A DNA stretch of 64,000 bases from Candidatus Sulfopaludibacter sp. SbA3 (GTDB lineage Bacteria; Acidobacteriota; Terriglobia; 20CM-2-55-15): contig CAMBFR010000003.1 in assembly GCA_945865815.1 (NCBI GenBank), positions 1,258-65,257 of the forward strand, read 5' to 3'. Below are positions 1 to 64,000 of this stretch, one piece after another. The notes under the pieces were generated by a model. The model did no database searches and had not been told where the DNA came from. It saw only the letters and a program-made list of their open reading frames with translations. Position 1 is the stretch's first letter. Each line of letters starts with the position of its first letter. The position numbers were made by a program, and so were the translations under genes.

Positions 1-141
1 GTGGGAGACCTCGAAAACACGTACTGTCCGGGCTGCAATGAGTTGCTGATCGAACGATGGGGACTTCAGGTCCGCAGCATGGCCGTTACGAACGGCGCGT
101 GTCCGAAGTGCCTGCGGCCAGTGCCTGGAGTCTGGAATTGA
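1..141 (+). CDS. 3' end of a gene that starts upstream of the window; C-terminal zinc-ribbon-like segment (CPGC...CPKC)
   Basis: Frame 1 is open from base 1 to a TGA at 139-141. It translates as VGDLENTYCPGCNELLIERWGLQVRSMAVTNGACPKCLRPVPGVWN, with two CxxC pairs. There is no start codon inside the window. It overlaps the coaE 3' end convergently. Confidence 0.3.
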   Translation: MGDLENTYCPGCNELLIERWGLQVRSMAVTNGACPKCLRPVPGVWN

Positions 142-718
142 CCGCTTCAACCTGCGCGCGCGTGGATTCCGGAGTGCCGGAGGTATCGATCACAAAGTCG
201 GCGAACCGGGCCTTCTCTTCCAGCGGCATCTGCGCCGCGATGCGGGCCGCGATCTGTTCCTCGGAAAGATTTGAACGCGTGCGCAGCCGCCGCCTCTGTG
301 CCTCCGGAGAACAGACCACCACGATGACCTTGTCATAGTTCTTGTAGGTGCCCGACTCCACCATCAAGGCGGCTTCGACAATTCCGACCGCTCCGGGCTC
401 CTCGGATTCCAGCCGATTGAGCCAGTCCTTCTGACGCTGGATGGTTGTGGGATGAACGAGGCTGTTCAGTGTCTTTCGCTCGGCCTCATCGCCAAATACG
501 ATTTCGCCGAGGATCTTTCGATCGATGGCGCCGCCGGCGCCGAGGACCCGGGGCCCAAAGGCGTCCACGACGGCCTTGTTCACAGCCTGTCCGGGCTCGA
601 ACAGTTCGTGAACGATGCGGTCGGCGTCGATCAGGTGGCAGCCGAGTTCGACAAACATCTTGCCGACCGCGCTTTTGCCCGAAGCGATACCACCGGTCAG
701 GCCCACTCGCAGCACTAT
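86..718 (-). CDS. coaE: dephospho-CoA kinase
   Basis: ORF 86..856 contains the P-loop VGLTGGIASGKS followed by a CoaE-like body. The upstream 46 codons are Arg-rich and overlap folD, so the real start is probably near 718. Confidence 0.8.
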   Translation of the reverse strand: MVLRVGLTGGIASGKSAVGKMFVELGCHLIDADRIVHELFEPGQAVNKAVVDAFGPRVLGAGGAIDRKILGEIVFGDEAERKTLNSLVHPTTIQRQKDWLNRLESEEPGAVGIVEAALMVESGTYKNYDKVIVVVCSPEAQRRRLRTRSNLSEEQIAARIAAQMPLEEKARFADFVIDTSGTPESTRAQVEAVNSRLQALAAGTSDTRRS

Positions 719-1635
719 ATCCCCCGGCGTCTTCGGGCAGCCTTGATGGTGTTCTTCATCAGCACGGCAATCGTCATGGGCCCGACCCCGCCCGGCACCG
801 GCGTCATCATGGACGCCACTTCCCTGACGGAACGCTCGTCCACGTCTCCCGCCCAAACGTAGCCTCGCTTTGCAAAATCGCTGAGTCTCGCTTCATCGCC
901 GCCGAAGAGGCGCTCGACTTCCGCGCGGCTGGAAACCTTATTTGTTCCCACGTCGATCACGACAGCCCCGGGTTTTACGAAGTCCTTCGTTACAAGAGCG
1001 GTTCGTCCAATCGCGGCCACGAGGATATCGGCCTGCCGGCAGACCTCGGCGAGGTTTCGTGTTTTGGAATGGCAAATCGTGACGGTTGCGTTCGCGTGCA
1101 TGAGCAGGATGGCCTGAGGCTTTCCGACGTCGTCGCTTCGTCCAAGCACGACGGCATTGGCGCCTTCCATTTGGACATTCGACCGGCGAAGCAGTTCCAT
1201 GACCCCGAGCGGCGTGCAGGCAACCAGTGTCTCGTGACCCAACAGCAGCGAGCCGAGATTTCCGGAGTGGAAGCCATCGACGTCCTTCTGCGGGTCCACA
1301 CCCTCGAGCACCGCATGCTTATTGACCTGCTTCGGCACCGGCAACTGAACGAGAATGCCGTCGATCAGCGGGTCTTCATTCAGCTTTCCGACTTCCCTCA
1401 GCAAGTCTTCCGTCGTAATGGCGCTTGGAAGAACGACCTTGCGGCTGAGAATTCCCAGCTGTTCGCAGGTCCTGGCCTTCATGTTTACATATGCCGAAGA
1501 AGCGGCATCGTCGCCAACCAGAACAACGGCAAGCCCGGGCTGGACGCCATTCTTCCGGAGTTGGTCCACCTCTGCCCGGACTTCTTGCTTGATGTCATCA
1601 GCGATTTTCGTTCCATTAATGAAAGTAGCGGCCAT
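715..1635 (-). CDS. folD: bifunctional methylenetetrahydrofolate dehydrogenase / methenyl-THF cyclohydrolase
   Basis: Full-length FolD-like sequence (MAATFINGTKIADDIK..., GILVQLPVP, NAVVLGRS). The ATG at 1635 was verified on the minus strand. The longer N-terminal extension in the ORF track is unlikely to be real. Confidence 0.9.
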   Translation of the reverse strand: MAATFINGTKIADDIKQEVRAEVDQLRKNGVQPGLAVVLVGDDAASSAYVNMKARTCEQLGILSRKVVLPSAITTEDLLREVGKLNEDPLIDGILVQLPVPKQVNKHAVLEGVDPQKDVDGFHSGNLGSLLLGHETLVACTPLGVMELLRRSNVQMEGANAVVLGRSDDVGKPQAILLMHANATVTICHSKTRNLAEVCRQADILVAAIGRTALVTKDFVKPGAVVIDVGTNKVSSRAEVERLFGGDEARLSDFAKRGYVWAGDVDERSVREVASMMTPVPGGVGPMTIAVLMKNTIKAARRRRGI

Positions 1636-1661
1636 GCGAAAATCATCATACACTGACTTCG

Positions 1662-3677
1662 ATGCATTTCGTTTTGCTACTGACACTGGTCTCCTCCACG
1701 GTATTCACTCCCACCGTCGAACGTGCCTTTTCGTTATTCAGGAGCGCCGATTGGGCCGGCGCGGCATCCGCATTGGACCAGGCGCACGCCGACGATTCCG
1801 AACTCTTTGCCGCAAACAATCTTCATTACCTTCGAGGCCGAATCGCGGAACTGCAGGCCGACTGGATGAGGGCGAGAGACGAGTTCACGAGACTGGCGCC
1901 GGCAAATCCTCTCTACTCGCTTGCGACGTGGCATGCAGCGCGGGCATCCGCCCGGCTGCGTGATGGCGCTGCAGCCGAGAAGTTTTTGAGCCGATTGCCG
2001 CGGACATTTCCGGCCGAATTGAGAATGCAGGTTGCGCGCGAGGCCACCGGCCCCATTGCGCTCAAGTTGTACCAGGGTGTTACGACGCGAGAAGCGCGGA
2101 TGGCGCGCGCGCGAATCCTCGGCGATAAGACGGCCTTCCGGGCGCTTCTTCGGGAACGCAAGGACGATGACATCGCGCTCGAGGGCGCGAGACTCTTGAA
2201 TGGATCGGCCGGGACCGCACAGCAGCGGCTTGATCTCGCCGACACCTACATGGCGCACCGGCAGTTCGAAGACGCACACTCGCTTTATCAGGACCTTGTG
2301 GGAACACAGGCCTTTGCGGCCCGCGCCCGATACCAGCTCGCCCGCATTCAGTTCCTTCGTGAAGACTATCGCGGAGCGATCCAGAGCTTCGAGCGGATCG
2401 CAAAGGATTTTCCCGGAACCGGCTGGGAGAAGGACTCCGATTATCAGATCGCAAGCTGCTATTGGCGCATGGGCGAGTTCGGCGATTCCGAAAAGGCTTA
2501 TCTTGGTTACATCGCAAAGTACGGCAGACTGGGCCAGGAAGAAGGCGCGGTTCGAAATCTCGTGGATGTCTACCGCGCAATGGGCAATAACCAGAAGGCT
2601 CTTGCGTTGATCGATCGAATGACCGCGCGGCGAACGTCGGTCGCGACGCGGCAGGTCCTGCTTTTTTCGAAAGCCAAGATTCTTTTCCTTCAGCAACGAT
2701 ATGCCGCCGCCGTTCAGATTTTCCGCGATCTTGCACGAGCCCGGCTGCGGCCGGCGCCCGGCGGTACGACAAGGGAGGAAGCGCGTTACTTCGAAGCGTT
2801 GTCCCTGTCAGAAGCAGGTGACCCGCGCGCCGCGGAAACTATCTGGCGCGGCCTCGCCCGAGATACATACGGCTACTACGGGCGAAAATCGGCGGAAAAA
2901 CTTGCGGGAAGTCTCCCGGCCGATCGGGTTGCTGTTTGCCAGCCGCCGCGCGATCCCGCAATGGACAAGGTTTCACAAAGTCTGAAAATAATGAGACGGC
3001 CCCTTTTGACGTTGTCTGAAGGCTCGCCGTCCGTGAATGACCCCGTGGCCGAACTGGCGTTTCTGCAGCTCTGGGACGAAGCGTCGCTCTGGCTGGAAAC
3101 AGCCCAGCGCCGGCCAGACCCGAAAGCCGCGGCAGAACTGGCTTATGCCGCCGGACGATACCATCGGTCTATCGTTTATGCCGGCAGACTCCCGAAGTCG
3201 GACGAAGCGTCGGCGATGTTGTATCCGGCAGGTTTCCGCCAAACGATCTGCGAGGCGGCCCGCGAACAGACAGTTGATCCGCTGTGGCTTCATGCGATCA
3301 TCTGGCAGGAGAGCAAGTACAACCCCAACGCTCGATCAGGGGCGTCCGCCCGCGGTTTGATGCAGTTCATTCCCGAAACGGCGCAGGCCGTGGGAAGGGC
3401 CCTGGGAATGAATGAACTCCCGCTCAACAGGCTTTATGATCCCGGAGTGAACATCCGGATGGGCGCATACTATTGGGCATCGCTGGTAAAACAACTGCGT
3501 GCGCCCGAAATGGCACTGGCGGCCTATAACGGCGGTATCGACAACGTCGGCCGATGGCGGGCGAAGTGGCCCGGCGGCGACGAGTTTTTCGTCGCCGATA
3601 TCGGCTTCACCGAAACGAAGCGGTACGTGATGGAGGTCTTCAGGGCTCGCGCGGCGTATCAAGCCCTGGGCCGGTAA
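1662..3677 (+). CDS. soluble lytic murein transglycosylase (TPR/superhelical N-terminal region plus C-terminal SLT domain)
   Basis: C-terminal SLT catalytic signature (IIWQESKYNPNARSGASARGLMQFIPETA ... AYNGG) preceded by TPR-like helical repeats. Confidence 0.8.
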   Translation: MHFVLLLTLVSSTVFTPTVERAFSLFRSADWAGAASALDQAHADDSELFAANNLHYLRGRIAELQADWMRARDEFTRLAPANPLYSLATWHAARASARLRDGAAAEKFLSRLPRTFPAELRMQVAREATGPIALKLYQGVTTREARMARARILGDKTAFRALLRERKDDDIALEGARLLNGSAGTAQQRLDLADTYMAHRQFEDAHSLYQDLVGTQAFAARARYQLARIQFLREDYRGAIQSFERIAKDFPGTGWEKDSDYQIASCYWRMGEFGDSEKAYLGYIAKYGRLGQEEGAVRNLVDVYRAMGNNQKALALIDRMTARRTSVATRQVLLFSKAKILFLQQRYAAAVQIFRDLARARLRPAPGGTTREEARYFEALSLSEAGDPRAAETIWRGLARDTYGYYGRKSAEKLAGSLPADRVAVCQPPRDPAMDKVSQSLKIMRRPLLTLSEGSPSVNDPVAELAFLQLWDEASLWLETAQRRPDPKAAAELAYAAGRYHRSIVYAGRLPKSDEASAMLYPAGFRQTICEAAREQTVDPLWLHAIIWQESKYNPNARSGASARGLMQFIPETAQAVGRALGMNELPLNRLYDPGVNIRMGAYYWASLVKQLRAPEMALAAYNGGIDNVGRWRAKWPGGDEFFVADIGFTETKRYVMEVFRARAAYQALGR

Positions 3678-3679
3678 CA

Positions 3680-4699
3680 ATGAAACAGGAAAAAGTATTC
3701 TTCGGCGCGCTATTCGCAACGATTACCGTGCTCGGCCTGGTGATCATGCAGCCGTTTCTCAGCTATATTGTTCTTGCCGGCATCCTCACTTACGCATTGT
3801 TTCCCGTTTACCAGCTCCTCTACAGCCGCACGCGGCGGCCGGGCCTGAGTTCTTCGCTTTCGATCTTCGCCGCGCTGGTCCTGATGGTGATTCCCTCGTT
3901 CTTTCTTGTGAGCGAGCTCGTACAGCAGGTGTCGGGCGCGTATACCAATTTCCAGGTCGAAAACATTCAGCGCATGGGCGATTACCTGAGCGGATTGACC
4001 GGCAATCGCGTGAATTTCCAGGAAATGATCGACTCGACGCTGGACCAGATCCGCCGGTCCATCGTCGGCCTGGCGCCCAACATTCTGGGATCGCTGACCG
4101 AGTTGCTGCTCGGCCTGTTCGTCATGTTTTTCGTGATGTATTACGGATTTCGTGAAGGAGAGAGTTTCCTCGCGCGAATCAAGTCCCTGATGCCCCTCGA
4201 TCCGGCTTTAAAGGAGTCGCTGTTTTACGAACTGCGAACGGTCACTCAGGCGGTGCTCTACGGACAGGTGATGACCGCCGTCATTCAGGGCACTCTGGGC
4301 GGTATCGGCCTTCTTGTGGTTGGAATTGAGAACTGGATCTTCTGGGGCGCACTCATGATCATCACGGCGTTCCTGCCCGTGCTGGGCACTCCGCTTATCT
4401 GGCTGCCTGCCGCAGTGAGCCTGATCCTGGATGGCGAGACGGCCCGCGGCGTAGGATTACTCATATACGGCGCCACGATCGTCATGAACATCGACAACTT
4501 CATCCGTCCCAGGTTGGTCAGCGGCCGGACCAAGGTACACCCGGTTTTGATACTGATCGGAGTCCTCGGCGGGCTGAAGATTTTCGGATTCATCGGCATG
4601 CTGGTCGGCCCCCTGGTGCTTGCGCTGCTCGTCGCCTTCATCAAATTCTACGAAGCAGCGTACCTGCAACCCAGAGCGGTAGGCCCCGCCGCGGATTAA
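3680..4699 (+). CDS. AI-2E family transporter (PerM/UPF0118)
   Basis: MKQEKVFFGALFATITVLGLVIM... polytopic membrane protein with AI-2E topology. The ATG at 3680 was verified. The upstream part of ORF 3554..4699 overlaps the slt 3' end. Confidence 0.85.
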   Translation: MKQEKVFFGALFATITVLGLVIMQPFLSYIVLAGILTYALFPVYQLLYSRTRRPGLSSSLSIFAALVLMVIPSFFLVSELVQQVSGAYTNFQVENIQRMGDYLSGLTGNRVNFQEMIDSTLDQIRRSIVGLAPNILGSLTELLLGLFVMFFVMYYGFREGESFLARIKSLMPLDPALKESLFYELRTVTQAVLYGQVMTAVIQGTLGGIGLLVVGIENWIFWGALMIITAFLPVLGTPLIWLPAAVSLILDGETARGVGLLIYGATIVMNIDNFIRPRLVSGRTKVHPVLILIGVLGGLKIFGFIGMLVGPLVLALLVAFIKFYEAAYLQPRAVGPAAD

Positions 4700-4714
4700 T
4701 TCGGGAGCCCTCCC

Positions 4715-4852
4715 TCAGTGGTGATGATCGTCTCCGCCGCCGGCGCCCGGCTGAGGCGAGATCGGACGGCTCTGCTCAGCATTCGGCTTTATCAGACTCC
4801 CGATAATGACTCCAACGATCAGTACTCCCAGTGCGATCAGCGCTTCTCTCAT
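4715..4852 (-). CDS. small single-pass membrane peptide (45 aa)
   Basis: Translates as MREALIALGVLIVGVIIGSLIKPNAEQSRPISPQPGAGGGDDHHH. A GGAGGTG Shine-Dalgarno sits 8 nt upstream of the ATG at 4852. One hydrophobic helix is followed by a Gly/Asp/His tail. Only the last 45 codons of ORF 4715..5299 are plausible. Confidence 0.35.
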   Translation of the reverse strand: MREALIALGVLIVGVIIGSLIKPNAEQSRPISPQPGAGGGDDHHH

Positions 4853-4982
4853 CAAAAACACCTCCAATGTGTCCGGAAACACTATAAGGCAGGATTTAAA
4901 ATCCGGGCGACTGATGTTGCGCCACCGAACGCCACAGCGAAATCGGCAACGTGATGTGTCTTTTGCAGTAAGGAGACGCAAT

Positions 4983-5109
4983 TCCCCTCCTGTTTTAGGA
5001 GGGGTGGCGCGAAGCGCCGGGGTGGTATTGAAGGTCCACAGACTCTTTCGATCATTATACCACCCCGCCCTCGCTGTCGCTCGGGCTCTCCTCCTAAAAC
5101 AGGAGGGGA
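4983..5109. repeat. copy A (short form) of the GC-rich nested-palindrome intergenic repeat family
   Basis: Hairpin CCCCTCCTGTTTTAGGAGGGG at one end and CTCCTCCTAAAACAGGAGGGG at the other. Between them lie GGGGTGGTAT...ATACCACCCC and a GGCGCGAAGCGCC hairpin. The CCCCTCCT..AGGAGGGG and GGGGTGGT modules are shared with copies B, C and D. Confidence 0.6.
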
Positions 5110-5160
5110 ATTTGATCGCCAGGGCGGATCGGAATCTTCGGGATTGGACTCCGGATTTCC

Positions 5161-6789
5161 CTACAGCATTTCGTAACCGGGACCGCCGCCACCTTCCGGC
5201 GTAACCCAGTTGATGATCTGATACGGATCCATGATGTCGCACGTCTTGCAGTGGACGCAGTTGGACGCGTTGATCTGCAGCCGGTTGGCATCGGTCCATT
5301 CATAAACGGCGGCGGGACAGAAGTGCTGGCAGGGATTTCCAAATTCCTTGGTACAGCGGTTGGTGCAGATGTCGGGTTCAAGGACAACGAGGTGGCAGGG
5401 CTGGTCTTCGTCGTGGTCGGTACCGGAGTTGTAGACGTCGGTCAGCTTATCGAACGTGAGTTTCCTGTCGAAGGCGGCTTCCACCGGCGCTGGAACCGCA
5501 CCATTGTAGTATTCGAGAACCTTCCGCATGCGGGCGTGACCGGGGTGGTTCGTATACCGGTTGCGCAGACCGCGGCCGCCAGTCGCCATCTGGAGGCTGG
5601 TATGGATCATTCCCGAAAGGAAACCGTGTTCGAACGCCTGATGGAAGTTTCGAACCCTCCATAATTCCTCTTTCACCCAACTGCTCTCGACAAGGTCGTG
5701 GAAGCGCTTCAGTCTGGCTTCCGAGAAGTCGTCAGCCGCAAGAGCTTCCGAAGCGGCCTGCGCCGCGAGCATGCCGGTCTTGAACGAGAGGTGAATTCCC
5801 TTCAGGCGCATGGCATTCAGGAAACCGCCCGAATCGCCAATGATCATTCCGCCATTAAAGTAGTACTGAGGCTGAGCCCAGTAACCGCCTTCCGGAATTG
5901 TCTTTGCGCCATAAGAATAGAGCGTGCCGCCTTCGAGAATGGTTCGAATGTAGGGATGCGTCTTGAATTCCTGGAAGCGCTTGTGCGGATCCAGCCGGGG
6001 ATCCAGGTAATCCAGGCCTACAACCAGTCCGATCGAAACGCGTCCGTCGGCCATGTTGTAGATGAAACCGCCGCCGAATTCCTCGGTGGTCAGGGGCCAG
6101 CCCATGGTGTGGATGACGCGGCCGTCGACACCTTTCTGGCTCGGGACATCCCAGATCTCTTTCACGCCGACCGTATACACCTGCGGATTGCGCCCCGCGT
6201 CGAGCTTGAACTTCTGCACCAGTTGTTTCGTGAGCGAGCCGCGTGAGCCTTCCGCAAGGATTGTTATCTTCGCGCGGATATCGATGCCGGGCTCGTAGTT
6301 CCCTTTCTTGTTCCCGTGCTTGTCGATACCTTTGTCGCCGGTACGGACGCCGGCCACGGCGCCGTCTTCGATGAGGAGATCGGCGCCGGAAAACCCGGCA
6401 AAGATATCGACGCCGTTCTTTTCGACCTGCTCGCCGAACCAGCGGATGAACTTGTTCAGCGAGATGATGTAGTTGCCGTGGTTCTTCAGGGGAGGCGGAA
6501 TTATGGGAAGGTCGAACTTCCGGTTGCTGGTCAGATACGTGACATGGTCTTCCCGGACGGGACGCTCGACCGGCGCGCCTTTCTCCTTCCAGTCGGGCAT
6601 CAATTCGTTGATGCCTCGCGGATCCATCACCGCACCGGAAATGATGTGGGCGCCAATCTCCTTTCCTTTTTCCAGGACCGCGATCGACGCATCCGGATTC
6701 AGGCTGCGCAAGTGATAAGCGGCTGCGAGTCCCGACGGGCCGCCGCCGACGATGAGTACGTCAACTTCCAACGTTTCACGCTCGGCCAT
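5161..6789 (-). CDS. electron-transfer flavoprotein:ubiquinone oxidoreductase
   Basis: FAD-binding VDVLIVGGGPSGLAAAY, an ETF-QO body, and a C-terminal 4Fe-4S ferredoxin segment CVHCKTCDI. The ATG at 6789 (MAERETLEV) was verified. Confidence 0.9.
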   Translation of the reverse strand: MAERETLEVDVLIVGGGPSGLAAAYHLRSLNPDASIAVLEKGKEIGAHIISGAVMDPRGINELMPDWKEKGAPVERPVREDHVTYLTSNRKFDLPIIPPPLKNHGNYIISLNKFIRWFGEQVEKNGVDIFAGFSGADLLIEDGAVAGVRTGDKGIDKHGNKKGNYEPGIDIRAKITILAEGSRGSLTKQLVQKFKLDAGRNPQVYTVGVKEIWDVPSQKGVDGRVIHTMGWPLTTEEFGGGFIYNMADGRVSIGLVVGLDYLDPRLDPHKRFQEFKTHPYIRTILEGGTLYSYGAKTIPEGGYWAQPQYYFNGGMIIGDSGGFLNAMRLKGIHLSFKTGMLAAQAASEALAADDFSEARLKRFHDLVESSWVKEELWRVRNFHQAFEHGFLSGMIHTSLQMATGGRGLRNRYTNHPGHARMRKVLEYYNGAVPAPVEAAFDRKLTFDKLTDVYNSGTDHDEDQPCHLVVLEPDICTNRCTKEFGNPCQHFCPAAVYEWTDANRLQINASNCVHCKTCDIMDPYQIINWVTPEGGGGPGYEML

Positions 6790-6803
6790 AGGGCAAGTAT
6801 CTC

Positions 6804-8066
6804 CTAATCCGTATAACGCTTGAACAGCAGCGAGGCGTTCGTTCCGCCGAATCCAAAGGAGTTTGAAAGCGCATACTTGATGCTGGCCTTGCGCATTTGA
6901 TTCGGCGTGTAATCCAGATCGCAATCGGGATCGGGGGTGTCGTAGTTAATGGTCGGGGGTATGACGCCGCGTTCGATGGCTAGTACCGTGATTCCGGCTT
7001 CCACCGCGCCCGCCGCGCCAAGCAGGTGCCCAACCATCGATTTTGTCGAGCTGATTGAGAGCTTGCGGGCGTGTTCGCCGAACAGGCGCTTTATCGCATG
7101 GGTTTCGATGCGATCGTTGGGCGGAGTCGACGTGCCGTGCGCGTTGATATAGTCCACCTCTTCAGGTTTGATTCCCGCATCCGTAATTGCGTTCAACATG
7201 ACGCGCATGGCGCCGTGGCCGTCGTCTGGAGGGAGAGTGATGTGGTATGCGTCGCCGCTCATGCCATAGCCGACGAGTTCGGCGAGGATGGTCGCGCCCC
7301 GCTTCCTTGCCAACTCCAGTTCTTCAAGGATGACGACGCCTGCGCCTTCTCCGACGACAAATCCGTCGCGATCCTTGTCGAAGGGCCGGGACGCGCGCAA
7401 CGGTTCTTCGTTTCGAGTGGATAGAGCGCGCATCGCCGCAAAACCGCCGACGCCCATGGGAGTGATCGCTGCCTCGGAGCCTCCTGCGATCATTGCATCC
7501 GCGTCGCCGCGCGCGATCGCGCGGAACGCATCCCCGACTGCGTGCGCGCCCGATGAGCATGCCGTGCATGGCGCCGAGTTCGGGCCGCGGGCGCCGAACC
7601 GGATCGAAACCTGGCCAGCCGCAAGGTTGATGATGCTGGACGGAATAAAGAACGGGGATATCTTGCGCGGTCCGCCCTCGAGCAATGCCGTGTGCTCACG
7701 CTCGATTATCGCGAATCCACCAATTCCCGATCCGATGAATACTCCGGTCCGCTCCCGGAGTTCATCCGTAATCTGGAGGCCGGACTGCTTCATAGCAAAG
7801 TCCGCGGCTGCCACCGCGTAATGGATGAAGCTGTCCATCTTCTTGACGTCTTTCTTTTCGAACCATCGCAACGGATCGAAGTTTTTGACTTCAGCGGCAA
7901 TTCGCGTTGAAAACTGAGCCGTGTCGAAACGCGTGATGGCCGTAACGCCACTGCGCCCTTCACATAAACCCTTCCAGGTTTCCTCAGTTCCTGTTCCCAG
8001 CGCCGTAACCAGCCCGACGCCGGTAACGACGACTCTTCTCTTCTGCAATTCGTTAATTCCCTTCAC
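6804..8066 (-). CDS. fabF: beta-ketoacyl-ACP synthase II
   Basis: KAS II signature across the whole ORF: RRVVVTGVG, active-site Cys region [14 protein letters not shown], and His-His [15 protein letters not shown]. Confidence 0.9.
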
Positions 8067-8104
8067 GGCCGCAACGTAGCCTTAGGTCTCGCGCCAGCGC
8101 GCTG

Positions 8105-8350
8105 CTATGACTTGGGCAGGTGAGTCTCGATGTAACTGATCGCGTCCTTGACAGTGGTGATTTTCTCGGCATCTTCATCGGGAATCTCCATCCCGAATCC
8201 TTCTTCCAAAGCCATGACGAGTTCAACCGTATCGAGCGAATCCGCGCCAAGATCATCAATAAAGGAAGCGGTCGGAGTAACTTCCGATTCGTCCACCCCA
8301 AGCTGCTCGACGATGATCTGTTTAACCTTATCTTCGACTGAAGAAGCCAT
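8105..8350 (-). CDS. acpP: acyl carrier protein
   Basis: [50 protein letters not shown] carries the DSLD phosphopantetheine site. The ATG at 8350 follows GGAGGAG. Confidence 0.9.
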
Positions 8351-8415
8351 TCTTATCTCCTCCTGTTTTCTTGAACCAACACTGTGTCCGCTTATTCGCG
8401 GGAGCAAACCTGAAA

Positions 8416-9345
8416 TTATAGAAGTGCGCTTAACGTATTTTCCACCGAATTCTCGTCATCGGCATTGAGCATTGTAACCGACTTATCGACGCTGCGAATC
8501 AAGCCCAGCAAGACTTTTCCGGGACCGACTTCGACGAAGGCGCGAACGCCCTCGTCCAGCAGACGCTCGACGCTCTCCTGCCAGCGCACCGGACGCGACA
8601 CCTGGCGCTTCAAACCGCTGCGAGCCTCGCCTCCCGTTTGAATCGGCAGCGCGTCGACATTTGTGATCAACGGGCATCGAAGGTCCGCAAATTCGAGATT
8701 ATCCAGGTCGACGCTGAGGCGCTCCTCGGCCGGCTTCATCAGCGCACAATGGAATGGCGCGCTCACCGGTAATGGAATGGCGCGTTTGGCGCCCGCTTCC
8801 CTGGCCAGTATCATCGCGCGCTCGACGGCCTCCCGGTTCCCCGCAATCACAATCTGCCCGGAAGAGTTCATATTCGCCGGAGAAACCACCTGTCCTTCAG
8901 CGGCGCGCTCGCAAACGGACTGCACCCCAGCCAGGTCCAACCCGAGCAACGCGGCCATGGCGCCCACGCCAACCGGAACCGCTTCCTGCATGTAACGTCC
9001 CCGCCGCCGCACGAGCCCGGCTGCATCGCCCAGCCTCAGGGATCCTGCGGCAACCAGAGCCGAATACTCGCCGAGGCTGTGACCCGCAACGAAGTCCGGC
9101 CGGATTCCACGCTCTTCCAGAATGCGAAACACGGCAATCGATGTCGCAAGAATCGCGGGCTGCGTATTCTCGGTGAGCTTCAGATCCTCTTCCGGACCTT
9201 CAAAACAAAGACGGGAAATCCCAAAATTCAAAGCGCGGTCGGCTTCTTCGAAGGCGGCCCGGGCAACGGGATACTTTTCCGCTATCGCCCGGCCCATACC
9301 GGCATGCTGGGATCCCTGGCCGGGAAAGACGAATGCAATTTTCAT
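8416..9345 (-). CDS. fabD: malonyl-CoA:ACP transacylase
   Basis: [18 protein letters not shown] with the [10 protein letters not shown] active-site motif. Confidence 0.9.
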
Positions 9346-10364
9346 GTTACGGCGGCGCTTTTCGAGAGGCCCAGCTTGTGGAATTCCGTTTCGATAACCT
9401 GGTTGACGTTGTGCTTGCAGAACTCGTTCGCCACACGGACTGCGTTCTTGATGGCATTCGCCTTGGACCGCCCATGACAGACGATCGTAATTCCATTCAT
9501 GCCCAACAGCGGCGCGCCTCCGTATTCCGAGTAGTCCAGGCGCTGCTTGAACTGGCGAAAAGCCTTCTGCGCGAAGATGTAACCCACCTTCGCCGCCAGG
9601 GTCTTCTGAAGTTCCTCGCCGAGCATTGCTGTGAAAGTCTCGATAAGACCCTCGCTCAGCTTGAGCGCAACGTTGCCGGTAAAGCCATCACACACGATAA
9701 CGTCCACATCGCCCTTGAAGATATCGCGGCCCTCGACATTTCCGAGAAAGTTGATTGGAGCGAGTTTCAAGGATTTGAACGCTTCCTTTGTGAGTTCGTT
9801 ACCCTTGGAAGCCTCTTCGCCAATCGACAGCAGGCCGACGCGCGGCCGCCGGATGCCGAAGACAGTCCGGGAATAGATGTCGCCCATGATGGCGAACTGT
9901 TCCAGGTGATGTGGCTTGCAATCGACATTGGCGCCCACATCAAGAAGGATGGCGGGCTTGCCCTTCTGCGTGGGAAGGACCGTTGAAAGAGCGGGCCGAT
10001 CGACTACAGGCAGAGTGCCCAGAACCATCTTGACCGTCGCCATCACCGCGCCCGTGTTTCCAGCGCTGACGACGCCGGATACACCCCCATCACGCATGAG
10101 CAGCGCTGCAACTCGAATGGATGAGTCTTTCTTGCGGCGGGCTGCCGTAGCGGCCGAGTCTTCCATCGTAATCACTTCGCTGGCGTGAACGACTTCGATG
10201 GGGAGGCTTCCGGCATCGTGCTTTTCGAGAGCTTCGCGAATGCGCGGTTCCAGGCCGACGAGCACGATAGCGACCCCATATTGGGCGGCAGCCTGAACGG
10301 CGCCCTCAACCTCGGGAAGAGGCGCGTGATCGCTGCCCATCGCATCGACTGCGATCTTGATCAT
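9342..10364 (-). CDS. plsX: phosphate acyltransferase
   Basis: [15 protein letters not shown]... full-length PlsX. Its stop overlaps the fabD start by 4 nt. Confidence 0.9.
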
Positions 10365-10547
10365 CTATTTTTCCGCTGTTTCGATGACTTCCCGGTCCTT
10401 GTAGTGCCCACAGGCAGGGCAGACACGATGAGGCATTTTCATTTCGTGGCAATTGGGGCATTCGGACAGTGATCGGGTCGTCAAATGATCGTGCGCCCGG
10501 CGGCTGTTTTTGCGCGCCTTCGAATGTCGTCGTTTTGGATTTGGCAT
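10365..10547 (-). CDS. rpmF: 50S ribosomal protein L32
   Basis: MPNPKRRHSKARKNSRRAHD... with the CPNC...CPAC zinc ribbon. It lies immediately upstream of plsX, as in the classic cluster. Confidence 0.9.
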   Translation of the reverse strand: MPNPKRRHSKARKNSRRAHDHLTTRSLSECPNCHEMKMPHRVCPACGHYKDREVIETAEK

Positions 10548-10548
10548 C

Positions 10549-11100
10549 TTAAGAACTCCGCTCTTCTAGTCGTTTTTTTATTTCAAGCAACGTGTCCATG
10601 TGGGGACTGAACTGCTCCTGGAGACATTGACACGTATTCACATTAAGATTCGTCCCACAGGATGGACAAAGACCCTTGCAGTCTACCTTGCAAAGCGGCT
10701 TCATCGGAAGAGCCAGCAGCAATTGCTCGCGCAGAATCTCGGTGATCGCCAGCTTCGTACCGGTGAAAAATGCCGTACGCGTCTCTTGATCGTCCAGTTC
10801 CACTTCTTCGTCCTCATCGAACATCATTTCATCGCGCTGCCGAAAGTAGAGGTCAAACGGCTTCGTGACCTCGCAACGCGCAACCTCAAGACACCGCGAA
10901 CACGGAAGTTCAACGCCCGTCTTGAGTGTTCCTGTAACGCGAACTTCACTGCCGGCGCGTTCCGCTGCGACAGACCAGTCCAAAGTCCCGGCTTGCTGCA
11001 GGTTCTCGGCGGCAAGATCGATAAGGCCGGACTCGAACGAGCCCTGTACCGAAACCTTACCCTCAGCCAGGTCATTGAGTTCTATGAAATACTGCTTCAT
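10549..11100 (-). CDS. yceD: YceD/DUF177 family protein (large-subunit rRNA accumulation)
   Basis: Acidic protein with C-terminal CxxC...CxxC (CKVDCKGLCPSCGTNLNV). It sits immediately upstream of rpmF, the conserved yceD-rpmF-plsX arrangement. Confidence 0.8.
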   Translation of the reverse strand: MKQYFIELNDLAEGKVSVQGSFESGLIDLAAENLQQAGTLDWSVAAERAGSEVRVTGTLKTGVELPCSRCLEVARCEVTKPFDLYFRQRDEMMFDEDEEVELDDQETRTAFFTGTKLAITEILREQLLLALPMKPLCKVDCKGLCPSCGTNLNVNTCQCLQEQFSPHMDTLLEIKKRLEERSS

Positions 11101-11155
11101 TTTTCAGTCTGGCGCCCGCCCCGCCCTGGTGGCGGGTGCGGGGAACTCGGAAAAC

Positions 11156-11878
11156 CTATTGTGCCGCAGGAGGTGTCTGGGCCGCAGGCGGTGCAGGCGT
11201 CACGCCGAGGCGCTTCAGGGCCTCGTCAGTCGGCCCACGGAAGGGTGAGTCCGCGTGTTCCGCAACTACTTTCTGATAGTAATCCTTGGCCTGGTCCACT
11301 TGATTGTTCGACTCGTGAAGTTGTGCCAGCTCAAACGCCACAGCGGCCTTCGAATATCCGCCGCTATCATAGAGCTGTTTGTAGAGCTCAATAGCCTTGG
11401 CAAAGTCGCCGTGCTTCTTGTGAATGCCTCCCAGGGCAAACCGCGCGACACCCTTGATGCTCTCATCCCCACGGTCGATCACCTGCTGCAACGTCTCGGT
11501 AGCTTTGGCTGTGTCGCCCAGCCCTTCCTGGCTCAGGCCGATGTAATACTGCGCAATGACACCGGCGGGCATGGAGCCGTACGCGTCAAAGGTCTTCTGG
11601 GCTTCCACAATCGTCTTCTCGTACCGTTCCTTGTCAGTCGGAATCACAGGATTGCTGAAGGCGGTAATCGCCAGGGATAGCTGGTCCTGGGCACTCGCGT
11701 CTCGACTCGAGGAATAGACGCTCCAGCCAATCAGAACGATGCCGATAACCACCAGTACCGAAACACCGGTTATGACCTCTTTCTTATGGTCATAGACGCT
11801 ATCTGTAAAATTTCGCAGTGTGGTCGTGATCTCATCCTGAACCTTCAGGTCATGACGAGTCATTTTGGTGCGCGCCAC
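11156..11878 (-). CDS. membrane-anchored TPR-repeat protein (YfgM-like)
   Basis: N-terminal transmembrane helix (VITGVSVLVVIGIVLIGW) followed by TPR-like helical repeats and an Ala/Pro-rich tail. Confidence 0.55.
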   Translation of the reverse strand: MARTKMTRHDLKVQDEITTTLRNFTDSVYDHKKEVITGVSVLVVIGIVLIGWSVYSSSRDASAQDQLSLAITAFSNPVIPTDKERYEKTIVEAQKTFDAYGSMPAGVIAQYYIGLSQEGLGDTAKATETLQQVIDRGDESIKGVARFALGGIHKKHGDFAKAIELYKQLYDSGGYSKAAVAFELAQLHESNNQVDQAKDYYQKVVAEHADSPFRGPTDEALKRLGVTPAPPAAQTPPAAQ

Positions 11879-11946
11879 AAATCCTCCCTAAACTCGTATC
11901 TGAAAACCAGTAAGTTTAGTGTACAAATGGCTTCTTTTACAAACGA

Positions 11947-12102
11947 ATGATGCATCTGAGCGCCGAAACAGCCCTGGATCTGATCGAAGGCCGCCTGAGT
12001 CCTGACGAGCGCGCCGCGTGGGAAGCGCACGCCCAGGCATGCAAGGACTGCGAGAACGAGATCGAATACTGGAAACGCGCGCTGGGGATGCTGGAATGAA
12101 GA
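11947..12102 (+). CDS. small zf-HC2 (putative anti-sigma-factor zinc finger)-like protein, 51 aa
   Basis: Translates as MMHLSAETALDLIEGRLSPDERAAWEAHAQACKDCENEIEYWKRALGMLE. The pattern H...C..C plus the 'LSPDE' segment matches the zf-HC2 anti-sigma N-terminal motif. There is no obvious Shine-Dalgarno and no adjacent sigma factor. It is below the size cutoff of the ORF track. Confidence 0.3.
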
Positions 12103-12107
12103 CGCGG

Positions 12108-12165
12108 GCATAAAGCCCGCGGCTGCGTAGCCGCAGGCTTTACGCCTGCGTTCAGGCGAAGAGGT
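12108..12165. terminator. cluster of GC-rich hairpins; GCGGGCATAAAGCCCGC motif also found at 18205-18238
   Basis: GCGGGCATAAAGCCCGC stem-loop followed by GCAGGCTTTACGCCTGC stem-loop. It lies between convergent genes. The same hairpin sequence recurs between the two giant genes. Confidence 0.4.
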
Positions 12166-12170
12166 TTGAG

Positions 12171-13151
12171 CTACCTGGCCGCTTGTGCCGGCCGGGGCGC
12201 CTGCACTACAAGAAAGTCCGTTGTTCCATCGCCGAGCACCGGCTTGGCCCAACCGATGTTCCCGCCGGTAATTCCTGTGGACGCGCTCACGCCGGAAACT
12301 GTCAGTGTGTAGACGCGCTTGTCACCAGCAGGCAGGCTGGGCAGGTTCCACACTGCAGTCTCGGCATTCCTCGCATCCCGCTTCACTCCCTGATAGCCTG
12401 CGCCGGTATTGGCCGCAACCGTGATCTCCGGGGCCAGTGTCAACGAGACAGTGAGGTTTTCAGCCTTAAGCCCCTTGTCCGCTATGCCGACATTACTCAC
12501 GGTGAGCGTGAAGGTGGTGCCTCTGTCGCCGGAAGTTCCGGCGCTGATCTGGCCCGTGATGGGCACGCGCAGCCCGGCCTCGACGGTCATGAATTCCCAG
12601 ATTTGCCGCAATGCCACTTCCGGCAGTCTCGTCCGCGAGTAATTGCCCATTCGGAGACGGGCCTGGTCCCCCATCGCTGTAGTGTGCGTATACACCATCG
12701 ATTTGAACCATTCAAAATCCGCGCCTTCGCCGCCCGCATCTCTACGTGGATTCCCCATCACCGCGCCGTGGCACTGGCCGCAGCCATTGGCAATAAGGAT
12801 CGCCTGCCTGTCGCTGGCATTCGGAGGAATGGGTGTCCGCCAGTTTCCAGGAGCCGCAACCTTCGGCAAGCTGCCCATGTACGCCGCGAGATTGGCAACA
12901 TCCTGATCGCTGAAATTCTTCTCGGGAGTGAATCTTGGCATCACGCCCCATGGCTGACGCACGGCGCGCATGAACTGCGCCGGGGTCAGTTGATGACCGG
13001 CTAGATCGGGACCGAACATGCCCTCGCCGTTGTTGCCGTGGCAATTGCTGCAGGCGTTGTTGGTCGTCCAGAGAGTCTTCCCGGCCGCAACGTCGCCTGC
13101 CGGACCCTGAGCCAGGGGAAGCAAAAGCATCGCAATGAGAATAGCGTTCAT
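12171..13151 (-). CDS. dihaem c-type cytochrome with C-terminal beta-sandwich domain (paralog 1)
   Basis: Signal peptide MNAILIAMLLLPLAQG. Two haem-binding motifs, CSNCH and CGQCH. The C-terminal Thr/Gly-rich region resembles a DUF11-like fold. About 55-60% identical to the ORF at 25600..26619. Confidence 0.8.
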   Translation of the reverse strand: MNAILIAMLLLPLAQGPAGDVAAGKTLWTTNNACSNCHGNNGEGMFGPDLAGHQLTPAQFMRAVRQPWGVMPRFTPEKNFSDQDVANLAAYMGSLPKVAAPGNWRTPIPPNASDRQAILIANGCGQCHGAVMGNPRRDAGGEGADFEWFKSMVYTHTTAMGDQARLRMGNYSRTRLPEVALRQIWEFMTVEAGLRVPITGQISAGTSGDRGTTFTLTVSNVGIADKGLKAENLTVSLTLAPEITVAANTGAGYQGVKRDARNAETAVWNLPSLPAGDKRVYTLTVSGVSASTGITGGNIGWAKPVLGDGTTDFLVVQAPRPAQAAR

Positions 13152-13230
13152 TTTTTTCTCCTTAATGTCGGACTACTTTATGCCAAACCGGTTGGAGCGC
13201 AAAGAAAGTTTACGCGCGGGAAAGATCAAT

Positions 13231-13304
13231 AGCCCCGGGCAGATTCGAACTGCCGACCTCCGGTTTAGGAAACCGCTGCTCTATCCATCTGAGCTACGGG
13301 GCCG
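13231..13304 (-). tRNA. tRNA-Arg (anticodon CCT)
   Basis: Minus-strand sequence GGCCCCGTAGCTCAGATGGATAGAGCAGCGGTTTCCTAAACCGGAGGTCGGCAGTTCGAATCTGCCCGGGGCTA folds as a cloverleaf. It has a 7-bp acceptor stem, D-arm GCTC/GAGC, anticodon loop TTCCTAA and T-arm GGCAG-TTCGAAT-CTGCC. No CCA is encoded. Confidence 0.85.
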
Positions 13305-13314
13305 TGTTGTGATT

Positions 13315-13752
13315 CTAACAAGTTACGATCGGTTTGAGCATAGCTTCGGCGCCCTCCAACCCTTCCTCAGATCGAATCGGCCGCAGTGGAAAAGTGCGGA
13401 TCAGTTGTAGACATTTCGATGAGATCTTTGCCATAACCGCGGTCACGATCGCACTCGCCTCCAGCTCCTTTTGATGCGAATTGAGTACGGACAAACAGAC
13501 CGACGCGTGCTGCCGGACTGAAAAACCCACGACTCGAATAATTCCGTGATGCGGAAGGCCGCGCAGAATCGCGAGTTCGCCGAAATCTTTATCTAATGTC
13601 ACGCGAACTCGACTATCTGCATGAGCGCGGTTGAGAATTTCTTCGTCGCCTGGATCTACTTCCCAATCGCCTGTCCAAATGACGTCGTGGCCGGCGGCCC
13701 GGATTTCAATCTGGGCGGGTCCCCATACACACGTATCCAGCAGAACCTTCAC
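13315..13752 (-). CDS. DUF5615 (PIN-like/Mut7-C) family protein, putative toxin partner of DUF433
   Basis: MKVLLDTCVWGPAQIEI... has the DUF5615 N-terminal pattern. Its start overlaps the stop of the upstream DUF433 gene by 4 nt. Confidence 0.6.
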   Translation of the reverse strand: MKVLLDTCVWGPAQIEIRAAGHDVIWTGDWEVDPGDEEILNRAHADSRVRVTLDKDFGELAILRGLPHHGIIRVVGFSVRQHASVCLSVLNSHQKELEASAIVTAVMAKISSKCLQLIRTFPLRPIRSEEGLEGAEAMLKPIVTC

Positions 13753-14015
13753 AAGGCGGTTTCAACAGCAAAGGGCTCAATTCTCTCGTGACCGACGATC
13801 TTACGAGCGTAAACCAGGCATGCTTGAATATCTTGTCTCTCGAGGAAGGGATACCCGGATAGGATCGTCTCAACCGAATCGCCAGCGGCAAGCATATCCA
13901 GAACATGCTCGACGGCAATGCGCCGCCCGCGAATGATTGGCTTACCGCCGAAAATGGACGGATTCACTGTGATGCGCGATAGCAACTCTATTTCATTCAT
14001 GGTGTGATCCTCCAT
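13749..14015 (-). CDS. DUF433 family protein (putative antitoxin)
   Basis: VNPSIFGGKPIIRGRRIAVEHVLDMLAAG is the canonical DUF433 core. A 15-bp tandem duplication (CATGGTGTGATCCTC x2) spans the start and gives MEDHTMNE. Confidence 0.7.
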   Translation of the reverse strand: MEDHTMNEIELLSRITVNPSIFGGKPIIRGRRIAVEHVLDMLAAGDSVETILSGYPFLERQDIQACLVYARKIVGHERIEPFAVETAL

Positions 14016-14097
14016 GGTGTGATCCTCTCGCTGGTTCGATTATACCTTTCCTTAACTCCTTAACGTTTTACGGCCGTGAGCTTACCATGCTCTTCAG

Positions 14098-17000
14098 CTA
14101 GTTCAGCGAAAGCGTCAGGGGGGCGCCGTCGTCTCCGAAGAAGCGCAGGCTTCCGCTCGGCGACTGGCCCGCCGCTCCGCTGAATACGATGAATTCGGTT
14201 GTGAATCCCCCACCATTGACGATATGCGGGAACAGGAGTTCGGTGGATGATGCAGCCGCTCCTTCGTTCGTGGGAGGAGTGGTTGTCATGAGGTAACTGC
14301 CGAGCTCGTTGTATCGGCTTCGTATTCCGACAACAGAAATGCCGGAGGATGCCGACATTCGGAGCACGCCACGAAACGGATTCGGCAGGTTCGAAAAAAA
14401 GCTTCCGAGAGAATCCACGATCTGCCCGGCCGCAGGCAAAGTGCGGGCGACTGGCGCGGGCAGTCCCGTGGTGGATCCATCCATGTTGGTCAACTCCAGC
14501 GTGACAGTTCCCGCCGCGTTCGATGTATTTGCAATCGCGAAACCGCTTTCGATGTTGCCTGCCCTCCCCGGTATGCCGGACAACTCCACGTACATTCGAA
14601 AAGCAGAACCCTGAATCGCCGGCACACTCGCTTCGGAAAGCGTGATTCCGGCAGGCTTGTACGTGAAGACCGCCATCGCTGACGGCGCCACGCCTCCGCC
14701 CGCAGGGACTACGCGTACGGATCCCTGGGTCAAAACGGCGCCGCCTACACCGGACAATCTGGCCGAATCGCGGCCCGCCACCGAGTAAGGAACGCTGCGG
14801 CTCAGCTGACCGCCCTGGCTGTAAACCTCCACCGCACCCGTCAGCGCGTTATCGGTGGGATTGACCAACAGGATCTGGGTGGTCATGCCGCCACCATCGG
14901 CAAAGTGCGGAATGTACTGCGTGCCACTGGAAGCGGAAAGCGATGTATTCACCACGGGCAATGTGGTCATGAGGAATTCCGCAGGCGTCCGCTCGTTGAA
15001 GAAGGATCGGAGAGCGACTGCTGAAACGGGAACGCTGGAGCTGAAGCTGAATGTGCCCTGAATCGCATTGCCGCCATTGACCGGTTCACTATTCAGGAAG
15101 AACGCTTTCTGCGTGTTCGCGGGAATCGTAAACGTTCCGGTTCGGCCGGGCCCCGCGCTGTTTGTGATTTGAAAGGTGATGACAGCGGCCTGGCTATTGG
15201 GGTTGGCAATGGCAACACCGGTATTCAGCGGCCCATTCACTTCGGCATAAATACGTCCGTTCTGGATCGGGGACGACGCAGGAACGCCGGCTTCCGAGAC
15301 CAGCACATTGTTCTGGCGGAATCCTAGAATCGCAATTCCGGATGCCGTCGTGCTTCCCGAATCGGGCTGAATGCGCGTGTACCCCTGCACCAGTGCGCCG
15401 GCGCCGTCGGTCCTGAGAGAGGACCCTCCGCGATTGGCAACTGTAAAAGGCCGGACCGGAAGGGGCGGATCGGCCTGAAGAAGCACGATCCGCTGGCCCG
15501 CAACACTCGTGGTGATGTCTGTAAAGAACACATGACCCGCATCGCTGAGGTTGAGGTCGAGGAAAGTGCCGGTCAGCCACTGCCGATCCAAACGATCAAA
15601 ACGCCGCGCGACGGCGATATCGCGGCCGTCGGACTTATGCACGACAGCGATAACTTCGCCGGCGCCTGCGAAGTACGCGATATCGCCGCTCGCCGATGCA
15701 ACGAACTTGTTATTGTGGAACCACTGAACCGACGAGCCGAAGCTGAGGCCGCTGCCCCGCGACACGACAGGCCGCCACCCGCTTCCGTCGTAGTAAGCGA
15801 TGTGTTCCGCCGAATTGCCGGCCCATAAGAACGCATAAAAGCGGTTACCGGCTGCTTGAAGACTGGTGAAATTGGCGATTGGTTGGCCGCCCGGCCCCGA
15901 ATCACCAGCCGAACCGATGCGCCGTATCTGGCCGTTCTCCCAAAGAAACGCTGCCACGCCGCCACCGTTCAGTGTCGCGACAAAAGCCACGCGGCCATTT
16001 TCGTCGATGGCAATTTCGTTCAGGTAACTGTATGTTCCGCCGCCTGGTGCTGCAGTTCCCCCGCTCATTACCAGAGTCGGCCGCCCCCCGGCGCCCGGAA
16101 AGAAGAACACTCCGACTGACTGGTCGAAGCTTGCCTGCACCGCCATTTGACCGCGGTCGTTCACCGCATGCGGGCCGTATATCCAGCCCACATTCACACT
16201 CGCGAGACTCGCCATCTGGATCGCTCGGCCCGCAGCCATCACGAGTGTGGCAACGCTGTTGCGCCACAAGTGAATCGACCGGCCGACTGTTGTCTGGGTT
16301 TCGAACAGAATGTTTCCGCTGCGGCTCGAGAAGTGCTGGTCGATTGAGATCAATCTCCCTTCCGATCCCATAACGTCGCCGGGCGAAATCAACGGCTGAA
16401 TGGCATTTCGTGTAATCGCCGCCAGAATACCGCCAGCGGTTTTAAGAACAGGACCGCTGGGATTGATGCCGCGGCCCAGTTCCCTCCAGCGAAGGCCCGT
16501 CGACACGGCGCCGTCGATGGCGCGGCCGGTTTCCACAAGGGGCGCTGATGAGGTTGATACGCCGCTTACAAGCGCGATCCTCCCTGCCGAACTTCCGTGG
16601 CTTCCCCGCACCATGACGTCTCCGGTTGACCGGACCACTGCATTGCTGATGTCCAGCCAGTCATTGGCGCTGCTTCCTCCGTAGGGGGCAACCATGGAAA
16701 TCTGCTCGCCTTCCAACCGGAACACGCCGCTGCCCTGATCGGAGTCTCCCTTGAACACAACGGTGCTGCCGCGAGCATCGAACAGGTTATGGATGCCCCA
16801 GATGTTCGGAGAGTTCGATCCCGCGAGAGCAGGCACGACCTGCCGCCATGAACCGGTCGAATACTTGCCAATCATGTTGAAATCAGGGCCGCCAAAACGG
16901 CCGTACAGGTCGCCGGAATCGGTGCGCATGGGCACATCAAGCCATTGGATCGTCCGGCCCAGAACGACGTCGCCCGTGACGTACACTTTCTGAACTTGTC

Positions 17001-18201
17001 TGGCGTCCCACAAGAAACCACCTTGCCCTCGCGCGTTCCCGGCCATAAAGGTAACAGCGCCCGAGTTCGAAATCAGCGGCGGATTCATCCAGTCGGCAAC
17101 ACCAAGGCCAGGCAAAGTCTGCCCGCCGGTGACGACTGCTTCCGACTGTCCATCGGCGCGCATAACCCACATCTCGTTTGCGCGGCCGGTCCACAAGGTG
17201 ATTGCCAGATCTCCATTGTCGTTCAGAGATTTCGGACCGATATTAATGCAGCACGAACAGCACGCGCCGGATCGCAAAGGCGGGGGCATGACTACAGGGG
17301 AAAACGATGCACCGCGAAACGCCACAACAATGTCGAGGGGACGGTTGATCAGAACAACAACTTCGCCGCGGCCATTCATCGCAATTCCGTCGATGGTTTG
17401 AATGATTGCGTCTGCAACCGCCAGATTGTCGCCGGTAACGGCCAGAGTTCGAAGCGATCCGTTCTGGTAAACCATGGCGGCCTGCGAGCCGTTTGAGAGC
17501 GTCCCGATGAAGGCGAAGCGGTCGGCGCCGCCGTAGCTGATGTCTCCCATGGCGCGAAGCGTGACGGCGCTCGTCCGCACATCGTTGGCAATCGCCTGGC
17601 TCAGGCGATACGTGGGCCGCGTGCGAACCGTCACTGAAGCCTGACCGCCAAAGTGATACCTGGAATCGGCTGCGCCAATCAGTGCCGCAATCGTGGTCTC
17701 GCCCGCCTCAAGACCAGTGACGGTTCCCAGCGAATTCACCGACACGACGGCCGGCAGGCTCGAGAACCAGACAAACGGGACGTCGGCGAGAACGCGCCTG
17801 TCCGCGTCGACTGCTCTTACACTGACTGTTGCCGTCTGGCCAACTTCCAGCTCCACCCGGCTCGGCGTGATTTCAACCGCGAGAGGATAAACTCGGACTT
17901 CGAACCGTCCGGTTACCGAGTCTCCGGTCGCCTGGATTTCGGCGACGCCAGGCATCAGACCCTGCAGTTGGCCACGCTCGTCAACGCGCGCAATCTCGGG
18001 CCGGTTCGATGTCCAGACCGGTCGAAAACCCGAAACCGTAGCTCCTGTCACCGTCCTTGCCGTGGCACGCAACTGAAGGGAACGGGCGCTGATGACGAAA
18101 TCCTGCGGCGCCGTAATCTCAATAGTCGCCACGCTTACCGGCAGGTTTTGAGTCCACGCGGGAATGGATGCCAGAAAGCAGATCGCGGCCAGGAGCAGCA
18201 T
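14098..18201 (-). CDS. giant secreted protein with Big_2 Ig-like domains, NDxGxVAF-type beta-propeller-like repeats and C-terminal ~100-aa tandem modules
   Basis: Signal peptide MLLLAAICFLASIPAWTQ begins at the ATG near 18201. Big_2-like segments (TARTVTGATVSGFRPVWTSNRPEIARVDERGQLQGLMPGVAEIQA). Many repeats of the form I(N/D)xxGxVAFxAxLNGG. Three C-terminal GxAIANxxNxAxxT(F/L)xxTN modules. The N-terminal 56 codons of ORF 14098..18369 are not plausible coding. Confidence 0.7.
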   Translation of the reverse strand: MLLLAAICFLASIPAWTQNLPVSVATIEITAPQDFVISARSLQLRATARTVTGATVSGFRPVWTSNRPEIARVDERGQLQGLMPGVAEIQATGDSVTGRFEVRVYPLAVEITPSRVELEVGQTATVSVRAVDADRRVLADVPFVWFSSLPAVVSVNSLGTVTGLEAGETTIAALIGAADSRYHFGGQASVTVRTRPTYRLSQAIANDVRTSAVTLRAMGDISYGGADRFAFIGTLSNGSQAAMVYQNGSLRTLAVTGDNLAVADAIIQTIDGIAMNGRGEVVVLINRPLDIVVAFRGASFSPVVMPPPLRSGACCSCCINIGPKSLNDNGDLAITLWTGRANEMWVMRADGQSEAVVTGGQTLPGLGVADWMNPPLISNSGAVTFMAGNARGQGGFLWDARQVQKVYVTGDVVLGRTIQWLDVPMRTDSGDLYGRFGGPDFNMIGKYSTGSWRQVVPALAGSNSPNIWGIHNLFDARGSTVVFKGDSDQGSGVFRLEGEQISMVAPYGGSSANDWLDISNAVVRSTGDVMVRGSHGSSAGRIALVSGVSTSSAPLVETGRAIDGAVSTGLRWRELGRGINPSGPVLKTAGGILAAITRNAIQPLISPGDVMGSEGRLISIDQHFSSRSGNILFETQTTVGRSIHLWRNSVATLVMAAGRAIQMASLASVNVGWIYGPHAVNDRGQMAVQASFDQSVGVFFFPGAGGRPTLVMSGGTAAPGGGTYSYLNEIAIDENGRVAFVATLNGGGVAAFLWENGQIRRIGSAGDSGPGGQPIANFTSLQAAGNRFYAFLWAGNSAEHIAYYDGSGWRPVVSRGSGLSFGSSVQWFHNNKFVASASGDIAYFAGAGEVIAVVHKSDGRDIAVARRFDRLDRQWLTGTFLDLNLSDAGHVFFTDITTSVAGQRIVLLQADPPLPVRPFTVANRGGSSLRTDGAGALVQGYTRIQPDSGSTTASGIAILGFRQNNVLVSEAGVPASSPIQNGRIYAEVNGPLNTGVAIANPNSQAAVITFQITNSAGPGRTGTFTIPANTQKAFFLNSEPVNGGNAIQGTFSFSSSVPVSAVALRSFFNERTPAEFLMTTLPVVNTSLSASSGTQYIPHFADGGGMTTQILLVNPTDNALTGAVEVYSQGGQLSRSVPYSVAGRDSARLSGVGGAVLTQGSVRVVPAGGGVAPSAMAVFTYKPAGITLSEASVPAIQGSAFRMYVELSGIPGRAGNIESGFAIANTSNAAGTVTLELTNMDGSTTGLPAPVARTLPAAGQIVDSLGSFFSNLPNPFRGVLRMSASSGISVVGIRSRYNELGSYLMTTTPPTNEGAAASSTELLFPHIVNGGGFTTEFIVFSGAAGQSPSGSLRFFGDDGAPLTLSLN

Positions 18202-18238
18202 GCAGCCGCGGGCATAAAGCCCGCGGCTACCGCCTGCG

Positions 18239-20998
18239 TTAGAAGAGTGGTTCTGCCACATAAACCACAGTCCGGTCTTTAATATCTCTTCCCCTGAAAT
18301 AAACTCTCCGGTCGTCGCCCAGGACAATATGGGTGACTCCCATGATGTAGTCTCCGTCTTCGGTGGCAACCGTGCTCGTTTGAATCATGCCCACCCTGTC
18401 GGCGCCACGAAAAACCAGTCCGTTCATGCCGCCCCTGAAGCCTGCCGCAAACGCGATGTCGCCTTGCCGATTTACAGCGAAATTGCCGATGAAGTTGATC
18501 TCCGCGCCGTTTGGACCTGTGTCGGCATTGGTCACAAGCGGAATCCATTCTCGATCCCGATATTCCGCAAGAACGTTTTGGCCGCCACTGAGGTTAAGAA
18601 TGGCGTAGAAGCGGCCATTCGCTGCTTCCAGCTGGCTGACCCGCGTGATGGTCTGGTTGTTCACCCGGGTGACGTCCATCAAAGCAGCCGCTATCCAGTT
18701 CCCGTTTTCATGGAGGAACAAGCCCGAGGGTCCGCCATTGACAGCCAGATACGTCATGACGCGGCCGAGCGAATCCACAGCCTGAGGCCACCCCAAATTC
18801 CGTACGACGCCGCCGGCCGGGCTCGTTGTCTGCCAGAGCGGGTTCCCCACGCTGTAAGCCAGCACGGTGGTACGGCCGTTGGCCAGGAGAAGCAAACGCT
18901 GATGCTGCCGGTCCGTGTCGGCTCTCACCAGCGCGAACCCATTTTCGCTGACCGAGAGCAGCGTGGCGCTCGACAGCAGGACTCCATCGCTCGCGGATGT
19001 GTTGTGCGCCATAACCACTTCGGCCCGGCCACCGGCTAGACGATAGATATTTCCCGCGGAACTGAAATAGAGTCCCTGGCTGCTCTGGTACGAGATCCCG
19101 TCGATTCCGTCGAAGATGGATCTATCCGGGAGGCGGTCTCCATTAAGCAATCGTGGAATCGGACCTCGCGGATTCAATGAGAAAAGATTGGCGCGCCCTC
19201 CGCCCAGGAGCACGTAAGGCTCTCCGGCGTCACTGCCGGAAGCCAGGCCGTTGATGGTTATGTTCGCCGTAACGTTGACCTGGCTACCCGCCTGAAAAAG
19301 CACCATTGGGTCCGGCGCCGCCCGAACCACGACGAACTGATTGTCCACGGTTGCGACATCCGCATACACCCGGCCGTCCGCGGTGATGGCGACAGCGTTT
19401 ATGCTTCGAATCGGCTCGCCATTGGGAGCGATCCCTCCTTCGGCCAGGATCAGCGACGGATTGCCGCTCTCCCATCGATACAGCGCGGATCCCGCTCCAG
19501 TGTCGGCGACAAAAGCGACACTGCCGTTGGAAGCAATTGCGAGGCGGTTCCCCCACCATCTCAGTGCTACGTTTTCAGTGCGCACGGCGGTTTTGCGCGA
19601 CAGATACATTTGTCCGCCGTCCACCTCCAGGACGAACGCGAGGGTTCCATCGGCCGCATTGGCGAGATCGTAAATACTACGGACTGTCGAACCGGCGAAA
19701 GAATCGCCGGTTCCAATGACCTTCACCGGACTCTGCGCGCGCTCCCTTCGATAGATGGCGTTACCTGTGCCGCTCCACGCCCTGAAATACACCGTCCCGG
19801 CGCGATCGATTCCAATCTCGTTGACACCGAGCACGCCTTCCAGTCCGGGCAGAGGCTCGCCTTCCCACCACGCCAATTCCAACCCCGATTCCGAGCGCAC
19901 AAATAATCCATTCCGCCCAAGAGGAATATTGGCCCATTGGAATTGCGCCCCGAAGGCGATATCACCGTTGTCGTTCAGGTCGAAACCGCGGCCGCAGCAC
20001 AAGCGCAGATTTTCGAAGCCGCCTGCGGATTCGCCCTCGAGTAAGACGAAGGATTTTCCCTGCCGCGATGCGAGCACCAAAGCGATCCCAGGCTGGCCGT
20101 CAATTCCGGCCAGCGTCAGAACGTCGCCGCGGCTGTTGATCACCGGCGGCTCCATGCCCATAATGGTGCCGCCGGGCAGAGGCCCGAGCGTTCCGGCGCC
20201 GACCAGGAGGTCGAAGACACCCCTGTCATACAGCATCAAGCCACTGGTCATGCCATTCAACGACGCATTAAATGCAACCTGGCCGGCATCATTGACTGCG
20301 ATTTTGTGACTGCCAGTCGGCGGGCGCAACGAAGCCGATGGCAGCACCTCGTCAGATGAAAGCAACCGGGTGAGCCGGTACGACGCCGGCGCCCGCACAT
20401 CAATCGCCGCGCTGCCGCTGACCTGCGGCGCAAACTGGCCCTGACCCGCGGGATAGTTGATCGATGCGACCACCGTAAACCTGCCCACGGCACTGGCGGA
20501 CAACACGCCGGTGTTGTCGATTCGCGCAGCCTGGGTCTGAAACCCTCCGGCCCCGATGACCTGCCATAGAAAGGTCACGCCCGGAATCGGTTGCAGATCC
20601 ACGTTCAGCGCGGAGGCCCGAAACTGAAACTGATCTCCCACGATGACGACCTTTGATGAAGGGGACACATCAATTCTCAGCGGCAGGACCTGAATGCGGA
20701 CACTCGCCGACAGGCTGGTCAGCGAAGCGGCAATTTCAGTGACCCCCAGGCCGCGAGCCGTTACCAGGCCGTTCGCGTCCACCGTGGCAATGTTTGTGTT
20801 GTTGGATCGCCAGCTGAACTGGTCGCTTGCACGCAGCGAGCCGTCCGAATTGCGGGCGGAAGCGAGAACAAGAGTCTGTTGCCCGGAAATGAGCCGTGGC
20901 TGCTCGATGAAAAGATGGATGCGGCTCACACGAGTCTGTGCGAACCCGGACGCCGTAGCGGCGAGGTAGAGGATTGCCAGGAAACGGGAGACTCTCAA
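18239..20998 (-). CDS. giant secreted Big_2 / beta-propeller-repeat protein (second copy of the family)
   Basis: A TTG start with GGAGGA about 10 nt upstream gives the signal peptide (M)RVSRFLAILYLAATASGFAQT. The TTG overlaps the TGA of the DUF1501 gene. Big_2 segments and repeats LNDNGDIAFGAQF, VNDAGQVAFNASLNG, VNRQGDIAFAAGF. The first 156 codons of ORF 18239..21466 are Arg-rich out-of-frame overlap and not real. Confidence 0.7.
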   Translation of the reverse strand: MRVSRFLAILYLAATASGFAQTRVSRIHLFIEQPRLISGQQTLVLASARNSDGSLRASDQFSWRSNNTNIATVDANGLVTARGLGVTEIAASLTSLSASVRIQVLPLRIDVSPSSKVVIVGDQFQFRASALNVDLQPIPGVTFLWQVIGAGGFQTQAARIDNTGVLSASAVGRFTVVASINYPAGQGQFAPQVSGSAAIDVRAPASYRLTRLLSSDEVLPSASLRPPTGSHKIAVNDAGQVAFNASLNGMTSGLMLYDRGVFDLLVGAGTLGPLPGGTIMGMEPPVINSRGDVLTLAGIDGQPGIALVLASRQGKSFVLLEGESAGGFENLRLCCGRGFDLNDNGDIAFGAQFQWANIPLGRNGLFVRSESGLELAWWEGEPLPGLEGVLGVNEIGIDRAGTVYFRAWSGTGNAIYRRERAQSPVKVIGTGDSFAGSTVRSIYDLANAADGTLAFVLEVDGGQMYLSRKTAVRTENVALRWWGNRLAIASNGSVAFVADTGAGSALYRWESGNPSLILAEGGIAPNGEPIRSINAVAITADGRVYADVATVDNQFVVVRAAPDPMVLFQAGSQVNVTANITINGLASGSDAGEPYVLLGGGRANLFSLNPRGPIPRLLNGDRLPDRSIFDGIDGISYQSSQGLYFSSAGNIYRLAGGRAEVVMAHNTSASDGVLLSSATLLSVSENGFALVRADTDRQHQRLLLLANGRTTVLAYSVGNPLWQTTSPAGGVVRNLGWPQAVDSLGRVMTYLAVNGGPSGLFLHENGNWIAAALMDVTRVNNQTITRVSQLEAANGRFYAILNLSGGQNVLAEYRDREWIPLVTNADTGPNGAEINFIGNFAVNRQGDIAFAAGFRGGMNGLVFRGADRVGMIQTSTVATEDGDYIMGVTHIVLGDDRRVYFRGRDIKDRTVVYVAEPLF

Positions 20999-22311
20999 CC
21001 GAAAACTTCCTCCACTGCCGTATACACTCCGTACTCGGCATATGGAACGTACTCGAACTTTCGGCCCGACGGAGTATCGGTAATGCTCTTGGTCCAGTTG
21101 ATCCCAAGGGCGGAATAGATCGTTGCCGCCAGATCCTCCATAACGATCGGGCGCTGAGCGCTCCACCCGGGAGTAGTAACCCTGTCGCCAATTCTGTCTG
21201 TCGCACCGATGGCCCGGCCGCCCCGGACGCCGCCACCGAGCATCGCCACGCTCATCGCATACTTGTGGTGGTCGCGGCCGCCTCGTGAATTCAAGTCTCC
21301 AGGCGTGCGCCCGAATTCTCCCATCATCACGATAAGCGTCTGGGCGAAATCGCCGCTTGCCTTGAGATCTTCCACCAGCGCGCCAACAGCCCGGTCGAGC
21401 TCGTTTGTGAGTTGATAAATACTGGGGGTGTAGCGGCGATCGAACATGTTCTGGTGCGTGTCCCATCCCTGTTGAGTGACGTTCACGAACACCGTCCCGC
21501 TTTTTGCCTGGATCGCATTGCGTGCAACGATAACCGAGCGCGCGAAATTCGTGTCTCCGTACCGCCCGGTGTCGTCACTCGAGAACCGGAATACATTCGA
21601 AATTCCCTGCTGATACATCAGCTGCCGGGCAGACTTGTAGAAGTCGGAGTGGTCGGCCATCCGCCTGTCGAAGGGAGCGGCGCGCAATGGTCCCTCCAGA
21701 TCTTCAAGGAGCTTGAACTTCTCTTCGAACCGCGTCTGGCTCTCGTTGCCATAGAAACTGTGTTCGAGGGTTGCAAGGCCGCCGGCGTTGGTCGGCGCCG
21801 TCATCGGCTGAAGCTTTCCGCCCAGAAACGTCGCCCCCTGCCCCGCAAACGAGTTGAGGGTGAAGAACGGGGGCAGCCGGTCATCGCTGCTCTTCTCGAG
21901 TCCAACGACTGCTCCGATATGAGGAGTCTCCGCGACGAATGCAGGGTTGGAGGGATGCGCGGTCTGCATGTAGAACTGGCCGCGCGTGTGCTCGGCTTCC
22001 CAACTGGAAACGGAACGAAGAACGGCGAGGTCGTTCGTGATTTTGGACAATTGCGGAAACAGCGTATTTGAAAGAACGATGCCGCCCGGATATTGCCGGA
22101 GATCGGCGTCGAAGGGATTCCACGGGCCGTCCTTGGGATCAAACGTATCCAGGTGGCTCGGGGCTCCGGAGAGATTTATGAAAATGCAGGCTCGGGCCGT
22201 GCCGCGAACATTTGCGGATGGCGAGACGCTCACCTGTGCTTCTCCCGTTCGAGCCAGAGACATGAACGCAGTCCAGCTCGCCGCCTGCTTCAGCCAGTCG
22301 CGCCGTGTCAT
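20995..22311 (-). CDS. DUF1501 family protein (sulfatase-like fold, Tat signal)
   Basis: MTRRDWLKQAASWTAFMSLA twin-arginine leader. The DUF1501 hallmark is ...MLGGGVRGGRAIGATDRIGD... The ATG at 22311 was verified. Confidence 0.75.
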   Translation of the reverse strand: MTRRDWLKQAASWTAFMSLARTGEAQVSVSPSANVRGTARACIFINLSGAPSHLDTFDPKDGPWNPFDADLRQYPGGIVLSNTLFPQLSKITNDLAVLRSVSSWEAEHTRGQFYMQTAHPSNPAFVAETPHIGAVVGLEKSSDDRLPPFFTLNSFAGQGATFLGGKLQPMTAPTNAGGLATLEHSFYGNESQTRFEEKFKLLEDLEGPLRAAPFDRRMADHSDFYKSARQLMYQQGISNVFRFSSDDTGRYGDTNFARSVIVARNAIQAKSGTVFVNVTQQGWDTHQNMFDRRYTPSIYQLTNELDRAVGALVEDLKASGDFAQTLIVMMGEFGRTPGDLNSRGGRDHHKYAMSVAMLGGGVRGGRAIGATDRIGDRVTTPGWSAQRPIVMEDLAATIYSALGINWTKSITDTPSGRKFEYVPYAEYGVYTAVEEVFG

Positions 22312-22345
22312 CTTGTAACAGCTCGGACAGCCCTTCACGTGACTC

Positions 22346-23524
22346 CTAGTAGTTGAATATGAAATCCAGCTTGTTGAGCAGCACCCATTGGAGATTGGAC
22401 AGCCACCTTTCGCGGTCATCAATCTTCGCTGCGTTGACCGTGGCCATCTCATGCTCGGCGGGATCGCGCCCAAGCGTGGCCAGGAACATCTGGCGCACCA
22501 GCTCGTCGTCGCTCGCCGTTGAACGCAACAGCGTGCTGACGCGGGTATTCATGCCGCGGTTGTCGAAAGTCCTGTTGTTGATCGCCGAATCATTCATGAA
22601 ATAGAGGACCTGAATGACGGTTGTCGTCGAATTTCGGGGAAGCTGCCACCAATCGCCGCGTCCGAAGTTGGTCAGGAAGTTCCGGACGTTGAAATCCTGG
22701 GAAGGCTCGGTCGGATCGGGAAGCTGCGTCGCGTAGAGCACGGGCTTGTCGAATCCCTGGACGCTCATCGGCGCTTCGGTCCGGGTGGCCGTTATGACGG
22801 CGTCGTAAATTTCCTCAGCCAGGAGACGCCGCGGAAAGTGCTTGGCAAAATAAGGAGCAAATTCCGGCTTCCATTCACCCGGATACCGGCTCGACAACTG
22901 GTAGGCGTTCGACTCCACCATCAAACGGATCATCCGGCGGACGCTGTAGTTCGACCGGATGAACTCATCGGCCAACGCCTCGATCAACTCCGGATGCGTC
23001 GGGTGCAAACCCCACGGCGCAGCAGGCGGCTGCTTTGGATTGATTCTGCCAAGATCCCAGGCATCCGGCGGGTCTACGATGCCAACCGTGAAGAAATGCG
23101 CCCACAGGTAATTGACAGCGGCCCTCGCAAACTGACGATCTGAAACCAGCATCCGGGCAAATTCTTCGCGCCAGTTGCCGCCGCGGGGTTTCTCACCGGT
23201 CAGCATGAATACAGGCTCGTATGGAGCACCCACTCTCGACGGACGCGGCCCGGGATTATTGGAATTCACATAGCCGTGGTAGCTGCCGACCGGCCGATCC
23301 GAAATAATCACGCGGTTCTGCTGATTGAAGGCGTCCACCGGAATGACGTTCATGTTCATGCGCGAAAAAAACGCCGACATGCGCATGAATTCGGAGCGCC
23401 GGCGCACCGCCATGTACGTATTGATCTCCTCCAGGTGACGCCGCCCGTCGTGACAGGAAATGCATTCCGTCTTGATACCGAGAAATCTTGTGGTGACGCG
23501 GTCGGTGAGCGTGTCCCAGGTGTC
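22346..23524 (-). CDS. DUF1553 (PSD1) portion of a DUF1549-DUF1553 protein; downstream half of a gene split by an in-frame TAG
   Basis: Ends ...WVLLNKLDFIFNY, the typical DUF1553 C-terminus. Between the TAG at 23525-23527 and the first Met at 23413 it reads DTWDTLTDRVTTRFLGIKTECISCHDGRRHLEEINTY in the same frame. That segment carries the conserved C..CHD motif that links PSCyt2 to PSD1. Confidence 0.55.
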   Translation of the reverse strand, partial: DTWDTLTDRVTTRFLGIKTECISCHDGRRHLEEINTYMAVRRRSEFMRMSAFFSRMNMNVIPVDAFNQQNRVIISDRPVGSYHGYVNSNNPGPRPSRVGAPYEPVFMLTGEKPRGGNWREEFARMLVSDRQFARAAVNYLWAHFFTVGIVDPPDAWDLGRINPKQPPAAPWGLHPTHPELIEALADEFIRSNYSVRRMIRLMVESNAYQLSSRYPGEWKPEFAPYFAKHFPRRLLAEEIYDAVITATRTEAPMSVQGFDKPVLYATQLPDPTEPSQDFNVRNFLTNFGRGDWWQLPRNSTTTVIQVLYFMNDSAINNRTFDNRGMNTRVSTLLRSTASDDELVRQMFLATLGRDPAEHEMATVNAAKIDDRERWLSNLQWVLLNKLDFIFNY

Positions 23525-24157
23525 CTAAATCGGATCACCCTGCTGGGACGCGCGAATCAGGAAATTCGGTGGACCCGATGTGTGGGAGTCTCCGGTTGCC
23601 GTGATCAACTCGGTGGCGATCTCCTGATAAGAACGATCCCTTGCGACGAAATCACGAAGGTAGGAATGGAAGAGATTGCGTCCCGGAATCCCAATCAGGT
23701 TGTAGTACCGTCCCGTAACCTCGAAAAAGTTCGCGTAGTAGAACGTCCAGTTATCGATGAATGCTTCAGACCCGACCAGGGAATCGATAAGGAAGGAACG
23801 CTTGTCGGCGCGCCCATCGGCAAGAAACGCCTCCACCTGCTCGGGCTGGGGAATCCGCCCTGTCACGTCCAGGGAAAGGCGCCTTAGAAATTCCGCATCC
23901 GTCGTGAGAGGCGCCGGCTGAACGCCTGCGGCCGCCATTTTGCCGAAAATGAAATCGTCGATGAAATTGTTGCTGCCCTGGGCGAACCGGATATCGCCCG
24001 GCTCGCCAAGCGAGGAAACCAGCACCTCCGGCGCCGCGTCTTTCTGAGACCGCGCGAACTCCGGCGGAAACTGACTGTGGGGATATACGGGGCAATGATC
24101 GCTTCCTGCCCAGACCGACATCGCGCCGAGAAGAAGCGCTACGGAAACTCGATGCAT
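23525..24157 (-). CDS. DUF1549 (PSCyt2) portion of the same DUF1549-DUF1553 gene; terminated by an in-frame TAG at 23525-23527
   Basis: Signal peptide MHRVSVALLLGAMSVWA. DUF1549 motifs DDFIFGKMAAAGVQPAP...EFLRRLSLDVTGRIPQPEQVEAFLAD...KR..LIDSLVGSEAFIDNWTFYYANFF. Confidence 0.55.
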   Translation of the reverse strand: MHRVSVALLLGAMSVWAGSDHCPVYPHSQFPPEFARSQKDAAPEVLVSSLGEPGDIRFAQGSNNFIDDFIFGKMAAAGVQPAPLTTDAEFLRRLSLDVTGRIPQPEQVEAFLADGRADKRSFLIDSLVGSEAFIDNWTFYYANFFEVTGRYYNLIGIPGRNLFHSYLRDFVARDRSYQEIATELITATGDSHTSGPPNFLIRASQQGDPI

Positions 24158-24207
24158 CCAGCGAAACTCCAGGCCGCGATGTTAGTCACGGGGCTAAATC
24201 GAGTCAA

Positions 24208-24238
24208 TTGAATCCTGTACCGGGTAGTGGCGTATAAT
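24208..24238 (+). promoter_or_regulatory. candidate sigma70 promoter for the cytochrome c-propeller gene
   Basis: TTGAAT (24208-24213), a 19-nt spacer, then a perfect TATAAT (24233-24238). AGGAGG sits 8 nt upstream of the ATG at 24282. The spacer is on the long side. Confidence 0.3.
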
Positions 24239-24281
24239 CGCGCAAATTTCCATACAGTCTTCAAGCAGGAGGGTAAGGCGC

Positions 24282-25499
24282 ATGCGAAGCAAAGCGTTCC
24301 CAGTTCTGACATCAGCGATGTTTGCCGGTCTCCTTGTTGTTGTGCCGGCAGAAGCACAGCGGGGCGGCACGGTTCAGTTGCCGGCAGGAGCAGGCCGGGA
24401 AATTCTCCAGAGTAAGTGCACCCAGTGCCACGGACTAAACCTGATCACCAACTCGGCCGGCTTCAGCAGAGACGTCTGGGGAGCCCTGATCCCCACGATG
24501 GTGGCGATGCCCGCCGATGAAGCCGGAGTGCTCAGCGGATACCTGGCAGCGAACTTCCCCGCAAAGCCCGGGACTCGTCCCTCGCTGGTTTCGGGTGAGA
24601 CGTCGATCAAGATCAAGGAGTGGATGGTCCCGACCCTTGGCCAGCGGTCGCGCGACCCCATCGAGGCGCCGGACGGCTCGATCTGGTGGACCGGTATGTG
24701 GGCAAGCCTGGCGGGAAGGCTCGATCCCAAGACGGGACAGATGAAAGAGTACCCTCTGCCGCCCAGCGCAAAACCGCACACCATATTTCCCGACAAAGAT
24801 GGAACCATCTGGTACACAGGCAACAGCAACGCCACGATCGGCAAGCTGGATCCCAGTACCGGGAAGACCACAGAGTATCCGACCAAGGCGCGAGATCCTC
24901 ATTCCGCCGTTATCCACCAGAACGGCAGAATCTATTTCACCGCCCAGGGCGCGCGCATGATCGGGCGTCTCAGTCCCGAGACCGGCGAAATCACCGAGGT
25001 CCCGACAGAGGCGAATCCTTACGGAATCCAGGCGGCTCCCGACGGCACGCTCTGGGTTGCCTACAACGGGACAAACAAAATCGGCGCCGTTAATCCGGAT
25101 ACGCTGAGTATCCGTTACTACGAGGTGCCGGACACGGCGTCGCGTATTCGCCGCCTCGGACTTACCAGTGACGGCATGGTCTGGTATGGAAACAACACGC
25201 GAGGCCGAATTGGCAGGCTCAACCCGAAGACGGGCGAGGTCCGGGAGTGGCTGTCGCCGAGCGGCCCGACATCCGATCCTTATGCCTTCGTCGTCGTCAA
25301 GGACATCATCTGGTACAACGAATCAGGAATGAGACCGGACACGCTCGTGCGCTTTGACCCGAAGACGGAACGATTCCAAAGCTGGCCGATTCCCTCCGGA
25401 TTCGGCATCATCCGGAATTTCGGCGTGACCCGGGAAGGTAACCTGATTATCCACCAGAGCAGCTCGAACCGCGTGGGCCTGGTTGAAATCCAAAACTAG
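24282..25499 (+). CDS. cytochrome c domain fused to a six-bladed Vgb-like (streptogramin-lyase-type) beta-propeller
   Basis: Signal peptide, then CTQCH haem motif with ...DVWGALIPTM. Six repeats follow of the type DGSIWWTG..GRLDPKTGQMKEYPLP, DGTIWYTG..GKLDPSTGKTTEYP, NGRIYFTA..GRLSPETGEITEVP and so on. Confidence 0.75.
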   Translation: MRSKAFPVLTSAMFAGLLVVVPAEAQRGGTVQLPAGAGREILQSKCTQCHGLNLITNSAGFSRDVWGALIPTMVAMPADEAGVLSGYLAANFPAKPGTRPSLVSGETSIKIKEWMVPTLGQRSRDPIEAPDGSIWWTGMWASLAGRLDPKTGQMKEYPLPPSAKPHTIFPDKDGTIWYTGNSNATIGKLDPSTGKTTEYPTKARDPHSAVIHQNGRIYFTAQGARMIGRLSPETGEITEVPTEANPYGIQAAPDGTLWVAYNGTNKIGAVNPDTLSIRYYEVPDTASRIRRLGLTSDGMVWYGNNTRGRIGRLNPKTGEVREWLSPSGPTSDPYAFVVVKDIIWYNESGMRPDTLVRFDPKTERFQSWPIPSGFGIIRNFGVTREGNLIIHQSSSNRVGLVEIQN

Positions 25500-25519
25500 A
25501 CCGAACTGCCGAAAACAAA

Positions 25520-25591
25520 GCGGGCGCGGCCGGAGCCGCGCCCGCCCATGCCCTGCTTAGGAGATTTCAGGGGGACTTGGAAGTCTCCCCC
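25520..25591. terminator. two GC-rich hairpins between convergent genes (putative bidirectional terminators)
   Basis: GCGGGCGCGG-ccggag-CCGCGCCCGC (25520-25545), preceded by an A/T-rich stretch for the minus-strand gene. A second hairpin GGGGGACTTGGAAGTCTCCCCC lies at 25570-25591. U-tracts are weak. Confidence 0.4.
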
Positions 25592-25599
25592 GAATCACT

Positions 25600-26619
25600 C
25601 TATTGCGCTGAGGCGCGCGCGACGTTTATGGGAATGACATCCATACCGCCATCGCCGAGCCGCGGCTTCCCCCAGTTCACGTAACCGCGAGCAATTCCCG
25701 CTGCCGCTGTTGCACCGGTAATGGTCAACGTGTAGGTCCGGCGTTCCCCGGCAGCCAGAAACGGTATCTCCCAGGCTGCGGCTTCGGTGTTCGTATAGTT
25801 ATCGCGGCGGATACCGGTATAGCCGGCTCCCGTCGTTGCCGTCACCGTGACGCCTGCCTGTTGCGCCGCGGCGGCGCCTCCCGGCAACGGAAGAAACATG
25901 GTCAGGTTCTCGGCCGCAAGACCTTTACCGCGCGCGCCGCCGTTGGAAAGCGTGATCGTATAGGTGACCGTGTTGCCCGAAGCAGGCGGGGCGGTGATAT
26001 TCGCGGAGATATTGGCGCGCAGTCCCTGATCCACGCCAAAGAACTGCCAGATCTCGTGCAGCGCCTCTTCACTCAATCTCTGCCGGGAATAGTTCCCCAT
26101 GCGAAGATGTGCACGGTCGCGATTCGCCTCACCGGTGGTATGCGCGTACACCTCCTCTTTGAACCATTCGAAGTCCGCGCCCAGGCCGCCCGCGGTTCTG
26201 CGCGGATTCGCCATGAGCTGGCCATGGCATTGTCCGCACCCGTACGAAATCATCAGCCGCTGCCTTTCGGTGGCATTGGCCGGAACGTTCGTTAACCACT
26301 GGCCGGGCTCGGGAACCTTCGCCAGGGTCGCCAGGTAAGCCGCAGCCTGACGAACTTCCTGATCGGTAATGTTCTTATCGGCCGCAAAGGCGGGCATGAC
26401 TCCCCATGGCTGCCGGACAGCCCGCATGAACTGCGCGGGAGTCAAAGTATGGCCGGCGAGATCCGGACCTAGTCCACCCTCTCCCCTCACGCCGTGACAC
26501 AGCCTGCAATCGTGGTTGAAGCTTTCCCAGATAGCTTTCCCCGCCTGAACGTCTCCGCCGCCACCGGCAGGACCCTGGGCCAAAGGAATCAAAAGTAGCG
26601 CAATGAAAATGGGGTTCAT
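25600..26619 (-). CDS. dihaem c-type cytochrome with C-terminal beta-sandwich domain (paralog 2)
   Basis: MNPIFIALLLIPLAQGPAG signal. CRLCH and CGQCH haem motifs. Collinear with and about 55-60% identical to the ORF at 12171..13151. Confidence 0.8.
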   Translation of the reverse strand: MNPIFIALLLIPLAQGPAGGGGDVQAGKAIWESFNHDCRLCHGVRGEGGLGPDLAGHTLTPAQFMRAVRQPWGVMPAFAADKNITDQEVRQAAAYLATLAKVPEPGQWLTNVPANATERQRLMISYGCGQCHGQLMANPRRTAGGLGADFEWFKEEVYAHTTGEANRDRAHLRMGNYSRQRLSEEALHEIWQFFGVDQGLRANISANITAPPASGNTVTYTITLSNGGARGKGLAAENLTMFLPLPGGAAAAQQAGVTVTATTGAGYTGIRRDNYTNTEAAAWEIPFLAAGERRTYTLTITGATAAAGIARGYVNWGKPRLGDGGMDVIPINVARASAQ

Positions 26620-26706
26620 ACTCGGCCTCCTGCGCGTAACTCTACGCCACAACTTTCGGAGCGCAAAAAACTTTCTGGGAGGTAATTGACGAGTCGGCAG
26701 GCTGTG

Positions 26707-27022
26707 GGCGCGGGGCTTTAGCGCTGTGCAAAGTTCCAGAAAATTTCTATTTGATCCCTGGCACCGGGCTAAAAGCCCCGCGCCTGCGCAAAAACTCCCC
26801 TCCTGGATTAGGAGGGGTGCCGTTCGCGCGTTTTTTAGCGAACGGCGGGGTGGTGTCCAATCAATTAATGAGCGCTACGCGAGCATCCATAAGGTGGCTT
26901 CGCGTCATTCCGTACCACCCCGTCTGCGCCAATAAGGAACGGGACCATTCCCCTGGTGGCGCAGCCACCCCTCCTAACACAGGCGGGGAATAGGAGTGGC
27001 ACGGGGCTGAAGCCCCGCGCCT
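26707..27022. repeat. copy B of the GC-rich nested-palindrome intergenic repeat family (~315 bp)
   Basis: Modules: GGCGCGGGGCTTT...AAAGCCCCGCGCC, CTCCCCTCCTGGATTAGGAGGGGTG, CCGTTCGCGCGTTTTTTAGCGAACGG, GGGGTGGTGT...GTACCACCCCG, CCACCCCTCCTAACACAGGCGGGG and GGCACGGGGCTGAAGCCCCGCGCC. Same orientation as copy D. Confidence 0.65.
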
Positions 27023-27040
27023 ACGGGTCGACTGCAGGGT

Positions 27041-27814
27041 TTATCGAGCCGAGCACGGAGTCGGACTGAACTTTGAACCGTCGGCTTCTTTCTTGAACTG
27101 GGTGCTGAAAATGAACGGCGTGGTCAGATACTGCGAATCGGTAATCTTGCTCGTCACGATAAGCCACTGCTCACCCTGGGGCCCGGCAACGATGTCATAA
27201 AACTCGTCGACCACCACGTTCTCGCTGTAAGGCACGCCATTCTTGCGGATGTACCCCGGACGAACCTGGGTTGTAGCCACTTTGAGGTTGCCCCTGTTGG
27301 GTCTCGCTCCGCGCGCCGGAGGAGGCGCCGGTTCCCAGGCGGCCACGGAGTGGCCTTGCCAGGTCCGTGGTCCGGCAGGCGCCGGCTGGTTGCCGAAGCG
27401 GAACAGGCGAGTCTGCGTTCCGGAATCGATATCCAGGCGAAGCGTGTTGTCATTTTCCCAGCTAAAACGGAAACGCCCGGGTTCGCGCATGATGTGCGGA
27501 GCGCCATACCCTTTGCACTGCTCGCCTGCGGCCTCGTCCTTCGCAGGATCCCATGCGCCAGCTATCTGGCGGGCAGCGGCGTTGAGCGGAATGCCCGGAA
27601 AGTCATTTTTCTGGGGCGTGATCATGCGGATTCGCCAGTCTTCGCTGACGACCGATACCCAGGTCCCCGTAAGATCGATCGGGGCATTCGCCCGCGCCGT
27701 CGGCGGCGGGGCGGCCTGACCACGCTGTTGGGCATGGATCGGCGACACGAATATAACAGCGGCCAGGGCGGCGGCCGGGAGCGGCGCTGTCCACGCGCGG
27801 ATTCTGTAATTCAT
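27041..27814 (-). CDS. secreted protein of unknown function (family with GIPLNAA motif; paralog of 29351..30199)
   Basis: Signal peptide MNYRIRAWTAPLPAAALAAVIFVSPIHAQ. Shares the ...G(T/E)W.S....ED(W/F)..R......D(F/Y)(P/L)GIPLNAA..... block with the ORF at 29351..30199. Confidence 0.5.
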   Translation of the reverse strand: MNYRIRAWTAPLPAAALAAVIFVSPIHAQQRGQAAPPPTARANAPIDLTGTWVSVVSEDWRIRMITPQKNDFPGIPLNAAARQIAGAWDPAKDEAAGEQCKGYGAPHIMREPGRFRFSWENDNTLRLDIDSGTQTRLFRFGNQPAPAGPRTWQGHSVAAWEPAPPPARGARPNRGNLKVATTQVRPGYIRKNGVPYSENVVVDEFYDIVAGPQGEQWLIVTSKITDSQYLTTPFIFSTQFKKEADGSKFSPTPCSAR

Positions 27815-27852
27815 CTTCCCTCCAATGCCCTCCGATGCCCTCCGGCAAACGT

Positions 27853-28248
27853 TTAGTCGACGACTTCGCCCGGTCTGGTTCCCCATCCGAACCCATCGGA
27901 CGGTCTGCGAATACTGGTCAGTCTCATCCGGGTGTCGCCGTTACGCGCCGGATTCCCGGTGACGAGAACCTTGTCTCCGATTTTCAGCGAATTCCGGTCC
28001 ACACCCTGATTCACAAGCTGTCCTGCGCCGCCCCATTCGAGGGCCCAACGCTGTATCACACCCTTGTCGTCGGGAGCTTCGACTTGAATGAACGAATGCG
28101 GATTGCGCAGTTGAACCTGCACCAGCTTTCCGTCGAGCTTTACTTCCTTCTTGAAATCGTAGGTTCCGATTATCGAGTGATGGGCGAGGACGGTCATACC
28201 CAGCAATACAACTCCAGCGATCATCAATAAACCGGTTCGAGCTTTCAT
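27853..28248 (-). CDS. small secreted protein of unknown function
   Basis: Signal peptide MKARTGLLMIAGVVLLGMTVLAHH, then a beta-rich 100-aa domain. Sits between the secreted paralog and the MBL-fold gene. Confidence 0.45.
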   Translation of the reverse strand: MKARTGLLMIAGVVLLGMTVLAHHSIIGTYDFKKEVKLDGKLVQVQLRNPHSFIQVEAPDDKGVIQRWALEWGGAGQLVNQGVDRNSLKIGDKVLVTGNPARNGDTRMRLTSIRRPSDGFGWGTRPGEVVD

Positions 28249-28257
28249 GCTTCCTCC

Positions 28258-29349
28258 TTATTTGTTCGCCGTCAGATTTTTATGCACTGCGTCGATGAAC
28301 ATATCTGTTGTCCATGGACCCGTAGTCGAACCCCAACGTCCGTCGAAGTCCATGGTGAGCCTGGCGGCCTTAATCTGCTGCAAGGTCAATCCTCTGCTTA
28401 TGGCGTCCTGAATCCGGTCCCGCACCACGGCCAGCATGTCGCGATAGTAAACCACATCCGCGAGGTCTGTAAGCCGTCCATGGCCCGGAATTACCATGGT
28501 GCCGCCCTGCGTCCTGAACTCGGGAATGCCGATCTCGAGAATCTTGTTAAGCCCCTCGATAATTCCGTTAATGCTGCCTCCCTTTTCCACGTCGATCATG
28601 GGATAGCTGACCGTCGACATGATGTCGCCCGCGACGATAACGTCCGAGTAACGGAAATATACGAGGCTGTCGCCATCGGTGTGCGCATTAGGCATATGGA
28701 TCATCTGAACGCCCTCGCCGTTGAAAAAATGGCTCAGCTTGAACGTACTGAGGCGAAACGTCTCGGTCGGCAACTCATCTCCAGGCAGGGTCTCGGCCAT
28801 TCGGCTGAGCACGTTCTCATGCGTGATCAGCCCCGCCCCCTGCGGAACAGCGCCGGAACTCGCGATATTGCCGCCGGTGTATGTGACGCCTGCCGTCACG
28901 ATCTTCTTATTGCCGCCGACATGATCCGGGTCGATGTTCGTGTTGATCACGTAACGGATGGGCTGCGGTGGCGCGGGCGAACTGATGATGTCGTTGATCG
29001 CCGGATTGGACCATCCATATGGATTGTGAAATTCGCGACAGCGCAATCCCACGCACGGCGTGACCGGCATAGGATTTGAATTCACCGCCAGGGACAGCTT
29101 GTTCACGGTTTCCAGAACTTTGTCCGCATTCGCCGCCGTGCCGGTGTCGACAATCAACACACCGTCTCTTCCGACGGACACCGCGATGTTTCCGCCCGCG
29201 CCCACCAGCATGTAGACATTTCCGCTGACAGGCAGAACCTGAATTTGATTCTGCCGGCCATAAACAAGTTCCGTAAGACCGGAAATTCCGGAGAAACCAA
29301 TAGCGGCAATCACAGCCGTCCACAGCGCCGATTTGAGTGTTCTTCTCAT
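28258..29349 (-). CDS. MBL-fold metallo-hydrolase, secreted
   Basis: Signal peptide. N-terminal beta-lactamase-fold segment VYMLVGAGGNIAVSVGRDGVLIVDTG. Metal-site segments NIDPDHVGGN and HTDGDSLV. Confidence 0.75.
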   Translation of the reverse strand: MRRTLKSALWTAVIAAIGFSGISGLTELVYGRQNQIQVLPVSGNVYMLVGAGGNIAVSVGRDGVLIVDTGTAANADKVLETVNKLSLAVNSNPMPVTPCVGLRCREFHNPYGWSNPAINDIISSPAPPQPIRYVINTNIDPDHVGGNKKIVTAGVTYTGGNIASSGAVPQGAGLITHENVLSRMAETLPGDELPTETFRLSTFKLSHFFNGEGVQMIHMPNAHTDGDSLVYFRYSDVIVAGDIMSTVSYPMIDVEKGGSINGIIEGLNKILEIGIPEFRTQGGTMVIPGHGRLTDLADVVYYRDMLAVVRDRIQDAISRGLTLQQIKAARLTMDFDGRWGSTTGPWTTDMFIDAVHKNLTANK

Positions 29350-29350
29350 T

Positions 29351-30199
29351 TTATTTCGAGCCCTTCAATTTCAACCGGTACTCCGGATACATCATGTCCG
29401 CGCCACCACGCCTTGCCGCTTCTTCAGGCACACCGTACTGTGTCAACCAGTCGTTCAGGTACGGGTTCTTTCCCGGCAGGTAGTGCGGCACCGCCGCCGA
29501 AATGTTTTCCTCGATGATCGTACACGGAAAAAAATCGAGTTCCGTTTGCGTGTCCAGTTCATAGTTGGACGACAGGATGTAAGGCTCTTCAAGATAGATG
29601 GGATCGGTCACGATGGTCGTGATTGTGAAGAGGCCTTCGTGCCGCGTCCAGTATTCGTGCATGATCGCTTTGTCGGAAAGCGGCACGTCATTGTCCTTCA
29701 GATAACCCTGCTTCATGTGGGTCGTGGTAATCACCAGCGTTTTCCCGTCCCACTTCCCGGTCGAAAAGCCCGACCACGTGTGCGGCGCGTGCTCGGGCGG
29801 GTGCGGACGACCATCCATATATATAGGCCGGTCCAGGGAACGGAGCCAGGCGACATGGTAGGCCGTCAGCTGCCGCGAAACCGGGTTAATTTCTTTCGTG
29901 ATACGCAGGTTGCCTGCCGCGCGCCACTGGTAGGGCGATGGATGGGGCCGGCACTGAAACTCCGGCAGGCCCCATTCCGCAACGTCACTGGTTTCCGCTC
30001 TCATGCGCCCCGCGGCGTTCAGGGGAATACCGAGATAGTCTCCCAGTTGCTCGCCCATGCCGCATCGCGCAATAAAATCTTCCGTACACCGGGAGGACCA
30101 CTCCCCCGCAAAATCGGTTCCTTGCGCCTGCACTGGAATCACATACAAAACGGTTGCCGCGAAAAGGAATAAGAAAACTCGTTTCATCTGCCCTCCCAA
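29351..30199 (-). CDS. secreted protein of unknown function (paralog of 27041..27814)
   Basis: Signal peptide MKRVFLFLFAATVLYVIPVQAQG. Shared GIPLNAA block. Its stop is 2 nt from the start of the MBL-fold gene. Confidence 0.5.
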   Translation of the reverse strand: MGGQMKRVFLFLFAATVLYVIPVQAQGTDFAGEWSSRCTEDFIARCGMGEQLGDYLGIPLNAAGRMRAETSDVAEWGLPEFQCRPHPSPYQWRAAGNLRITKEINPVSRQLTAYHVAWLRSLDRPIYMDGRPHPPEHAPHTWSGFSTGKWDGKTLVITTTHMKQGYLKDNDVPLSDKAIMHEYWTRHEGLFTITTIVTDPIYLEEPYILSSNYELDTQTELDFFPCTIIEENISAAVPHYLPGKNPYLNDWLTQYGVPEEAARRGGADMMYPEYRLKLKGSK

Positions 30200-30204
30200 G
30201 CCTG

Positions 30205-31977
30205 CTAGTTGGACGTGACCATCAGATAGTAGCTATTGGACACGCCACCGCCGGAGCCGGGCTGCACCACCACCAGCGGGTACGTTCCAGGCTGCCGGAA
30301 CGAGCCCGCCGGAACGGATATTTTCAGTTCGCTTGTTCCCTGCGGCGTAGCGCGCAGGATCTTGTCGTTCAACAACACAAAACTATTGGGGGAAAAATTC
30401 TCTCCGCTGATCGTGATCTCCGTATTCCTCGAACCGGTGGAAATCAGCTCGGGCCACATGTAAGTGATGAACGGAACCTGGAGAGCCGGATTTGAAAAGT
30501 TTTCCTGTACCAATCCGGGCTTGGGAACAACTTCCTTCCAGTTGGCAAGCGACTGCCGGTCGACAACGGCTCCGCCTTGAATGAGCTGGAAAATGTCCGT
30601 GGTTGCGGCAAGGTCATCGAGCGGATTTCGATTCAAGACCAGGACGTCCGCCCGTTTACCCGCTTCCAGAGTTCCAACCTCCCTTAATTTACCCCAGGCA
30701 TCGGCCGCCCAGCTCGTCGTGGCCTGGATCGACTGCATCGGAGTGAGGCCGACTTCGGTGAGCATCATCATATCCAGATGCAATGCGAGACCTGCCGTAC
30801 CCAGGTTCCCGGCGCCGGCATCGGAGCCCGAGATTATCTTCCCGCCCCGGCTTACAAATTCCTTAACGAACATTCCCGCCCGCCTGTAACCCTCCGCCAG
30901 ATCCTGGGCGGCGGCCGGCGGGCCTGGTTTGAAGGCGGAGGCGTATCTGTCACGAATGACTTTGGGCAGGCCGGCGGTAACGGGACTCGCGACAAAGGCG
31001 ATATTCAGGCGGTCGAAGGCTTCACGATGCCTGCTCGCTTTCTCGAACTGCGCCCTGAGCGTGGAGTTGATAAACATCCTTCGATCGGCCAGCTTCTGTG
31101 CAAGCGCGGGGAACTTGGCGGTATCCATAAGATGCCACCCCTCGATATTGTCGCCGCGCATGATGCGGTCCAGGGTCTCTTTCGGAACCGTATCTTTGAT
31201 CAGGCCGAACAGATGCACTGCCGTATTGATTCCGGTATCGGCAATGTCCTCGAATCCAAGGACCACTCCGATTCGCGGGCTGGCCGAGGTGTAGTGCGCA
31301 AACACCGGCAGGCCCTGTTTGTGAGCGGCGTCCACGGTGATCTTCATCAATGAGGGTTCCATGCGCTGAAACATCTTGATGGCATCCGCGCCCAGTGCTT
31401 TGACTTCCGCAACTTTTTTCTCAGCGCTGGCGGCATCCGTGACGATCGCGGTCCCAAGATTTCCGGTGAGAAAGCTTGCGGCAGGCGCCACATAGCCGGG
31501 ACCGCCCGGAACAGCAGGCGCGTTGAATCGTTGCGTGGCTACCAGGACGTAAGGGCCAACGGCTCGTCCCTTCTCGACCGCGGCTCGATAAGAAGCCACC
31601 CAGCCTGGCGAGTTGCCCAGATCACCCACGGTTGTCACACCCCAATAGAGGTAGGCCTGGGGCTGGTAATTCCGAAGGTGGACGTGGGAATCGATAAGGC
31701 CTGGAATGATCGTCTTTCCCGTCGCATCGATGACTGTTGCGTTGGCTGGAATCGTAACGGATCCTTCACGCCCAACGCTCTGGATCGTGCCATTCGCAAT
31801 CACGATCACCGAATTGGCGACAGGAGCCGCTCCGGTTCCATCGATCAGAAGGCCGCCGCGCACGACAAGCGGCCTTTGATTGGCCGCCTGGCGCGCCGGT
31901 TGATTCTGCGACACCGCCACTGACGACGTCAGCGTCATTAGTAATGCGGCCACCAGGAAAAATTTCATTCTTCCCAT
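30205..31977 (-). CDS. amidohydrolase-family metal-dependent hydrolase with extra C-terminal beta domain
   Basis: Signal peptide. PGLIDSHVHL metal-binding start of the amidohydrolase TIM barrel, then a catalytic body, then a ~100-aa C-terminal extension. Confidence 0.8.
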   Translation of the reverse strand: MGRMKFFLVAALLMTLTSSVAVSQNQPARQAANQRPLVVRGGLLIDGTGAAPVANSVIVIANGTIQSVGREGSVTIPANATVIDATGKTIIPGLIDSHVHLRNYQPQAYLYWGVTTVGDLGNSPGWVASYRAAVEKGRAVGPYVLVATQRFNAPAVPGGPGYVAPAASFLTGNLGTAIVTDAASAEKKVAEVKALGADAIKMFQRMEPSLMKITVDAAHKQGLPVFAHYTSASPRIGVVLGFEDIADTGINTAVHLFGLIKDTVPKETLDRIMRGDNIEGWHLMDTAKFPALAQKLADRRMFINSTLRAQFEKASRHREAFDRLNIAFVASPVTAGLPKVIRDRYASAFKPGPPAAAQDLAEGYRRAGMFVKEFVSRGGKIISGSDAGAGNLGTAGLALHLDMMMLTEVGLTPMQSIQATTSWAADAWGKLREVGTLEAGKRADVLVLNRNPLDDLAATTDIFQLIQGGAVVDRQSLANWKEVVPKPGLVQENFSNPALQVPFITYMWPELISTGSRNTEITISGENFSPNSFVLLNDKILRATPQGTSELKISVPAGSFRQPGTYPLVVVQPGSGGGVSNSYYLMVTSN

Positions 31978-31995
31978 ATCGAACTCCTTTGTTTC

Positions 31996-32343
31996 CTATT
32001 TTGCCGAAAGCTCGGCATACAACTGGCCGATGAATCGCTCCGTTATTTGCGGTGTAATTCCCGGAACGCGCGCATCGAAGTCTGCCGTCGGCTTGGCGGC
32101 GGCCACAATCTTGTCCGTCAGCGGCGCAAACTGGCTATCGACAAGGAACACGCCGTCCGGGCCGACCAATGCGCCGATCATTCCGCCCTGCCCTTCGAGT
32201 GTGTAAAAGTTGTTGGCGATCCGGGTGGTTTTGATCTCGACCCTGCTGAAGTCCTGCTGGTTTTGCGCCGCAGCCGGGAACGCCGTTGTGACCGTCACAA
32301 ACAAGGTAAGAAGGCGTGAGAACCACATTATTCTTACTGTCAT
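31996..32343 (-). pseudogene. 115-aa ORF matching only the N-terminal ~1/3 of an MBL-fold hydrolase (likely remnant)
   Basis: Signal peptide plus NNFYTLEGQGGMIGALVGPDGVFLVDSQ. It is collinear with the N-terminus of the 28258..29349 MBL protein but stops before any metal-binding motif. Confidence 0.4.
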
Positions 32344-32553
32344 CAGATCGCTCCCCCTCGAGCGGCGCTATGATATCAGCAGCTTCCGCAGCTTCAAATC
32401 AAACTCGGGCCATCACCTGCCCTGTCCTTCGATTTCATCAATTGTCGATTGGATGCAGGGAATCGCCGCGAGGTCCTTTGGGGCGTTCGGCCCGCTTCTT
32501 TATGGCCAGGAGTGATAGTTCCTCGTTGCGTTCAGGGTCGAGGACCTTCTCGG

Positions 32554-34044
32554 CTAGCCCTTACCGCTTTTGGCTCTGGCAGCGGAAGACAGGACCGGTG
32601 CGATTAAAACAACGCACGCGATCAGCAGAATTGTGGCCGAAATGGGACGCGTCAGGAAGATCGTGGGATCTCCGACGGAAATGGCAAGCGAGCGGCGGAA
32701 GTCCTGCTCGATAAGAGGACCGAGGACAATTCCCAGTATGACCGGCGCAATCGGAAAGCCATGCCGGCGCATGAGGAAGGAAACGGCGCCAAGCGTGAAT
32801 ATGACTCCAAGATCAAAGATGCTGTTGTTCACCGCATAGGCGCCAACAGTCGAGAAGATGACAACGGCCCCCATCAGCAGCGGCTTTGGAACGTCGAGCA
32901 GCCGGACCCAGAGTCCAATCAGGGGCAGATTCAACACGAGCAGCATCGCATTCGAAACGTACAGGCTCGCAATGAGGCCCCACACCAGGCTCGGGTTCTC
33001 CGTAAACAGCAGCGGACCCGGACGAAGGCCGTAGAGTTGAAACGCCGCCAGCATCACGGCGGTTGTTCCGGATCCCGGGATACCCAAAGCAAGCAGCGGA
33101 ACCATGCTGCCGCCGGCGCTGGCATTATTCGCCGCCTCAGGACCGGCCACTCCTTCGATCATGCCGGTCCCGAATTTCTCCGGCGTTTTGGACCACCGCC
33201 GCTCCACATTGTAGGAAAGAAACGTGGCCAGTGTTGCGCCGGCTCCGGGAAGAACGCCGATGATGAATCCGGTGAACGTACCGCGCAGCCAGCTTGGGAG
33301 CGAACGGCGCCAGTCGTCTGCCGTCATCCGTGCCGGCCCCCGGTGCCGCACGGCCTCCTGCCCGGTGTACTTCAACGTCGCCGCCATCCAGAGAACCTCT
33401 CCGATGGCAAAGAATCCGATTGCGGCAATGACCACGTCGATTCCACCGAGCAACTGCGGTATTCCGAATGTGAACCGCGCCTGGCCCGTCTGTGTCTCGA
33501 TGCCGATCGTCCCAAGCCCGAGTCCGAGAAATGCGGCGAACATGGTCTTCGGCATCGATTCCATTCCAAGGCCCGCAACGGTAGTCAATGCCAGCACCAT
33601 CAGCGCGAAATACTCGGGCGGACCGAAACCCAGCGCGAAGGTCACCAGGAACGGCGCAAGGAGCATGAGCATGGCGGTCGCAAATGTTCCCGCGACGAAT
33701 GAACCGATTGCCGCGGTCGCAAGCGCGGCGGCGGCGCGGCCTTTTTTGGCCATCTGGAATCCGTCGAGCGTGGTCACCACGCTTGCCGCTTCCCCGGGAA
33801 GATTCACCAGGATCGAAGTAGTCGACCCGCCATACATCGCTCCGTAATAGATCCCCCCGAACATGATGAACGCGGTTGTCGGATCGAGCCCGAATGTCAG
33901 GGGAAGCAGCAGCGAAATCGTCAGCGCCGGCCCAATGCCGGGCATGACGCCAATCGCCGTGCCAATCGTTACCCCCAGGAAACCGAAGAGAAGGCCCCGC
34001 GCCGTCAGCGCAATGCCGAACCCAGTGACCAGGTTTTCGATCAT
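32554..34044 (-). CDS. tctA: tripartite tricarboxylate transporter permease TctA
   Basis: MIENLVTGFGIALTARGLLFG... polytopic TctA-family sequence. The ATG at 34044 overlaps the upstream stop (ATGA). Confidence 0.85.
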   Translation of the reverse strand: MIENLVTGFGIALTARGLLFGFLGVTIGTAIGVMPGIGPALTISLLLPLTFGLDPTTAFIMFGGIYYGAMYGGSTTSILVNLPGEAASVVTTLDGFQMAKKGRAAAALATAAIGSFVAGTFATAMLMLLAPFLVTFALGFGPPEYFALMVLALTTVAGLGMESMPKTMFAAFLGLGLGTIGIETQTGQARFTFGIPQLLGGIDVVIAAIGFFAIGEVLWMAATLKYTGQEAVRHRGPARMTADDWRRSLPSWLRGTFTGFIIGVLPGAGATLATFLSYNVERRWSKTPEKFGTGMIEGVAGPEAANNASAGGSMVPLLALGIPGSGTTAVMLAAFQLYGLRPGPLLFTENPSLVWGLIASLYVSNAMLLVLNLPLIGLWVRLLDVPKPLLMGAVVIFSTVGAYAVNNSIFDLGVIFTLGAVSFLMRRHGFPIAPVILGIVLGPLIEQDFRRSLAISVGDPTIFLTRPISATILLIACVVLIAPVLSSAARAKSGKG

Positions 34045-35408
34045 CCGAATACCCCTGAAGGCAGCCCGATCTTCAACACAAAGTTGAAGAGGGCATACAC
34101 CGATGCGCTGGTCACCACACTGAAAACCGCGTCGCGCACAGCGGAGCGGCTGCCGAACAGCCGGGCGATCGAGAAGAGAAATCCGGCTGTCGCGAGCAGG
34201 TATCCCAGGGGATTGAACAAGAGGGCGTAGGCAACGAGCAGAACGCAGGCTCCGGCGACCGTTCTCCAATCGATCTGCTGCAGGGGCGCTCTCTGACCGC
34301 CCGCGCGCTCATAGAGCGCGCCTGCAGAAGAAAGGAGCAGGCCGATCGCGACCAGGACAGGGAACACAAACGCTCCTACCGCCGCGTACTCGGCCGTGGA
34401 CTGGTCATCGGTCACGAGTCCGATGGATCTCAGAATTTGCGCGTTGGAATCCATTTCCCTTTCAATGAAATTTTCCAGATCCGAGCCTGTGAGAAAGCTG
34501 TCCGCCCAATAATTATTTCGGAGGGCATCCTGCCAGCCCCGGCTCTGGCGCATACGGCGCAGGGCTTCAGTAAGCCAGGCGCGAGTAACTGCGTCGGTGC
34601 CGGGTGGGGCGACAACAGCCCGCCAATTCGAGACGGAGAGGTTCAAGCCGCTTTCCCTGATGGTCGGGGGCGAGCCGGGGCCGGGACGTTCGGCGGACGA
34701 GATCGCAAGGAATCGCATTTTCCCGGCGTCCGCATAAGGCCTCCATTCGCTGTATCCTGAAACGCCGGCGGACACGTTTCCGCCCATCACAGACACGGCG
34801 GATTCGCCGCCTCCGGCATACGCGATGTAATTGATGTTTTTCGGATCGACGCCGGCGGCCTGCGCAATCATGGCGACAAGAATGTGATCTGTTCCGCCCG
34901 CCGATCCCCCACCCCAACTGATCCGCTGCGGGTCGCGTTTGAAATCCGTGAGAAGGTCCTCAAACGTCCGATATTTCGAGTCCGCCGGCACGGCAATGAT
35001 CTCGTATTCATCGAGCAGCAGGGCGAGCGGCACGGTGTCTTTCAACGTGACGGCACTCTCGTTTGTCAGGATCGATCCGAGCATGACCCGTCCCATCACC
35101 ATGATCGTGTGCGGATCGTCTCGCGCGACGAGTTCGGCCAAACCGATCGTTCCGCCCGCGCCGCCTCGATTGATCACTTCCGAAGGAACCGGAAGGATCC
35201 GTCCCGTGCTCAGCAACTGCTGCACGAGGCGCGCCGTCTGATCCCAGCCTCCGCCGGGATTGGCGGGCGCCATGATCGTGATCGCTTTTCGAGGGAATCC
35301 GGACTCGGCGGGAGCGAGAGTATCGGAAGAAGGAGGCTCGGCGGAACGGCATGCCGAGAGCAGTAAAACCAAGCCGACTATTGCCGTTCGACGCATGTGG
35401 CTATGCAC
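34041..35408 (-). CDS. TctC substrate-binding protein fused to a C-terminal TctB-like membrane domain
   Basis: Lipoprotein-type signal (LLLSAC). A TctC/Bug-family periplasmic domain of about 300 aa. Then a C-terminal 4-helix hydrophobic region (AAVGAFVFPVLVAIGLLL ... LLVAYALLFNPLGYLLATAGFLFSIARLFG) typical of TctB. Confidence 0.65.
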   Translation of the reverse strand: MHSHMRRTAIVGLVLLLSACRSAEPPSSDTLAPAESGFPRKAITIMAPANPGGGWDQTARLVQQLLSTGRILPVPSEVINRGGAGGTIGLAELVARDDPHTIMVMGRVMLGSILTNESAVTLKDTVPLALLLDEYEIIAVPADSKYRTFEDLLTDFKRDPQRISWGGGSAGGTDHILVAMIAQAAGVDPKNINYIAYAGGGESAVSVMGGNVSAGVSGYSEWRPYADAGKMRFLAISSAERPGPGSPPTIRESGLNLSVSNWRAVVAPPGTDAVTRAWLTEALRRMRQSRGWQDALRNNYWADSFLTGSDLENFIEREMDSNAQILRSIGLVTDDQSTAEYAAVGAFVFPVLVAIGLLLSSAGALYERAGGQRAPLQQIDWRTVAGACVLLVAYALLFNPLGYLLATAGFLFSIARLFGSRSAVRDAVFSVVTSASVYALFNFVLKIGLPSGVFG

Positions 35409-35422
35409 GATAACCTGACACG

Positions 35423-36415
35423 TCAGTCCGTCGTATCCAGAGCGTGCATTGCCGCTTCCGGATACCGCAACCCCGCGACTTGAAACGATTCAAGAGCTTT
35501 ATCCAGTTCCGACCACGCGGATTCCGGCAGCATCAACGTTTCCGAGGCGGTATTCTCTTCCAGGTACTGCACGTGCCGCGTTCCGGGAATCGGCACGATG
35601 TCGGATCCCTGCCGCAACACCCAGGCAAGCGCCACCTGCGCGGGCGTCACGTTACTTGCAGAGGCAATTCTTCGGACTGATTCCACGAGCTCGAAATTGT
35701 GTTGGAAATTCCCGGCTTGAAATCGTGGATTGTTCCGGCGCCAGTCGCCGCTTGAAAGGTCGTCGAGACTTCGAATCTTCCCGCTGAGAAATCCGCGGCC
35801 AATCGGGCTGTAGGCGACCAGTCCGATTCCCAGTTCGCGCAGGGCCGGAAGAACCTTTTCTTTCACGCCCCGTTCCCAGAGTGAGTATTCGGTCTGCACC
35901 GCACTCAGCGGATGCACGGCATTGGCTCGGCGGATGGTGCCGGGACCTACTTCGGAAAGCCCGATGTATCGAACTTTGCCCGCCTTGACGAGATCCGCCA
36001 TGGCGCCGACCGTATCCTCTATTGGAGTGGCCGGATCGAGGCGATGCTGGTAGTAGAGGTCGATATAGTCGGTTCCGAGCCGCTTCAGCGATCCCTCAAC
36101 GGCTTCCTTCACATGTGCGGGACTGCTGTCCAGACCGGCCATCTGACCGTTCTCAATACGGAAAGCAAACTTGGTCGCAACCACGACCTTGTCGCGCCGC
36201 ACGGTTCGAAGCGCGCGGCCGACGAGTTCTTCATTCGTAAACGGACCGTAGATTTCCGCCGTATCCCAGAAGTTGGTCCCGATCTCCAGCGCTCGGTGCA
36301 GCACGCGAAACGATTCGGCTTCGTTCGAAGGTCCGTAGGCATAGGACATTCCCATACATCCCAGACCCAGTGTGGAAACCTGAAGACCCTGGCGGCCTAA
36401 GCTGCGTTTTTGCAT
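35423..36415 (-). CDS. aldo/keto reductase
   Basis: MQKRSLGRQGLQVSTLGLGCMGMSYAYG... AKR family 11/12-like. The ATG at 36415 was verified. Confidence 0.85.
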   Translation of the reverse strand: MQKRSLGRQGLQVSTLGLGCMGMSYAYGPSNEAESFRVLHRALEIGTNFWDTAEIYGPFTNEELVGRALRTVRRDKVVVATKFAFRIENGQMAGLDSSPAHVKEAVEGSLKRLGTDYIDLYYQHRLDPATPIEDTVGAMADLVKAGKVRYIGLSEVGPGTIRRANAVHPLSAVQTEYSLWERGVKEKVLPALRELGIGLVAYSPIGRGFLSGKIRSLDDLSSGDWRRNNPRFQAGNFQHNFELVESVRRIASASNVTPAQVALAWVLRQGSDIVPIPGTRHVQYLEENTASETLMLPESAWSELDKALESFQVAGLRYPEAAMHALDTTD

Positions 36416-36440
36416 GGAACACTCCTCTGCTATTCGCTGT

Positions 36441-36720
36441 GGGCGCGGGGCTTCAGCCCCGTGCACTGAAGTTTGGACATCACACGTATGCCGAGCAAGC
36501 GAAACGTGAGTCCGAACTCCCCTCCTGTCTTAGGAGGGGTGGCTGCGCCGAAGGCGCAGACGGGGTGGTACGGAATGACGCGAAGCCAAGTTATGGATGC
36601 TCGCGTAGCGCTCATTCAATAAGGATGCTTCGCATCATGTACACCACCCCGCCGTTCGCAAAAAACGCGCGAACGGCACCCCTCCTAATCCAGGAGGGGA
36701 GTTCGGGGCTGAAGCCCGGC
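36441..36720. repeat. copy C of the GC-rich nested-palindrome repeat family (inverted relative to copies B and D)
   Basis: Contains GGGCGCGGGGCTTCAGCCCCGTGC, CCCCTCCTGTCTTAGGAGGGGTGGCTGCGCCGAAGGCGCAGACGGGGTGGTACGGAATGACGCGAAGCC ... CGTTCGCAAAAAACGCGCGAACGG ... CCCCTCCTAATCCAGGAGGGG. It is the reverse complement of the module order in copy D. Confidence 0.65.
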
Positions 36721-36733
36721 ACCCACAGGAGTC

Positions 36734-37717
36734 TCAGTATCCCACACTGCAATCCACAAGATTCAATGGCGGCTCTCCCCTTTGAAAGCGTCGAAGACTC
36801 TCGCTGAACAAATCAATGATGTCGTCCCAGTGATCGGGACGAAAACCAGAAGAGTGCGGGGTAATGACCACATTGGGGAGCGTCCACAAGGGGCTGGAAG
36901 GTTCGAGCGGCTCACGGTCGAAGACATCCAGGACGGCGCCGCCGAGATGTCCGCTCTCCAGCGCGCGGATCATTGCGCCGTCATCCACGATTTTTCCCCG
37001 GGCGACATTGACGATTATCGCGCCTCGATTGAGCAACGCGATCTGGCCGGCGCCGATCATGCGTTCCGTTTCGGGCAGGGCGGGCGCGGCAATAACAAGA
37101 GCATCGCATCCGCGCAGAGCGTCGTCGAGCTGGTCAGGCGGCAGAACGCGATCGACGAACGCCGGTTTTAGCTGATCGGTGCGGCGGCGGATGCCGGTGA
37201 CGCGCATGCCGAAGGCGTTTGCCCGGCGCGCGACTTCCGTGCCGGTCGTACCGAGGCCGACAATCGTCATCGACTTTCCATGTAACGCCCATGGCCACGC
37301 ATTACCGTTGAGCTCATTCTGAATCCATCGCCGCTCGCGTTGCGCGGCGAGAGTTAAATCGAAGCGCCGGCTGAGCACAAGCAGTCCGCCCATGACGTGC
37401 TCGGCCATCGTAATCGCCTGGACGCCCCGCGAATTGCTCAGCACAATCCCGCGCGAAGCCAGTTCGCTCAGGGGAAGGCTGGCCACTGCAGAGGCAGTGG
37501 AGTGGACCCACCGCAGGACCGGGGCCTGCCGGACGGCCTGAGCGCTCAAGCGGGATGACAACGCCACGTCCGCGCTCTCGATTTCCCTAAGAGCCTCGTC
37601 TTCGTCGAGTGCGTGGGCGAAGTCCACATCTGGAAATCGTTCCCTCAACTTCGACACTTGGGACTCCGAAATCACCCAGAACGCAACCGGCCACCTGGTA
37701 TAAACAAGCACTTTCAT
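36734..37717 (-). CDS. D-isomer-specific 2-hydroxyacid dehydrogenase (NAD-binding)
   Basis: GLGTTGTEVARRANAFGMRV Rossmann motif with the catalytic R/E/H arrangement of the D-2-hydroxyacid dehydrogenase family. Confidence 0.8.
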   Translation of the reverse strand: MKVLVYTRWPVAFWVISESQVSKLRERFPDVDFAHALDEDEALREIESADVALSSRLSAQAVRQAPVLRWVHSTASAVASLPLSELASRGIVLSNSRGVQAITMAEHVMGGLLVLSRRFDLTLAAQRERRWIQNELNGNAWPWALHGKSMTIVGLGTTGTEVARRANAFGMRVTGIRRRTDQLKPAFVDRVLPPDQLDDALRGCDALVIAAPALPETERMIGAGQIALLNRGAIIVNVARGKIVDDGAMIRALESGHLGGAVLDVFDREPLEPSSPLWTLPNVVITPHSSGFRPDHWDDIIDLFSESLRRFQRGEPPLNLVDCSVGY

Positions 37718-37768
37718 ACGGACTGTCAGCCGCGGAGCGGCGGCACTGTTTTACGCAGTTCATTCAAG

Positions 37769-38290
37769 CTAGTAGTTGACCAGCGAAATGACGTTGTAGC
37801 CATTCAGACGATCGCGGCCCTTCAGGAAGTCGAGTTCCACGACGAACGTCGTGGCGGCGACCTTTGCGCCCAGTTTCTCCACAAGCCGGATTGTGGCCAG
37901 CGCGGTGCCTCCCGTCGCAAGAAGGTCATCGGCAATGACAACGCGGGCGCCGGGCTTCAGGGCGTCCTTGTGAATTTCCAGCTTGTCCGTTCCATATTCG
38001 AGTTCATAGCTGACGCTTTCGGTCGGCGCCGGCAATTTCTTAGGCTTGCGAACGGGGACGAAACCTGTACCGAGATGGTAGGCGAGGGCAGGCGCGAATA
38101 TGAATCCACGGGCTTCAATGCCGAGAATCAAATCGGGTTTCAGGGGGCGAACTTTTTCGGTCAGGCAGTCGATCACATTTCGGAAACCCGTGGGATCCTT
38201 GAGCAACGTCGTTATGTCATAAAAAAGGATGCCAGGCTTGGGAAAATCGGGAACCTCGCGAATCAACTTCTTGAATTCATCCATGATCAA
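37769..38290 (-). CDS. apt: adenine phosphoribosyltransferase
   Basis: Full-length Apt with PRPP-binding motif [13 protein letters not shown]. Confidence 0.9.
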
Positions 38291-38311
38291 CCTCGAATAA
38301 GAAAGGAGCGT

Positions 38312-38335
38312 TTTGCGCGTATCACGGACGGATTG
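38312..38335. promoter_or_regulatory. perfect 24-bp AT-rich palindrome GATTCGAATTTCGAAATTCGAATC between nadA and apt
   Basis: Self-complementary over all 24 nt, in an 83-bp gap between the nadA stop and the apt start. No U-tract follows on the minus strand. Confidence 0.4.
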
Positions 38336-38373
38336 TAACTGGAATTGCCGGATTCGAATTTCGAAATTCGAAT

Positions 38374-39462
38374 CTAGTTGGTGATTTCCAGCATTCGGTT
38401 GAGGGCAATGCGGGCGGATGCGGCGACGTCTGGAAGGACTGAAATTTGATTCACAACACGGCCTTCAAACAGGTTCTCCAGAGTCCAGAGCAGGTGCGGC
38501 GCATCGATGCGGAACATCGTCGAACAAAGGCAGCCGCAGTCGTCGAGCGGAATGATCAGGCGGTCAGGGTTCTCGTTCCGGAGGCGGTTGACCAGATGAA
38601 TCTCGGTGCCGATGGCCCACTTGCTGCCGGCCGGAGCCTCTGTAACGCGTTTGATGATGTGTTCGGTGGAACCGACGTCGTCAGAAAGCCGGGTGACTTC
38701 AAAGCGGCATTCCGGGTGGGCGATGACGCGGATTCCGGGATGCTTCGCCCGTACCTCGGCAACGTGTTGCGGCAAAAAACGCTGATGTACCGAACAATGC
38801 CCCTTCCAGAGAATGAACCGGGCGGCGCTCACTTCGCTTTCGGTGTTTCCTCCCAGCTCTTCGTAAGGGTCCCACACCATCATTTCGTCAAGACGATAGC
38901 CAAGCGCATAAGCCGTGTTCCTCCCCAGATGCTGGTCGGGAAGAAACAGAACCTTGTCCCCGCGGTCCAGCGCCCAGCGCATTACCGCTGAAGCATTCGA
39001 AGAGGTGCAAACGGCGCCGCCATTTCGGCCGCAGAACGCTTTGATATTCGCAGCCGAATTCATGTAGGTGATTGGAACGATTTTTTCCGGCGTAATCCCG
39101 GCGAGGTCGTTCCAGCAGGTTTCGACCTGGTCGATTGCGGCCATGTCGGCCATCGAGCAGCCGGCGCTCATATCCGGGAGGACGACCTTCTGATTGGCGG
39201 AGCTCAGGATATCCGCGCTTTCGGCCATGAAATGAACGCCGCAAAACACAATGTATTCAGCGTCTTTGCGGTTGGCGGCCCACTCGGCAAGTTTGAACGA
39301 ATCGCCCCGCACGTCGGCGAATTTGATCACTTCGTCACGCTGGTAGTGATGCCCGAGGATCACCAGACGCCGGCCAAGGCGCTCACGCACCTCACGGATT
39401 CGGGCATCGGTCTCGTGTTCGGTCAATTCGCCGAACTGTTCCGGCAGGATGGTCTGAAGCAT
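38374..39462 (-). CDS. nadA: quinolinate synthase
   Basis: Full-length NadA with the three conserved Cys for the 4Fe-4S cluster. Confidence 0.9.
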
Positions 39463-39492
39463 AGTCTAGAACCTTTGATGTTAGCACAAGTA

Positions 39493-39792
39493 GGCGCGGG
39501 GCTTCAGCCCCGCGCAAAACCTCCCCTCCTGGATTAGGAGGGGTGCCGGTCGCGTTTTTTCAGCGAACGGCGGGGTGGTGTACATGCTGCGAAGCCACCC
39601 TATGGATATTCGCGCAGCGCACCGATTTGAATGAGCGCTACGCGAGCATCCATAAGGTGGCTTCGCGTCATTCCGTACCACCCCGTCTGCGCCTTCGGCG
39701 CAGCCACCCCTCCTAAGACAGGAGGGGAGTTCGGACTCGCGTTTCGCTTGCTCGACATAATGTCCACACTTCAGGCACGGGACTGAAGCCTA
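39493..39792. repeat. copy D of the GC-rich nested-palindrome repeat family
   Basis: Same module order as copy B. Reverse-complement of copy C, about 85-90% identical by eye. Confidence 0.65.
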
Positions 39793-39837
39793 AAGTCTTT
39801 GGACGCCGCACCCGATATAACAATCGGACCTTCTTAT

Positions 39838-40629
39838 ATGACAACAGCGGTACAAGACTACAGGCGCAGACTCCATGCGATCCGGGACCTGCCGACGTTG
39901 CCGGTTATCGCACAGAGAATATTGACTTTGGCAGACGACTCCGACACGGGAGCGGAAAAGCTGTCGGAGATCATCCGTAGCGACCAGGCGTTGTCGGTCA
40001 AGGTTCTGAGCCTCGCAAACTCGGCGTATTTCGGATATCGCGCGAGGATCGGCACGATCCATCAAGCCGTCGTGGTCATCGGCGCCAACATGCTGAAACA
40101 GCTCGCGCTCAGCGTATTGGTCTGCGGTTCAATCGACAAGAACCGGCGAAGCCGAACCGAATTCTGGCGGCACTCCCTCGCAACCGCAATGGCGGCATCA
40201 TTGATCGCAGCAAAGGCAAGGATTCCCTCCCCCGACGTGTGCTTCATGGGCGGATTGCTTCACGATGTCGGGAAACTGATCCTTTGCACCTATCCGCCTG
40301 AAGCAGATGACAACGAGGAATCCACCGTGAATCACTCCGAAGTTGGCGGATGGATGGCCGAGCGCTGGCAACTTCCTCCCGAGCTCGTCGACGCCATCGC
40401 TTTTCATCATTCGCCGGATTACGGCGGCCTGCCCACTGCGCGAACCGTGGCATGTGTCAGCCTGGCCAATGCATGCGCGCATATCGCCGCCGCGGATTCC
40501 GAGGGGGAACACGCGGTCGAAGTTCATCCGATTACATTGCATACCCTGGGGTTCAGTGATGCGGAGTTCGTGGAAGTCGCCGCAGATCTGCAGAGCCGCA
40601 TCGACCAGGTCAATGAGCTCCTGATATGA
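39838..40629 (+). CDS. HDOD domain signalling protein
   Basis: HDOD signature (LPTLPVIAQRILTL...SDQALSVKVLSLANSAYFG...GGLLHDVGKLIL...AFHHSP). Confidence 0.75.
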   Translation: MTTAVQDYRRRLHAIRDLPTLPVIAQRILTLADDSDTGAEKLSEIIRSDQALSVKVLSLANSAYFGYRARIGTIHQAVVVIGANMLKQLALSVLVCGSIDKNRRSRTEFWRHSLATAMAASLIAAKARIPSPDVCFMGGLLHDVGKLILCTYPPEADDNEESTVNHSEVGGWMAERWQLPPELVDAIAFHHSPDYGGLPTARTVACVSLANACAHIAAADSEGEHAVEVHPITLHTLGFSDAEFVEVAADLQSRIDQVNELLI

Positions 40630-42626
40630 CGACGCCGCAAGACCTCGAACGGCGAATCTCTTTCCTGGCCTCCGCGCTCGAACAGGCCAACGCCACGATG
40701 CGCGGCAAGCTGGATGAACTGTCGCTGGTCCGGCGCGTGGGCGACGCGATCAGCCAGCACACATCTTCCTGGTCGTTGTGCGCCGAGCTGTCGGCGGCAG
40801 TGGCTGAAAGCGTGAACTGCAAATATACGTTGATCTACACGTGCGATGCCTCCTCCACGTTCGATCTGCAGACGGTTTCAAGCATCTATTCAATAACGGA
40901 GGGATTTCCGAAAACCCTCCGTGACTCGAAACTCGCTGAACACTTCGAACACCATTCGGACCCGGTGCACATTGAAAATCTGGCGGAGTGTCCGGAGTGG
41001 AACGCGGACTGGCCATTTCCTCGAGACCTGTCGTCGTGGCTTTGCGTCCCTCTCCTCACGCGGGACAAACTGCGCGGCGTGCTGTGCCTTGCGGACGACG
41101 TTTCCGGAAGCTTCGACGAACGGACGCTTCGAACGCTGATGACGGTGGTGCCGCAGATGGCGTCCGCCCTTGCGAATATCGGCCTGTATAGCCACCTTCG
41201 GGAATCCGAAAAGAAGTACCGCACACTTGTCGCCGGGATGCAGGACGTTGTCTATATCTGCGATTCAAACTGGCAGATCGTGGAATGCAATCCCGCCGCC
41301 GAAACACTATTCGGCGAAAGAGTCGTCGGGAAGATCCTGACGGACCTTTTCGCATCGCATTCGGCGGCGACCGAATTCGTCGAAAAGATCGGCGCGTCCG
41401 GGGCGGCGCAGAACCTGGAAATCGAGATGGTTACCGCGCAACACGAGCGCATTGCCGCGTTGTTGAGCTGCGTCAAAGACCACAATCGTTATTCGGGAAT
41501 CATCAAGGATGTTACCGAGCGGAACCGGCTGTTCGAACATGTTGCTCGATCCCAGAAAATGGAGTCGATCGGCACGCTTGCCAGCGGCGTCGCTCACGAT
41601 TTCAACAACATCCTGGGAATCATTCTGCCCAACGCCGAACTCATCAAGATGAAGCTCAATTCGGAAGGCCCCGCAATTAAGTACGCAGACGTGATCATCA
41701 ATGCCTCCAAGCGGGCTTCCCAGATCACCAAACAACTGCTCTCGCTGTCGCGCAAGGATCCGCGAAACCTGAGACCCGTCAGCCTGAACGAAGCTGTCCG
41801 GATGACAGGCAGGCTCCTCGGCGAGACCATGGACCGCCGAATCCGCGTTGAGTTCAGCCTCACGCCGGAATCCACTGTCATCAGGGCCGACGAGACGCAG
41901 ATTGAACAGGTCCTGCTGAACCTTGCGATCAACGCCCGTGATGCCATGCCGGAGGGCGGCCAGCTGAAGTTCACAACGGAAAACCGGAATGGCGAAGTTT
42001 CGGTTCGGGTCTCCGACACCGGCACGGGAATCGATCGGACGGTACTGCCGAAAATATTCGATCCGTTCTTCACTACCAAGGAAAAATCCAAAGGGACCGG
42101 GCTCGGGCTGAGCGTCGTTTACGGAATCGTGAAGCAGGCCGGAGGGTCCGTGGATGTTGAAAGCGAACTCGGCAAGGGCACGGAGTTCATCATGAAGTTT
42201 CCGTGTTCGGAGGAGTCCGCCAAACGCACTGCCGCCTCCAACAGCCCGATGAGGGGAGGTTCGGAGCGAATCCTGATTGTGGATGACGAACCGGAGATGC
42301 TCAACCTGCTTGAGAACACCCTGAGCAGCGTCGGCTACTCGGTCGTCCGGGCGGAGAACGGCCTCGAAGCCGTTGAAGCGATCTCCGGCGATGTCGAACT
42401 CGTGATTCTCGACATGATCATGCCGGTCATGGATGGTCTTACTGCACTACGGGCCATCAGGCAGAAGGTCCCGGGCATGAAGATACTCATCTCCAGCGGA
42501 TTCACCTCTTCCGAAAAGATCTCAATGCTCGAAAGAATGGGCGTTGAAGGCTTCGTCCAGAAGCCGTTCGAGCTGCGGAAACTCGCGTCCACTATCCGGG
42601 ACGTGCTTGACGGGGTCGCAGTCTAA
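40626..42626 (+). CDS. hybrid sensor histidine kinase (GAF-PAS-HisKA-HATPase_c-REC)
   Basis: H-box SGVAHDFNNILGII. N/G1/G2 boxes LLNLAINARDAM / DTGTGI / GTGLGL. C-terminal receiver ILIVDDEPEM...DMIMPVMDG. Its start overlaps the HDOD gene stop. Confidence 0.85.
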   Translation: MTTPQDLERRISFLASALEQANATMRGKLDELSLVRRVGDAISQHTSSWSLCAELSAAVAESVNCKYTLIYTCDASSTFDLQTVSSIYSITEGFPKTLRDSKLAEHFEHHSDPVHIENLAECPEWNADWPFPRDLSSWLCVPLLTRDKLRGVLCLADDVSGSFDERTLRTLMTVVPQMASALANIGLYSHLRESEKKYRTLVAGMQDVVYICDSNWQIVECNPAAETLFGERVVGKILTDLFASHSAATEFVEKIGASGAAQNLEIEMVTAQHERIAALLSCVKDHNRYSGIIKDVTERNRLFEHVARSQKMESIGTLASGVAHDFNNILGIILPNAELIKMKLNSEGPAIKYADVIINASKRASQITKQLLSLSRKDPRNLRPVSLNEAVRMTGRLLGETMDRRIRVEFSLTPESTVIRADETQIEQVLLNLAINARDAMPEGGQLKFTTENRNGEVSVRVSDTGTGIDRTVLPKIFDPFFTTKEKSKGTGLGLSVVYGIVKQAGGSVDVESELGKGTEFIMKFPCSEESAKRTAASNSPMRGGSERILIVDDEPEMLNLLENTLSSVGYSVVRAENGLEAVEAISGDVELVILDMIMPVMDGLTALRAIRQKVPGMKILISSGFTSSEKISMLERMGVEGFVQKPFELRKLASTIRDVLDGVAV

Positions 42627-42674
42627 AACGTACCATTCCCACGCAGTTACTAATCTTCAGGAGAATGGTGTTTA

Positions 42675-43049
42675 ATGGCGGACCGCTCGGAAACCAAAGA
42701 AAAATGGCCCTCATACACGATGGTCGATCCGCGAATGCGGAAGATTTATTTTCAGTTCTACCAGGAAACCTACAAGTCCTCTCATCTTGATCGAAAAACG
42801 AAGGAACTGATTGCGATTGCCGCATCAATGGCAACGCACTGTAAAGGATGCCTGGAAGGACATATCAAGAAGGCCCTGAAATACGGCGCCACCAAAGAAG
42901 AGCTTAGTGAAACCATCGCAATAACCATGGGCGTAGGCGCCGCTGCCATGGTGGACCTAACCGACATCGCAGCGGAAAACCTGAGGATCCGGCACTTCGA
43001 TGGCACTCGTGCTCCGGAGGAACCGCGGGAAGTTTCGCCGGAGGACTAA
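42675..43049 (+). CDS. carboxymuconolactone decarboxylase (AhpD-like) family protein
   Basis: AhpD-like CxxxH motif within THCKGCLEGHIK, in a 4-helix CMD fold. The protein is 124 aa. Confidence 0.7.
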   Translation: MADRSETKEKWPSYTMVDPRMRKIYFQFYQETYKSSHLDRKTKELIAIAASMATHCKGCLEGHIKKALKYGATKEELSETIAITMGVGAAAMVDLTDIAAENLRIRHFDGTRAPEEPREVSPED

Positions 43050-43050
43050 C

Positions 43051-43992
43051 ATGCCTCGTCGACTGCTTCGACTTCTCGTACTTTCTGCATTACTGGCCTG
43101 CACGCTCGAACTGATCGCTCAGCGCGGCGCGCCCGGCCAGCAAGGACAGCAAGGCCAACAGCAGCGCGACGCCATCCCACCCGGATCGCGCGTCGAGTAC
43201 AAGACATTTCAAAGCAAGCTGCTTGCCCGCGAACTCCGGTACGCGATCTACCTGCCTAAGTCCTACGCGGCCTCGAATACCAGGTATCCCATCGTCTACT
43301 TCCTGCACGGACTTCAGGAAAACGAGATGCGATGGAGCACCCGCGGTCGGGCCGACTTGATGCTCGACAGCATGGTGAGCGAAGGCAGGATCGGCGAATT
43401 CATCGTTGCGATTCCGTTTGGCGCCACCAGTTTCTATACCAACACCCGCGACGGCAGCGAGCCGTGGGAGGACATGGTAATCAAGGAGTTCATTCCGCTG
43501 ATCGAGACGTCTTATCGCGTGAACAACACGCGGCAGAATCGCGGAATCAGCGGAATTTCCATGGGAGGTTACGGAGCACTGAAAATTGCCCTGAAAAATC
43601 CCGACATGTTCGGCGCCGTCAGCGCCCACAGCCCCGCGCTCATCGAGGATTTTTCCACCACGAATGTCGCGGGACGGCGTCTTCAGATGTTCGAAGCGCT
43701 TTTCGACAGGATCTACGGCATGAAGCAGGACCTTGCCTACTGGGACCAGAACAACCCGCTCACTCTCATCCGGAATACAGGCCGCCTCAACGGACTGAAG
43801 ATCTACGTCGATTGCGGCACCGAGGACGAGTACGGCTTTTATCTCGGAGCGAAAACGCTCGACGACATCCTGACCAAAGCGTCCTACGCTCATGAGGTTC
43901 ATCTTTATCCCGGTAATCACGGCTGGGACTATGCCGCGCGGCACGTACCCGAATCGCTGCAGTTTCACTGGCGGGCATTCAGGGGGCTGTAG
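43051..43992 (+). CDS. secreted putative esterase (esterase D / enterochelin-esterase-like alpha/beta hydrolase)
   Basis: Signal peptide MPRRLLRLLVLSALLA. YPIVYFLHG and nucleophile-elbow GISMGG motifs. GGAGGA lies before the ATG at 43051. A Gln-Gly microrepeat (GQQGQQGQQQ) follows the signal peptide. Confidence 0.75.
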   Translation: MPRRLLRLLVLSALLACTLELIAQRGAPGQQGQQGQQQRDAIPPGSRVEYKTFQSKLLARELRYAIYLPKSYAASNTRYPIVYFLHGLQENEMRWSTRGRADLMLDSMVSEGRIGEFIVAIPFGATSFYTNTRDGSEPWEDMVIKEFIPLIETSYRVNNTRQNRGISGISMGGYGALKIALKNPDMFGAVSAHSPALIEDFSTTNVAGRRLQMFEALFDRIYGMKQDLAYWDQNNPLTLIRNTGRLNGLKIYVDCGTEDEYGFYLGAKTLDDILTKASYAHEVHLYPGNHGWDYAARHVPESLQFHWRAFRGL

Positions 43993-44012
43993 CCTGATCT
44001 GGGCTGGACAGC

Positions 44013-45131
44013 ATGGAGTTCCTCTTCCAGTCTATTCAATACAACAAGTCGTCCTTCCTCGAACAGTCGTTACCCGCAATTCCAAAACACTCCGGCATCT
44101 ACAGAATCTTCGATCTTCGCGGCAAGCTGATCGTTCTCGATAAGACCAGCAACCTCCACAACCGCCTGGAACGGTTTTACGGACCGCGTTCCGAATTGTT
44201 GCGCGACCTGGACCTGCGGGAGATCACCGGGCACATGGAATTCATCCGAACAGATTCCACTTTTGAAACCCTGTACCTGCTCTATCTGGAACGGCGGCGG
44301 CTGTTCCCGAAAACGTATCGCAAGATGCGGACGTTCCGGCTGTTTCCGCTCATGAAAATCAATCGCAGGCAGCGGTTTCCCCGTATCTATTCCAGCCGGC
44401 AAATCAAGAACGGCGTCGACTATTTCGGGCCATTTGTCACACGCGGGCAGTTCTCCCGGCTGAAAACCGCTCTCGAGCGCACGTTCAAATTGCGCCCCTG
44501 CCTTTACAACATCCGTGGAAACGATCCGCACGCCGACTGCATGTACTTCCAGATGCGAACGTGCTCACGTCCGTGCAACAACGACCTCGACCGGCGCGCC
44601 TACCTGGAGGACGTGGACCAGGCGATCGCCTTCATTCGGGGCGGCGATGAAGAAATCGAAAGATCGCTTCTCGAACAGATGAGTTCCCTCTCGGCGGAAA
44701 TGAAATTCGAAGAGGCAGAGCTCCTGCGCCGAAGGCTGGACAGGATTCAACGCGCACGGCAGGACGCCAAAGACACATTCTTTTCGATCTGGAATTTCAA
44801 CTACCTGGCGGTATTGCCATCGGACTCTGTTTCGCGCTGCAGAATCGCTTTCGTGCGGGAGGGGAGCATCGTCGCATTCCAGCAATACGATATCGAGTCG
44901 CTGAAGGATTTGCTCAGTCCGGACCTTCAACGATTCTATGATTCCTCAACGCTCACAATTTCGCGCGAATACCAGTACGACGAATTTTGCCTGGTCTGTA
45001 ATTTCATCGTAGACCCGTTGCAAACGGTCGAACTGATCCCCTTTCGCGGCCACGAAGATATGCCCGAAGCCGTGATCACGCGAATACAGCAGAAGCGGCG
45101 AAAGCGAAACAGCTCAGTGCCGCCCGTTTAA
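44013..45131 (+). CDS. UvrC N-terminal-half homolog: GIY-YIG nuclease + Cys4 + UVR domain, without the UvrC RNase H-like and HhH domains
   Basis: Collinear with E. coli UvrC residues ~15-250: SGIYRIFDLRGKLIVLDKTSNLHNRLERFY (GIY-YIG), VDYFGPF...FKLRPC...ADCMYFQMRTCSRPC (Cys-rich), EDVDQAIAFIRGGDEEIERSLLEQMSSLSAEMKFEEAELLRRRLDRIQRA (UVR). The C-terminal ~120 aa are unrelated to UvrC. Confidence 0.6.
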   Translation: MEFLFQSIQYNKSSFLEQSLPAIPKHSGIYRIFDLRGKLIVLDKTSNLHNRLERFYGPRSELLRDLDLREITGHMEFIRTDSTFETLYLLYLERRRLFPKTYRKMRTFRLFPLMKINRRQRFPRIYSSRQIKNGVDYFGPFVTRGQFSRLKTALERTFKLRPCLYNIRGNDPHADCMYFQMRTCSRPCNNDLDRRAYLEDVDQAIAFIRGGDEEIERSLLEQMSSLSAEMKFEEAELLRRRLDRIQRARQDAKDTFFSIWNFNYLAVLPSDSVSRCRIAFVREGSIVAFQQYDIESLKDLLSPDLQRFYDSSTLTISREYQYDEFCLVCNFIVDPLQTVELIPFRGHEDMPEAVITRIQQKRRKRNSSVPPV

Positions 45132-45371
45132 TTTGTGCTGGGAAATTTTGCGATTGAGAGTGTTGCGATGCATCCCAAGGACTTTTGCCGCCTTGGTTTG
45201 ATTTCCGCCTGTCCTGGCGAGCGCGTTCTGTATGAATTTTTTCTCGAACTCATTGACCGCCTCCCCCAAAAAGATCCGGCGTTCAATCATTTCTATAACG
45301 AGGGATTCCAGCTTTTCTTTCACTTCTGATCCTTGCTTGCGTTTCTTACGTTTCTCGCCACCATTGCTCAA
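45114..45371 (-). CDS. small Fis/NtrC-C-terminal-type HTH DNA-binding protein
   Basis: C-terminus FIQNALARTGGNQTKAAKVLGMHRNTLNRKI is a classic HTH_8 (Fis-type) motif. Its 5' end overlaps the cvpA 3' end, so the real start may be the internal Met near 45290. Confidence 0.5.
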   Translation of the reverse strand: MSNGGEKRKKRKQGSEVKEKLESLVIEMIERRIFLGEAVNEFEKKFIQNALARTGGNQTKAAKVLGMHRNTLNRKISQHKLNGRH

Positions 45372-45885
45372 TTGCGCGATAGCCCACGAGGAACCTGGCC
45401 TTCAACTCGTACGGCGTCACCAGCGCAATTACTCGCGAACCAGGCAGCAGGTATGGAGCCAATTCTGAATTCTTTACCCTGTCTGTCTGAATTTCGAACG
45501 CAGTAAGGCCCAGCAGCAGCGCTGCTCCGATCACCCAGCCGCGGATGAAGCCGAATGCGGCGCCCAGAATACGATCCGCCCATTCGAGCTTCGCGGCCTT
45601 GATGAACTTCCTTGCCAGCCAGATGATCGCGGCGCCGGCGAGAAGCGTCCCCACAAAGACCACAGAGGCCCCCAAGAATAGAGCAAGGTTTTCCGTTCTG
45701 ACAACATCTTTGAAGAGCGGCGCCACCCCGCGATACGACCAGGATGCAAGAAGGATAGCGGCGACGAGCGTGGCCAGTCCCAGCGTTTCACGAACGAAAC
45801 CGTGAAACGCGCTGGCAGCAACCGAATAAACGATCAACGCAAGCAGAACCCAGTCCAGTATTGAGAAATTCATGATTGCCGTCAT
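45346..45885 (-). CDS. cvpA: CvpA family membrane protein
   Basis: Four-helix hydrophobic protein (ILDWVLLALIVYSVAASAFHGFVRE...). It lies upstream of purC, as in many genomes. Confidence 0.8.
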   Translation of the reverse strand: MTAIMNFSILDWVLLALIVYSVAASAFHGFVRETLGLATLVAAILLASWSYRGVAPLFKDVVRTENLALFLGASVVFVGTLLAGAAIIWLARKFIKAAKLEWADRILGAAFGFIRGWVIGAALLLGLTAFEIQTDRVKNSELAPYLLPGSRVIALVTPYELKARFLVGYRAIEQWWRET

Positions 45886-45964
45886 CTACTTGATGGCTGC
45901 GCCCTCGGCTTAGGTTTCGCGCTTTCGCGCTCACGCTTCGCGTCGGGCTTGCATTCGCAGCCGC

Positions 45965-46849
45965 TCATTGTAGCCCCCGGCCTGTCAGGATCGTCAGGGC
46001 CTCGACGTATTTTGCGCTCGTCGCCTTGACAATGTCTTCCGGAAGCTCGGGGCCGGGCGCCTGCTTGTTCCAGCCGATTCTTTCCAGGTAATCGCGAACG
46101 AACTGCTTGTCGAACGACGGTTGTGGCTTGCCGGGAGAATACTGATCCGCGGGCCAGAATCGCGAGGAATCCGGAGTCAGCATTTCGTCGACGATGCTGA
46201 TCTTTCCATCAATAGTTCCAAATTCAAACTTGGTGTCGCAAATAATGATTCCGTGGGCCGCCGCATACTCGACGCCCCGGCTGTATACCGAAAGCGTCAG
46301 TTCCTTCAGGCGCCGGATGTTGTCGGCCCCGATGACCTTCGCTGCCTGCTCCTCCGAAATGTTCTCGTCGTGTCCACTTTCCGCTTTTGTGGCGGGCGTG
46401 AAAATCGGCTGTGGCAAGCGGTCGGAGTCGCGAAGACCGGCAGGCAGGGCAATGCCGCAGACTTTCCCGGTCGACTTGTAGTCCTTCAGGCCCGACCCCG
46501 TAAGGTAGCCACGCGCGACGCATTCGACCGGAAAAACCTTCGCTTTCTTCACCAGCATGGAGCGGCCGTCGAGCTGGTCCCGGAACTCCTGAACGCCGGC
46601 GGGAAAGTCCCGGACGCTGGTGGCAACGACGTGATTGGGAACCATGTCCTTGAAGAAATCGAACCAGAACGCCGACATCTGGGTCAGTACTTTTCCTTTA
46701 TTCGGAATCGGCGTCGGCAGGACGACATCGAAGGCTGAAAGCCTGTCGGTCGCCACGATGAGGTAGTGTTCTCCTAAATCGTAAATATCGCGCACCTTGC
46801 CGCGGGCATGGAGCTTCACGCCGGGAAGGTTAGTTTGAATTATGGCCAT
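45965..46849 (-). CDS. purC: phosphoribosylaminoimidazole-succinocarboxamide synthase
   Basis: Long-form SAICAR synthetase (GKVRDIYDLGEHYLIVATDRLSAFDVVL...). Confidence 0.9.
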   Translation of the reverse strand: MAIIQTNLPGVKLHARGKVRDIYDLGEHYLIVATDRLSAFDVVLPTPIPNKGKVLTQMSAFWFDFFKDMVPNHVVATSVRDFPAGVQEFRDQLDGRSMLVKKAKVFPVECVARGYLTGSGLKDYKSTGKVCGIALPAGLRDSDRLPQPIFTPATKAESGHDENISEEQAAKVIGADNIRRLKELTLSVYSRGVEYAAAHGIIICDTKFEFGTIDGKISIVDEMLTPDSSRFWPADQYSPGKPQPSFDKQFVRDYLERIGWNKQAPGPELPEDIVKATSAKYVEALTILTGRGLQ

Positions 46850-46897
46850 ATCCAGTTTTTAAGTTGATTGTGGGCGACCATAGCTGGCGCACAGTCT

Positions 46898-49800
46898 CTA
46901 ATTCAGCCGCACGGAAACAATCTTCGATATTCCGGGTTCTTCCATCGTGACGCCGTAAAGCGCTGAAGCGGTCTCCATTGTACGCTTGCTGTGTGTGATC
47001 ACGATGAACTGCGTGCTCTGGCTCATGCTGCGCACCATGTTCGCAAAGCGATCCACGTTGGCATCGTCGAGCGGCGCATCCACTTCGTCGAGGATGCAGA
47101 ACGGGCTGGGCTTGTAACGGAACAGCGCAATCAGCAGCGCCAGCGCGGTGAGGGCTTTTTCGCCGCCGGAGAGCAACAGCACGTTCTGCAGCTTCTTTCC
47201 CGGAGGCTGCGCCACAATCTCCACTCCCGCATCCGGGTCGGCTGCTTCGTCAAGCAGCCTCAATTCCCCGTGGCCTCCGCCGAACAGCGAAACGAACGAT
47301 TCCTGGAATCCGAGGTTTATCGCCTCGAATGCCTCCTTGAACTGGCGGCGGCATACCGCATCGATTTCCTCGATCGCCTGCGCGGTATCGCGAATCGAAT
47401 CGAGCAGGTCCTGCCGTTGCGCCGTAAGGAAATCGAATCTTTGTTCCGCCTCCTGGTACTCTTCGACGGCCATCATGTTGACGGCTCCCATGGAATCAAT
47501 CTTCTCTCGAAGGTCGCGGTATTCCTGTTCGCGCGCTTCCAGCTCTTCAGGCGGCAGCGCCTGGAAAAACTCAATGCAAACCGATTCGATGGTTTCATTG
47601 AGCTCGCTGAGGCATAAGGCAGAGAGATGTTTGAGTTCGGAATCCACCTGGGTCTTTTCGATTTCGAGCTGATTGTGCCGGTCCTTCCAGGTGTCGAGCA
47701 GGCCGCGAGTTTCGTCCCACTTCGTTTCGGTCTCGTGAAGTTCGCGCCGCAGCTCTTCAAGGTGCGAGCCGGCTACGGCGATGGTCTCTGTCAGATGCTC
47801 ACGCTCCTGAACCAGCGCCTGGCGCGTCTCATCGAGTTCCGTAATGGTGGCCCGCATCTGGCTCTGCTGCTCGCCGGCTTGCGCGGTCTGGCGATCGGCG
47901 CGCGCGATGCGCTCATCGAGTTCCGCCTGACGCTGGCGAAGCGCGTTGATCTCACGCACCGCCGTGGATCTGCGTTCCTGCAGTACCGCCATGTTCGACT
48001 GATGCCCGGCCAGGTCGCGGGAGAGCGAGTCGGCCTCGATCCGCAGTTCCTCGTTCCGGCGCACTCTCGACTGAGTTTCCTGCTCGATGGCGGACTTCCG
48101 CGCCGCGATGGTCTCCAGTTCCAGGCCGGCATCAACGACGGACTTTTCGATATCCCGAAGCTCGGTCTTAAATCTCTGGATTTCCGCTGCCGCCAGCTTC
48201 CAGCGCTGCTCGGCCCGGCTGAAATCCGAGGCCAGCGCCTGAATTCGATGATCGCTGGAAAGGATGGCCTTCTCGGCATCCTGCAGTTCGACGAGGAGCC
48301 GGCCCTTGAGCGTTTCACTCTCTCTTACAAGTTCTTCGAGCCGCGCGACGTCGTCCTGCAACGCCACTGTTTCGCGCTGTGCCGCGGCCATGCGGCTATC
48401 CAGCTCGCGAATCTCCTTCCTCAGTGAAAGAGGACCGTGAGCCTCGTGCTCTCCCCAGCCGATGACGTGGCCGCGAACCACTTCTCCGGTACGGGCAAGG
48501 AAGACATACCTTGGATATTTTTCAGAAAGACTCCATGCCGTATCCACGGAATCGACGATATAGGCATCGCTCACGTGTTCGGCAAAATGCCGGACGCGCT
48601 CGTCGAGCCGCAGTACCGAACCGAGCGGAACCGCCCCGGTATCGGATGCAAGCGCCTCCGGCGGAGTGGGAGCCGTGTGGCCGTTCATGACCAGGCACTC
48701 CAGTCGTCCCTTCGTCACATCCTTTGCAACGCCGAGCGCTGCCTGTGCTTTCGTGCGGTCCTGCACCACGACATACTGAAGCTCGCGCCGCAGATAATCT
48801 TCAACGAGAGCCTCGTAGCCCGGCTCCACTTCGACGAAGTCGGCGAGCAGGCCAAGGGGGGACCAGTCCGAGCCGCGCACGTGACTGAAGAACTGCTGGA
48901 CGGATTCGGTGCTGTATGCGCGCTGGACGGCAAGTTCGCCGATCGTCTGCAGGCGGTGCCGGATGCTGTCTTCGCGGGTCCGGGCCTCTGCGGCGGCCTT
49001 GACAGCTTCGGCATGCGCCGCCTTGTTCTGCGCAAACTGCCGCTCCGCGCTTTCCAGACTGGTCTTCAGTTGGATAAAGCCGGCCTGTTGGCCCGAGTTT
49101 TCCTCTCGCGCCGAATTCAGCTGCTGCTCCATCTCGCGCGCAGCGGCGGTGGCTTCGGCCTCCTCGCGTTCGAGCCGCTGAACCTGCGCCGCCAGACGGC
49201 TCATCATTTCCGTGCGGCTGGAAATCTCGTTTCGGATTCGCGCCTCGCGGCCAACAATTTCAAACTGCTGGTCGCGCAGGCCGGCGATCGCGACATCCTC
49301 GCCGCGCCGGTTGTCGGCAACCACAACAGCAGCGGCCGTGGTTTGCTCGATAGACAGCTCTACGGCGCGCCTGGCGCCTTCCAGTTCGGCCAATTGAGTG
49401 GTCCGGACGTCATATTCCTGCTTCTGCCGGGCCAGGTCCTCGACGGCAATTCTCTTCTCCTCCGCCAGCACCTGTTTGCGTTCTTCCAGCGACCGGATCT
49501 GATCCTGCAACCGTTCGATTCGCTGGACGGCCTTCTCGTGTTCGAGTTCCACTTCGGAATGGCGATCGCGCGCTTCCGAAAGCACACGCTCCTGGTTCTC
49601 GAGATCGGCGCGGTGACGGCGGACCAGCGTTCCCAACCGGTCAATTTCGAGCTCGAGCCGTTTCCCTTCGTCTCCGATCGCGCCCAACGCAAGTTCGACA
49701 TTCTCCTGCTGGTTGATCATCATTTCGGCTTGAGTGGAAAACACGGAGGAAAGGATTTCCCTCATCCGGTTACGCAGCTCGATGAAACGCCGCGCTTTCC

Positions 49801-50500
49801 CTGCCTGGCGTTTGAGCGAATTCCGCTGCCGGTCGACTTCGGCCAGAATGTCGTTCACGCGCGACAGGTTCAGCCTTGCCGCTTCCAGCCTCGACTCGGC
49901 GAGCTTTCGCTTCGCTTTAAATTTGGTGATTCCCGCGGCTTCTTCAATGAGAGTGCGGCGATCGTGAGGCTTGGAGCTGAGCAATTGCCCCACGCGGCCC
50001 TGCTCGATGATGGCGTAGCTGTTGGGCCCCAGCCCCGTGCCCAGGAAGATTTCCTGAATATCGCGAAGCCGGCAGGGCCTGCCGTCGATGAGGTAAATAC
50101 TTTCGCCCGACCGATAGAGGCGGCGCTGAACGACAATGTCGCGAGGACCGTGCCCGTTCCCATTGGCCGCGCCATTGCCGTTGCCGTTGCCATTGCCGTT
50201 CCCATTCCCATTCCCGTTCGAGTGCTCGGGCTCGGTTTCGGTGAGTGTGATCGTCACCTGGGCCATTCCCATCGGAGCGCGGCTTCGCGTCCCATTGAAG
50301 ATGACGTCTTCCATTTTCTCGCCGCGCAGCGACTTCGCGCTTTGCTCGCCCAGAACCCAGGCAATGGCGTCGGAAACATTGCTCTTGCCGCACCCATTCG
50401 GGCCGACAATAGCGGTCACGCCGTTCTCATTTATAAGGATGTCGCCTTTATCGGAGAAGGACTTGAACCCGATCATCTCGATTCTTCGCAGTTTCAACAC
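46898..50500 (-). CDS. smc: chromosome segregation protein SMC
   Basis: Walker A GPNGCGKSN at the N-terminus. Long coiled coils. Hinge region. C-terminal signature LSGGEKALTALALLIALF plus Walker B ILDEVDAPLD. It carries an (NG)n low-complexity insertion at about aa 95-122. Confidence 0.9.
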   Translation of the reverse strand: MLKLRRIEMIGFKSFSDKGDILINENGVTAIVGPNGCGKSNVSDAIAWVLGEQSAKSLRGEKMEDVIFNGTRSRAPMGMAQVTITLTETEPEHSNGNGNGNGNGNGNGNGAANGNGHGPRDIVVQRRLYRSGESIYLIDGRPCRLRDIQEIFLGTGLGPNSYAIIEQGRVGQLLSSKPHDRRTLIEEAAGITKFKAKRKLAESRLEAARLNLSRVNDILAEVDRQRNSLKRQAGKARRFIELRNRMREILSSVFSTQAEMMINQQENVELALGAIGDEGKRLELEIDRLGTLVRRHRADLENQERVLSEARDRHSEVELEHEKAVQRIERLQDQIRSLEERKQVLAEEKRIAVEDLARQKQEYDVRTTQLAELEGARRAVELSIEQTTAAAVVVADNRRGEDVAIAGLRDQQFEIVGREARIRNEISSRTEMMSRLAAQVQRLEREEAEATAAAREMEQQLNSAREENSGQQAGFIQLKTSLESAERQFAQNKAAHAEAVKAAAEARTREDSIRHRLQTIGELAVQRAYSTESVQQFFSHVRGSDWSPLGLLADFVEVEPGYEALVEDYLRRELQYVVVQDRTKAQAALGVAKDVTKGRLECLVMNGHTAPTPPEALASDTGAVPLGSVLRLDERVRHFAEHVSDAYIVDSVDTAWSLSEKYPRYVFLARTGEVVRGHVIGWGEHEAHGPLSLRKEIRELDSRMAAAQRETVALQDDVARLEELVRESETLKGRLLVELQDAEKAILSSDHRIQALASDFSRAEQRWKLAAAEIQRFKTELRDIEKSVVDAGLELETIAARKSAIEQETQSRVRRNEELRIEADSLSRDLAGHQSNMAVLQERRSTAVREINALRQRQAELDERIARADRQTAQAGEQQSQMRATITELDETRQALVQEREHLTETIAVAGSHLEELRRELHETETKWDETRGLLDTWKDRHNQLEIEKTQVDSELKHLSALCLSELNETIESVCIEFFQALPPEELEAREQEYRDLREKIDSMGAVNMMAVEEYQEAEQRFDFLTAQRQDLLDSIRDTAQAIEEIDAVCRRQFKEAFEAINLGFQESFVSLFGGGHGELRLLDEAADPDAGVEIVAQPPGKKLQNVLLLSGGEKALTALALLIALFRYKPSPFCILDEVDAPLDDANVDRFANMVRSMSQSTQFIVITHSKRTMETASALYGVTMEEPGISKIVSVRLN
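50150..50225. repeat. imperfect hexanucleotide tandem repeat (GCCRTT/CCCATT)n inside smc, encoding NGNGNGNGNGNGNGNGAANGNGHG
   Basis: Plus strand reads ...GCCATTGGCCGCGCCATTGCCGTTGCCGTTGCCATTGCCGTTCCCATTCCCATTCCCGTTCGAG... It is in-frame within the SMC head domain. Confidence 0.7.
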
Positions 50501-50726
50501 GTAGACCCCTCGGTTGTTCGTTTGTCGACCTCTAGCTTCGCTACGAACACAGACAGATTGGGTCCATTCCCTGGTAGTGGTCTAATTCGGGGACAGGCCA
50601 CTAATGTGCTCGGACAATGGCCGGCCTTGCTGAGCTACTTCAGTTATGGTTGTTTTAGTAGAGATTTGGGTAGGCGTCTTAATTCGCGCGGCGCTGTAAA
50701 GATATCCACGGCCTTGGGGGCATTCA

Positions 50727-50760
50727 GCCAAAAAATGGGGCGGCGTATTGAACGCCGCCC
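50727..50760 (-). terminator. rho-independent terminator
   Basis: On the minus strand GGGGCGGCG-ttcaata-CGCCGCCCC is followed by ATTTTTTGG. It lies about 200 nt downstream of the 50955..52301 gene. Confidence 0.6.
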
Positions 50761-50954
50761 CCAGCTTGATCGCCATCTTAGGTGTGACTCCTCACGCAGG
50801 ATTTCTCCAGGCGTCGCAGGCTTTCGGCGCAGGGTCACCATGGAAACCTTCCTCCGCGTCTGGAGAAAACCACGGCGCCCGACTGCCGGTCTGGCTTTTG
50901 CCGCATCGCGCATCTCCCGATCATGAAGACAAGGTGATACGGAATGCGAAGAGG

Positions 50955-52301
50955 CTACGCCGTCTTTTCAAATTCCCCGCTGGTTCGCTCCTTGAGACGA
51001 TCCAGAACAGCCTTGTAGCTCTTGGCGGCGAGCGTCATCGTGTTTTCGACCGTCGCGACCGCGGAGTTCGGATGGTACAGGCTTGCCTTAAACTGTCCGT
51101 CTTCGGATACAGGAGCTTCGGATTCCTGGCCACGGATCGTCATCTTAAGGTTCCCGGCCGCGAAGCCACGATTTGCGCCGCCGGCCACCGGTTCGCCCGC
51201 TGTCGCGCTGAACATCATGTTGCGAAGGGCGAACTTGATGGAGACGGTCTCGGATATTCCTTTTCCCTTGGGTTCGGCCTCGGCTTTCCTGGTCTCCAAG
51301 GCTTCCTGGATTTCCGGCTTGATGCCGAGCGGATGGACAGGCTTCGAAGACGTGCCGGTTGCTTTCTTCTGTCCGTTCCCGTTGCCCTGACCATTGCCCT
51401 GAGCGTTCGCGGGCTTGGAAAGAGCCTGGTTGCCGATTCCCAGGCCAAGACCGGGATTCAAATTCGACTCGTTTCCAAGGCCGGCTCCCTTGACGTTGTC
51501 CAGGAGTCCCGAGGACGGGGCCGGCGTCTCTTTCTTTGGCTGTGCAGAAACATTGATCAAGAGCGTTGTCGGGAGCTTCGGACCTCCGGGGGCCTCTTCG
51601 GCTGTTGTCTCTGACGCGGGTTGGCCGCTGGCTGCGCTTTCGCCAGGTCCGGCTGGAGGTCTCGTTGGCTCCGCGGGAGGCCGAACGATGACGCTGGGCT
51701 TTTCACCGACCGATGCGGAGTTCGGTCCACTGGGAGAGACCAGGACCACCGGGTTCTTTTCGGACGGCGCCACATTGGTGGGCGCCTTGTATGTCTCGTC
51801 AGGTTTCGGCGTGTTTTTACTGCCCTCCCTCAGCGATAGAGAGACCGTATCGCGCTTAACATTCCTGGCTAGTTTCAGATTCGTCTTGATCTTCCGGCTC
51901 TCGCTGACGGAGACTTCCCGGGCAGTAGCGATGTTTTCTTGTACCTTCGAATTTCCCTGGCTGACGGAGGGCTGCGAGGTCCGGACCTTCATGCGCCTGC
52001 TGCCCTTCGCAGGCGTATCGGCGACGGAAGAATTCGCGTTTGTCTGGGCCGCATTGGCGGCGTTTACGGAAGAATTCGAGTTTGCTTGGCCCGCATTGAC
52101 GGAGTTTACTGACGGCATGAGTGTTCCCCTCTGAACGCTGGACTTTGTAGGCGGCCCGTTATTTTGCTGGGCGCTTTCGCCCGGCCAGACTCGCCCCATG
52201 CGGATCTTATCGACCGATTGCTTTCCAACTTTAGAGATAAGATCGGAATATTCCTGCAAGGTCGCTGAGTCTGACACTGAATCACGTTCATTTGACGGCA
52301 T
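50955..52301 (-). CDS. low-complexity Ser/Asn/Pro/Gly-rich protein of unknown function
   Basis: 448-aa ORF with an N-terminal region of SVNAxxANSNSS repeats, then Pro/Ala/Ser-rich stretches and (QGNG)n. Only the last ~90 aa look globular. Start codon choice is uncertain. It is divergent from the Rrf2 gene. Confidence 0.45.
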   Translation of the reverse strand: MPSNERDSVSDSATLQEYSDLISKVGKQSVDKIRMGRVWPGESAQQNNGPPTKSSVQRGTLMPSVNSVNAGQANSNSSVNAANAAQTNANSSVADTPAKGSRRMKVRTSQPSVSQGNSKVQENIATAREVSVSESRKIKTNLKLARNVKRDTVSLSLREGSKNTPKPDETYKAPTNVAPSEKNPVVLVSPSGPNSASVGEKPSVIVRPPAEPTRPPAGPGESAASGQPASETTAEEAPGGPKLPTTLLINVSAQPKKETPAPSSGLLDNVKGAGLGNESNLNPGLGLGIGNQALSKPANAQGNGQGNGNGQKKATGTSSKPVHPLGIKPEIQEALETRKAEAEPKGKGISETVSIKFALRNMMFSATAGEPVAGGANRGFAAGNLKMTIRGQESEAPVSEDGQFKASLYHPNSAVATVENTMTLAAKSYKAVLDRLKERTSGEFEKTA

Positions 52302-52356
52302 CTCCCTGCCGGTCTCAGGAAAACATCCTGGTCCATGCTATTCTGGCCACCCGTTT

Positions 52357-52806
52357 ATGAAGATTTCCGCCAAGGACGAGTATGCCTGTTCCGCCGTTCT
52401 GGAACTGGCGCTGAACTACGACGGCGACACGCCGGTTCGAGTGCAGGACATTGCCAAACGCCAGGGGATACCGATCAAATTCCTGTTTCAGATCATGCAG
52501 ATTCTAAAACGCGTCGATATCGTCCGCAGCAGACGCGGAACCGAAGGAGGATACGTGCTGGCCCGGCAACCAAACCAGATTGCCGTCGGCGAAGTCATCC
52601 AGGCGATCAGCGGGCCGTTCGTCCAGCTTTCGTGTCTCGATTCGGGAAGTTTCAAGGACAACTGCGAGCGGGAAAGCATGTGCCACTTCAAACCGATCTG
52701 GGCCGACGTGGACCGCGCCATCGCGTCCGTCCTCAATAACGTGACGTTCGAAGACCTGGTCCGGCGGGCACAGGCCAATCAACGCCAGTTGATGTATCAC
52801 ATATAA
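52357..52806 (+). CDS. Rrf2-family transcriptional regulator (three-Cys, likely Fe-S-binding, IscR/NsrR-like)
   Basis: MKISAKDEYACSAVLELAL... winged HTH, with CLDSGSFKDNCERESMC cysteines. The ATG at 52357 was verified. Confidence 0.8.
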   Translation: MKISAKDEYACSAVLELALNYDGDTPVRVQDIAKRQGIPIKFLFQIMQILKRVDIVRSRRGTEGGYVLARQPNQIAVGEVIQAISGPFVQLSCLDSGSFKDNCERESMCHFKPIWADVDRAIASVLNNVTFEDLVRRAQANQRQLMYHI

Positions 52807-52810
52807 GCAA

Positions 52811-55447
52811 ATGAGGTTCATCCTCCACATCGACATGGACGCGTTCTACGCGTCGATCGAGCAAATCGATCATCCGGAGTACAAGGGGAAACCGGTGATT
52901 GTCGGCGGGGACCCGAAGAACGGCACGGGCCGGGGCGTCGTTGCGGCGTGTTCCTACGAGGCGAGGAAGTTCGGGGTGAGGTCGGCATTGCCCATCACGC
53001 GGGCCTGGCGCCTCTGCCCGGAAGGCGTTTATGTGCGGCCGAGGATGGAACGGTACGTTGAAGTCTCCCGCCAGGTGATGAGCGTTTTCCGCAAATATAC
53101 GGACCTCGTGGAACCCCTCAGCATCGACGAAGCGTTTCTCGATATCACCGGTTCCATCGCCCTCTTCGGTCCTCCGCAGGAAATTGCCCGATCGATAAAG
53201 AAAGAGATCCGCGAAACCACGGGCTTGACCGCCTCCACCGGAATCGCGCCGAACAAATTCCTGGCCAAAATTGCGTCCGACCTGAAGAAGCCCGACGGCT
53301 TCGTCATCGTTGAAGAAACGAACGTCGAGTCCTTCCTCCGGGACCTGCCGATCTCCAGGCTCTGGGGTGTCGGACCCAAAACCGAGCAGCGGCTTCAGCA
53401 GGAGGGCCTGCGGACTATCGGAGAAATTGCAGCCAGGCCGCGCGAATTGCTGGTGCGGATGCTTGGCGGGCTTGGCGAACATCTTTACCAGCTTTCCAGG
53501 GGCATTGACGACCGGCCCGTCGTTCCCAACTGGGAGCCCAAATCCATCAGCAGCGAAACCACTTTCGATGAGGACACCGGCGATCGCGAACTGCTTCTTC
53601 GCACGATCCTCGAACTTTCCGATCGTATTGCCGAACGGCTTCGCAAGGAGGGATACCGGGCGCGCAAAGTCACGCTGAAGCTCCGCTACTCCAGCTTCTC
53701 GACGCACACGAAACAGCGCTCGCTATCCAACCTCGCGCAGGACGGAAGTGAAATCGCCCGCGAAGCCCGCGACCTGTTCGGCCGGTTCCCTTTGGATGAA
53801 AAAATCCGGCTGATCGGCGTCAGCGCTGGCGATCTGCATCGCGATGGCGATAGCCCGCAGTTGGCGCTCTTCAACACCGAAGATCCCGCAGGCGCCGGAA
53901 CCCAACGGCTGGAGAAACTCGGCCACACCATGGATAACATCAAGGGCAAGTTCGGCGCCGGCTCAATGCGGCGAGGATCGGATCTGCTGAGCCTGGGTTT
54001 GCTCGTACTCTGCCTGGCGCTTGGCGCATGCGCGAAGCCCCAACCCGTGGCCGTTCAACCTCCACCACCTCCCATACCCGAAGACATTGTTCAGCAGGAG
54101 CAGGGCCTTCGGGCGCTTCACGAATTCACGCCGCAAGGCTACGGGCGGGCCATTCAGCATTTTGGCCGCGCCATCGAGCTTCAACCCGGCAACTGCGGCT
54201 ACAAGCTCATGTACGCGGAATCGAACCTCTTTCTGGCCCTGGAACAGAAACTGAACTACGAAGAATTTCGTCCGGCCTGGGAACGGGCGGCCGATCCGCT
54301 GTGCGCTCCCGAAAGCGCATTCGCGCTGCGCCTGGAGGTGTTTCGGTCGCTGGATGATTTCGGCCCGGTCCGCGACCGCACGGTCCTGAACAAGATTAAT
54401 CAGGCAATTCTTCTGGAGCCGGATGAGCCGCTGAACTGGTTCATCCGCTGGAAGCTCAATCCCACGACGAACCGGCAGGAGAATTCCATCCTGAAGGCCG
54501 CCGAGCTAAAGCCCGATCTCGCATTGATTCAATACGAGCTCGGAAATTATTTCCTTGTGAAGGGCGAGTATCCGGCAGCGCGGTCGGCGTTCGAGCGGGC
54601 GCTCGAACGGAGTCCCCGGCATTTCCGTTCGTACATCGGCCTGGCACAGGCAATATCCGCGCTGGACGAAGAACAGGACGTCACCCACCTGTATAAGCGC
54701 GCCGTCGAACTCGGCCCGGAATTCCTGGAAGGACGCATCCTTCTCGGAGACTACTACTTCGGACTCGAAGAACACGACCTGGCACGGGAGCAGTACGTTG
54801 CGGCGGTCGAGCAAAATCCGGGATATGAAGTCGCGCACCTCCGGCTGGGCCTCAGCTATCTTCAGAGCAACAGCCCTGATGGGCTTTCCGGGACTGCTGG
54901 GCTCGACAGGGCGGAAAGAGCGTTCAACACTGCCATCGCGATCAACCCCGCCAGCTACGAGGCGTATTACTACCGTGGCAATGTCTGGCTTGCCAGGGGC
55001 AATCTCGAAAAAGCGCGGGAGCAGTACGAGGAATCCCTGAAATACGTCCTGAACTTCCCAGACGCCGTATATGCCCTGGGCACCGTGCTGTTCCGGCAGG
55101 GGAAAATGGATCTTGCGCTCGACCAGTTCGAGAACATCCTTCGTCGAAACCGAAACCATGCCGACGCCTATTTTTCGCGCGCGGCCATCCGGTCGCAGCG
55201 GCGCCAGACCTCCGACGCCATCGAAGATTACACTCGCGCGCTGGCCCTGTATGACAGGCAACTGGTGGCGGCCATGGAATCGATTGTCGAGTTCGAGGAA
55301 CGGGAGTTGTTGAGAAAGGCCGAAGCGGAAAAGAGGAAGAAGGAACGGCTGGAGAGTAACATGCAGCGAGCTCGGCAATTAAAAATGAGACTCGAAGATC
55401 AGATCATGAGCGGCTGCGAATGCCAGCCCGATAGGGCGCAGCCATAA
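52811..55447 (+). CDS. dinB: DNA polymerase IV (DinB) whose reading frame continues without a stop into a hydrophobic/lipobox segment and a ~480-aa TPR-repeat domain
   Basis: N-terminal 390 aa are a complete DinB (MRFILHIDMDAFYASIEQ ... little finger ... canonical C-terminal ...IKGKFGAGSMRRGSDLL). The same frame then continues SLGLLVLCLALGACAKPQ..., followed by many TPR repeats up to 55447. Confidence 0.7.
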   Translation: MRFILHIDMDAFYASIEQIDHPEYKGKPVIVGGDPKNGTGRGVVAACSYEARKFGVRSALPITRAWRLCPEGVYVRPRMERYVEVSRQVMSVFRKYTDLVEPLSIDEAFLDITGSIALFGPPQEIARSIKKEIRETTGLTASTGIAPNKFLAKIASDLKKPDGFVIVEETNVESFLRDLPISRLWGVGPKTEQRLQQEGLRTIGEIAARPRELLVRMLGGLGEHLYQLSRGIDDRPVVPNWEPKSISSETTFDEDTGDRELLLRTILELSDRIAERLRKEGYRARKVTLKLRYSSFSTHTKQRSLSNLAQDGSEIAREARDLFGRFPLDEKIRLIGVSAGDLHRDGDSPQLALFNTEDPAGAGTQRLEKLGHTMDNIKGKFGAGSMRRGSDLLSLGLLVLCLALGACAKPQPVAVQPPPPPIPEDIVQQEQGLRALHEFTPQGYGRAIQHFGRAIELQPGNCGYKLMYAESNLFLALEQKLNYEEFRPAWERAADPLCAPESAFALRLEVFRSLDDFGPVRDRTVLNKINQAILLEPDEPLNWFIRWKLNPTTNRQENSILKAAELKPDLALIQYELGNYFLVKGEYPAARSAFERALERSPRHFRSYIGLAQAISALDEEQDVTHLYKRAVELGPEFLEGRILLGDYYFGLEEHDLAREQYVAAVEQNPGYEVAHLRLGLSYLQSNSPDGLSGTAGLDRAERAFNTAIAINPASYEAYYYRGNVWLARGNLEKAREQYEESLKYVLNFPDAVYALGTVLFRQGKMDLALDQFENILRRNRNHADAYFSRAAIRSQRRQTSDAIEDYTRALALYDRQLVAAMESIVEFEERELLRKAEAEKRKKERLESNMQRARQLKMRLEDQIMSGCECQPDRAQP
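53966..55447 (+). CDS. alternative interpretation: separate TPR-repeat lipoprotein starting at the internal ATG 53966
   Basis: MRRGSDLLSLGLLVLCLALGAC has signal-peptide shape with an L-A-L-G-A-C lipobox. Downstream are TPR repeats (AIQHFGRAIELQP..., YELGNYFLVKGEYPAARSAFERALERSP..., YYYRGNVWLARGNLEKAREQYEESLKY...). This start is in-frame inside the dinB ORF. Confidence 0.35.
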   Translation: MRRGSDLLSLGLLVLCLALGACAKPQPVAVQPPPPPIPEDIVQQEQGLRALHEFTPQGYGRAIQHFGRAIELQPGNCGYKLMYAESNLFLALEQKLNYEEFRPAWERAADPLCAPESAFALRLEVFRSLDDFGPVRDRTVLNKINQAILLEPDEPLNWFIRWKLNPTTNRQENSILKAAELKPDLALIQYELGNYFLVKGEYPAARSAFERALERSPRHFRSYIGLAQAISALDEEQDVTHLYKRAVELGPEFLEGRILLGDYYFGLEEHDLAREQYVAAVEQNPGYEVAHLRLGLSYLQSNSPDGLSGTAGLDRAERAFNTAIAINPASYEAYYYRGNVWLARGNLEKAREQYEESLKYVLNFPDAVYALGTVLFRQGKMDLALDQFENILRRNRNHADAYFSRAAIRSQRRQTSDAIEDYTRALALYDRQLVAAMESIVEFEERELLRKAEAEKRKKERLESNMQRARQLKMRLEDQIMSGCECQPDRAQP

Positions 55448-55466
55448 AGTAAATGAGGGGCGGCCT

Positions 55467-56534
55467 ATGAAATCACTTCTCTTTCTGGTGCTTTTTCTGG
55501 TTCCGCAGGAAGATCCCAAACAGCTGCAGGCGGTGTTCGACACGTCGGCCGGAACATTCATCGTCGAGTTCTATCCGGACCAGGCGCCCAATCACGTCGC
55601 CAGGTTTATCGAGCGCGCGCGGCAGGGTTTCTATAACGGAACATCGTTTCACAGCATGGTCGGCCACGGCATTGTTCAGGGCGGCGATCCGGAAACCCGT
55701 GACATGAATGCCCGCGCCAAATACGGAACCGGCGGATTCAACCTGGGACTGAAACCCGAACTCAGCGATGTGCCGTTTGCCCAGGGCACGCTCGTCGCAA
55801 CGATACTGCCCGGCGAACCCGATAGCGCGGGAACGCAATTCTTTATCTGCGTCACGGACCAACTGCAATTCACCCGGCAGTTCACGGCTTTTGGAAAAGT
55901 CGTCGAAGGAATTGAAGTCGTCGACAAGATCTCGACCACGCCCGCAGACGACAACCAGATTGCGCGGGAACGCGTGGACCTGAAGAGCGTCACGATACGG
56001 CCGATTCCAAGACCCGCTCCACCGCCATTCACGACAGAAACGATTGATGAACTCCGCCAGCATAGAGTTGTGATGGAGACCTCGAAGGGGAACATCGTGC
56101 TCGAAATGCTGCCCGATAAGGCCCCGGACCATGTGCGGCACTTCCTGAGGCTGACCTCGCTCGGCGTGTACGACAAGACGGCGTTCCATCGAGTCGCTCC
56201 GGGATTTGTGATCCAGGCCGGCGACCTGAACACCCGCACGGAGCCCGTCCCTCAGGTTGCGCAAAAGTACGTTGTGAACATCCGGGCGGAAATCAACGAT
56301 GTGAAACACGTTGCCGGAATCATTTCGATGGCGCGCGGCGAAGCGATCGACAGCGGGCTGACGTCATTTTTTATCGTGCTGTCGAATCAGCCCGCGCTGG
56401 ACGGAATCTATACCGTCTTCGGCCGCGTCGTGGAAGGCATGGATGTTGTCGAGAAAATCACGGCCGTGCCCAACGAGAATGAGCGCCCGACCGAGCGGAT
56501 TGACATCTATTCAATGAAGGCGGAGAAGAGGTAG
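55467..56534 (+). CDS. tandem-domain cyclophilin-type peptidyl-prolyl cis-trans isomerase, secreted
   Basis: Signal peptide, then two cyclophilin domains (FHSMVGHGIVQGGDP... and FHRVAPGFVIQAGD...). Confidence 0.85.
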   Translation: MKSLLFLVLFLVPQEDPKQLQAVFDTSAGTFIVEFYPDQAPNHVARFIERARQGFYNGTSFHSMVGHGIVQGGDPETRDMNARAKYGTGGFNLGLKPELSDVPFAQGTLVATILPGEPDSAGTQFFICVTDQLQFTRQFTAFGKVVEGIEVVDKISTTPADDNQIARERVDLKSVTIRPIPRPAPPPFTTETIDELRQHRVVMETSKGNIVLEMLPDKAPDHVRHFLRLTSLGVYDKTAFHRVAPGFVIQAGDLNTRTEPVPQVAQKYVVNIRAEINDVKHVAGIISMARGEAIDSGLTSFFIVLSNQPALDGIYTVFGRVVEGMDVVEKITAVPNENERPTERIDIYSMKAEKR

Positions 56535-57193
56535 CGCCCTTCGGCGAAATCCGAAATCGCACATTCGGCGCCGGACTCGCGAAGCTCATCGACGTTGTAG
56601 TCGCCGGTGGCAACGCCGACGGCCCTGAAGCCGGCATCGAGCGCGGCTTCGATATCGAGAGGCGTATCGCCGATGACGAAAATGTCCTGCGGATCGATGT
56701 CACTGCCGAAACTTCGGCAGGCACGATCGGCGGCGCGGCGGACCAGCTCCGGGCGCTTCTCCGAATCCGAACCAAAGCCGCCAAAGGCAAAATAGCTATT
56801 CAGTCCGCCCCGGTCCAGCTTGATGCGGGCGCCCATTTCCACGTTGCCGGTGGCTAGCCCAACCATTGCGTCCGCGCGGCCGCTCAATTCGCGGAGAATT
56901 TCCACGATTCCAGGCAGGACCCGATAGGTTTCCGACAGCTCTACTTCTTCGCGCAGGAACGAGAGATAGGCCTCGATGATCGTTTCAAGCACGTCCGGAG
57001 TTGCGGCATCTTCACCAACCCGGGCAGTCAGGGCGTGACGTACGATGCTCGTGTCGGTTCGGCCATGCCGCGGGACTCCCTCCATCGCGTTATCGACGGA
57101 AAGGATTTTCCTGAAGGCACGATCGAGAGCGCGCACACCTGCGCCGCCGGTGTTGATGAGCGTCTGATCCACATCAAAGAGAAGCAATTTCAC
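56507..57193 (-). CDS. HAD-superfamily hydrolase (phosphoglycolate phosphatase-like)
   Basis: Motif I MKLLLFDVDQTLI. Motif IV FVIGDTPLDIEAA. Confidence 0.8.
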   Translation of the reverse strand: MKLLLFDVDQTLINTGGAGVRALDRAFRKILSVDNAMEGVPRHGRTDTSIVRHALTARVGEDAATPDVLETIIEAYLSFLREEVELSETYRVLPGIVEILRELSGRADAMVGLATGNVEMGARIKLDRGGLNSYFAFGGFGSDSEKRPELVRRAADRACRSFGSDIDPQDIFVIGDTPLDIEAALDAGFRAVGVATGDYNVDELRESGAECAISDFAEGRYLFSAFIE

Positions 57194-57264
57194 GAATACT
57201 ATTCTAGCAGCGCGCGGAAACGCGAACCGCGCAAGGCACGGCGGGGGAACTTCGGCAGGACAAA

Positions 57265-57426
57265 TTACGCGCAGGCCACCAGTGCTTCGGCCGGTTCCAG
57301 AATTTCCAGCGCCTCGCAGCCGTCCATTTCGAGTTCAAACCCGCAGCCTGGCTCAAGACAGATCAATCCGTTCGATAGAACGGAATACGCCATCTCATTC
57401 GAACTTTCACATCCTGGGCAGATCAT
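57265..57426 (-). CDS. 53-aa Cys-rich zinc-ribbon-like small protein
   Basis: Translates as MICPGCESSNEMAYSVLSNGLICLEPGCGFELEMDGCEALEILEPAEALVACA. GAGGAGG sits 6 nt upstream of the ATG at 57426. It is below the size cutoff of the ORF track. Confidence 0.4.
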   Translation of the reverse strand: MICPGCESSNEMAYSVLSNGLICLEPGCGFELEMDGCEALEILEPAEALVACA

Positions 57427-57545
57427 GCTAAACCTCCTCAATTCTCTCTGTGTTCAGTGCACGTCGGTTGCCAACAGGCCGGGTTAGACATTCTCCGCAA
57501 AAGAAAGGTTAGATCCGCCCGGAAATTTGTTTTATATTCTCCGAC

Positions 57546-57848
57546 TTGTTCAGAAAGAAGGAGATGCCCTTGATCGAAACCGCCACGATTACGATCGACA
57601 GGCTCCGCATTTTTTCGGACCGCACTCACACGCTCGTTACTATTGACGCGCCGCTGTTCGGCAGTGTCATGATTCTGAACGGGCAGATGCTGGAGAAGGG
57701 CTACGAGATCGAGGTCGGCAACTCGAAGGGATTCCCGTACCCGGAACACATCATTGCCGAAGCCACTCGATTCTGGGTCCTCAACGGCACTGGTATTCGG
57801 AAGCGAATGAGCCGCGAAGAAATGGCCAAGCTTCTTGATGCAAGCTAA
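57546..57848 (+). CDS. hypothetical ~92-100-aa protein
   Basis: ORF MFRKKEMPLIETATITIDRLRIFSDRTHTLVTIDAPLFGSVMILNGQ... The best Shine-Dalgarno (AGGAG) is placed for a TTG at 57570. A candidate promoter TTAGAT-N18-TATATT lies upstream. Its 3' end overlaps the next gene start. Confidence 0.4.
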   Translation: MFRKKEMPLIETATITIDRLRIFSDRTHTLVTIDAPLFGSVMILNGQMLEKGYEIEVGNSKGFPYPEHIIAEATRFWVLNGTGIRKRMSREEMAKLLDAS

Positions 57849-58527
57849 TGCCGCGACTGATGCCGAGACCCGAAAACTAACCCGCCGTCAGCGGATCAAG
57901 GCCGGCCTGATCGCGTGGCTTGGATACTTCGTGATTGCCCTCGTCGGGCGGACCATCCGATGGCAGACCGCCGGCGACTCCCACCTCGACGATATTTACA
58001 AATCCGGGAATCGCGCGATTTTCACGTTCTGGCACGGCCGGATCTTCCCTGCAACATACTATTGGCGCCACCGGCAGATCGTGGTGATGACCAGCATGAA
58101 CGTCGACGGTGAAGCCATCGCGCAGTGCATTCAGCGTTTCGGATACGGCGCCGCCCGGGGATCCAGTTCACGCGGCGGATTCCGGGCTCTGGCGCAGATG
58201 GCGCGGGAAATCCGGCGCGGCCGCGATGCCGCATTTACAATCGATGGCCCGCGCGGCCCCCGCTACGTCGCCAAACAGGGGCCCGTCCTGCTGGCGCTGA
58301 AAACCGGGGCCGCTATCTTCTGTTTTCATATTTCAATGAAGCACAAGATCCAGCTCAATTCGTGGGACGAGTTCCAGATTCCAGTCCCCTTCACCCCCGC
58401 GGTTGTTCTGCAGGCGCCACCGATATGGGTTCCTTCCGGCGCCTCCGAAGAGAACCTTCGCGACATCCACCAGAAAATGCAGCGCGTTCTCGATGATCTG
58501 CGTCAAAGGGGAGACGCCTGGTGGTGA
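57835..58527 (+). CDS. DUF374 domain protein (lysophospholipid-acyltransferase-like superfamily)
   Basis: FTFWHGRIF...MTSMNVDGEAIAQCIQRFGYGAARGSSSRGGFRAL...TIDGPRGPRY matches the DUF374 core. Confidence 0.7.
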   Translation: MMQANAATDAETRKLTRRQRIKAGLIAWLGYFVIALVGRTIRWQTAGDSHLDDIYKSGNRAIFTFWHGRIFPATYYWRHRQIVVMTSMNVDGEAIAQCIQRFGYGAARGSSSRGGFRALAQMAREIRRGRDAAFTIDGPRGPRYVAKQGPVLLALKTGAAIFCFHISMKHKIQLNSWDEFQIPVPFTPAVVLQAPPIWVPSGASEENLRDIHQKMQRVLDDLRQRGDAWW

Positions 58528-58551
58528 GTCGGGCGGTGTGTCAGGAGACTT

Positions 58552-58679
58552 GGAAATTGGACGAATCCTGCATCTCAGATCCGAAATCCCGAAATATCAG
58601 ATTGGACCGTTGGGAGGATCGCCAGTCCAATTGAAGGTTTCGGATTTCGGATTTGAGATGCAGGATTCGTCCAATTTCC
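58552..58679. repeat. long imperfect inverted repeat (43-bp arms, ~42-bp spacer containing a nested 9-bp IR) upstream of the rhodanese-ThiF gene
   Basis: Left arm GGAAATTGGACGAATCCTGCATCTCAGATCCGAAATCCCGAAA (58552-58594). Right arm TTTCGGATTTCGGATTTGAGATGCAGGATTCGTCCAATTTCC (58638-58679). Spacer contains AGATTGGAC...GTCCAATTG. Another hairpin CCCCTTGAGGGG follows. Confidence 0.7.
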
Positions 58680-58763
58680 AAATGCCTCCCCTTGAGGGGC
58701 CTTCCCTTGATGAAATGGATAGTGTAAATTCGAGATCACCAAATCAATCGAGTAAGGGCGTAT

Positions 58764-59939
58764 ATGAGTACAGACTTCAGAGACATGTTGAGTCAGGTAA
58801 AGAAGCAAATTCGTGAGGTGTCCGTCCAGGATGTAAAGGATAAGTTCAATATTGACAATGGCTTTACCCTGCTGGACGTCCGCGAGAAGGACGAGTGGGA
58901 CCAGGGCCACCTGCATCAGGCGATCTTTCTTCCCCGCGGCTTCCTCGAAGTAAAGGCTGACAAACTTTTGACTGATCGGGACCAGAAGATTGTCGTTTAT
59001 TGCGCCGGCGGCACTCGGTCCGCGTTCGCGGCCAAGACGCTCCAGGACCTCGGATATAAGAATGTTGTCTCCATGGCCGGTGGGTTTGGCGCCTGGAAAG
59101 ACAGCGGCCTGCCCGTTGTCGTTCCGGAAAAGATCGGCAGCGATCAGATGGCCCGGTACAGCCGCCATCTTCGCGTCCCCGAGGTTGGCGAAAAGGGACA
59201 ATTAAAGCTGCTCCGGAGCAAAGTGCTGCTGGTTGGCGCAGGCGGACTGGGCTCGCCGGCCGGCGTCTATCTGGCGGCTTCCGGCGTAGGCACAATCGGT
59301 TTGATCGACAATGACGTCGTGGACGAATCGAATCTCCAGAGGCAGATCCTTCATTGGACCTCTTCAATCGGAATGCCGAAGGTCGATTCCGCGCGGCGGA
59401 CTCTTTTCGAAGTCAACCCGAACGTGAAGGTGCGGACCTACAACCTGCGGCTGGATGCATCGAACGTTCTCGATATTTTCAACGACTACGACGTGATCGT
59501 CAGCGGTTCCGATAATTTTTCGACCGCCTACCTTGTCAATGACGCGGCGGTGATGCTCAAGAAGCCGGTCGCATACGGCAGCATTTTCAGGTTTGACGGC
59601 CAGGCATCCACATTCATTCCCCACGAAGGACCCTGCTTCCGGTGCCTCTATCCCGAAGCAACGCCGCCGGAGCTTGCGCCAAGCTGCGACGAGGCGGGAG
59701 TGCTCGGAGTCCTTCCCGGAGTAGTCGGCCTGATCCAGGCGACGGAAACCGTAAAGCTCTTGCTGACCGCGGGAACCTCGCTGTCGGGACGGTTGCTGAT
59801 CTATGACGCGCTCGAAATGTCGTTCCGCCAGGTCAAGTTCCGGCGCGACCCGGCGTGCTCGGCGTGCGGTTCGGACCCTCATATTGATCTGGAATCCATT
59901 CCCGAGTTCGTTTGCGCAATACCCGCGAAGCAAGGGTGA
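58764..59939 (+). CDS. N-terminal rhodanese domain fused to ThiF/MoeB-type E1-like adenylyltransferase
   Basis: Rhodanese active-site loop VVYCAGGTRS at aa ~75. Then the ThiF/MoeB domain (YSRHLRVPEVGEKGQLKLLRSKVLLVGAGGLGSP...) with the CFRC...CSAC zinc motif. Confidence 0.8.
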   Translation: MSTDFRDMLSQVKKQIREVSVQDVKDKFNIDNGFTLLDVREKDEWDQGHLHQAIFLPRGFLEVKADKLLTDRDQKIVVYCAGGTRSAFAAKTLQDLGYKNVVSMAGGFGAWKDSGLPVVVPEKIGSDQMARYSRHLRVPEVGEKGQLKLLRSKVLLVGAGGLGSPAGVYLAASGVGTIGLIDNDVVDESNLQRQILHWTSSIGMPKVDSARRTLFEVNPNVKVRTYNLRLDASNVLDIFNDYDVIVSGSDNFSTAYLVNDAAVMLKKPVAYGSIFRFDGQASTFIPHEGPCFRCLYPEATPPELAPSCDEAGVLGVLPGVVGLIQATETVKLLLTAGTSLSGRLLIYDALEMSFRQVKFRRDPACSACGSDPHIDLESIPEFVCAIPAKQG

Positions 59940-60358
59940 AGAAACCGGATTCGATCCACGTCGGCGATTTCGTCTATTGCCGGTCGAAGTACTATCGTGA
60001 CCAGCTCCAGCTTCCCCAGGAACTGGGGCTGGTCATCGAGATCAAGCGAAGCAATCTCAAGGTTCTCTACTCGGGCGACAAACGCTGCTGGCTTCCCCTC
60101 GAAACCGTGGCGAAGGTGAAACCCGATCTCTCACACTCCACCCTGGCCGAAAAGCTCCACTACCTGATCAAGCGCGTGCACGCCGATGAATGCGAAATTG
60201 TGTCCGATGGCCGAATCACGCGAGTCACGCTCCGGATCGACCACATCGATCATGAAGCGGTTGACGATGTGCGGACATTTCTCGCCGGTAATTTCATTTC
60301 GCTGGCGGTTGTGCCCGAAGGGATGGCGTTCATGCAGGTGGAGATAAAGTTTTCTTAA
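59936..60358 (+). CDS. hypothetical protein translationally coupled to the rhodanese-ThiF gene (N-terminal SH3/KOW-like segment)
   Basis: The GTG at 59936 overlaps the TGA of the upstream gene (GTGA). Sequence reads ...HVGDFVYCRSKYYRDQLQLPQELGLVIEIKRSNLKVLYSGDKRCWLPLETV... then a ~80-aa second region. Confidence 0.45.
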   Translation: MKKPDSIHVGDFVYCRSKYYRDQLQLPQELGLVIEIKRSNLKVLYSGDKRCWLPLETVAKVKPDLSHSTLAEKLHYLIKRVHADECEIVSDGRITRVTLRIDHIDHEAVDDVRTFLAGNFISLAVVPEGMAFMQVEIKFS

Positions 60359-60504
60359 CCTCCGCAAATCCAATGGAGAATCGCGAGGGCGCCCTGGAAA
60401 ATCTACCCGGCCTGATCCCAGGGGGATACTCTCGACCAGAGGTAATTGCCTGCGTATTACGAAAATGATAATGTGTATATACGCAGAAATGGAGGCAGCC
60501 GATT

Positions 60505-60696
60505 ATGGCGAAAGAATTGACCTCGTTACGCCTTAACGACCGGCTTGTGAGGAGAGCCCAAAAGGCTCTGGGAGCAAAGACGAGAACTCAGACGATCGAG
60601 TTGTCACTTGAAGCGGTCGTCGAAGCTGAAAAACATCGGAAACTCATCAAGAAATACAGCGGAAAGGCAAGGCCGGGCGACTTTGAGCGGAGCTAG
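60505..60696 (+). CDS. vapB: type II antitoxin, VapB-like
   Basis: 63-aa protein MAKELTSLRLNDRLVRRAQKAL... with RHH/antitoxin character. Its stop overlaps the start of the PIN gene. Confidence 0.6.
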   Translation: MAKELTSLRLNDRLVRRAQKALGAKTRTQTIELSLEAVVEAEKHRKLIKKYSGKARPGDFERS

Positions 60697-61096
60697 TTTC
60701 GCAATCCTCGATACATCCATCTACATCGACAACCTCAGAACTGGGCGTTTCAAGCAGGAGATCATGGATCTTCCGTTTGTAGTTCGCTGTAGCGCCGTCG
60801 TCTTGGCGGAATTGTCCAGAGGCGCCCGGTCCCGGGAGATGACGAAGTTTGTACTCGATTTGGAAAGGAACCTTCGCGTCATTACACCGACTGAGGGGGA
60901 ATGGTCAGAGTCAGGACGACTCGTCAGTCGAATTACCGCGGCCAGACATTACGATGCCCATAAGACCAGAGACATCCACTTCGACATCCTCATCGCTCTG
61001 GGCGCGCGCCGGATCGGCGCCGTGCTCATCACGCGCAACGATCACGACTTCAAAACCATTCTCGAATTCCTGAATTTCAATCTTGTTTGCTGGTGA
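60683..61096 (+). CDS. vapC: PIN-domain toxin VapC
   Basis: (M)SGASFAILDTSIYIDNL... The first acidic residue sits in ILDTS. Later D/E residues lie in DIHFDILIAL and the C-terminal region. The TTG start at 60683 overlaps the vapB stop. Confidence 0.7.
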   Translation: MSGASFAILDTSIYIDNLRTGRFKQEIMDLPFVVRCSAVVLAELSRGARSREMTKFVLDLERNLRVITPTEGEWSESGRLVSRITAARHYDAHKTRDIHFDILIALGARRIGAVLITRNDHDFKTILEFLNFNLVCW

Positions 61097-61119
61097 GAGC
61101 CGCATCAGCAGCCCGGATC

Positions 61120-62001
61120 TCAATGCTTGCGGATAAACTCAATTACGGCGCGATTGAAGATCTCCGGCTGTTCCCAATATGCGGAGTGGCCGACTTCCGG
61201 CACGATCTCGGATTCGGAGTCCCGAATACGAGCTGCGAAGAGCCGCAGCACGGGAGGCGGTGCGTACATGTCGGCCCCGCCCGTGAGCAGAAGGGTAGGT
61301 ATTCTCAGCGTCTCCAGCCGGGCGAAGGTGATCAGGTTCCGCATCGTCTGTGCGGGCGCGAGTGGTCCTTCCGGCCGGCTGATGCGCTCCAACTCCACCC
61401 ATCGCAGTGTGCCTTCCGGATTCGCCACCCGGTATGAAGGCCCCAGCTCGCGCAGTTCCGGGGGCAACGCCGCGAACTGTGGAGGCCGGATTCTCCGCCC
61501 CAGTTCAAGATACTCTTCGTCCTGCACCCCGCCGATGCTATTGGCGACAACCAGGCTTCGCAACCTCTGAGGGAACGAGAGGGCGAAGTCCAGGGATGCA
61601 ATTCCGCCGGCTGCCGTTCCTACCAGGTGGAAACGATCAATGCCCAAATGGTCCATCAAAGCGCGAAGGTCGTCCGCGGCGGTTCCGGGCTGCCCGCCCG
61701 CCGGGTCGATCACAGATCGGCCCCACCCCCGCCGGTCATAGGCAATGACGCGATAGCCTGCCCCCGCGAATGCCGGAGTCTGGTACTCCCAGACGCGGCT
61801 GCTGCCCGTTGCCGCGTGCATAAGTACCACGGGCACTCCTCCGCCGCCAGTGTCTGTGTACCAGATCCGTACACCCGGAAGGTCGGCATACGTCTCGCGC
61901 GCAGGCGCGGCCTGACCCGGCCTCGCCTGAAGTGACGAGGAAAAGAACGTCCCGAAACCGAGAACTGCAACTACGGTCCACGATAAGCGGATTCGATGCA
62001 T
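61120..62001 (-). CDS. secreted alpha/beta-fold hydrolase
   Basis: Signal peptide. HG(A/G)..S oxyanion region VVLMHAATGSS. Nucleophile elbow GTAAGG. C-terminal His (VGHSAYWEQPE). Confidence 0.75.
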   Translation of the reverse strand: MHRIRLSWTVVAVLGFGTFFSSSLQARPGQAAPARETYADLPGVRIWYTDTGGGGVPVVLMHAATGSSRVWEYQTPAFAGAGYRVIAYDRRGWGRSVIDPAGGQPGTAADDLRALMDHLGIDRFHLVGTAAGGIASLDFALSFPQRLRSLVVANSIGGVQDEEYLELGRRIRPPQFAALPPELRELGPSYRVANPEGTLRWVELERISRPEGPLAPAQTMRNLITFARLETLRIPTLLLTGGADMYAPPPVLRLFAARIRDSESEIVPEVGHSAYWEQPEIFNRAVIEFIRKH

Positions 62002-62018
62002 CAGCCTCTCCCTGTGGC

Positions 62019-63038
62019 TTAACGCCCGTTTCTCTCAAAAATTCCGATGTTGTACAGGCGGGCAAGCTTTTCTACGGCGGGAACAGCCTTACGAACAGCC
62101 AGGCTGTTCAGCGCGAGGCTTCCATAAAATGCAGGCAGGCTCGGGCGGGCAGCCTGGCAGGTCTGGCACAGCGGATATGCGCTGAGGTCGCCCGTGATGT
62201 GCGCCTCGCGAAGCTTCACCATTTCCTCTGAATTCCAAACTTCCATTACGGTCTGCGTCTTGAGATTGCCGATTGGCGGCTCGTCGTACATGTAGCAACA
62301 GGGATACGCCTGCCCGTCGTAGCGGACGTAGAGCGGGCCGCGCCACAGCAAGTGGCAGGGATTGTGGCGCTGCTTCCTGAACTCCTCGCCGGGAATCTTT
62401 GATCCGTCGATCTGGATCTCGTCGCGCTTGAATCGGATCTCATCGACGCCTGGAATCGACCAGAGTTGCTTGTACGCTTCGGTCTCGCTGATGTTGTCCT
62501 TCAGGAGAACCATCTGGAGAACCACATACATTTTCGATTTTCGATCGAGTTTCTTATCCAGGAAGCCGAGGATATTCCCGCGTGTCTTCTCGAATACGGC
62601 GCCGGTGCGGTACCTCTCGTAAGTCTCCTTGGTCGCTCCGTCAAAAGCGAGGATCACATAGTCCAGGCCGCATTCCAGCAGTTGATCGGCGCGCTTCTCA
62701 TCGAGCAGCGTTGCGTTTGTCGACATGCCGGTGCGGATTCCCGCGTCGCGTGAAATCCGGATCATCTCGAAAATATTGGGATGGATCATCGGCTCGCCGA
62801 TGCCGTAGGGCCACACGAATTCGACGTATTCCCTGCAGTCCTGGATGATCTTCTTGTAAAGATCCAGGTCCATGTTCTCGTTGTCGAACGTATAGATGTG
62901 GCGCGGACACATCGGGCAATAGAGGTTGCACTTCGCGGTGCTCTCGAGAGTGATCTCGACCGGACCGCCGTGAAGCACGGTTTCATGCCGGAAGTAGTCG
63001 GCGGCGATTTTCAAACGATTGCCTAAATTACCGGTCAT
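62019..63038 (-). CDS. radical SAM enzyme with C-terminal SPASM/twitch Cys cluster
   Basis: CNLYCPMC (CxxxCxxC) about 30 aa from the ATG at 63038. C-terminal Cys-rich region PCHLLW...AYPCCYMYDE...YPLCQTCQ. Confidence 0.8.
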   Translation of the reverse strand: MTGNLGNRLKIAADYFRHETVLHGGPVEITLESTAKCNLYCPMCPRHIYTFDNENMDLDLYKKIIQDCREYVEFVWPYGIGEPMIHPNIFEMIRISRDAGIRTGMSTNATLLDEKRADQLLECGLDYVILAFDGATKETYERYRTGAVFEKTRGNILGFLDKKLDRKSKMYVVLQMVLLKDNISETEAYKQLWSIPGVDEIRFKRDEIQIDGSKIPGEEFRKQRHNPCHLLWRGPLYVRYDGQAYPCCYMYDEPPIGNLKTQTVMEVWNSEEMVKLREAHITGDLSAYPLCQTCQAARPSLPAFYGSLALNSLAVRKAVPAVEKLARLYNIGIFERNGR

Positions 63039-63748
63039 TCCTTCGAACCCTCGCAGATGAAGCCCAATGTATACGCACGATCCGTGTCGATGAAATCGAG
63101 ATAATAGCAGCATAGCGGGAGCAGGAAGCCGAAAACAGGCGCAAGGACGGGGAAAAACACCCAGCGCCACCCCTGCTGCGTGAACGCCAATACCCCCATC
63201 AGCCGCCGGCCCAGCTGCCAGAAGAAGCCGCCCACAGGCTCAATCCGCTTCACGCGGAATCCGGAAGACTGCAACAGATGCCGGATGCCGCTCGATGTAA
63301 AACGGAAAAAGTCGTGCGGCCGCTGATGCTCTTCCCACATGTGCGGCACCACCATGTGCAGCATCCCGCCGGGCTTGAGCACGCGCCGGCACTCCTGGAT
63401 CACCTTCGCGGGCTCGGGCGTGTGCTCGAGAACCACGATCGAAATCACCCGTTCAAATGAGTAGTCCGGAAAAGGCAATTCTTCGAGGCGCGCAATGACA
63501 TCGAGCGTCGAATAATTCCACCGGGGATCGCCCTGCGCGAAATCCACGCCCAGATATTTCGCATGCGCGAACAGGGGCTTGAACCGGCATTCGCCGGCGC
63601 CGGCGTCCAGGACGCGGGCTTGGGATGGAACCCCGGCGGCAATGCCGCTGACGAAATCGTGAATCGAGGCTTCGAACGGGTCGAGCCTGCGATAAAGGGC
63701 TGAGGGAACAAGGCTCCTGGCAAGAGCCATCAAACGGGGATTAAACAA
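63035..63748 (-). CDS. class I SAM-dependent methyltransferase
   Basis: SAM-binding motif I VLDAGAGEC, then a methyltransferase-type-11-like body. Its stop overlaps the radical SAM start (ATGA). Confidence 0.8.
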   Translation of the reverse strand: MFNPRLMALARSLVPSALYRRLDPFEASIHDFVSGIAAGVPSQARVLDAGAGECRFKPLFAHAKYLGVDFAQGDPRWNYSTLDVIARLEELPFPDYSFERVISIVVLEHTPEPAKVIQECRRVLKPGGMLHMVVPHMWEEHQRPHDFFRFTSSGIRHLLQSSGFRVKRIEPVGGFFWQLGRRLMGVLAFTQQGWRWVFFPVLAPVFGFLLPLCCYYLDFIDTDRAYTLGFICEGSKE

Positions 63749-64000
63749 GCTGGGATACTCGCTGAACCGGCGTGTATAGCGTGTCGCGCTCTATGGGCGT
63801 GCGTCCCGCATCACGAATCAGTTTCTCGATCTGCGGCCGGGTCATGCCGAGGCCGGTCGGCGTGCCGGCGCCATGAATGATCCGCTCTTCAATGATGGTG
63901 CCGTCGAGGTCGTCGGCGCCGAAGCGGAGGGCAACCTGGGCAAGCGATGGCGTAAGCGTGACCCAGTAGGCTTTGATGTGCGGAAAGTTGTCGAGCATCA
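63741..64000 (-). CDS. 3' end of a radical-SAM MqnC/MqnE/CofH-family gene (runs off the window)
   Basis: Last 85 aa ...HIKAYWVTLTPSLAQVALRFGADDLDGTIIEERIIHGAGTPTGLGM... resemble the conserved C-terminus of futalosine-pathway MqnC/MqnE enzymes. Confidence 0.45.
   Translation of the reverse strand, partial: MLDNFPHIKAYWVTLTPSLAQVALRFGADDLDGTIIEERIIHGAGTPTGLGMTRPQIEKLIRDAGRTPIERDTLYTPVQRVSQLV

What the first reader, a model, noticed from the sequence alone, without database searches (positions are those of the whole stretch)
4983..39792. Four-member family of GC-rich nested-palindrome intergenic repeats; two inverted copies bracket the 2-hydroxyacid dehydrogenase-apt-nadA segment
Copies lie at ~4983-5109 (short form), 26707-27022, 36441-36720 and 39493-39792. 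The last three are about 300 bp and share ordered modules:
- GGCGCGGGGCTTCAGCCCCGCGC
- CTCCCCTCCTGGATTAGGAGGGGTG
- CGTTCGCGCGTTTTTTAGCGAACGG
- GGGGTGGTGTAC...GTACCACCCC
- CCACCCCTCCTAAGACAGGAGGGG
Each module is itself a palindrome.

All copies sit at gene 3' ends in intergenic DNA.

Copies C and D are reverse complements of each other. They flank exactly the three-gene segment 36734..39462, so they could mediate inversion or excision of that segment by homologous recombination.

The structure resembles REP/BIME or MITE elements. I cannot match the family to a named element from memory.
Basis: seen in the sequence. Interest (0 to 1): 0.6.

Follow-up and report, generated by a model that had tools for sequence, protein, structure and literature searches.

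The report
Triple-helix-forming repeats tied to DUF559 nuclease
The four repeats are real, gene-less copies of a small element found in many bacterial phyla, whose two ends are built to fold into DNA triple helices like the E. coli BoxC repeats and whose full-length form carries one small nuclease gene (DUF559, the YcjD family), which gives an old orphan repeat family a candidate partner enzyme.

Summary
There are four copies, and C is inverted relative to B and D. C and D bracket the 2-hydroxyacid dehydrogenase, apt and nadA genes.

Each copy holds two inverted half-units. A half-unit is a pyrimidine/purine hairpin (CCCCTCCT-loop-AGGAGGGG), then a second hairpin of variable sequence (H2), then a G-rich box (GGGGTGGT).

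The box is the mirror image of the hairpin's purine arm. At least nine variant families keep this rule. It is the code of an intrastrand purine-motif DNA triple helix, the class already described for E. coli BoxC/PIT/TM_ECO repeats (Holder 2015).

I found no report of the next point. In genomes and metagenomes of many phyla (GC 0.27-0.65), the same two half-units flank a single about 120-aa DUF559 (Vsr-like nuclease) gene in fixed geometry. Of 80 DUF559 loci, 61 carry the hairpin, against 3 of 438 control windows.

A cassette from the same metagenome series has a terminus 94% identical to the window's half-units. E. coli ycjD (DUF559) lies next to a BoxC copy, and ycjD-positive genomes carry more BoxC copies.

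Close relatives lack copies A and D. I saw no inversion of the C-D segment. Mobilisation by DUF559 is inferred, not shown.

The parts
4980..5112 (.). Copy A, core element only: AATT-H1-H2-box ... box'-H2'-H1'-AATT.
   Evidence: Folded as ssDNA: -47.4 kcal/mol, z -10.5. It lies inside a 277-nt stretch (4880-5156) that is absent from the 88%-identical relative L218.
4984..5026 (+). Copy A, left triplex half-unit. H1 is CCCCTCCT-GTTTT-AGGAGGGG (4984-5004). H2 is GCGCGAAGCGC (5007-5017). The third-strand box GGGGTGGT is at 5019-5026.
   Evidence: The box follows the antiparallel G*G-C / T*A-T rule.
5059..5108 (-). Copy A, right half-unit, read on the minus strand. The box is at 5059-5066, H2' at 5067-5086, and H1' at 5088-5108 with one arm mismatch.
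26704..27024 (+). Copy B, composite. The outer GTGG-tagged hairpin (26704-26788) is interrupted by about 50 nt. The core is 26793-26991. The outer hairpin on the right is 26998-27024.
26797..26854 (+). Copy B, left half-unit. H1 is 26797-26817. H2 is CCGTTCGCGCGTTTTTTAGCGAACGG (26820-26845). The box is 26847-26854.
26914..26988 (-). Copy B, right half-unit. The box is 26914-26921. H2' is long. H1' is 26968-26988 with one mismatch.
36439..36726 (-). Copy C, composite, inverted relative to B and D. Outer GTGG-tagged hairpins are at 36439-36464 and 36704-36726. The core is 36514-36704.
   Evidence: (I1-I4).
36519..36569 (+). Copy C half-unit. H1 is 36519-36539. H2 is GCTGCGCCGAAGGCGCAG. The box is 36562-36569.
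   Evidence: It is 94% identical over 53 nt to the left terminus of the DUF559 cassette L224.
36643..36699 (-). Copy C, second half-unit. The box is 36643-36650, followed by H2, with H1 at 36679-36699.
39490..39792 (+). Copy D, composite. The GTAG-tagged outer hairpin is 39490-39515. The core is 39519-39732. A right-hand extension runs 39730-39775. The truncated outer hairpin is 39776-39792.
   Evidence: Folded as ssDNA: -106 kcal/mol, z -14. The whole composite is absent from the syntenic HDOD-nadA spacer of L217.
39523..39579 (+). Copy D, left half-unit. H1 is 39523-39543, followed by H2, with the box at 39572-39579.
39677..39727 (-). Copy D, right half-unit. The box is 39677-39684. H2 is GCTGCGCCGAAGGCGCAG. 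H1 is 39707-39727.
36734..39462 (-). Three-gene segment bracketed by the inverted copies C and D: 2-hydroxyacid dehydrogenase, phosphoribosyltransferase (apt-like) and NadA.
   Evidence: Pfam. The same gene order appears in the independent contigs L001-L003.

Best explanation
**What it is.** The four repeats are gene-less, internally deleted (MITE- or REPIN-like) copies of a small cassette found across bacterial phyla.

**The full-length cassette.** It is about 420-740 nt long and carries one gene, a 105-160-aa DUF559 protein. DUF559 is a Vsr-like PD-(D/E)xK nuclease of the E. coli YcjD family. The gene sits between two inverted termini.

**The terminus.** Each terminus is a half-unit with four pieces in order:
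- a pyrimidine arm;
- a loop, then a purine arm, together forming hairpin H1;
- a linker that is usually a second hairpin (H2), with variable sequence but conserved pairing;
- a G/T-rich box that is the mirror image of the purine arm.

**How the terminus folds.** On single-stranded DNA the box can fold back into the major groove of H1. It runs antiparallel to the purine arm and forms G*G-C, A*A-T and T*A-T triples. This is an intrastrand purine-motif triple helix. E. coli BoxC/PIT/TM_ECO repeats are the same structural class.

**Inferred mechanism.**
- The DUF559 nuclease recognises and cuts these folded termini when the DNA is transiently single-stranded or supercoiled.
- It thereby propagates its own cassette and, in trans, the gene-less copies. 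This resembles RAYT with REP/REPINs, or IS200/IS605 TnpA with its hairpin ends.
- No target-site duplication is left behind.

**In this genome.**
- Copies B, C and D are enclosed by an inverted pair of GT(A/G)G-tagged REP-like hairpins, and that composite is the unit that was gained.
- The copies are neutral or mildly disruptive intergenic passengers.
- They differ between close relatives and break short-read assemblies.
- They offer substrates for recombination: C/D could invert the segment between them, and B/D could delete it.

**Shown.** The anatomy, the mirror covariation, the DUF559 linkage, the cross-phylum conservation, and the presence/absence differences.

**Inferred.** Triplex formation by this particular sequence, nuclease activity on it, and the route of mobility.
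For: Most are Acidobacteriota. Others are Bacteroidota, Chlamydiota, Nitrospirota, Verrucomicrobiota and more. About 47 nt are roughly 90% conserved despite GC of 0.33-0.68.

**2. From motif to gene.** In 6 of 114 motif loci a DUF559 gene (Pfam E 1e-30 to 1e-34) sits exactly between the two half-units, always in the same orientation.

**3. From gene to motif.** I took 80 metagenome loci chosen only by DUF559 similarity.
- H1 lies upstream in 47, downstream in 52, on either side in 61 and on both sides in 38.
- ACCACCCC lies downstream in 61.
- H1 appears in only 3 of 438 control windows at least 900 nt away.
- No other gene recurs next to DUF559.
- 32 complete cassettes share one anatomy.

**4. 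H2 covaries.**
- 314 half-units carry 230 distinct linker (H2) sequences.
- Minimum free energy per nt is -0.39 against -0.18 for shuffles, p = 3e-34.
- The covariation score is 0.15 against 0.04-0.05, with 0 of 500 shuffles as high.

**5. Mirror covariation between arm and box.**
- 361 of 738 strand instances have the exact antiparallel box downstream. That is nearly every physical hairpin, because each is counted on both strands.
- Only 10 of 738 do after shuffling.
- At least nine arm variants each carry their own mirrored box, giving a diagonal-dominant table.

**6. The structural class is experimentally established for BoxC.**
- It has 23 copies in MG1655.
- Five sites hold inverted pairs.
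- Loci with it vary between strains (PMC4666352).

**7. Link to E. coli.**
- YcjD is the closest NCBIfam model.
- K-12 ycjD lies next to a TM_ECO type A copy.
- ycjD is present in 3378 of 5426 genomes.
- In an evenly spaced sample, genomes with an intact ycjD-fabI spacer have a median of 20 BoxC places (n = 37). Genomes without it have a median of 7 (n = 22). Mann-Whitney p = 1e-9.

**8. A matching autonomous copy exists nearby.**
- Cassette L224/L223 comes from the same ENA series as a contig of this window.
- Its GC is 0.59.
- One terminus is 94% identical over 53 nt to half-units of C and D.
- MAG AA68 holds one cassette (L114) plus at least 16 loci with gene-less copies of the same type.

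**9. Recent gain or loss.**
- Relative L218 (88% nt identity over 12 kb) lacks the 277-nt stretch that contains A.
- L217 lacks D in a syntenic spacer.
- C and D are 97% identical.
Against: - **No enzymology.** Nothing shows that any DUF559 protein binds or cuts these structures. DUF559 is not a known transposase fold family, although TnsA is also PD-(D/E)xK.
- **Published negatives for BoxC (PMC4666352).** Holder et al. found no association of TM_ECO with mobile elements. They saw no triplex signal in double-stranded DNA or by in vivo DMS footprinting.
- **The E. coli correlation is weak evidence.** BoxC persists at 1-16 copies in E. coli genomes that lack ycjD. The correlation follows phylogroups, so it amounts to few independent events.
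- **No autonomous copy in view.** There is no DUF559 gene in the 64-kb window. The rest of the genome could not be searched.
- **No footprint of transposition.** No target-site duplication or defined cleavage site was found.
- **Neither empty site has a core-only boundary.** D's indel includes the outer REP-like hairpins. A's indel includes about 145 nt of other sequence and has a TCCGGA direct repeat, which is also compatible with a deletion in the relative. B, C and D may therefore have spread by another route, for example a RAYT acting on the outer GTAG-type hairpins.
- **The linkage is incomplete.** 19 of 80 DUF559 loci lack the canonical hairpin by my criteria, although several of them carry variant types.
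Confidence: 0.6

Rival explanations
1. Host-retained REP/BIME-type structural repeats. They would be spread by a RAYT-type tyrosine transposase acting on the outer GT(A/G)G-tagged hairpins, or by recombination. They would be kept for effects on transcription termination, mRNA stability or supercoiling. DUF559 would be a passenger gene that happens to be captured between such repeats.
For: - B, C and D are each enclosed by an inverted pair of GT(A/G)G-GCGCGGGGC-TTCA-GCCCCGCGC hairpins.
- That tag defines the GTAG REP superfamily, which is thought to be mobilised by RAYTs (PMC3733652).
- The indel at D runs from the outer hairpin at one end to just beyond the outer hairpin's GTAG head at the other.
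- In many loci H1 is followed by a T-run, like an intrinsic terminator.
- A, B and C lie downstream of genes.
Against: - Copy A, and nearly all copies in other genomes, lack the outer hairpins. Among all fetched loci those hairpins occur only in this organism.
- No RAYT or other gene recurs next to the elements.
- The fixed geometry and orientation of DUF559 between the two half-units in 38-61 of 80 loci across phyla is not what a passenger gene would show.
- The simple terminator scan does not call C or D.
- PIT/BoxC elements showed no promoter or terminator activity, as cited in PMC4666352.
- Mirror covariation has no role in a plain hairpin function.
Confidence: 0.2
2. Enzyme-free 'instability motifs'. 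Triplex-forming repeats would arise and spread through replication slippage, stalling and repair, as Holder et al. proposed for TM_ECO. The DUF559 nuclease would be a host repair or processing factor for such structures rather than their mobiliser.
For: - TM loci are more variable between E. coli strains, and PIT elements block DNA polymerase in vitro (PMC4666352).
- Direct tandem arrays of 63-nt half-units in L044, L086 and L069 look like slippage products.
- No target-site duplication was found.
- Vsr, the nearest characterised relative of DUF559, is a repair nuclease.
Against: - Slippage does not explain dispersal to unlinked intergenic sites as near-identical copies (C/D are 97% identical and 3 kb apart; B/D share 64 nt at 100% and lie 12.7 kb apart).
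- It does not explain about 90% sequence conservation of the termini across phyla with very different GC.
- It does not explain why the gene is precisely framed by two inverted termini.
Confidence: 0.15
3. A family of structured non-coding RNAs or 3'/5' UTR elements, such as mRNA stabilisers or sRNAs, that acts at the RNA level.
For: - Very stable predicted folds.
- Compensatory changes in H2.
- Intergenic position next to gene ends.
Against: - No Rfam family matches at gathering score. The relaxed search gives only generic hairpin (miRNA precursor) noise.
- Elements occur in both orientations relative to neighbouring genes and also between divergent promoters (D).
- They are symmetric, so both strands carry the same fold.
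- The arm/box covariation follows the purine-motif triple-helix rule, which does not form in RNA (PMC4666352 introduction).
- H2 loops are mostly C-GAA-G or C-GCA-G triloops, which to my recollection are typical of stable DNA mini-hairpins.
Confidence: 0.05

Closest known systems
E. coli BoxC = PIT elements = TM_ECO intrastrand triplex motifs (Bergler 1992; Hoyne/Maher 2000; Holder et al. 2015, PMC4666352)
   Same: - The block order is the same: pyrimidine arm, loop, purine arm, loop, then a G-rich third strand obeying G*G-C, A*A-T and T*A-T antiparallel triples (class II purine motif).
- Both are G/C-rich, intergenic and multi-copy.
- Both often occur as inverted pairs.
- Both vary in presence between strains.
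- One BoxC copy lies next to the E. coli DUF559 gene ycjD.
   Different: - The sequence differs: CCCCTCCT/AGGAGGGG/GGGGTGGT against CCCTCNCCC/GGGNGAGGG/GGGNGAGGG.
- Arms are 8 nt, not 9.
- The second loop is usually a 10-60-nt hairpin with covarying stem rather than 3 nt, so the ITxF definition (loops 1-6 nt) would miss most copies.
- The two half-units are joined by a central stem (GGGGTGGT...ACCACCCC).
- The hosts are Acidobacteriota, Bacteroidota and others, not Proteobacteria.
- The BoxC literature I could search reports no linked gene and states there is no link to mobile elements.
REP / BIME / REPIN elements with their RAYT (TnpA_REP) genes
   Same: - Short GC-rich palindromes dispersed in intergenic DNA, often as inverted doublets that fold into a long hairpin.
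- A single-copy gene flanked by the same repeats in inverted orientation.
- No target-site duplication.
- Probable recognition of folded single-stranded DNA.
- Repeat number drops in lineages that lack the gene (the E. coli ycjD/BoxC sample).
   Different: - The flanked gene is a PD-(D/E)xK Vsr-like nuclease, not an HUH/Y1 transposase.
- The core hairpin has no GTAG or CGTC tag.
- The termini carry a third-strand box.
- Only the extra outer hairpins of B, C and D look like GTAG-type REPs.
MITEs derived from DDE transposons (for example Correia/NEMIS, ERIC)
   Same: - Gene-less, 90-300 nt, with terminal inverted repeats.
- Related to a longer gene-carrying form by internal deletion.
- Insertion polymorphism between relatives.
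   Different: - No target-site duplication.
- No DDE transposase.
- The inverted termini are about 45-70 nt and internally structured (hairpin, hairpin, box) rather than simple TIRs.
IS200/IS605 family (TnpA Y1; IS608, ISDra2)
   Same: - Small elements whose ends are subterminal DNA hairpins read on one strand.
- Single-strand 'peel and paste' tied to replication.
- No target-site duplication and no classical TIRs.
   Different: - The protein fold and chemistry are unrelated.
- Here the two ends are true inverted repeats.
- The predicted end structure is a triple helix.
Vsr and the Vsr-like homing endonuclease I-Bth0305I (PDB 3R3P); DUF559 structure 3HRL
   Same: - The cassette protein matches 3HRL (E = 4e-28) and weakly matches 3R3P, 'mobile intron protein' (E = 0.006).
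- Within this fold there is a precedent for a selfish, mobility-promoting nuclease.
   Different: - Vsr nicks T:G mismatches in duplex DNA.
- Homing endonucleases copy themselves into one cognate empty allele and do not generate dispersed gene-less derivatives with structured ends.

Membership tests
Intrastrand triplex motifs (BoxC/PIT/TM, class II purine motif; Holder 2015) | Three consecutive blocks on one strand: pyrimidine arm, complementary purine arm, and a third G/A/T block antiparallel to the purine arm that gives G*G-C, A*A-T and T*A-T triples. | tested here: met
   All 8 half-units in the window meet it. So do 361 of 738 strand instances across loci, against 10 of 738 after shuffling. 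At least nine variant arm types each have their own mirrored box.
Intrastrand triplex motifs (BoxC/PIT/TM, class II purine motif; Holder 2015) | Short loops: 1-6 nt in the ITxF definition, and a 3-nt second loop in TM_ECO. | tested here: not met
   The first loop is 5 nt. The second 'loop' is 14-29 nt in the window and 2-102 nt across loci (median 17), and it usually forms its own hairpin. Minimal variants with 2-4 nt exist in other genomes.
Intrastrand triplex motifs (BoxC/PIT/TM, class II purine motif; Holder 2015) | The TM_ECO sequence pattern CCCTCNCCC-N3-6-GGGNGAGGG-N3-GGGNGAGGG. | tested here: not met
   The window motif is CCCCTCCT-N5-AGGAGGGG-...-GGGGTGGT. It belongs to the same structural class but is a different sequence family.
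Intrastrand triplex motifs (BoxC/PIT/TM, class II purine motif; Holder 2015) | Intergenic, multi-copy, often in inverted pairs, with loci that vary between strains. | tested here: met
   There are four intergenic inverted pairs in 64 kb. Relatives lack A and D.
Intrastrand triplex motifs (BoxC/PIT/TM, class II purine motif; Holder 2015) | Physical formation of a triple helix by the single strand (CD, NMR, DMS protection). | not testable with these tools
   I have only the sequence rule and its covariation. ViennaRNA does not model triplexes.
REP / REPIN (RAYT-associated) | A 20-40-nt palindrome with an unpaired GTAG (or CGTC) tag at one end (PMC3733652). | tested here: inconclusive
   The core hairpin H1 has no such tag; its flanks are A-N-T / A-N-T. 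The outer hairpins of B, C and D do carry GTAG or GTGG heads. Copy A has no outer hairpins.
REP / REPIN (RAYT-associated) | A RAYT (Y1 transposase) gene in the genome flanked by the same repeats. | tested here: not met
   The only gene found between the repeats, in 6 genome loci and up to 61 of 80 metagenome loci, is DUF559. No other neighbour recurs. The whole genome of this organism could not be searched.
MITE (transposon-derived) | Terminal inverted repeats plus a target-site duplication of fixed length. | tested here: not met
   Inverted termini are present. No direct repeat exceeds expectation at any offset or length across 80 elements; the only excess is the palindromic AGCT/AATT, which is part of the inverted repeat.
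MITE (transposon-derived) | A longer autonomous relative with the same termini that encodes the mobilising enzyme. | tested here: inconclusive
   A longer relative with the same termini exists: the DUF559 cassettes. Whether DUF559 is the mobilising enzyme is untested.
Rfam structured RNA families | A match to a curated covariance model at its gathering score. | tested here: not met
   Only a tRNA at 13230-13303 passes in the whole window. The relaxed search on A and D gives sub-threshold miRNA-hairpin noise.
Intrinsic (rho-independent) terminators | A GC-rich hairpin followed directly by a T-run. | tested here: not met
   The scan of 36300-39950 calls no site inside C or D. In other genomes H1 is often followed by AGCTTTT. 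I did not test that for function.
DUF559 / YcjD (PF04480), for the cassette protein found in related loci, not in the window | A Pfam PF04480 match above the gathering score, with similarity to the solved DUF559 structure. | tested here: met
   Pfam gives E 1e-30 to 1e-34 and 102-116 bits against a cutoff of 20.6. PDB 3HRL matches at E = 4e-28. The NCBIfam PRK09767 (YcjD) model is the best hit but falls below its equivalog cutoff.

The most novel reading that the evidence does not exclude
DUF559/YcjD proteins would be the cognate nucleases of the BoxC/PIT-type intrastrand-triplex repeats. Gene plus termini would form a previously unrecognised class of bacterial mobile element. A Vsr-like PD-(D/E)xK nuclease would recognise its ends as folded DNA triple helices. 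The dispersed gene-less repeats, including E. coli BoxC and the four copies here, would be its non-autonomous derivatives.
Probability: 0.4. Interest if true: 0.9.

Novelty: new variant of a known kind. Interest (0 to 1): 0.72.

Why it matters
BoxC/PIT/TM repeats have been known in E. coli for about 30 years. They form triple helices in vitro, yet they have no known function, origin or partner protein. DUF559 is a very large protein family of unknown function.

This window led to a conserved, cross-phylum physical linkage between the two. Triplex-coded termini frame a DUF559 gene, with covariation that argues for selection on a DNA triple helix.

If the linkage reflects function, three things follow:
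- It explains where these repeats come from.
- It assigns an activity to DUF559/YcjD.
- It would be a natural case of a protein reading a DNA triplex.

All of this is directly testable in E. coli K-12 with ycjD and BoxC.

There is also a practical side. These elements break metagenome assemblies and mark sites of strain-level rearrangement.

Tried and rejected
**Rfam.** Searches at gathering and relaxed thresholds found nothing beyond a tRNA and hairpin noise.

**Literature by sequence.** A full-text search for the motif strings returned only unrelated primer hits.

**Literature by name.** Searches for DUF559, PF04480/COG2852, ycjD and 'intrastrand triplex' found no paper linking the protein to the repeats.

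**CRISPR-like arrays.** The 63-nt spaced hits in L044 and L086 are tandem half-units, not repeat-spacer arrays.

**Target-site duplication.** I tested all lengths from 2 to 8 at offsets 0-8. None was found.

**Recurrent neighbour genes (RAYT or another transposase).** Two locus sets gave only DUF559 and unrelated response-regulator clusters.

**DUF559 in the window.** tblastn found none.

**Viral contigs.** Only 1 of 16 DUF559 loci has full termini, so this is not a phage feature.

**Terminator scan at C and D.** No call inside the elements.

**Alternative pairing of the G-box with the pyrimidine arm.** By hand this gives at best 6 of 8 pairs including wobbles in the canonical family and is poor in the variants, so I rejected it in favour of the triplex rule.

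**G-quadruplex reading.** It does not explain the position-specific A to A/T covariation.

**MAFFT alignment of copy A against L218.** It misplaced the right flank. I reset the junction with BLAST.

**E. coli K-12, 45-kb region.** It holds only one BoxC copy, so I could not run a multi-copy check there.

**Inversion of the C-D segment.** No contig shows the alternative orientation.

Full report
**1. Observation**

- The hairpin pattern CCCCTCCTNNNTTAGGAGGGGTG occurs eight times with up to 2 mismatches, as four +/- pairs. None is expected in shuffles.
- GGGGTGGT occurs nine times against 1.5 expected, and eight of those lie inside the copies.
- C aligns with B and D only as its reverse complement.
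- The C/D inverted arms are 133 nt at 97% and 86 nt at 88%.
- B and D are direct repeats and share 64 nt at 100%.
- C and D bracket 36734-39462, which holds a 2-hydroxyacid dehydrogenase, a phosphoribosyltransferase and NadA.

One statement needs correcting. D lies between the 5' ends of nadA and an HDOD-domain gene. A, B and C each lie between the 3' end of one minus-strand gene and the 5' end of the next.

Rfam has no family for the repeats.

**2. Anatomy**

Each core is two inverted half-units around a central spacer. Read inward, a half-unit has these pieces:
- a short inverted-repeat extension (A-N-T);
- H1, which is CCCCTCCT, a 5-nt loop, then AGGAGGGG;
- TG;
- H2, a hairpin whose sequence differs between copies;
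- the box GGGGTGGT.

The two boxes pair with each other (GGGGTGGT...ACCACCCC) and close the central part.

B, C and D also carry a pair of outer hairpins, GT(A/G)G-GCGCGGGGC-TTCA-GCCCCGCGC. C and D carry a right-hand extension as well.

As single-stranded DNA the elements are very stable: A is -47 kcal/mol with z -10.5, and D is -106 kcal/mol with z -14.

**3. The family is widespread**

Most are Acidobacteriota MAGs (Pyrinomonadaceae, Chloracidobacterium, Aridibacter, 'gp5' AA63/64/68). Others are Prevotella, Flavobacteriia, Pedobacter, Chlamydiota, Nitrospirota, Coraliomargarita and more.

About 47 nt (H1 to the box) stay roughly 90% identical in genomes with GC from 0.33 to 0.68.

H2 keeps its pairing while its sequence changes.
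- 314 half-units carry 230 distinct linker (H2) sequences.
- Folding energy per nucleotide is -0.39 against -0.18 for shuffles, p = 3e-34.
- On two equal-length classes the covariation score is 0.15 against 0.04-0.05 for shuffles (0 of 500 as high), and at most 0.04 for slid partners.

**4. A gene sits inside the long form**

Clustering the ORFs of the fetched loci showed one small protein lying exactly between two half-units in six loci from different phyla. It is DUF559 (PF04480, E 1e-30 to 1e-34). It relates to the solved DUF559 structure 3HRL (E = 4e-28) and weakly to the Vsr-like homing endonuclease 3R3P.

For the reverse test I took 80 metagenome loci chosen only by similarity to these proteins.
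- H1 lies within 260 nt upstream in 47, downstream in 52, on either side in 61 and on both sides in 38.
- ACCACCCC lies downstream in 61.
- In control windows of the same loci, at least 900 nt from the gene, H1 occurs in 3 of 438.
- No other gene recurs beside DUF559.

The 32 complete cassettes (417-739 nt) share one plan: terminus, usually 20-50 nt, ATG, DUF559 in a fixed orientation, then a stop at or inside the right terminus.

The window's copies therefore look like internally deleted forms of such cassettes. The window itself has no DUF559 gene.

A cassette does occur in two assemblies of the same ENA series as the window's contig (L224/L223, GC 0.59).
- Its left terminus is 94% identical over 53 nt to half-units of C and D, with the same H2.
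- MAG AA68 holds one cassette (L114) and at least 16 loci with gene-less copies of the same H1 type.

**5. The mirror rule**

DUF559 loci that lack the canonical hairpin carry variants of it. In every variant the box changes with the hairpin. The box is the reverse, not the complement, of the purine arm, with A matched by A or T.

| Purine arm | Box |
|---|---|
| AGGAGGGG | GGGGTGGT |
| AGGGGGAG | GAGGGGGT |
| AGGAGGAG | GAGGTGGT |
| AGGAGAGG | GGAGTGGT |
| AGGGGAGG | GGAGGGGT |
| AGGGAAGG | GGAAGGGT |
| AGGGGAGA | AGAGGGGT |
| AGGGGAAG | GATGGGGT |
| GGGGGAGG | GGAGGGGG |

- Over all pyrimidine/purine hairpins, 361 of 738 strand instances have the exact antiparallel box within 110 nt downstream. 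That is nearly every physical hairpin, because each is counted on both strands. After shuffling the figure is 10 of 738.
- The own-type against other-type table is diagonal-dominant.

This is the pairing code of an intramolecular purine-motif triple helix (G*G-C, A*A-T, T*A-T, third strand antiparallel to the purine strand), with H2 as the fold-back linker.

Watson-Crick or wobble pairing of the box with the pyrimidine arm is poor. A quadruplex would not need position-specific A/T covariation.

Purine-motif triplexes do not form in RNA (PMC4666352, introduction). The constraint therefore points to DNA.

**6. What is already known**

The structural class has been described. E. coli BoxC, later called PIT elements and TM_ECO, is CCCTCNCCC-N3-6-GGGNGAGGG-N3-GGGNGAGGG (PMC4666352).
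- It has 23 copies in MG1655, and five sites hold inverted pairs.
- It is always intergenic.
- The triplex was not detected in duplex DNA or by in vivo DMS.
- Its function is unknown.
- Loci that carry it vary more between strains.

That paper does not mention ycjD or any endonuclease. I found no later paper that links the motif to a protein.

**7. The E. coli link**

- The closest NCBIfam model to the cassette proteins is YcjD.
- In K-12, ycjD lies between sapF and fabI.
- Its 3' end and the spacer toward fabI hold a degenerate and a complete TM_ECO type A copy: CCCTCGCCCCTCTGGGGAGAGGGTTAGGGTGAGGGG.
- That repeat occurs a median of 17 times per E. coli genome.
- ycjD is present in 3378 of 5426 complete genomes. 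These are phylogroups A, B1 and C plus two sequence types; elsewhere eefRABCD replaces it (PMC12817139).
- In an evenly spaced sample, genomes with the ycjD-fabI spacer intact have a median of 20 BoxC places (range 13-29, n = 37). The others have a median of 7 (range 1-16, n = 22). Mann-Whitney p = 1e-9.
- This fits dependence of the repeats on the gene, but phylogeny confounds it.

**8. Gain and loss; the inversion idea**

- L218 is colinear with the window over 12 kb at 88% identity. It lacks window 4880-5156, a 277-nt stretch that contains core A. A TCCGGA direct repeat marks both junctions.
- L217 has NadA at 87% identity and the same divergent HDOD/nadA arrangement. Its spacer is 116 nt with no element. 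The extra DNA in the window is the whole composite D, outer hairpins included.
- None of the relatives' contigs holds an H1 hairpin.
- The orientation of nadA relative to HDOD matches that relative. Every contig that crosses C has the window's orientation. Two Logan contigs simply end in the repeats.
- I therefore see no evidence of inversion, although 133 nt at 97% in inverted orientation would allow it.

**9. Mechanism**

Shown:
- The repeats are symmetric pairs of triplex-coded termini.
- The same termini frame a DUF559 gene across phyla.
- The termini evolve under constraints on two hairpins and on a mirror box.
- Copies are gained or lost between close relatives.
- No target-site duplication is present.

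Inferred:
- DUF559 cuts the folded termini on transiently single-stranded DNA.
- It thereby propagates the cassette and, in trans, the gene-less copies. This resembles RAYT with REPINs or IS200/IS605 TnpA.

Uncertain:
- B, C and D sit inside a GT(A/G)G-tagged REP-like doublet (PMC3733652). The indel at D runs from one outer hairpin to just beyond the GTAG head of the other. In this genome the composite may therefore have moved by another enzyme.
- Core A sits in a larger indel that is only partly explained.

**10. Verdict**

The finding is a real repeat family. Its first-order interpretation (REP/MITE-like) is right but incomplete.
- It is a new variant of the BoxC/PIT intrastrand-triplex kind.
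- Its consistent linkage to DUF559 is, as far as I could find, unreported.
- That linkage makes the origin of these repeats and the function of DUF559/YcjD directly testable.

Noticed in passing
window 58550-58589 and 58642-58681: A 40-nt inverted repeat (98% complementary) with a 52-nt spacer, rich in GGAAAT/GGATTT. Similar GGAAT-type runs lie beside triplex elements in L044 and L060.
   Followed up: no
window 12096-12124, 18200-18228 (weaker at 59424-59452): A second small hairpin repeat, GCGGGCATAAAGCCCGC(GGCT), at the ends of large ORFs. It may be another REP-like or terminator family.
   Followed up: no
window 52024-52107: A tandem duplication of a 42-nt unit, 86% identical.
   Followed up: no
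window 12897-13062 and 26353-26518: A 166-nt direct repeat at 70% identity that reflects two paralogous cytochrome c genes (12171-13151 and 25600-26652).
   Followed up: partly
window 4880-5156: A 277-nt stretch absent from relative L218, with TCCGGA at both junctions. Besides core A it holds about 100 nt on the left and 45 nt on the right of unexplained sequence. It could be an older insertion in the window, or a deletion in the relative.
   Followed up: partly
window 26722-26770: The left outer hairpin of copy B is interrupted by about 50 nt (GGGCGCGGGGCTTT...AAAGCCCCGCGCC). This looks like a further nested insertion.
   Followed up: no
L044 6375-6523; L086 2930-3117; L069 4996-5090; L100 4236-4350: Direct tandem arrays of half-units (63-nt period; 46 nt in L100). 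In L086 the array may lie in frame within an ORF (21 codons per unit).
   Followed up: partly
L224 1501-2046 (also L223): A DUF559 cassette inserted between the T6SS genes tssG and clpV. It is preceded by three GGTTAATCC-type short repeats.
   Followed up: partly
L122, L123, L130, L139, L141, L198 (right termini): In several lineages the DUF559 ORF reads through ACCACCCC-H2'-CCCCTCCT and stops at a TAA in the H1' loop. The right terminus therefore encodes a roughly 14-aa C-terminal tail.
   Followed up: no
L222 about 21290-21370 (E. coli K-12, between ycjD and fabI): A partial duplicate of the 3' end of ycjD lies between ycjD and the complete BoxC copy. It suggests past rearrangement at this terminus.
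   Followed up: no
table (DUF559 homologues): Most contigs that carry these DUF559 genes are under 2 kb. That fits assemblies breaking at the flanking repeats. JGI names the proteins 'very-short-patch-repair endonuclease'.
   Followed up: no
window 13230-13303 (-): A tRNA gene, the only Rfam match in the window at gathering score.
   Followed up: no

Follow-up and report, generated by a model that had tools for sequence, protein, structure and literature searches.

The closest described relatives of the locus analyzed here come from Planctomycetes, Verrucomicrobia, and Lentisphaerae, where DUF1501 proteins and proteins with PSCyt1, PSCyt2, and PSD1 domains are encoded together (Kamneva et al. 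2012, PMC3542564; He et al. 2017, PMC5615132). The combination of DUF1501 with PSCyt/PSD1 was described as a "conserved genetic module" whose products carry export signals and whose function is unknown (PMC3542564, PMC5615132). One four-gene form in the PVC bacteria encodes DUF1501, a PPC-domain protein, a PSCyt1-Big_2-PSCyt2-PSD1 fusion, and a PSCyt1-WD40 fusion (PMC3542564). Here, we analyzed a stretch of 64,000 nucleotides (the window) from Candidatus Sulfopaludibacter sp. SbA3 and found an operon that, judged by its sequence, represents the short form taken in Acidobacteriota by the DUF1501-PSCyt/PSD module of Planctomycetes and Verrucomicrobia. Its features are as follows.

24179 to 24207, minus strand: possible sigma-70-like promoter (TTGACT-17-TAACAT), 22 nt 5' of the PSCyt2-PSD1 ATG, a weak candidate
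22346 to 24157, minus strand: operon gene 1, short-form PSCyt2 (DUF1549)-PSD1 (DUF1553), 603 codons with a Sec signal peptide and one in-frame TAG
23525 to 23527, minus strand: premature amber codon, CAG to TAG at Gln211, 5' of the CxxCH motif (Cys232/Cys235/His236)
20995 to 22338, minus strand: operon gene 2, Tat-exported DUF1501 protein of the alkaline-phosphatase/sulfatase superfamily, 447 aa from GTG 22338
18239 to 20998, minus strand: operon gene 3 (giant 2), secreted protein of 919 aa with two Big_2 Ig-like domains and tandem NxxGxxAF/DUF7453-repeat beta-propellers
18205 to 18227, no strand assigned: GC-rich hairpin, GCCGCGGGC-ATAAA-GCCCGCGGC, filling the 37-nt gap from the giant 2 stop to the giant 1 ATG
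14098 to 18201, minus strand: operon gene 4 (giant 1), 1367 aa, a paralogue of giant 2

In both the operon and the module of Kamneva et al., the DUF1501 gene adjoins a PSCyt2-PSD1 gene, DUF1501 carries a twin-arginine signal and its partner a signal peptide, PSCyt2 contains a cytochrome-type CxxCH motif, and the module is multicopy. The acidobacterial version differs, however, in its host (Bryobacterales/Solibacteraceae rather than PVC bacteria), in placing PSCyt2-PSD1 first, in having a PSCyt protein of only ~600 aa with no PSCyt1 and without fused carbohydrate-binding, Big_2, or WD40 domains, and in a separate Big_2/double-propeller protein of ~930 aa encoded directly 3' of DUF1501 and predicted to be translationally coupled to it. 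Similarly, the PVC four-gene cluster and the operon both combine DUF1501, PSCyt2-PSD1, Big_2, and a beta-propeller in three to four genes, but here Big_2 and the propeller occupy a polypeptide of their own, unfused to cytochrome domains, the propeller is of the NxxGxxAF/DUF7453 rather than the WD40 type, and neither a PPC-domain protein nor PSCyt1 is encoded. No Pfam match to PSCyt1 was obtained in the PSCyt2-PSD1 protein of the window, and thus we class it as a short-form variant; a paralogous long form in another locus (L024) does carry PSCyt1. That the function of the module is undescribed, as the sequence-only reading had proposed, agrees with the literature we searched.

In the window, the operon runs from PSCyt2-PSD1 through DUF1501 and the 919-aa protein to the longer paralogue of the latter. 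The order of the first three genes is kept in nearly all of the ~90 related Acidobacteriota loci long enough to judge. We compared 80 Acidobacteriota genome loci and 12 further loci (L090 to L101). Among the 80, families corresponding to PSCyt2-PSD1, DUF1501, and the ~930-aa giant-2-like gene were counted in 76, 63, and 62 loci, respectively, the misses being contig ends or antisense shadow ORFs. The DUF1501 stop codon overlaps the next start in 39 of 66 loci and is separated from it by no more than 30 nt in 24 more (63 of 66 in total). The association also holds in reverse: with full-length relatives of giant 2 as the anchor, the gene lay directly 3' of the PSCyt2-PSD1/DUF1501 pair in all three look-ups, as did the giant 2 relative in 5/5 metagenome loci, and a locus reached through its PSCyt2-PSD1 gene (L092) has the identical order. 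Thus, the earlier claim of a physical and translational link between the DUF1501 and DUF1549/DUF1553 genes on the one hand and Ig/propeller proteins on the other was upheld; for the giant 2 family, the link is strongly conserved whichever side serves as the anchor, even where sequence identity falls to 25%. The second large gene is less widespread (only ~13 of the related loci), such that the operon has four genes in this lineage and appears elsewhere as a three- to four-gene acidobacterial variant of the DUF1501/PSCyt module. Sigma-70-like promoter matches are no more numerous across the region than expected by chance.

Domain searches against each ORF confirmed every domain call made from the sequence alone. 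DUF1501 (PF07394) scored 220.4 bits against a cutoff of 27, and its more likely start is GTG 22338, which follows the PSD1 stop by 7 nt. All 30 aligned sequences share the twin arginine. Like the sulfatases (PF00884) and LtaS, the DUF1501 protein of the window is exported, though by the Tat pathway, which sets it apart from them. The family profile matches LtaS and sulfatases with E values of 1e-4 to 1e-2 and aligns to a helix, a beta-strand, and a metal-ligand segment, but the likeness to solved structures is confined to that one segment of ~40 to 120 residues, and Pfam Sulfatase itself gave no match in the window protein. Moreover, where sulfatases have the formylglycine motif C/S-x-P-x-R, the candidate segment, placed by eye, reads G-A-P-S-H with an invariant glycine, and thus the chemistry of DUF1501 may differ from that of sulfatases.

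The two large proteins had been read as tandem giants; both carry Big_2, with two copies in giant 1, and they are indeed paralogues, 25% identical over ~900 aa (E 1e-32). Giant 1 extends a further ~450 aa at its C terminus without a Pfam match, and its orthologue in a close relative (L001) is 81% identical. The TTG start of giant 2 overlaps the TGA of DUF1501 as TTGA, as first noted, and the L001 orthologue is arranged alike. The hairpin that fills the gap after the giant 2 stop supports ATG 18201 as the giant 1 start, giving 1367 aa. The hairpin motif has three matches, against 0.34 expected by chance, and a second copy at 12101 to 12123, 3' of the neighboring cytochrome gene cyt1 (see below), scores as terminator-like. 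The NxxGxxAF repeats, which fold into beta-propellers, place giant 2 and its orthologues alongside the DUF7453/TIGR05002 "choice-of-anchor tandem repeat NxxGxxAF" proteins. The window protein, however, falls under both curated thresholds (TIGR05002 at 39.6 bits against a cutoff of 50, and no PF24251 match), while an 82% orthologue (P0242) reaches 57.6 bits for PF24251 against a cutoff of 26.2. Unlike such proteins at large, the giant 2 subfamily is fixed at ~920 aa, with two N-terminal Big_2 domains, and has an obligate operon partner, a link for which we found no description in the literature searched.

The first gene of the operon is not intact. The sequence-only reading called a DUF1549-DUF1553 gene and was correct that both domains are present (PSCyt2, PF07583, 81.7 bits; PSD1, PF07587, 113.1 bits), but it overlooked a nonsense codon that cuts the frame into two ORFs, both in one frame. 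The protein is mostly alpha-helical, and its signal peptide was judged directly from the hydrophobic N terminus. Residue 211, where the TAG falls, is Gln in 119/119 homologues, and an intact orthologue (P0001) has 603 aa and is 92% identical. C232, C235, and H236 are invariant in 30/30 sequences, as is His241. The identical TAG is found in three public contigs (L003, L004, and L005) that match the window at 99.995 to 100% identity; an ENA metagenome assembly supplied one of them, and assemblies of separate runs the other two. We conclude that Gln211 was probably changed to TAG by a recent nonsense mutation and that the module is probably inactive or impaired in this strain. The downstream genes show no decay, and thus loss of function falls short of proof. 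In other genomes, the same gene is disrupted elsewhere (W352*, G78*, E179*, W214* with R408*, and one frameshift), and one truncated copy adjoins a group II intron reverse transcriptase.

The surroundings of the operon contain the following.

12171 to 13151, minus strand: dihaem cytochrome c-DUF11 gene (cyt1), outside the module, 78 nt downstream of tRNA-Arg
13230 to 13303, minus strand: tRNA-Arg(CCT), its 3' end facing cyt1 and away from the block
13315 to 14015, minus strand: DUF433/DUF5615 toxin-antitoxin-type pair (84.8 and 52.6 bits), outside the module, a strain-variable cassette
24282 to 25499, plus strand: cytochrome c-Vgb-lyase-like beta-propeller fusion, outside the module, strain variable
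25600 to 26619/26652, minus strand: dihaem cytochrome c-DUF11 gene (cyt2), outside the module, with its own terminator at 25518 to 25547 and a conserved upstream partner, u281

Each of these had been identified from the sequence alone, and each identification stands: the tRNA is where it was placed, the DUF433 and DUF5615 domains belong to small predicted genes that overlap by 4 nt (13749 to 13752), in the product of the divergent gene, a Vgb_lyase-type propeller (169 bits) comes after a CxxCH motif, and the two dihaem cytochromes are true paralogues that bracket the block in the same orientation. In each dihaem cytochrome, a Cytochrome_CBB3 domain is accompanied by a second CxxCH and by a DUF11 domain that scores near threshold. 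At 55% identity (E 2e-122), however, their bracketing is an old duplication and not a repeat that marks an insertion. In L001, which is 92% identical, the four-gene operon sits at the same site and only its neighbors are replaced: HigB/HTH_3 and Zeta-toxin genes stand in for DUF433/DUF5615, and a 5.5-kb segment with FrsA-like, AbiEii, and DUF4011 genes stands in for the cytochrome-propeller gene. DNA collinearity, which begins at 24213, breaks exactly at the operon edges, so that variation is confined to the toxin-antitoxin pair and the cytochrome-propeller gene. In loci more distant than L001, neither the cytochromes of the window nor DUF433/DUF5615 were found near the operon, save for a weak, partial Vgb-like match. 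We conclude that the cytochromes, the cytochrome-propeller gene, the toxin-antitoxin pair, and tRNA-Arg are neighbors by lineage-specific juxtaposition and not components of the module. Taken as a whole, the reading we consider likely is that the region is a mosaic in which the minus-strand operon at 14098 to 24157 is the only coherent functional unit, its products acting as a complex with the subunit roles set out below, and that the unit is probably impaired here.

Whether the neighbors might nevertheless belong with the operon was weighed in two forms. The whole 12.5-kb stretch could be an accessory genomic island inserted next to tRNA-Arg between the cytochrome paralogues, as was originally suggested. 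A tRNA and a toxin-antitoxin pair do adjoin the block, the window and L001 carry different cassettes at the junctions, and in a more distant relative (L086) the cyt1 orthologue (79% identical) stands in tandem with that of cyt2, 265 bp apart with only a u281 remnant between. Simple insertion cannot, however, interconvert the cyt1-cyt2 order of L086 with the cyt2-block-cyt1 order found here. Moreover, all ORFs of 12171 to 26652 were assigned and none is an integrase or recombinase, no tRNA-derived direct repeat was found at the far border and no att-like repeat at all, the GC content within the block (0.575 to 0.616) is flat and matches that outside (0.55 to 0.62), and the block sits 5' of the tRNA, opposite to the 3' side expected for a tRNA-linked island. 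At a dS of ~0.55, L001 has the operon at the same site and appears to retain a 94%-identical cyt1, on a contig of matching length (53,970 nt). In this one close relative examined, the operon is retained and the block does not vary as a unit. We regard an island as unlikely. A second possibility, that the operon belongs to a single periplasmic redox chain together with the three c-type cytochromes close by, draws on the invariant CxxCH of PSCyt2, on the presence of three exported c-type cytochromes within 2 kb of the operon ends, and on the PSCyt1-WD40 protein of the PVC clusters (PMC3542564), to which the cytochrome-propeller fusion is loosely similar. The earlier reading favored such a module, but synteny, a terminator, and a separate neighborhood speak against it, and we consider it very unlikely. 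More than 70 related loci carry the operon without cytochrome neighbors: no dihaem cytochrome homologue occurs within 10 kb of the operon in the 80 genome loci, the propeller fusion has a single weak and partial match among them (L076), and homologues of all three are absent from L090 to L101. Any CxxCH is found in only 17 of 799 neighboring ORFs, several of which are other PSCyt proteins. Furthermore, cyt2 ends at a strong 13-bp GC-rich terminator with the next gene on the opposite strand, the cytochrome-propeller gene is missing from L001, and the dihaem cytochromes recur instead with conserved partners of their own, a u281/u282-like gene and DUF6152.

Two further alternatives concern the operon itself. 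The giants could be independent surface adhesins, cotranscribed with DUF1501 but functionally unconnected with it. They evolve faster relative to L001 (dN/dS of 0.15 to 0.20, against 0.06 to 0.09 for neighboring genes), as exposed surface proteins frequently do, and Big_2 and propeller folds are generic binding modules. The near-universal, two-way association and the conserved spacing described above nonetheless make independence improbable, and the PSCyt proteins of this module in PVC bacteria have Big_2 and WD40 domains directly fused to them (PMC3542564). The in-frame TAG, in turn, may be no defect but a codon that is read through or recoded, such that full-length PSCyt2-PSD1 is made, perhaps at a regulated low level. 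In amber suppression, a near-cognate tRNA-Gln inserts Gln at UAG. Gln is the very residue that is missing, and partial reading by such a tRNA could restore the wild-type protein. Purifying selection relative to L001 is strong (dN/dS 0.08) with no second lesion, and each of the three matching public contigs that we retrieved has the allele. However, TAG serves as an ordinary stop codon in this genome and ends many conserved genes of the same window (e.g., FabF, NadA, and SMC), no suppressor tRNA is encoded in the window, and the nearly identical contigs may all sample one clone. Disruptions at differing positions in other genomes fit the ordinary birth-and-death turnover of a multicopy family, and we consider read-through very unlikely.

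How the module might work is suggested by its operon structure, export signals, and folds. We propose that the three proteins assemble into a complex in the periplasm or cell envelope, with translation of giant 2 coupled to that of DUF1501 by the TTGA overlap. DUF1501 would be the metal-dependent catalytic subunit, the Ig/propeller protein would be a stoichiometric subunit for substrate capture or scaffolding, and PSCyt2-PSD1 would be the haem-c-binding partner.

The genes of the block were defined from an ORF listing, a tRNA search, and Pfam/NCBIfam scans, and all of those listed in the sequence-only reading were present.

Genes of the block, with window positions
12171-13151, minus strand: dihaem cytochrome cyt1 (Cytochrome_CBB3, 67.8 bits; second CxxCH; near-threshold DUF11)
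13230-13303, minus strand: tRNA-Arg(CCT) (tRNA search, Rfam)
13315-13752, minus strand: DUF5615 (52.6 bits)
13749-14015, minus strand: DUF433 (84.8 bits), with a 4-nt overlap with DUF5615
14098-18201, minus strand: giant 1 (two copies of Big_2)
18239-20998, minus strand: giant 2 (Big_2; weak NxxGxxAF repeat)
20995-22338, minus strand: DUF1501 (220 bits)
22346-24157, minus strand: PSD1 and PSCyt2 (113 and 81.7 bits)
24282-25499, plus strand: cytochrome c-Vgb-lyase-like propeller fusion (169 bits)
25600-26619, minus strand: dihaem cytochrome cyt2 (Cytochrome_CBB3, 69.4 bits; second CxxCH; near-threshold DUF11)

We refer to PSCyt2-PSD1 (DUF1549-DUF1553), DUF1501, giant 2, and giant 1, transcribed in that order, as the operon. 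In the sequence TTGA, the TTG that starts giant 2 and the TGA that ends DUF1501 overlap. The two giants are paralogues (25% identity over ~900 aa, E 1e-32), and the flanking cytochromes are likewise paralogous, as had been proposed (55% identity, E 2e-122). The C terminus of giant 1 (residues ~920-1367, window 14098-15450) is a stretch of ~450 aa that has no Pfam/NCBIfam match and twice contains the motif (I/F)PH(F/I)xxGGG(M/F)TT, with a beta-rich stretch after each copy. The ~900-950-aa second giants of other loci apparently lack this extension.

The first three genes of the operon recur as a unit. The joined PSCyt2-PSD1 protein used as a query retrieved >1,300 homologues of ~600 aa, and those bearing a source name came from Acidobacteriota. 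An alignment of 30 homologues anchored a set of 80 loci in species-representative genomes; with a single exception these are labelled Acidobacteriota and, where classified further, Bryobacterales, Solibacteraceae, or Terriglobia. By tBLASTn and all-against-all ORF clustering, the order PSCyt2-PSD1 (~605 aa), DUF1501 (~448 aa), giant-2-like (~930 aa) was found in virtually all loci of sufficient length. The families were counted in 76, 63, and 62 loci, respectively, the misses being contig ends or antisense shadow ORFs, and a second giant follows the first in ~13 loci. The DUF1501 stop overlaps the next start in 39 of 66 loci (as NTGA in 32) and lies within 30 nt of it in 24 more. Moreover, the association held in reverse: DUF1501 and PSCyt2-PSD1 sit immediately upstream of three distant giant-2 homologues (27-34% identity) and of all five full-length giant-2 relatives found when JGI metagenomes were scanned with an alignment of 6 sequences. 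A further locus found via its PSCyt2-PSD1 gene (L092) has the same three-gene order. Thus, the proposed link between DUF1501/PSCyt2-PSD1 and Ig/propeller proteins exists and is conserved. Otherwise, the genes around the operon are unconserved across loci, and the operon, of which several genomes have multiple copies, is therefore a self-contained, multi-copy cassette. We conclude, from gene order and predicted domains, that Bryobacterales/Solibacteraceae encode the module in a fixed, minimal three-gene form, with an obligatory, translationally coupled Ig and double-propeller protein as its putative third subunit.

The sequence-only reading went further and saw an accessory block inserted beside tRNA-Arg. 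The flanks are ordinary chromosome, with fabF, fabD, plsX, yceD, and a TPR gene to the left and an unknown 281-aa gene (u281), DUF6152, metallo-beta-lactamase, amidohydrolase, and a Tct transporter to the right. GC content is flat across the block, no integrase and no att-like or tRNA-derived repeat was found in it, and the block lies on the 5' side of the tRNA, as the tRNA 3' end faces cyt1. An island at tRNA-Arg is therefore unsupported. The closest relative (L001, a metagenome contig of 53,970 nt with a 92%-identical PSCyt2-PSD1) shares proteins that are 81-94% identical, with dS of 0.49-0.73 across the shared genes. Its DNA is collinear with window 30136-25601, from the right flank to the cyt2 stop, and again with 24213-14100, a segment that starts 56 nt upstream of PSCyt2-PSD1 and ends at the giant 1 stop. 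In place of the cytochrome-propeller gene it has 5.5 kb with FrsA-like, AbiEii, and DUF4011 genes, and past giant 1 it has HigB/HTH_3 and a Zeta-toxin gene in place of DUF433/DUF5615. In this comparison, the operon is stable and small toxin-antitoxin/defence cassettes at its edges are variable. A cyt1 orthologue 93.9% identical to that of the window lies on a contig as long as L001's, and the equal contig sizes, which are the sole basis for the comparison, suggest that the order cyt2, operon, cyt1 is common to L001.

The same reading placed the cytochromes in a redox module with the operon, which they do flank in the window. Homologues of cyt1, cyt2, DUF433, and DUF5615 were not found within 10 kb in the 80 loci, and the only match to the cytochrome-propeller fusion was weak and partial (L076). 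CxxCH occurs in only 17 of 799 neighbouring ORFs, several of which encode further PSCyt proteins, each with a DUF1501 partner of its own. A terminator-like 13-bp GC-rich hairpin with a T-run lies 3' of cyt2, and the following gene is on the opposite strand. The dihaem cytochrome family (916 matches) instead has neighbours of its own, a recurring u281/u282-like gene directly upstream and DUF6152 nearby. A more distant locus, L086, carries orthologues of cyt1 (79%) and cyt2 (85%) in tandem 265 bp apart, with a u281 remnant between them and the operon absent. There cyt1 precedes cyt2, the reverse of the window, and the two arrangements are thus not related by simple insertion. A redox module that includes the dihaem cytochromes is therefore unsupported, and sequence comparison indicates that the cytochromes, the toxin-antitoxin pair, and the tRNA are not part of the operon.

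The surroundings of the dihaem cytochromes look like a separate conserved neighbourhood. A dihaem cytochrome-DUF11 gene with a u281/u282-like gene is found at window 26619-30199, L001 1-4438, L086 2189-8589, and in L102-L105; DUF6152 is usually close, and some loci have a metallo-beta-lactamase or amidohydrolase gene. The window's u281/u282-like copies are paralogues, 26% identical, and close by in L086 is a sulfite-oxidase-like molybdoenzyme that has a cytochrome c of its own. A third dihaem cytochrome paralogue, 65% identical to cyt1, occupies 10001-10999 of L087 (ENA ERZ27280310 k141_580038), beside tRNA-Met and toxin-antitoxin/restriction-type genes (PIN/PhdYeFM, HsdM_N, Gp49/HTH_37), in a metagenome assembly that also holds a contig matching the window. 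As for noncoding elements, a 23-nt GC-rich palindrome, GCCGCGGGC-ATAAA-GCCCGCGGC, is present in two near-identical copies just 3' of the minus-strand genes cyt1 (12101-12123) and giant 2 (18205-18227). These are the only close copies in 64 kb, and a third match has 3 mismatches (three in all versus 0.34 expected by chance); the palindrome could be a small element, either REP-like or acting as a terminator/attenuator. Rfam gave only the tRNA in a search of the intergenic regions for regulatory RNA, and a promoter scan returned no more matches than chance.

The first gene of the operon carries a nonsense codon. Both domains read as a DUF1549-DUF1553 gene were confirmed, but an in-frame TAG at 23525-23527, which interrupts the single reading frame formed by the PSCyt2 and PSD1 ORFs, had been overlooked. 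The TAG takes the place of a Gln found in 119 of 119 homologues, within the motif QQGDPIQDTWD and 21 codons ahead of the invariant CxxCH. Sequencing or assembly error was rejected as its source, as the same codon is present in three further public contigs (one ENA metagenome assembly and two separate run assemblies); these match the window at 99.995-100% identity across 11-21 kb and may all sample one clone. Genome-wide recoding of TAG was also rejected, as FabF, ETF-QO, NadA, SMC, and other genes of this genome end in TAG as an ordinary stop. A programmed stop at a conserved site fared no better, as other disrupted homologues are broken at different positions. PSCyt2-PSD1 has a dN/dS of 0.08 relative to L001, similar to that of neighbouring genes, and no second lesion, and thus the nonsense mutation is recent. 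Reinitiation would not rescue the protein, because the next ATG in frame comes only after the haem motif and has no signal peptide. With its haem partner truncated, the module is probably impaired in this strain.

Disruption of PSCyt2-PSD1 was also seen elsewhere. In-frame stops or a frameshift occur in 5 of the 80 loci (L023, L030, L037, L048, and L049; match regions from locus position 10001 onward, or 215 in L030), as W352*, G78*, W214* with R408*, a frameshift, and E179*. The loss in L037 extends to DUF1501 and the giant gene. Assembly errors, and not true pseudogenes, may account for some of these disruptions. The metagenome contig L091 (327-3288) represents an independent disruption, in which the operon's first gene is cut down to a 283-aa PSD1-only ORF adjoined by a group II intron reverse transcriptase gene (RVT_1/GIIM), with transposases downstream. 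Disruptions at differing positions fit ordinary gene turnover, not programmed recoding.

How the three proteins might function is suggested by their features. All three carry export signals, and we take these, the operon with its conserved translational coupling, and the predicted folds as established. The DUF1501 family has an invariant twin arginine and invariant residues (S52, D55, D284, H286, E332, D347, and H348) that could bind metal. Similarity of the family profile to LtaS and sulfatases is confined to the helix, strand, and metal-site segment (E 1e-4 to 1e-2), and the canonical formylglycine motif is absent; the partial match is consistent with a place in the alkaline-phosphatase superfamily. 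Both giants are evolving more rapidly than the genes around them (dN/dS 0.15-0.20), and PSCyt2-PSD1 has no solved-structure relatives by sequence profile or Foldseek. The three proteins may act together in the cell envelope, where catalysis would fall to DUF1501 as a metal-dependent subunit, the Ig/propeller protein would be a subunit present in stoichiometric amounts for binding or as a scaffold, and PSCyt2-PSD1 would be a haem-c partner. Taken to its limit, which we consider less likely than not, the acidobacterial unit would be a previously unrecognised exported enzyme complex in which Tat-exported DUF1501, as a catalytic subunit of the alkaline-phosphatase superfamily, needs haem-c PSCyt2-PSD1 and a dedicated, coupled Big_2 double-propeller that captures substrate. 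The target of such a complex might be esterified (sulfated or phosphorylated) polymers. In one sub-clade, canonical sulfatase (PF00884) and BNR_4 genes precede the operon; TonB-dependent receptor-like genes were seen in 12 loci, and in 14 the gene directly upstream encodes a HAD hydrolase (context drawn from L015, L018, L029, and L084, also L013, L016, L066, and L082). These clade-limited neighbours are a weak hint of a role in polymer/ester breakdown and may reflect mere shared ancestry of those loci.

The locus belongs to a known class. DUF1501 with PSCyt1/PSCyt2/PSD1 is a conserved module of function unknown in the Planctomycetes/Verrucomicrobia (PVC) group, where one four-gene cluster has PSCyt proteins with fused Big_2 and WD40 domains (Kamneva et al. 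2012, PMC3542564), and the same gene pairs occur in Verrucomicrobia (He et al. 2017, PMC5615132). The window locus is a member of this PVC-type system in a distinct acidobacterial form: unlike in the PVC module, PSCyt2-PSD1 is short and lacks PSCyt1, and Big_2 and propellers reside on a separate, translationally coupled protein. The literature searched held no description of the acidobacterial form, no paper mentioning DUF7453 or both DUF1501 and DUF1553, and no functional study of DUF1501 or of DUF1549/DUF1553. Overall, the earlier observations largely stood, as did the DUF1501/PSCyt2-PSD1-Ig/propeller link, whereas the redox block and the tRNA island did not. What emerges is a minimal and well-defined variant of a module long known but unexplained, and no new mechanism; with it come the removal of a misleading association with neighbouring cytochromes and, in the amber mutation, a natural nonsense allele of the first operon gene in an environmental population. 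DUF1501, DUF1549, and DUF1553 are among the largest function-less families in Planctomycetes, Verrucomicrobia, and Acidobacteriota, and the fixed three-gene form offers a clean, testable unit. If the propeller is truly a separate subunit, the unit would represent the PVC DUF1501/PSCyt systems in their simplest form and could thus be an entry point to the function of these very large families.

Follow-up and report, generated by a model that had tools for sequence, protein, structure and literature searches.

Introduction

Proteins that combine a PSCyt2 (DUF1549) domain with a PSD1 (DUF1553) domain and are encoded next to a DUF1501 gene occur widely across Planctomycetota, Verrucomicrobiota and Acidobacteriota. 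The two domains were reportedly first named in Rhodopirellula baltica. As for the function of the family, one paper touches on the domains in passing, NCBIfam holds no model for the PSCyt2-PSD1 family, and a PDB search with a profile of the family returned no sequence match.

Here we describe a member of this family that carries an internal stop codon, located within a 64-kb window (64,000 nt, the whole stretch of DNA analysed) that, judging by the names of its homologues and of the CAG control loci described below, derives from an uncultured Acidobacteriota (Terriglobia/Bryobacterales-like) bacterium. The gene matches the PSCyt2-PSD1 and DUF1501 gene pairs in having the same two domains, an expected length of ~600 aa, an N-terminal leader and a DUF1501 gene 7 nt downstream. 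Two kinds of known system are relevant to its stop codon. Programmed UAG readthrough is known, for example, from murine leukaemia virus, where Gln is inserted at the gag-pol UAG, and from the leaky stops of plant viruses. Like these cases, the locus presented here combines an in-frame UAG with a long conserved frame 3' of it, and Gln would be expected at the stop. However, viral readthrough stops are conserved in relatives and need a 3' context or pseudoknot, whereas the TAG of the window occurs in one lineage only and has no 3' structure. The nonsense pseudogenes of bacteria and of metagenome-assembled genomes likewise show a stop created by one base change within a conserved domain, halves that are called as ORFs and an ancestral codon that can be recovered. 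Compared to ordinary nonsense pseudogenes, the present case is unusually fresh, with neither secondary lesions nor any sign of relaxed selection downstream of the stop.

A single in-frame TAG interrupts the DUF1549-DUF1553 gene

The DUF1549-DUF1553 gene lies on the minus strand, a point on which the initial annotation was silent. Translation of window positions 24397..22346 (minus strand) yielded a single frame, MHRVSVALLL...QQGDPI DTWDTLTDRVTTRFLGIKTECISCHDGRRHLEEINTY MAVRRRSEF...FIFNY. The interrupted frame itself (22346..24157, minus strand) comprises 604 codons, a count in which both the internal and the terminal TAG are included. It begins with the ATG at 24157, reads MHRVSVALLLGAMSVWAGSD...IRASQQGDPI and then reaches the premature TAG at codon 211 (23525..23527, minus strand; CTA on the plus strand), which comparison with orthologues derives from CAG (Gln). 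The program-made list of ORFs accordingly contains two entries, one of 210 aa (23525..24157, minus strand) and one of 355 aa (22346..23413, minus strand). Translation and Pfam thus confirmed the earlier proposal that one TAG at 23525-23527 divides the gene, and a gene of ~600 aa has indeed become two ORFs; the frame has 604 codons, and its orthologues are 603 aa long.

The upstream ORF (210 codons, 23528..24157, minus strand) encodes a signal peptide and, according to Pfam, the first ~60% of PSCyt2. The signal peptide, MHRVSVALLLGAMSVWAG (24104..24157, minus strand), was predicted by eye from a hydrophobic core with small residues after it, and the N-termini of homologues are equivalent to it. 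Downstream of the TAG, 37 conserved codons in the same frame (23414..23524, minus strand) encode the C-terminal part of PSCyt2 and are left untranslated; their number had been given before and proved exact (23524..23414). They lead into the internal ATG (23413..23411, minus strand; codon 249) that opens the MAVRRRSEF ORF. This downstream ORF (355 codons plus stop, 22346..23413, minus strand, from the ORF list and Pfam) encodes an inter-domain segment and PSD1/DUF1553, and its sequence reads without a signal peptide of its own. Its initial Met aligns with an internal Met or Leu in the homologues. A Shine-Dalgarno-like GGAGGAG is located 12 nt before this ATG (23426..23432, minus strand), where it simply arises from conserved codons for L-E-E. 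Since GGAGGAA occupies the corresponding position in the intact locus L003, GGAGGAG is no newly gained start signal. Furthermore, a search for a sigma-70 promoter or a terminator within the gene found nothing above chance level.

The stop falls within PSCyt2 and upstream of its invariant motif

Pfam assigned PSCyt2/DUF1549 to the 210-aa ORF and PSD1/DUF1553 to the 355-aa ORF. On the 210-aa ORF, PSCyt2 (PF07583) scored 81.7 bits over profile positions 2-126 of 209. When the stop was bridged, the match rose to 106.8 bits and extended over profile positions 2-188 of 209 (residues 66-239). Because the match lengthens once the stop is bridged, the TAG falls within the PSCyt2 domain. PSD1 (PF07587) scored 113.1 bits on the 355-aa ORF and 111 bits on the bridged sequence, where it starts at residue 330. 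All these scores exceed the gathering cut-offs of 29.8 for PSCyt2 and 28.5 for PSD1.

Two alignments delimited an invariant C-x-S-C-H-x-G motif (C232, S234, C235, H236 and G238; 23444..23464, minus strand). The initial annotation had described a Cys-x2-Cys-His-Asp motif joining PSCyt2 to PSD1. That the segment bearing the conserved motif is encoded after the stop holds, as all five invariant residues lie 3' of the TAG. The motif is no linker, since the PSCyt2 match spans residues 66-239 and therefore includes it, while PSD1 begins only at residue 330. Nor is its Asp conserved: the residue following the motif His is D, N, H or A in homologues. In a confident AlphaFold2 model of the orthologue, the protein forms one compact body (mean pLDDT 85, pTM 0.86), and Q211 marks the start of a helix spanning residues 210-226. 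Members of the family carry the two domains on one uninterrupted chain of ~600 aa; this locus, with a TAG at codon 211, does not, and it is a disrupted member of the PSCyt2-PSD1 (DUF1549-DUF1553) family.

The ancestral codon is CAG

A search with the bridged protein recovered 1387 homologues at E <= 1e-10. Among the best 120 of these, essentially all are single chains of ~600 aa with both domains, and homologue lengths range from 596 to 643 aa, again as single chains. The sole 355-aa entry among the matches listed (P0026) is the window's own sequence, and both split ORFs form singleton clusters. In the first 26 homologues aligned, Gln occupies the column of the TAG in at least 90%; across 62 intact homologues this Gln is invariant, as is the Asp of the next column.

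The closest orthologue, P0001 (92% amino acid identity), comes from the same ENA project, in which it belongs to a sister sample. Like the next orthologue, P0002 (80%), it is 603 aa long and aligns without gaps to the interrupted frame. At the nucleotide level, the syntenic orthologous loci L003 and L004 share 88% identity with the window (92% at the amino acid level), and L005 shares 77% (80%). All three loci carry CAG at the site of the TAG. Therefore, the lesion amounts to one C>T transition, CAG -> TAG. The alignment to orthologues that had been proposed as a check thus returned a sense codon for Gln in the closest relatives, and these relatives encode single polypeptides of ~600 aa instead of being split at the same position. 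No closer, conspecific allele with an intact CAG was found, the next-best protein being the one 92% identical.

The TAG is reproduced in three assemblies

The 210-aa and 355-aa ORFs are recorded as such in NCBI, ENA and Logan. Along the 13,068 bases that the ENA contig ERZ27280310:k141_1594249 shares with the window, there is one mismatch, at the intergenic position 27029. In the Logan assembly of run ERR5863117, 10,469 bases match the window without a single difference. Both sequences read GATCCGATT-TAG-GACACC at the site. The TAG is thus present in three assemblies, for which shared samples, or sister samples within one ENA project, are a possible common origin. The base is the same with two assemblers and in no fewer than two distinct consensus sequences, so a random assembly error is unlikely; an artefact or a segregating variant retains a small probability.

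The frame downstream of the stop shows no decay

No further stop or frameshift was found downstream of the TAG. Compared with L003, dN/dS was 0.118 upstream of the stop (codons 1-210) and 0.063 downstream of it (codons 212-603). Within the 37 post-stop codons, the two sequences differ by 13 synonymous and 0 non-synonymous changes. We then polarised the 28 post-stop amino acid differences (392 codons) using P0002 and other homologues. The window lineage accounted for 4-5 changes, or 7 when 2 ambiguous sites are included, and the lineage of the intact P0001 for 14-21.

These counts set a bound on the age of the lesion. The post-stop region has ~907 non-synonymous sites, and the branch dS is ~0.3, roughly half of the pairwise value of 0.6. 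A fully neutral branch would predict a few hundred replacements in addition to more stops and frameshifts. With at most 7 candidate changes, all taken as neutral, the neutral phase is limited to at most ~2-3% of the branch. These observations suggest a very young mutation or, alternatively, a frame that is still under selection, and the sequence would be compatible with both. As the stop occurs in no relative, 'young' is the economical reading.

The site pattern and TAG usage in the window

A degenerate DNA pattern for G-D-P-[ILVM]-stop-D-T-W-D (GGNGAYCCNNTNTAGGAYACNTGGGAY) was used to search for the same lesion elsewhere, in the form GGNGAYCCNNTN-TAG-GAYACNTGGGAY and with CAG at the stop as a control. 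In 185,579 species-representative genomes (genome_contigs; the window's own genome is not included), the TAG pattern was found at 0 loci and the CAG control at 30, all in Acidobacteriota (Terriglobia, Bryobacterales, Solibacter). The JGI metagenome collection (metagenome_contigs) likewise gave 0 TAG loci, against 27 CAG loci, which brings the control to 57 CAG loci over the two collections.

In a greedy set of non-overlapping ORFs, TAG terminates 19 of the 52 ORFs of the window, TAA 18 and TGA 15, and the interrupted gene itself ends with TAG. At 58.5% GC, TAG is the commonest terminator of the window, a high amber share for a bacterium. We searched the window for other split genes, taking as candidates stops with a long open segment on either side in the same frame, and none was genuine. 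The only other TAG for which such segments coincide with real genes, at 31996-31998, is the boundary between two genes, each equipped with a leader of its own. Within the 64-kb window, no tRNA with a CUA anticodon was found, the sole tRNA being Arg-CCT. Furthermore, the 126 nt starting at the stop folded with an MFE of -32 kcal/mol, which is no more stable than shuffled sequences (z = +0.54), and the predicted fold differs from that of L003.

Genomic neighbourhood and other features of the window

The DUF1501 partner (20995..22338, minus strand) is intact; it was called as a gene in L001 and scored 220 bits with Pfam DUF1501. It starts 7 nt past the stop of the PSD1 ORF, shares 93.6% amino acid identity with its L003 counterpart and is probably co-transcribed with the DUF1549-DUF1553 gene. 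The arrangement of the two genes is the same in L003 and L004. The surroundings of P0001 also correspond to those of the window, with DUF1501 and Big_2 proteins of 919 aa and ~1385 aa downstream and a cytochrome c gene upstream.

In the window, two very large Big_2/Ig-like proteins are encoded directly downstream of DUF1501 (14098-21466, minus strand), in synteny with L003. The two measure 919 aa and ~1387 aa in public contigs, or 1075 and 1423 aa when counted from the first possible start. This conservation suggests that a larger operon surrounds the DUF1549-DUF1553/DUF1501 pair. Immediately upstream of the DUF1549 gene, the two related genomes differ (window 24282-25499, plus strand, vs L003 2522-7850). 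This segment contains a gene for a Vgb_lyase-family beta-propeller in the window, and in L003 an FrsA-like gene, an AbiEii toxin gene with its partner and a DUF4011/MTES_1575 gene.

The window also harbours an intergenic repeat of ~150-190 bp in three copies (26783-26930, plus strand; 36553-36703, minus strand; 39509-39693, plus strand), with a mean column identity of 79%. Its nested hairpins, CCCCTCCTGGATTAGGAGGGG, GCCGTTCGCGCG-T6-GCGAACGGC and GGGGTGGTGTAC...GTACCACCCC, make it look like a MITE or REP element, and a search against Rfam gave no match. Elsewhere, an ORF of 115 aa with its own leader (31999-32343, minus strand) matches residues 35-79 and 321-362 of a 363-aa Lactamase_B protein encoded at 28261-29349 (minus strand). 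It looks like a paralogue with the metallo-beta-lactamase fold that has lost a catalytic core of ~240 residues by in-frame deletion, and may thus count as another gene remnant, the second of the window.

Discussion

The locus is very probably the product of a recent CAG -> TAG nonsense mutation and, as such, an incipient pseudogene. Among the options that the initial annotation had left side by side, this is the one that the closest orthologues, all with CAG, and the 62 homologues with an invariant Gln favour. As in other nonsense pseudogenes, the ancestral codon is one substitution away and the stop removes the CxSCHxG motif together with PSD1.

Several other explanations deserve to be weighed against a nonsense mutation. 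A sequencing or assembly error had been proposed as well. The organism would then truly carry CAG, and the T would be an error or a minority variant raised into the consensus, which is conceivable given that the source is a metagenome assembly (contigs k141_...) and that the TAG-bearing contigs all belong to one ENA project, are near-identical and may share reads. Nevertheless, the k141_... contig of ENA and the Logan assembly were produced by different assemblers and agree on the base, and the difference at 27029 marks the ENA contig as a separate consensus in which the TAG is kept. Substitution errors are rare in deep short-read consensus sequences, and we therefore regard an artefact as unlikely. 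A functional split, in which the DUF1549 fragment and a DUF1553 protein with a translation start of its own act as two subunits, would agree with the ATG and the GGAGGAG that precede the second ORF and with the two proteins annotated by gene callers. Yet such a split would forfeit 37 codons with five invariant residues and leave the second ORF without a signal peptide, and its putative start signals are ordinary coding sequence that is also present in the intact orthologue. No split homologue occurs among the matches listed of the 1387, and the predicted fold is one compact unit, which makes two subunits extremely improbable.

Programmed or leaky readthrough, the third option raised before, supposes a useful rate of UAG decoding, for which a near-cognate tRNA-Gln(CUG) inserting Gln, and so bringing back the ancestral residue, is the most plausible agent. 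The intact post-stop frame and its lack of relaxation speak for it, since an undecayed frame would be equally expected if readthrough kept selection going, and to that extent would count against a nonsense mutation. Replacement of a Gln by the stop is a further point in its favour, as Gln is among the residues inserted when UAG is naturally misread in bacteria and eukaryotes. However, no relative has a stop at this position, which is CAG in the closest orthologues, and our scans returned 0 TAG against 57 CAG. Downstream of the stop, the RNA does not exceed shuffled sequences in stability and folds unlike that of the orthologue, and the window provides no tRNA with a CUA anticodon. Moreover, TAG is the ordinary terminator used most often in the window, so efficient decoding of UAG would be costly. 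Readthrough at a useful rate is accordingly highly unlikely, and we give equally little credence to its corollary, a reduced yet functional full-length protein for which the stop serves as an expression attenuator. It is just as doubtful that the UAG is tolerated because near-cognate tRNA-Gln puts the ancestral residue back at a rate that is low yet sufficient, the allele then being a natural, selected 'leaky knock-down' and not a decaying dead gene. Reassignment of TAG across the genome, to a sense codon or to pyrrolysine, has a vanishingly small probability. It is suggested by the in-frame TAG itself and nothing further, and it is effectively refuted by the use of TAG as a terminator of about 19 of the 52 ORFs and by the lack of any other genuine split gene, 31996-31998 being the boundary between two genes; the lack of a tRNA-CUA within the window would point in the same direction.

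Under the preferred explanation, a recent nonsense mutation, the normal product would have been a single secreted protein of 603 aa, until a C>T transition arose in codon 211. Termination inside PSCyt2 would release an exported fragment of 210 aa that lacks the last third of PSCyt2, the CxSCHxG motif and PSD1. Were translation to restart at the internal ATG (codon 249), the resulting fragment would be devoid of a signal peptide and hence in the wrong compartment. Misreading of UAG by near-cognate tRNA-Gln would restore the wild-type residue, normally at trace level only, and the full-length protein made by ordinary misreading of this kind could not amount to more than a trace. A null or near-null allele is therefore the most likely state of the gene; we infer this loss of function and the fates of the fragments from the sequence, as we would any polarity on the DUF1501 partner.

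A premature stop that divides a gene into two called ORFs is a routine event of an already known kind; it points to no new decoding mechanism and gives no insight into the function of the family. The ORFs of 210 aa and 355 aa, deposited as two proteins, would be better annotated as one disrupted gene with an internal stop. The locus is a clear-cut case of a nonsense allele of very recent origin in an uncultured acidobacterium. It would indicate that the population in question can dispense with this DUF1549-DUF1553 copy, or has at least lost it recently, and the DUF1501 partner is still intact there.
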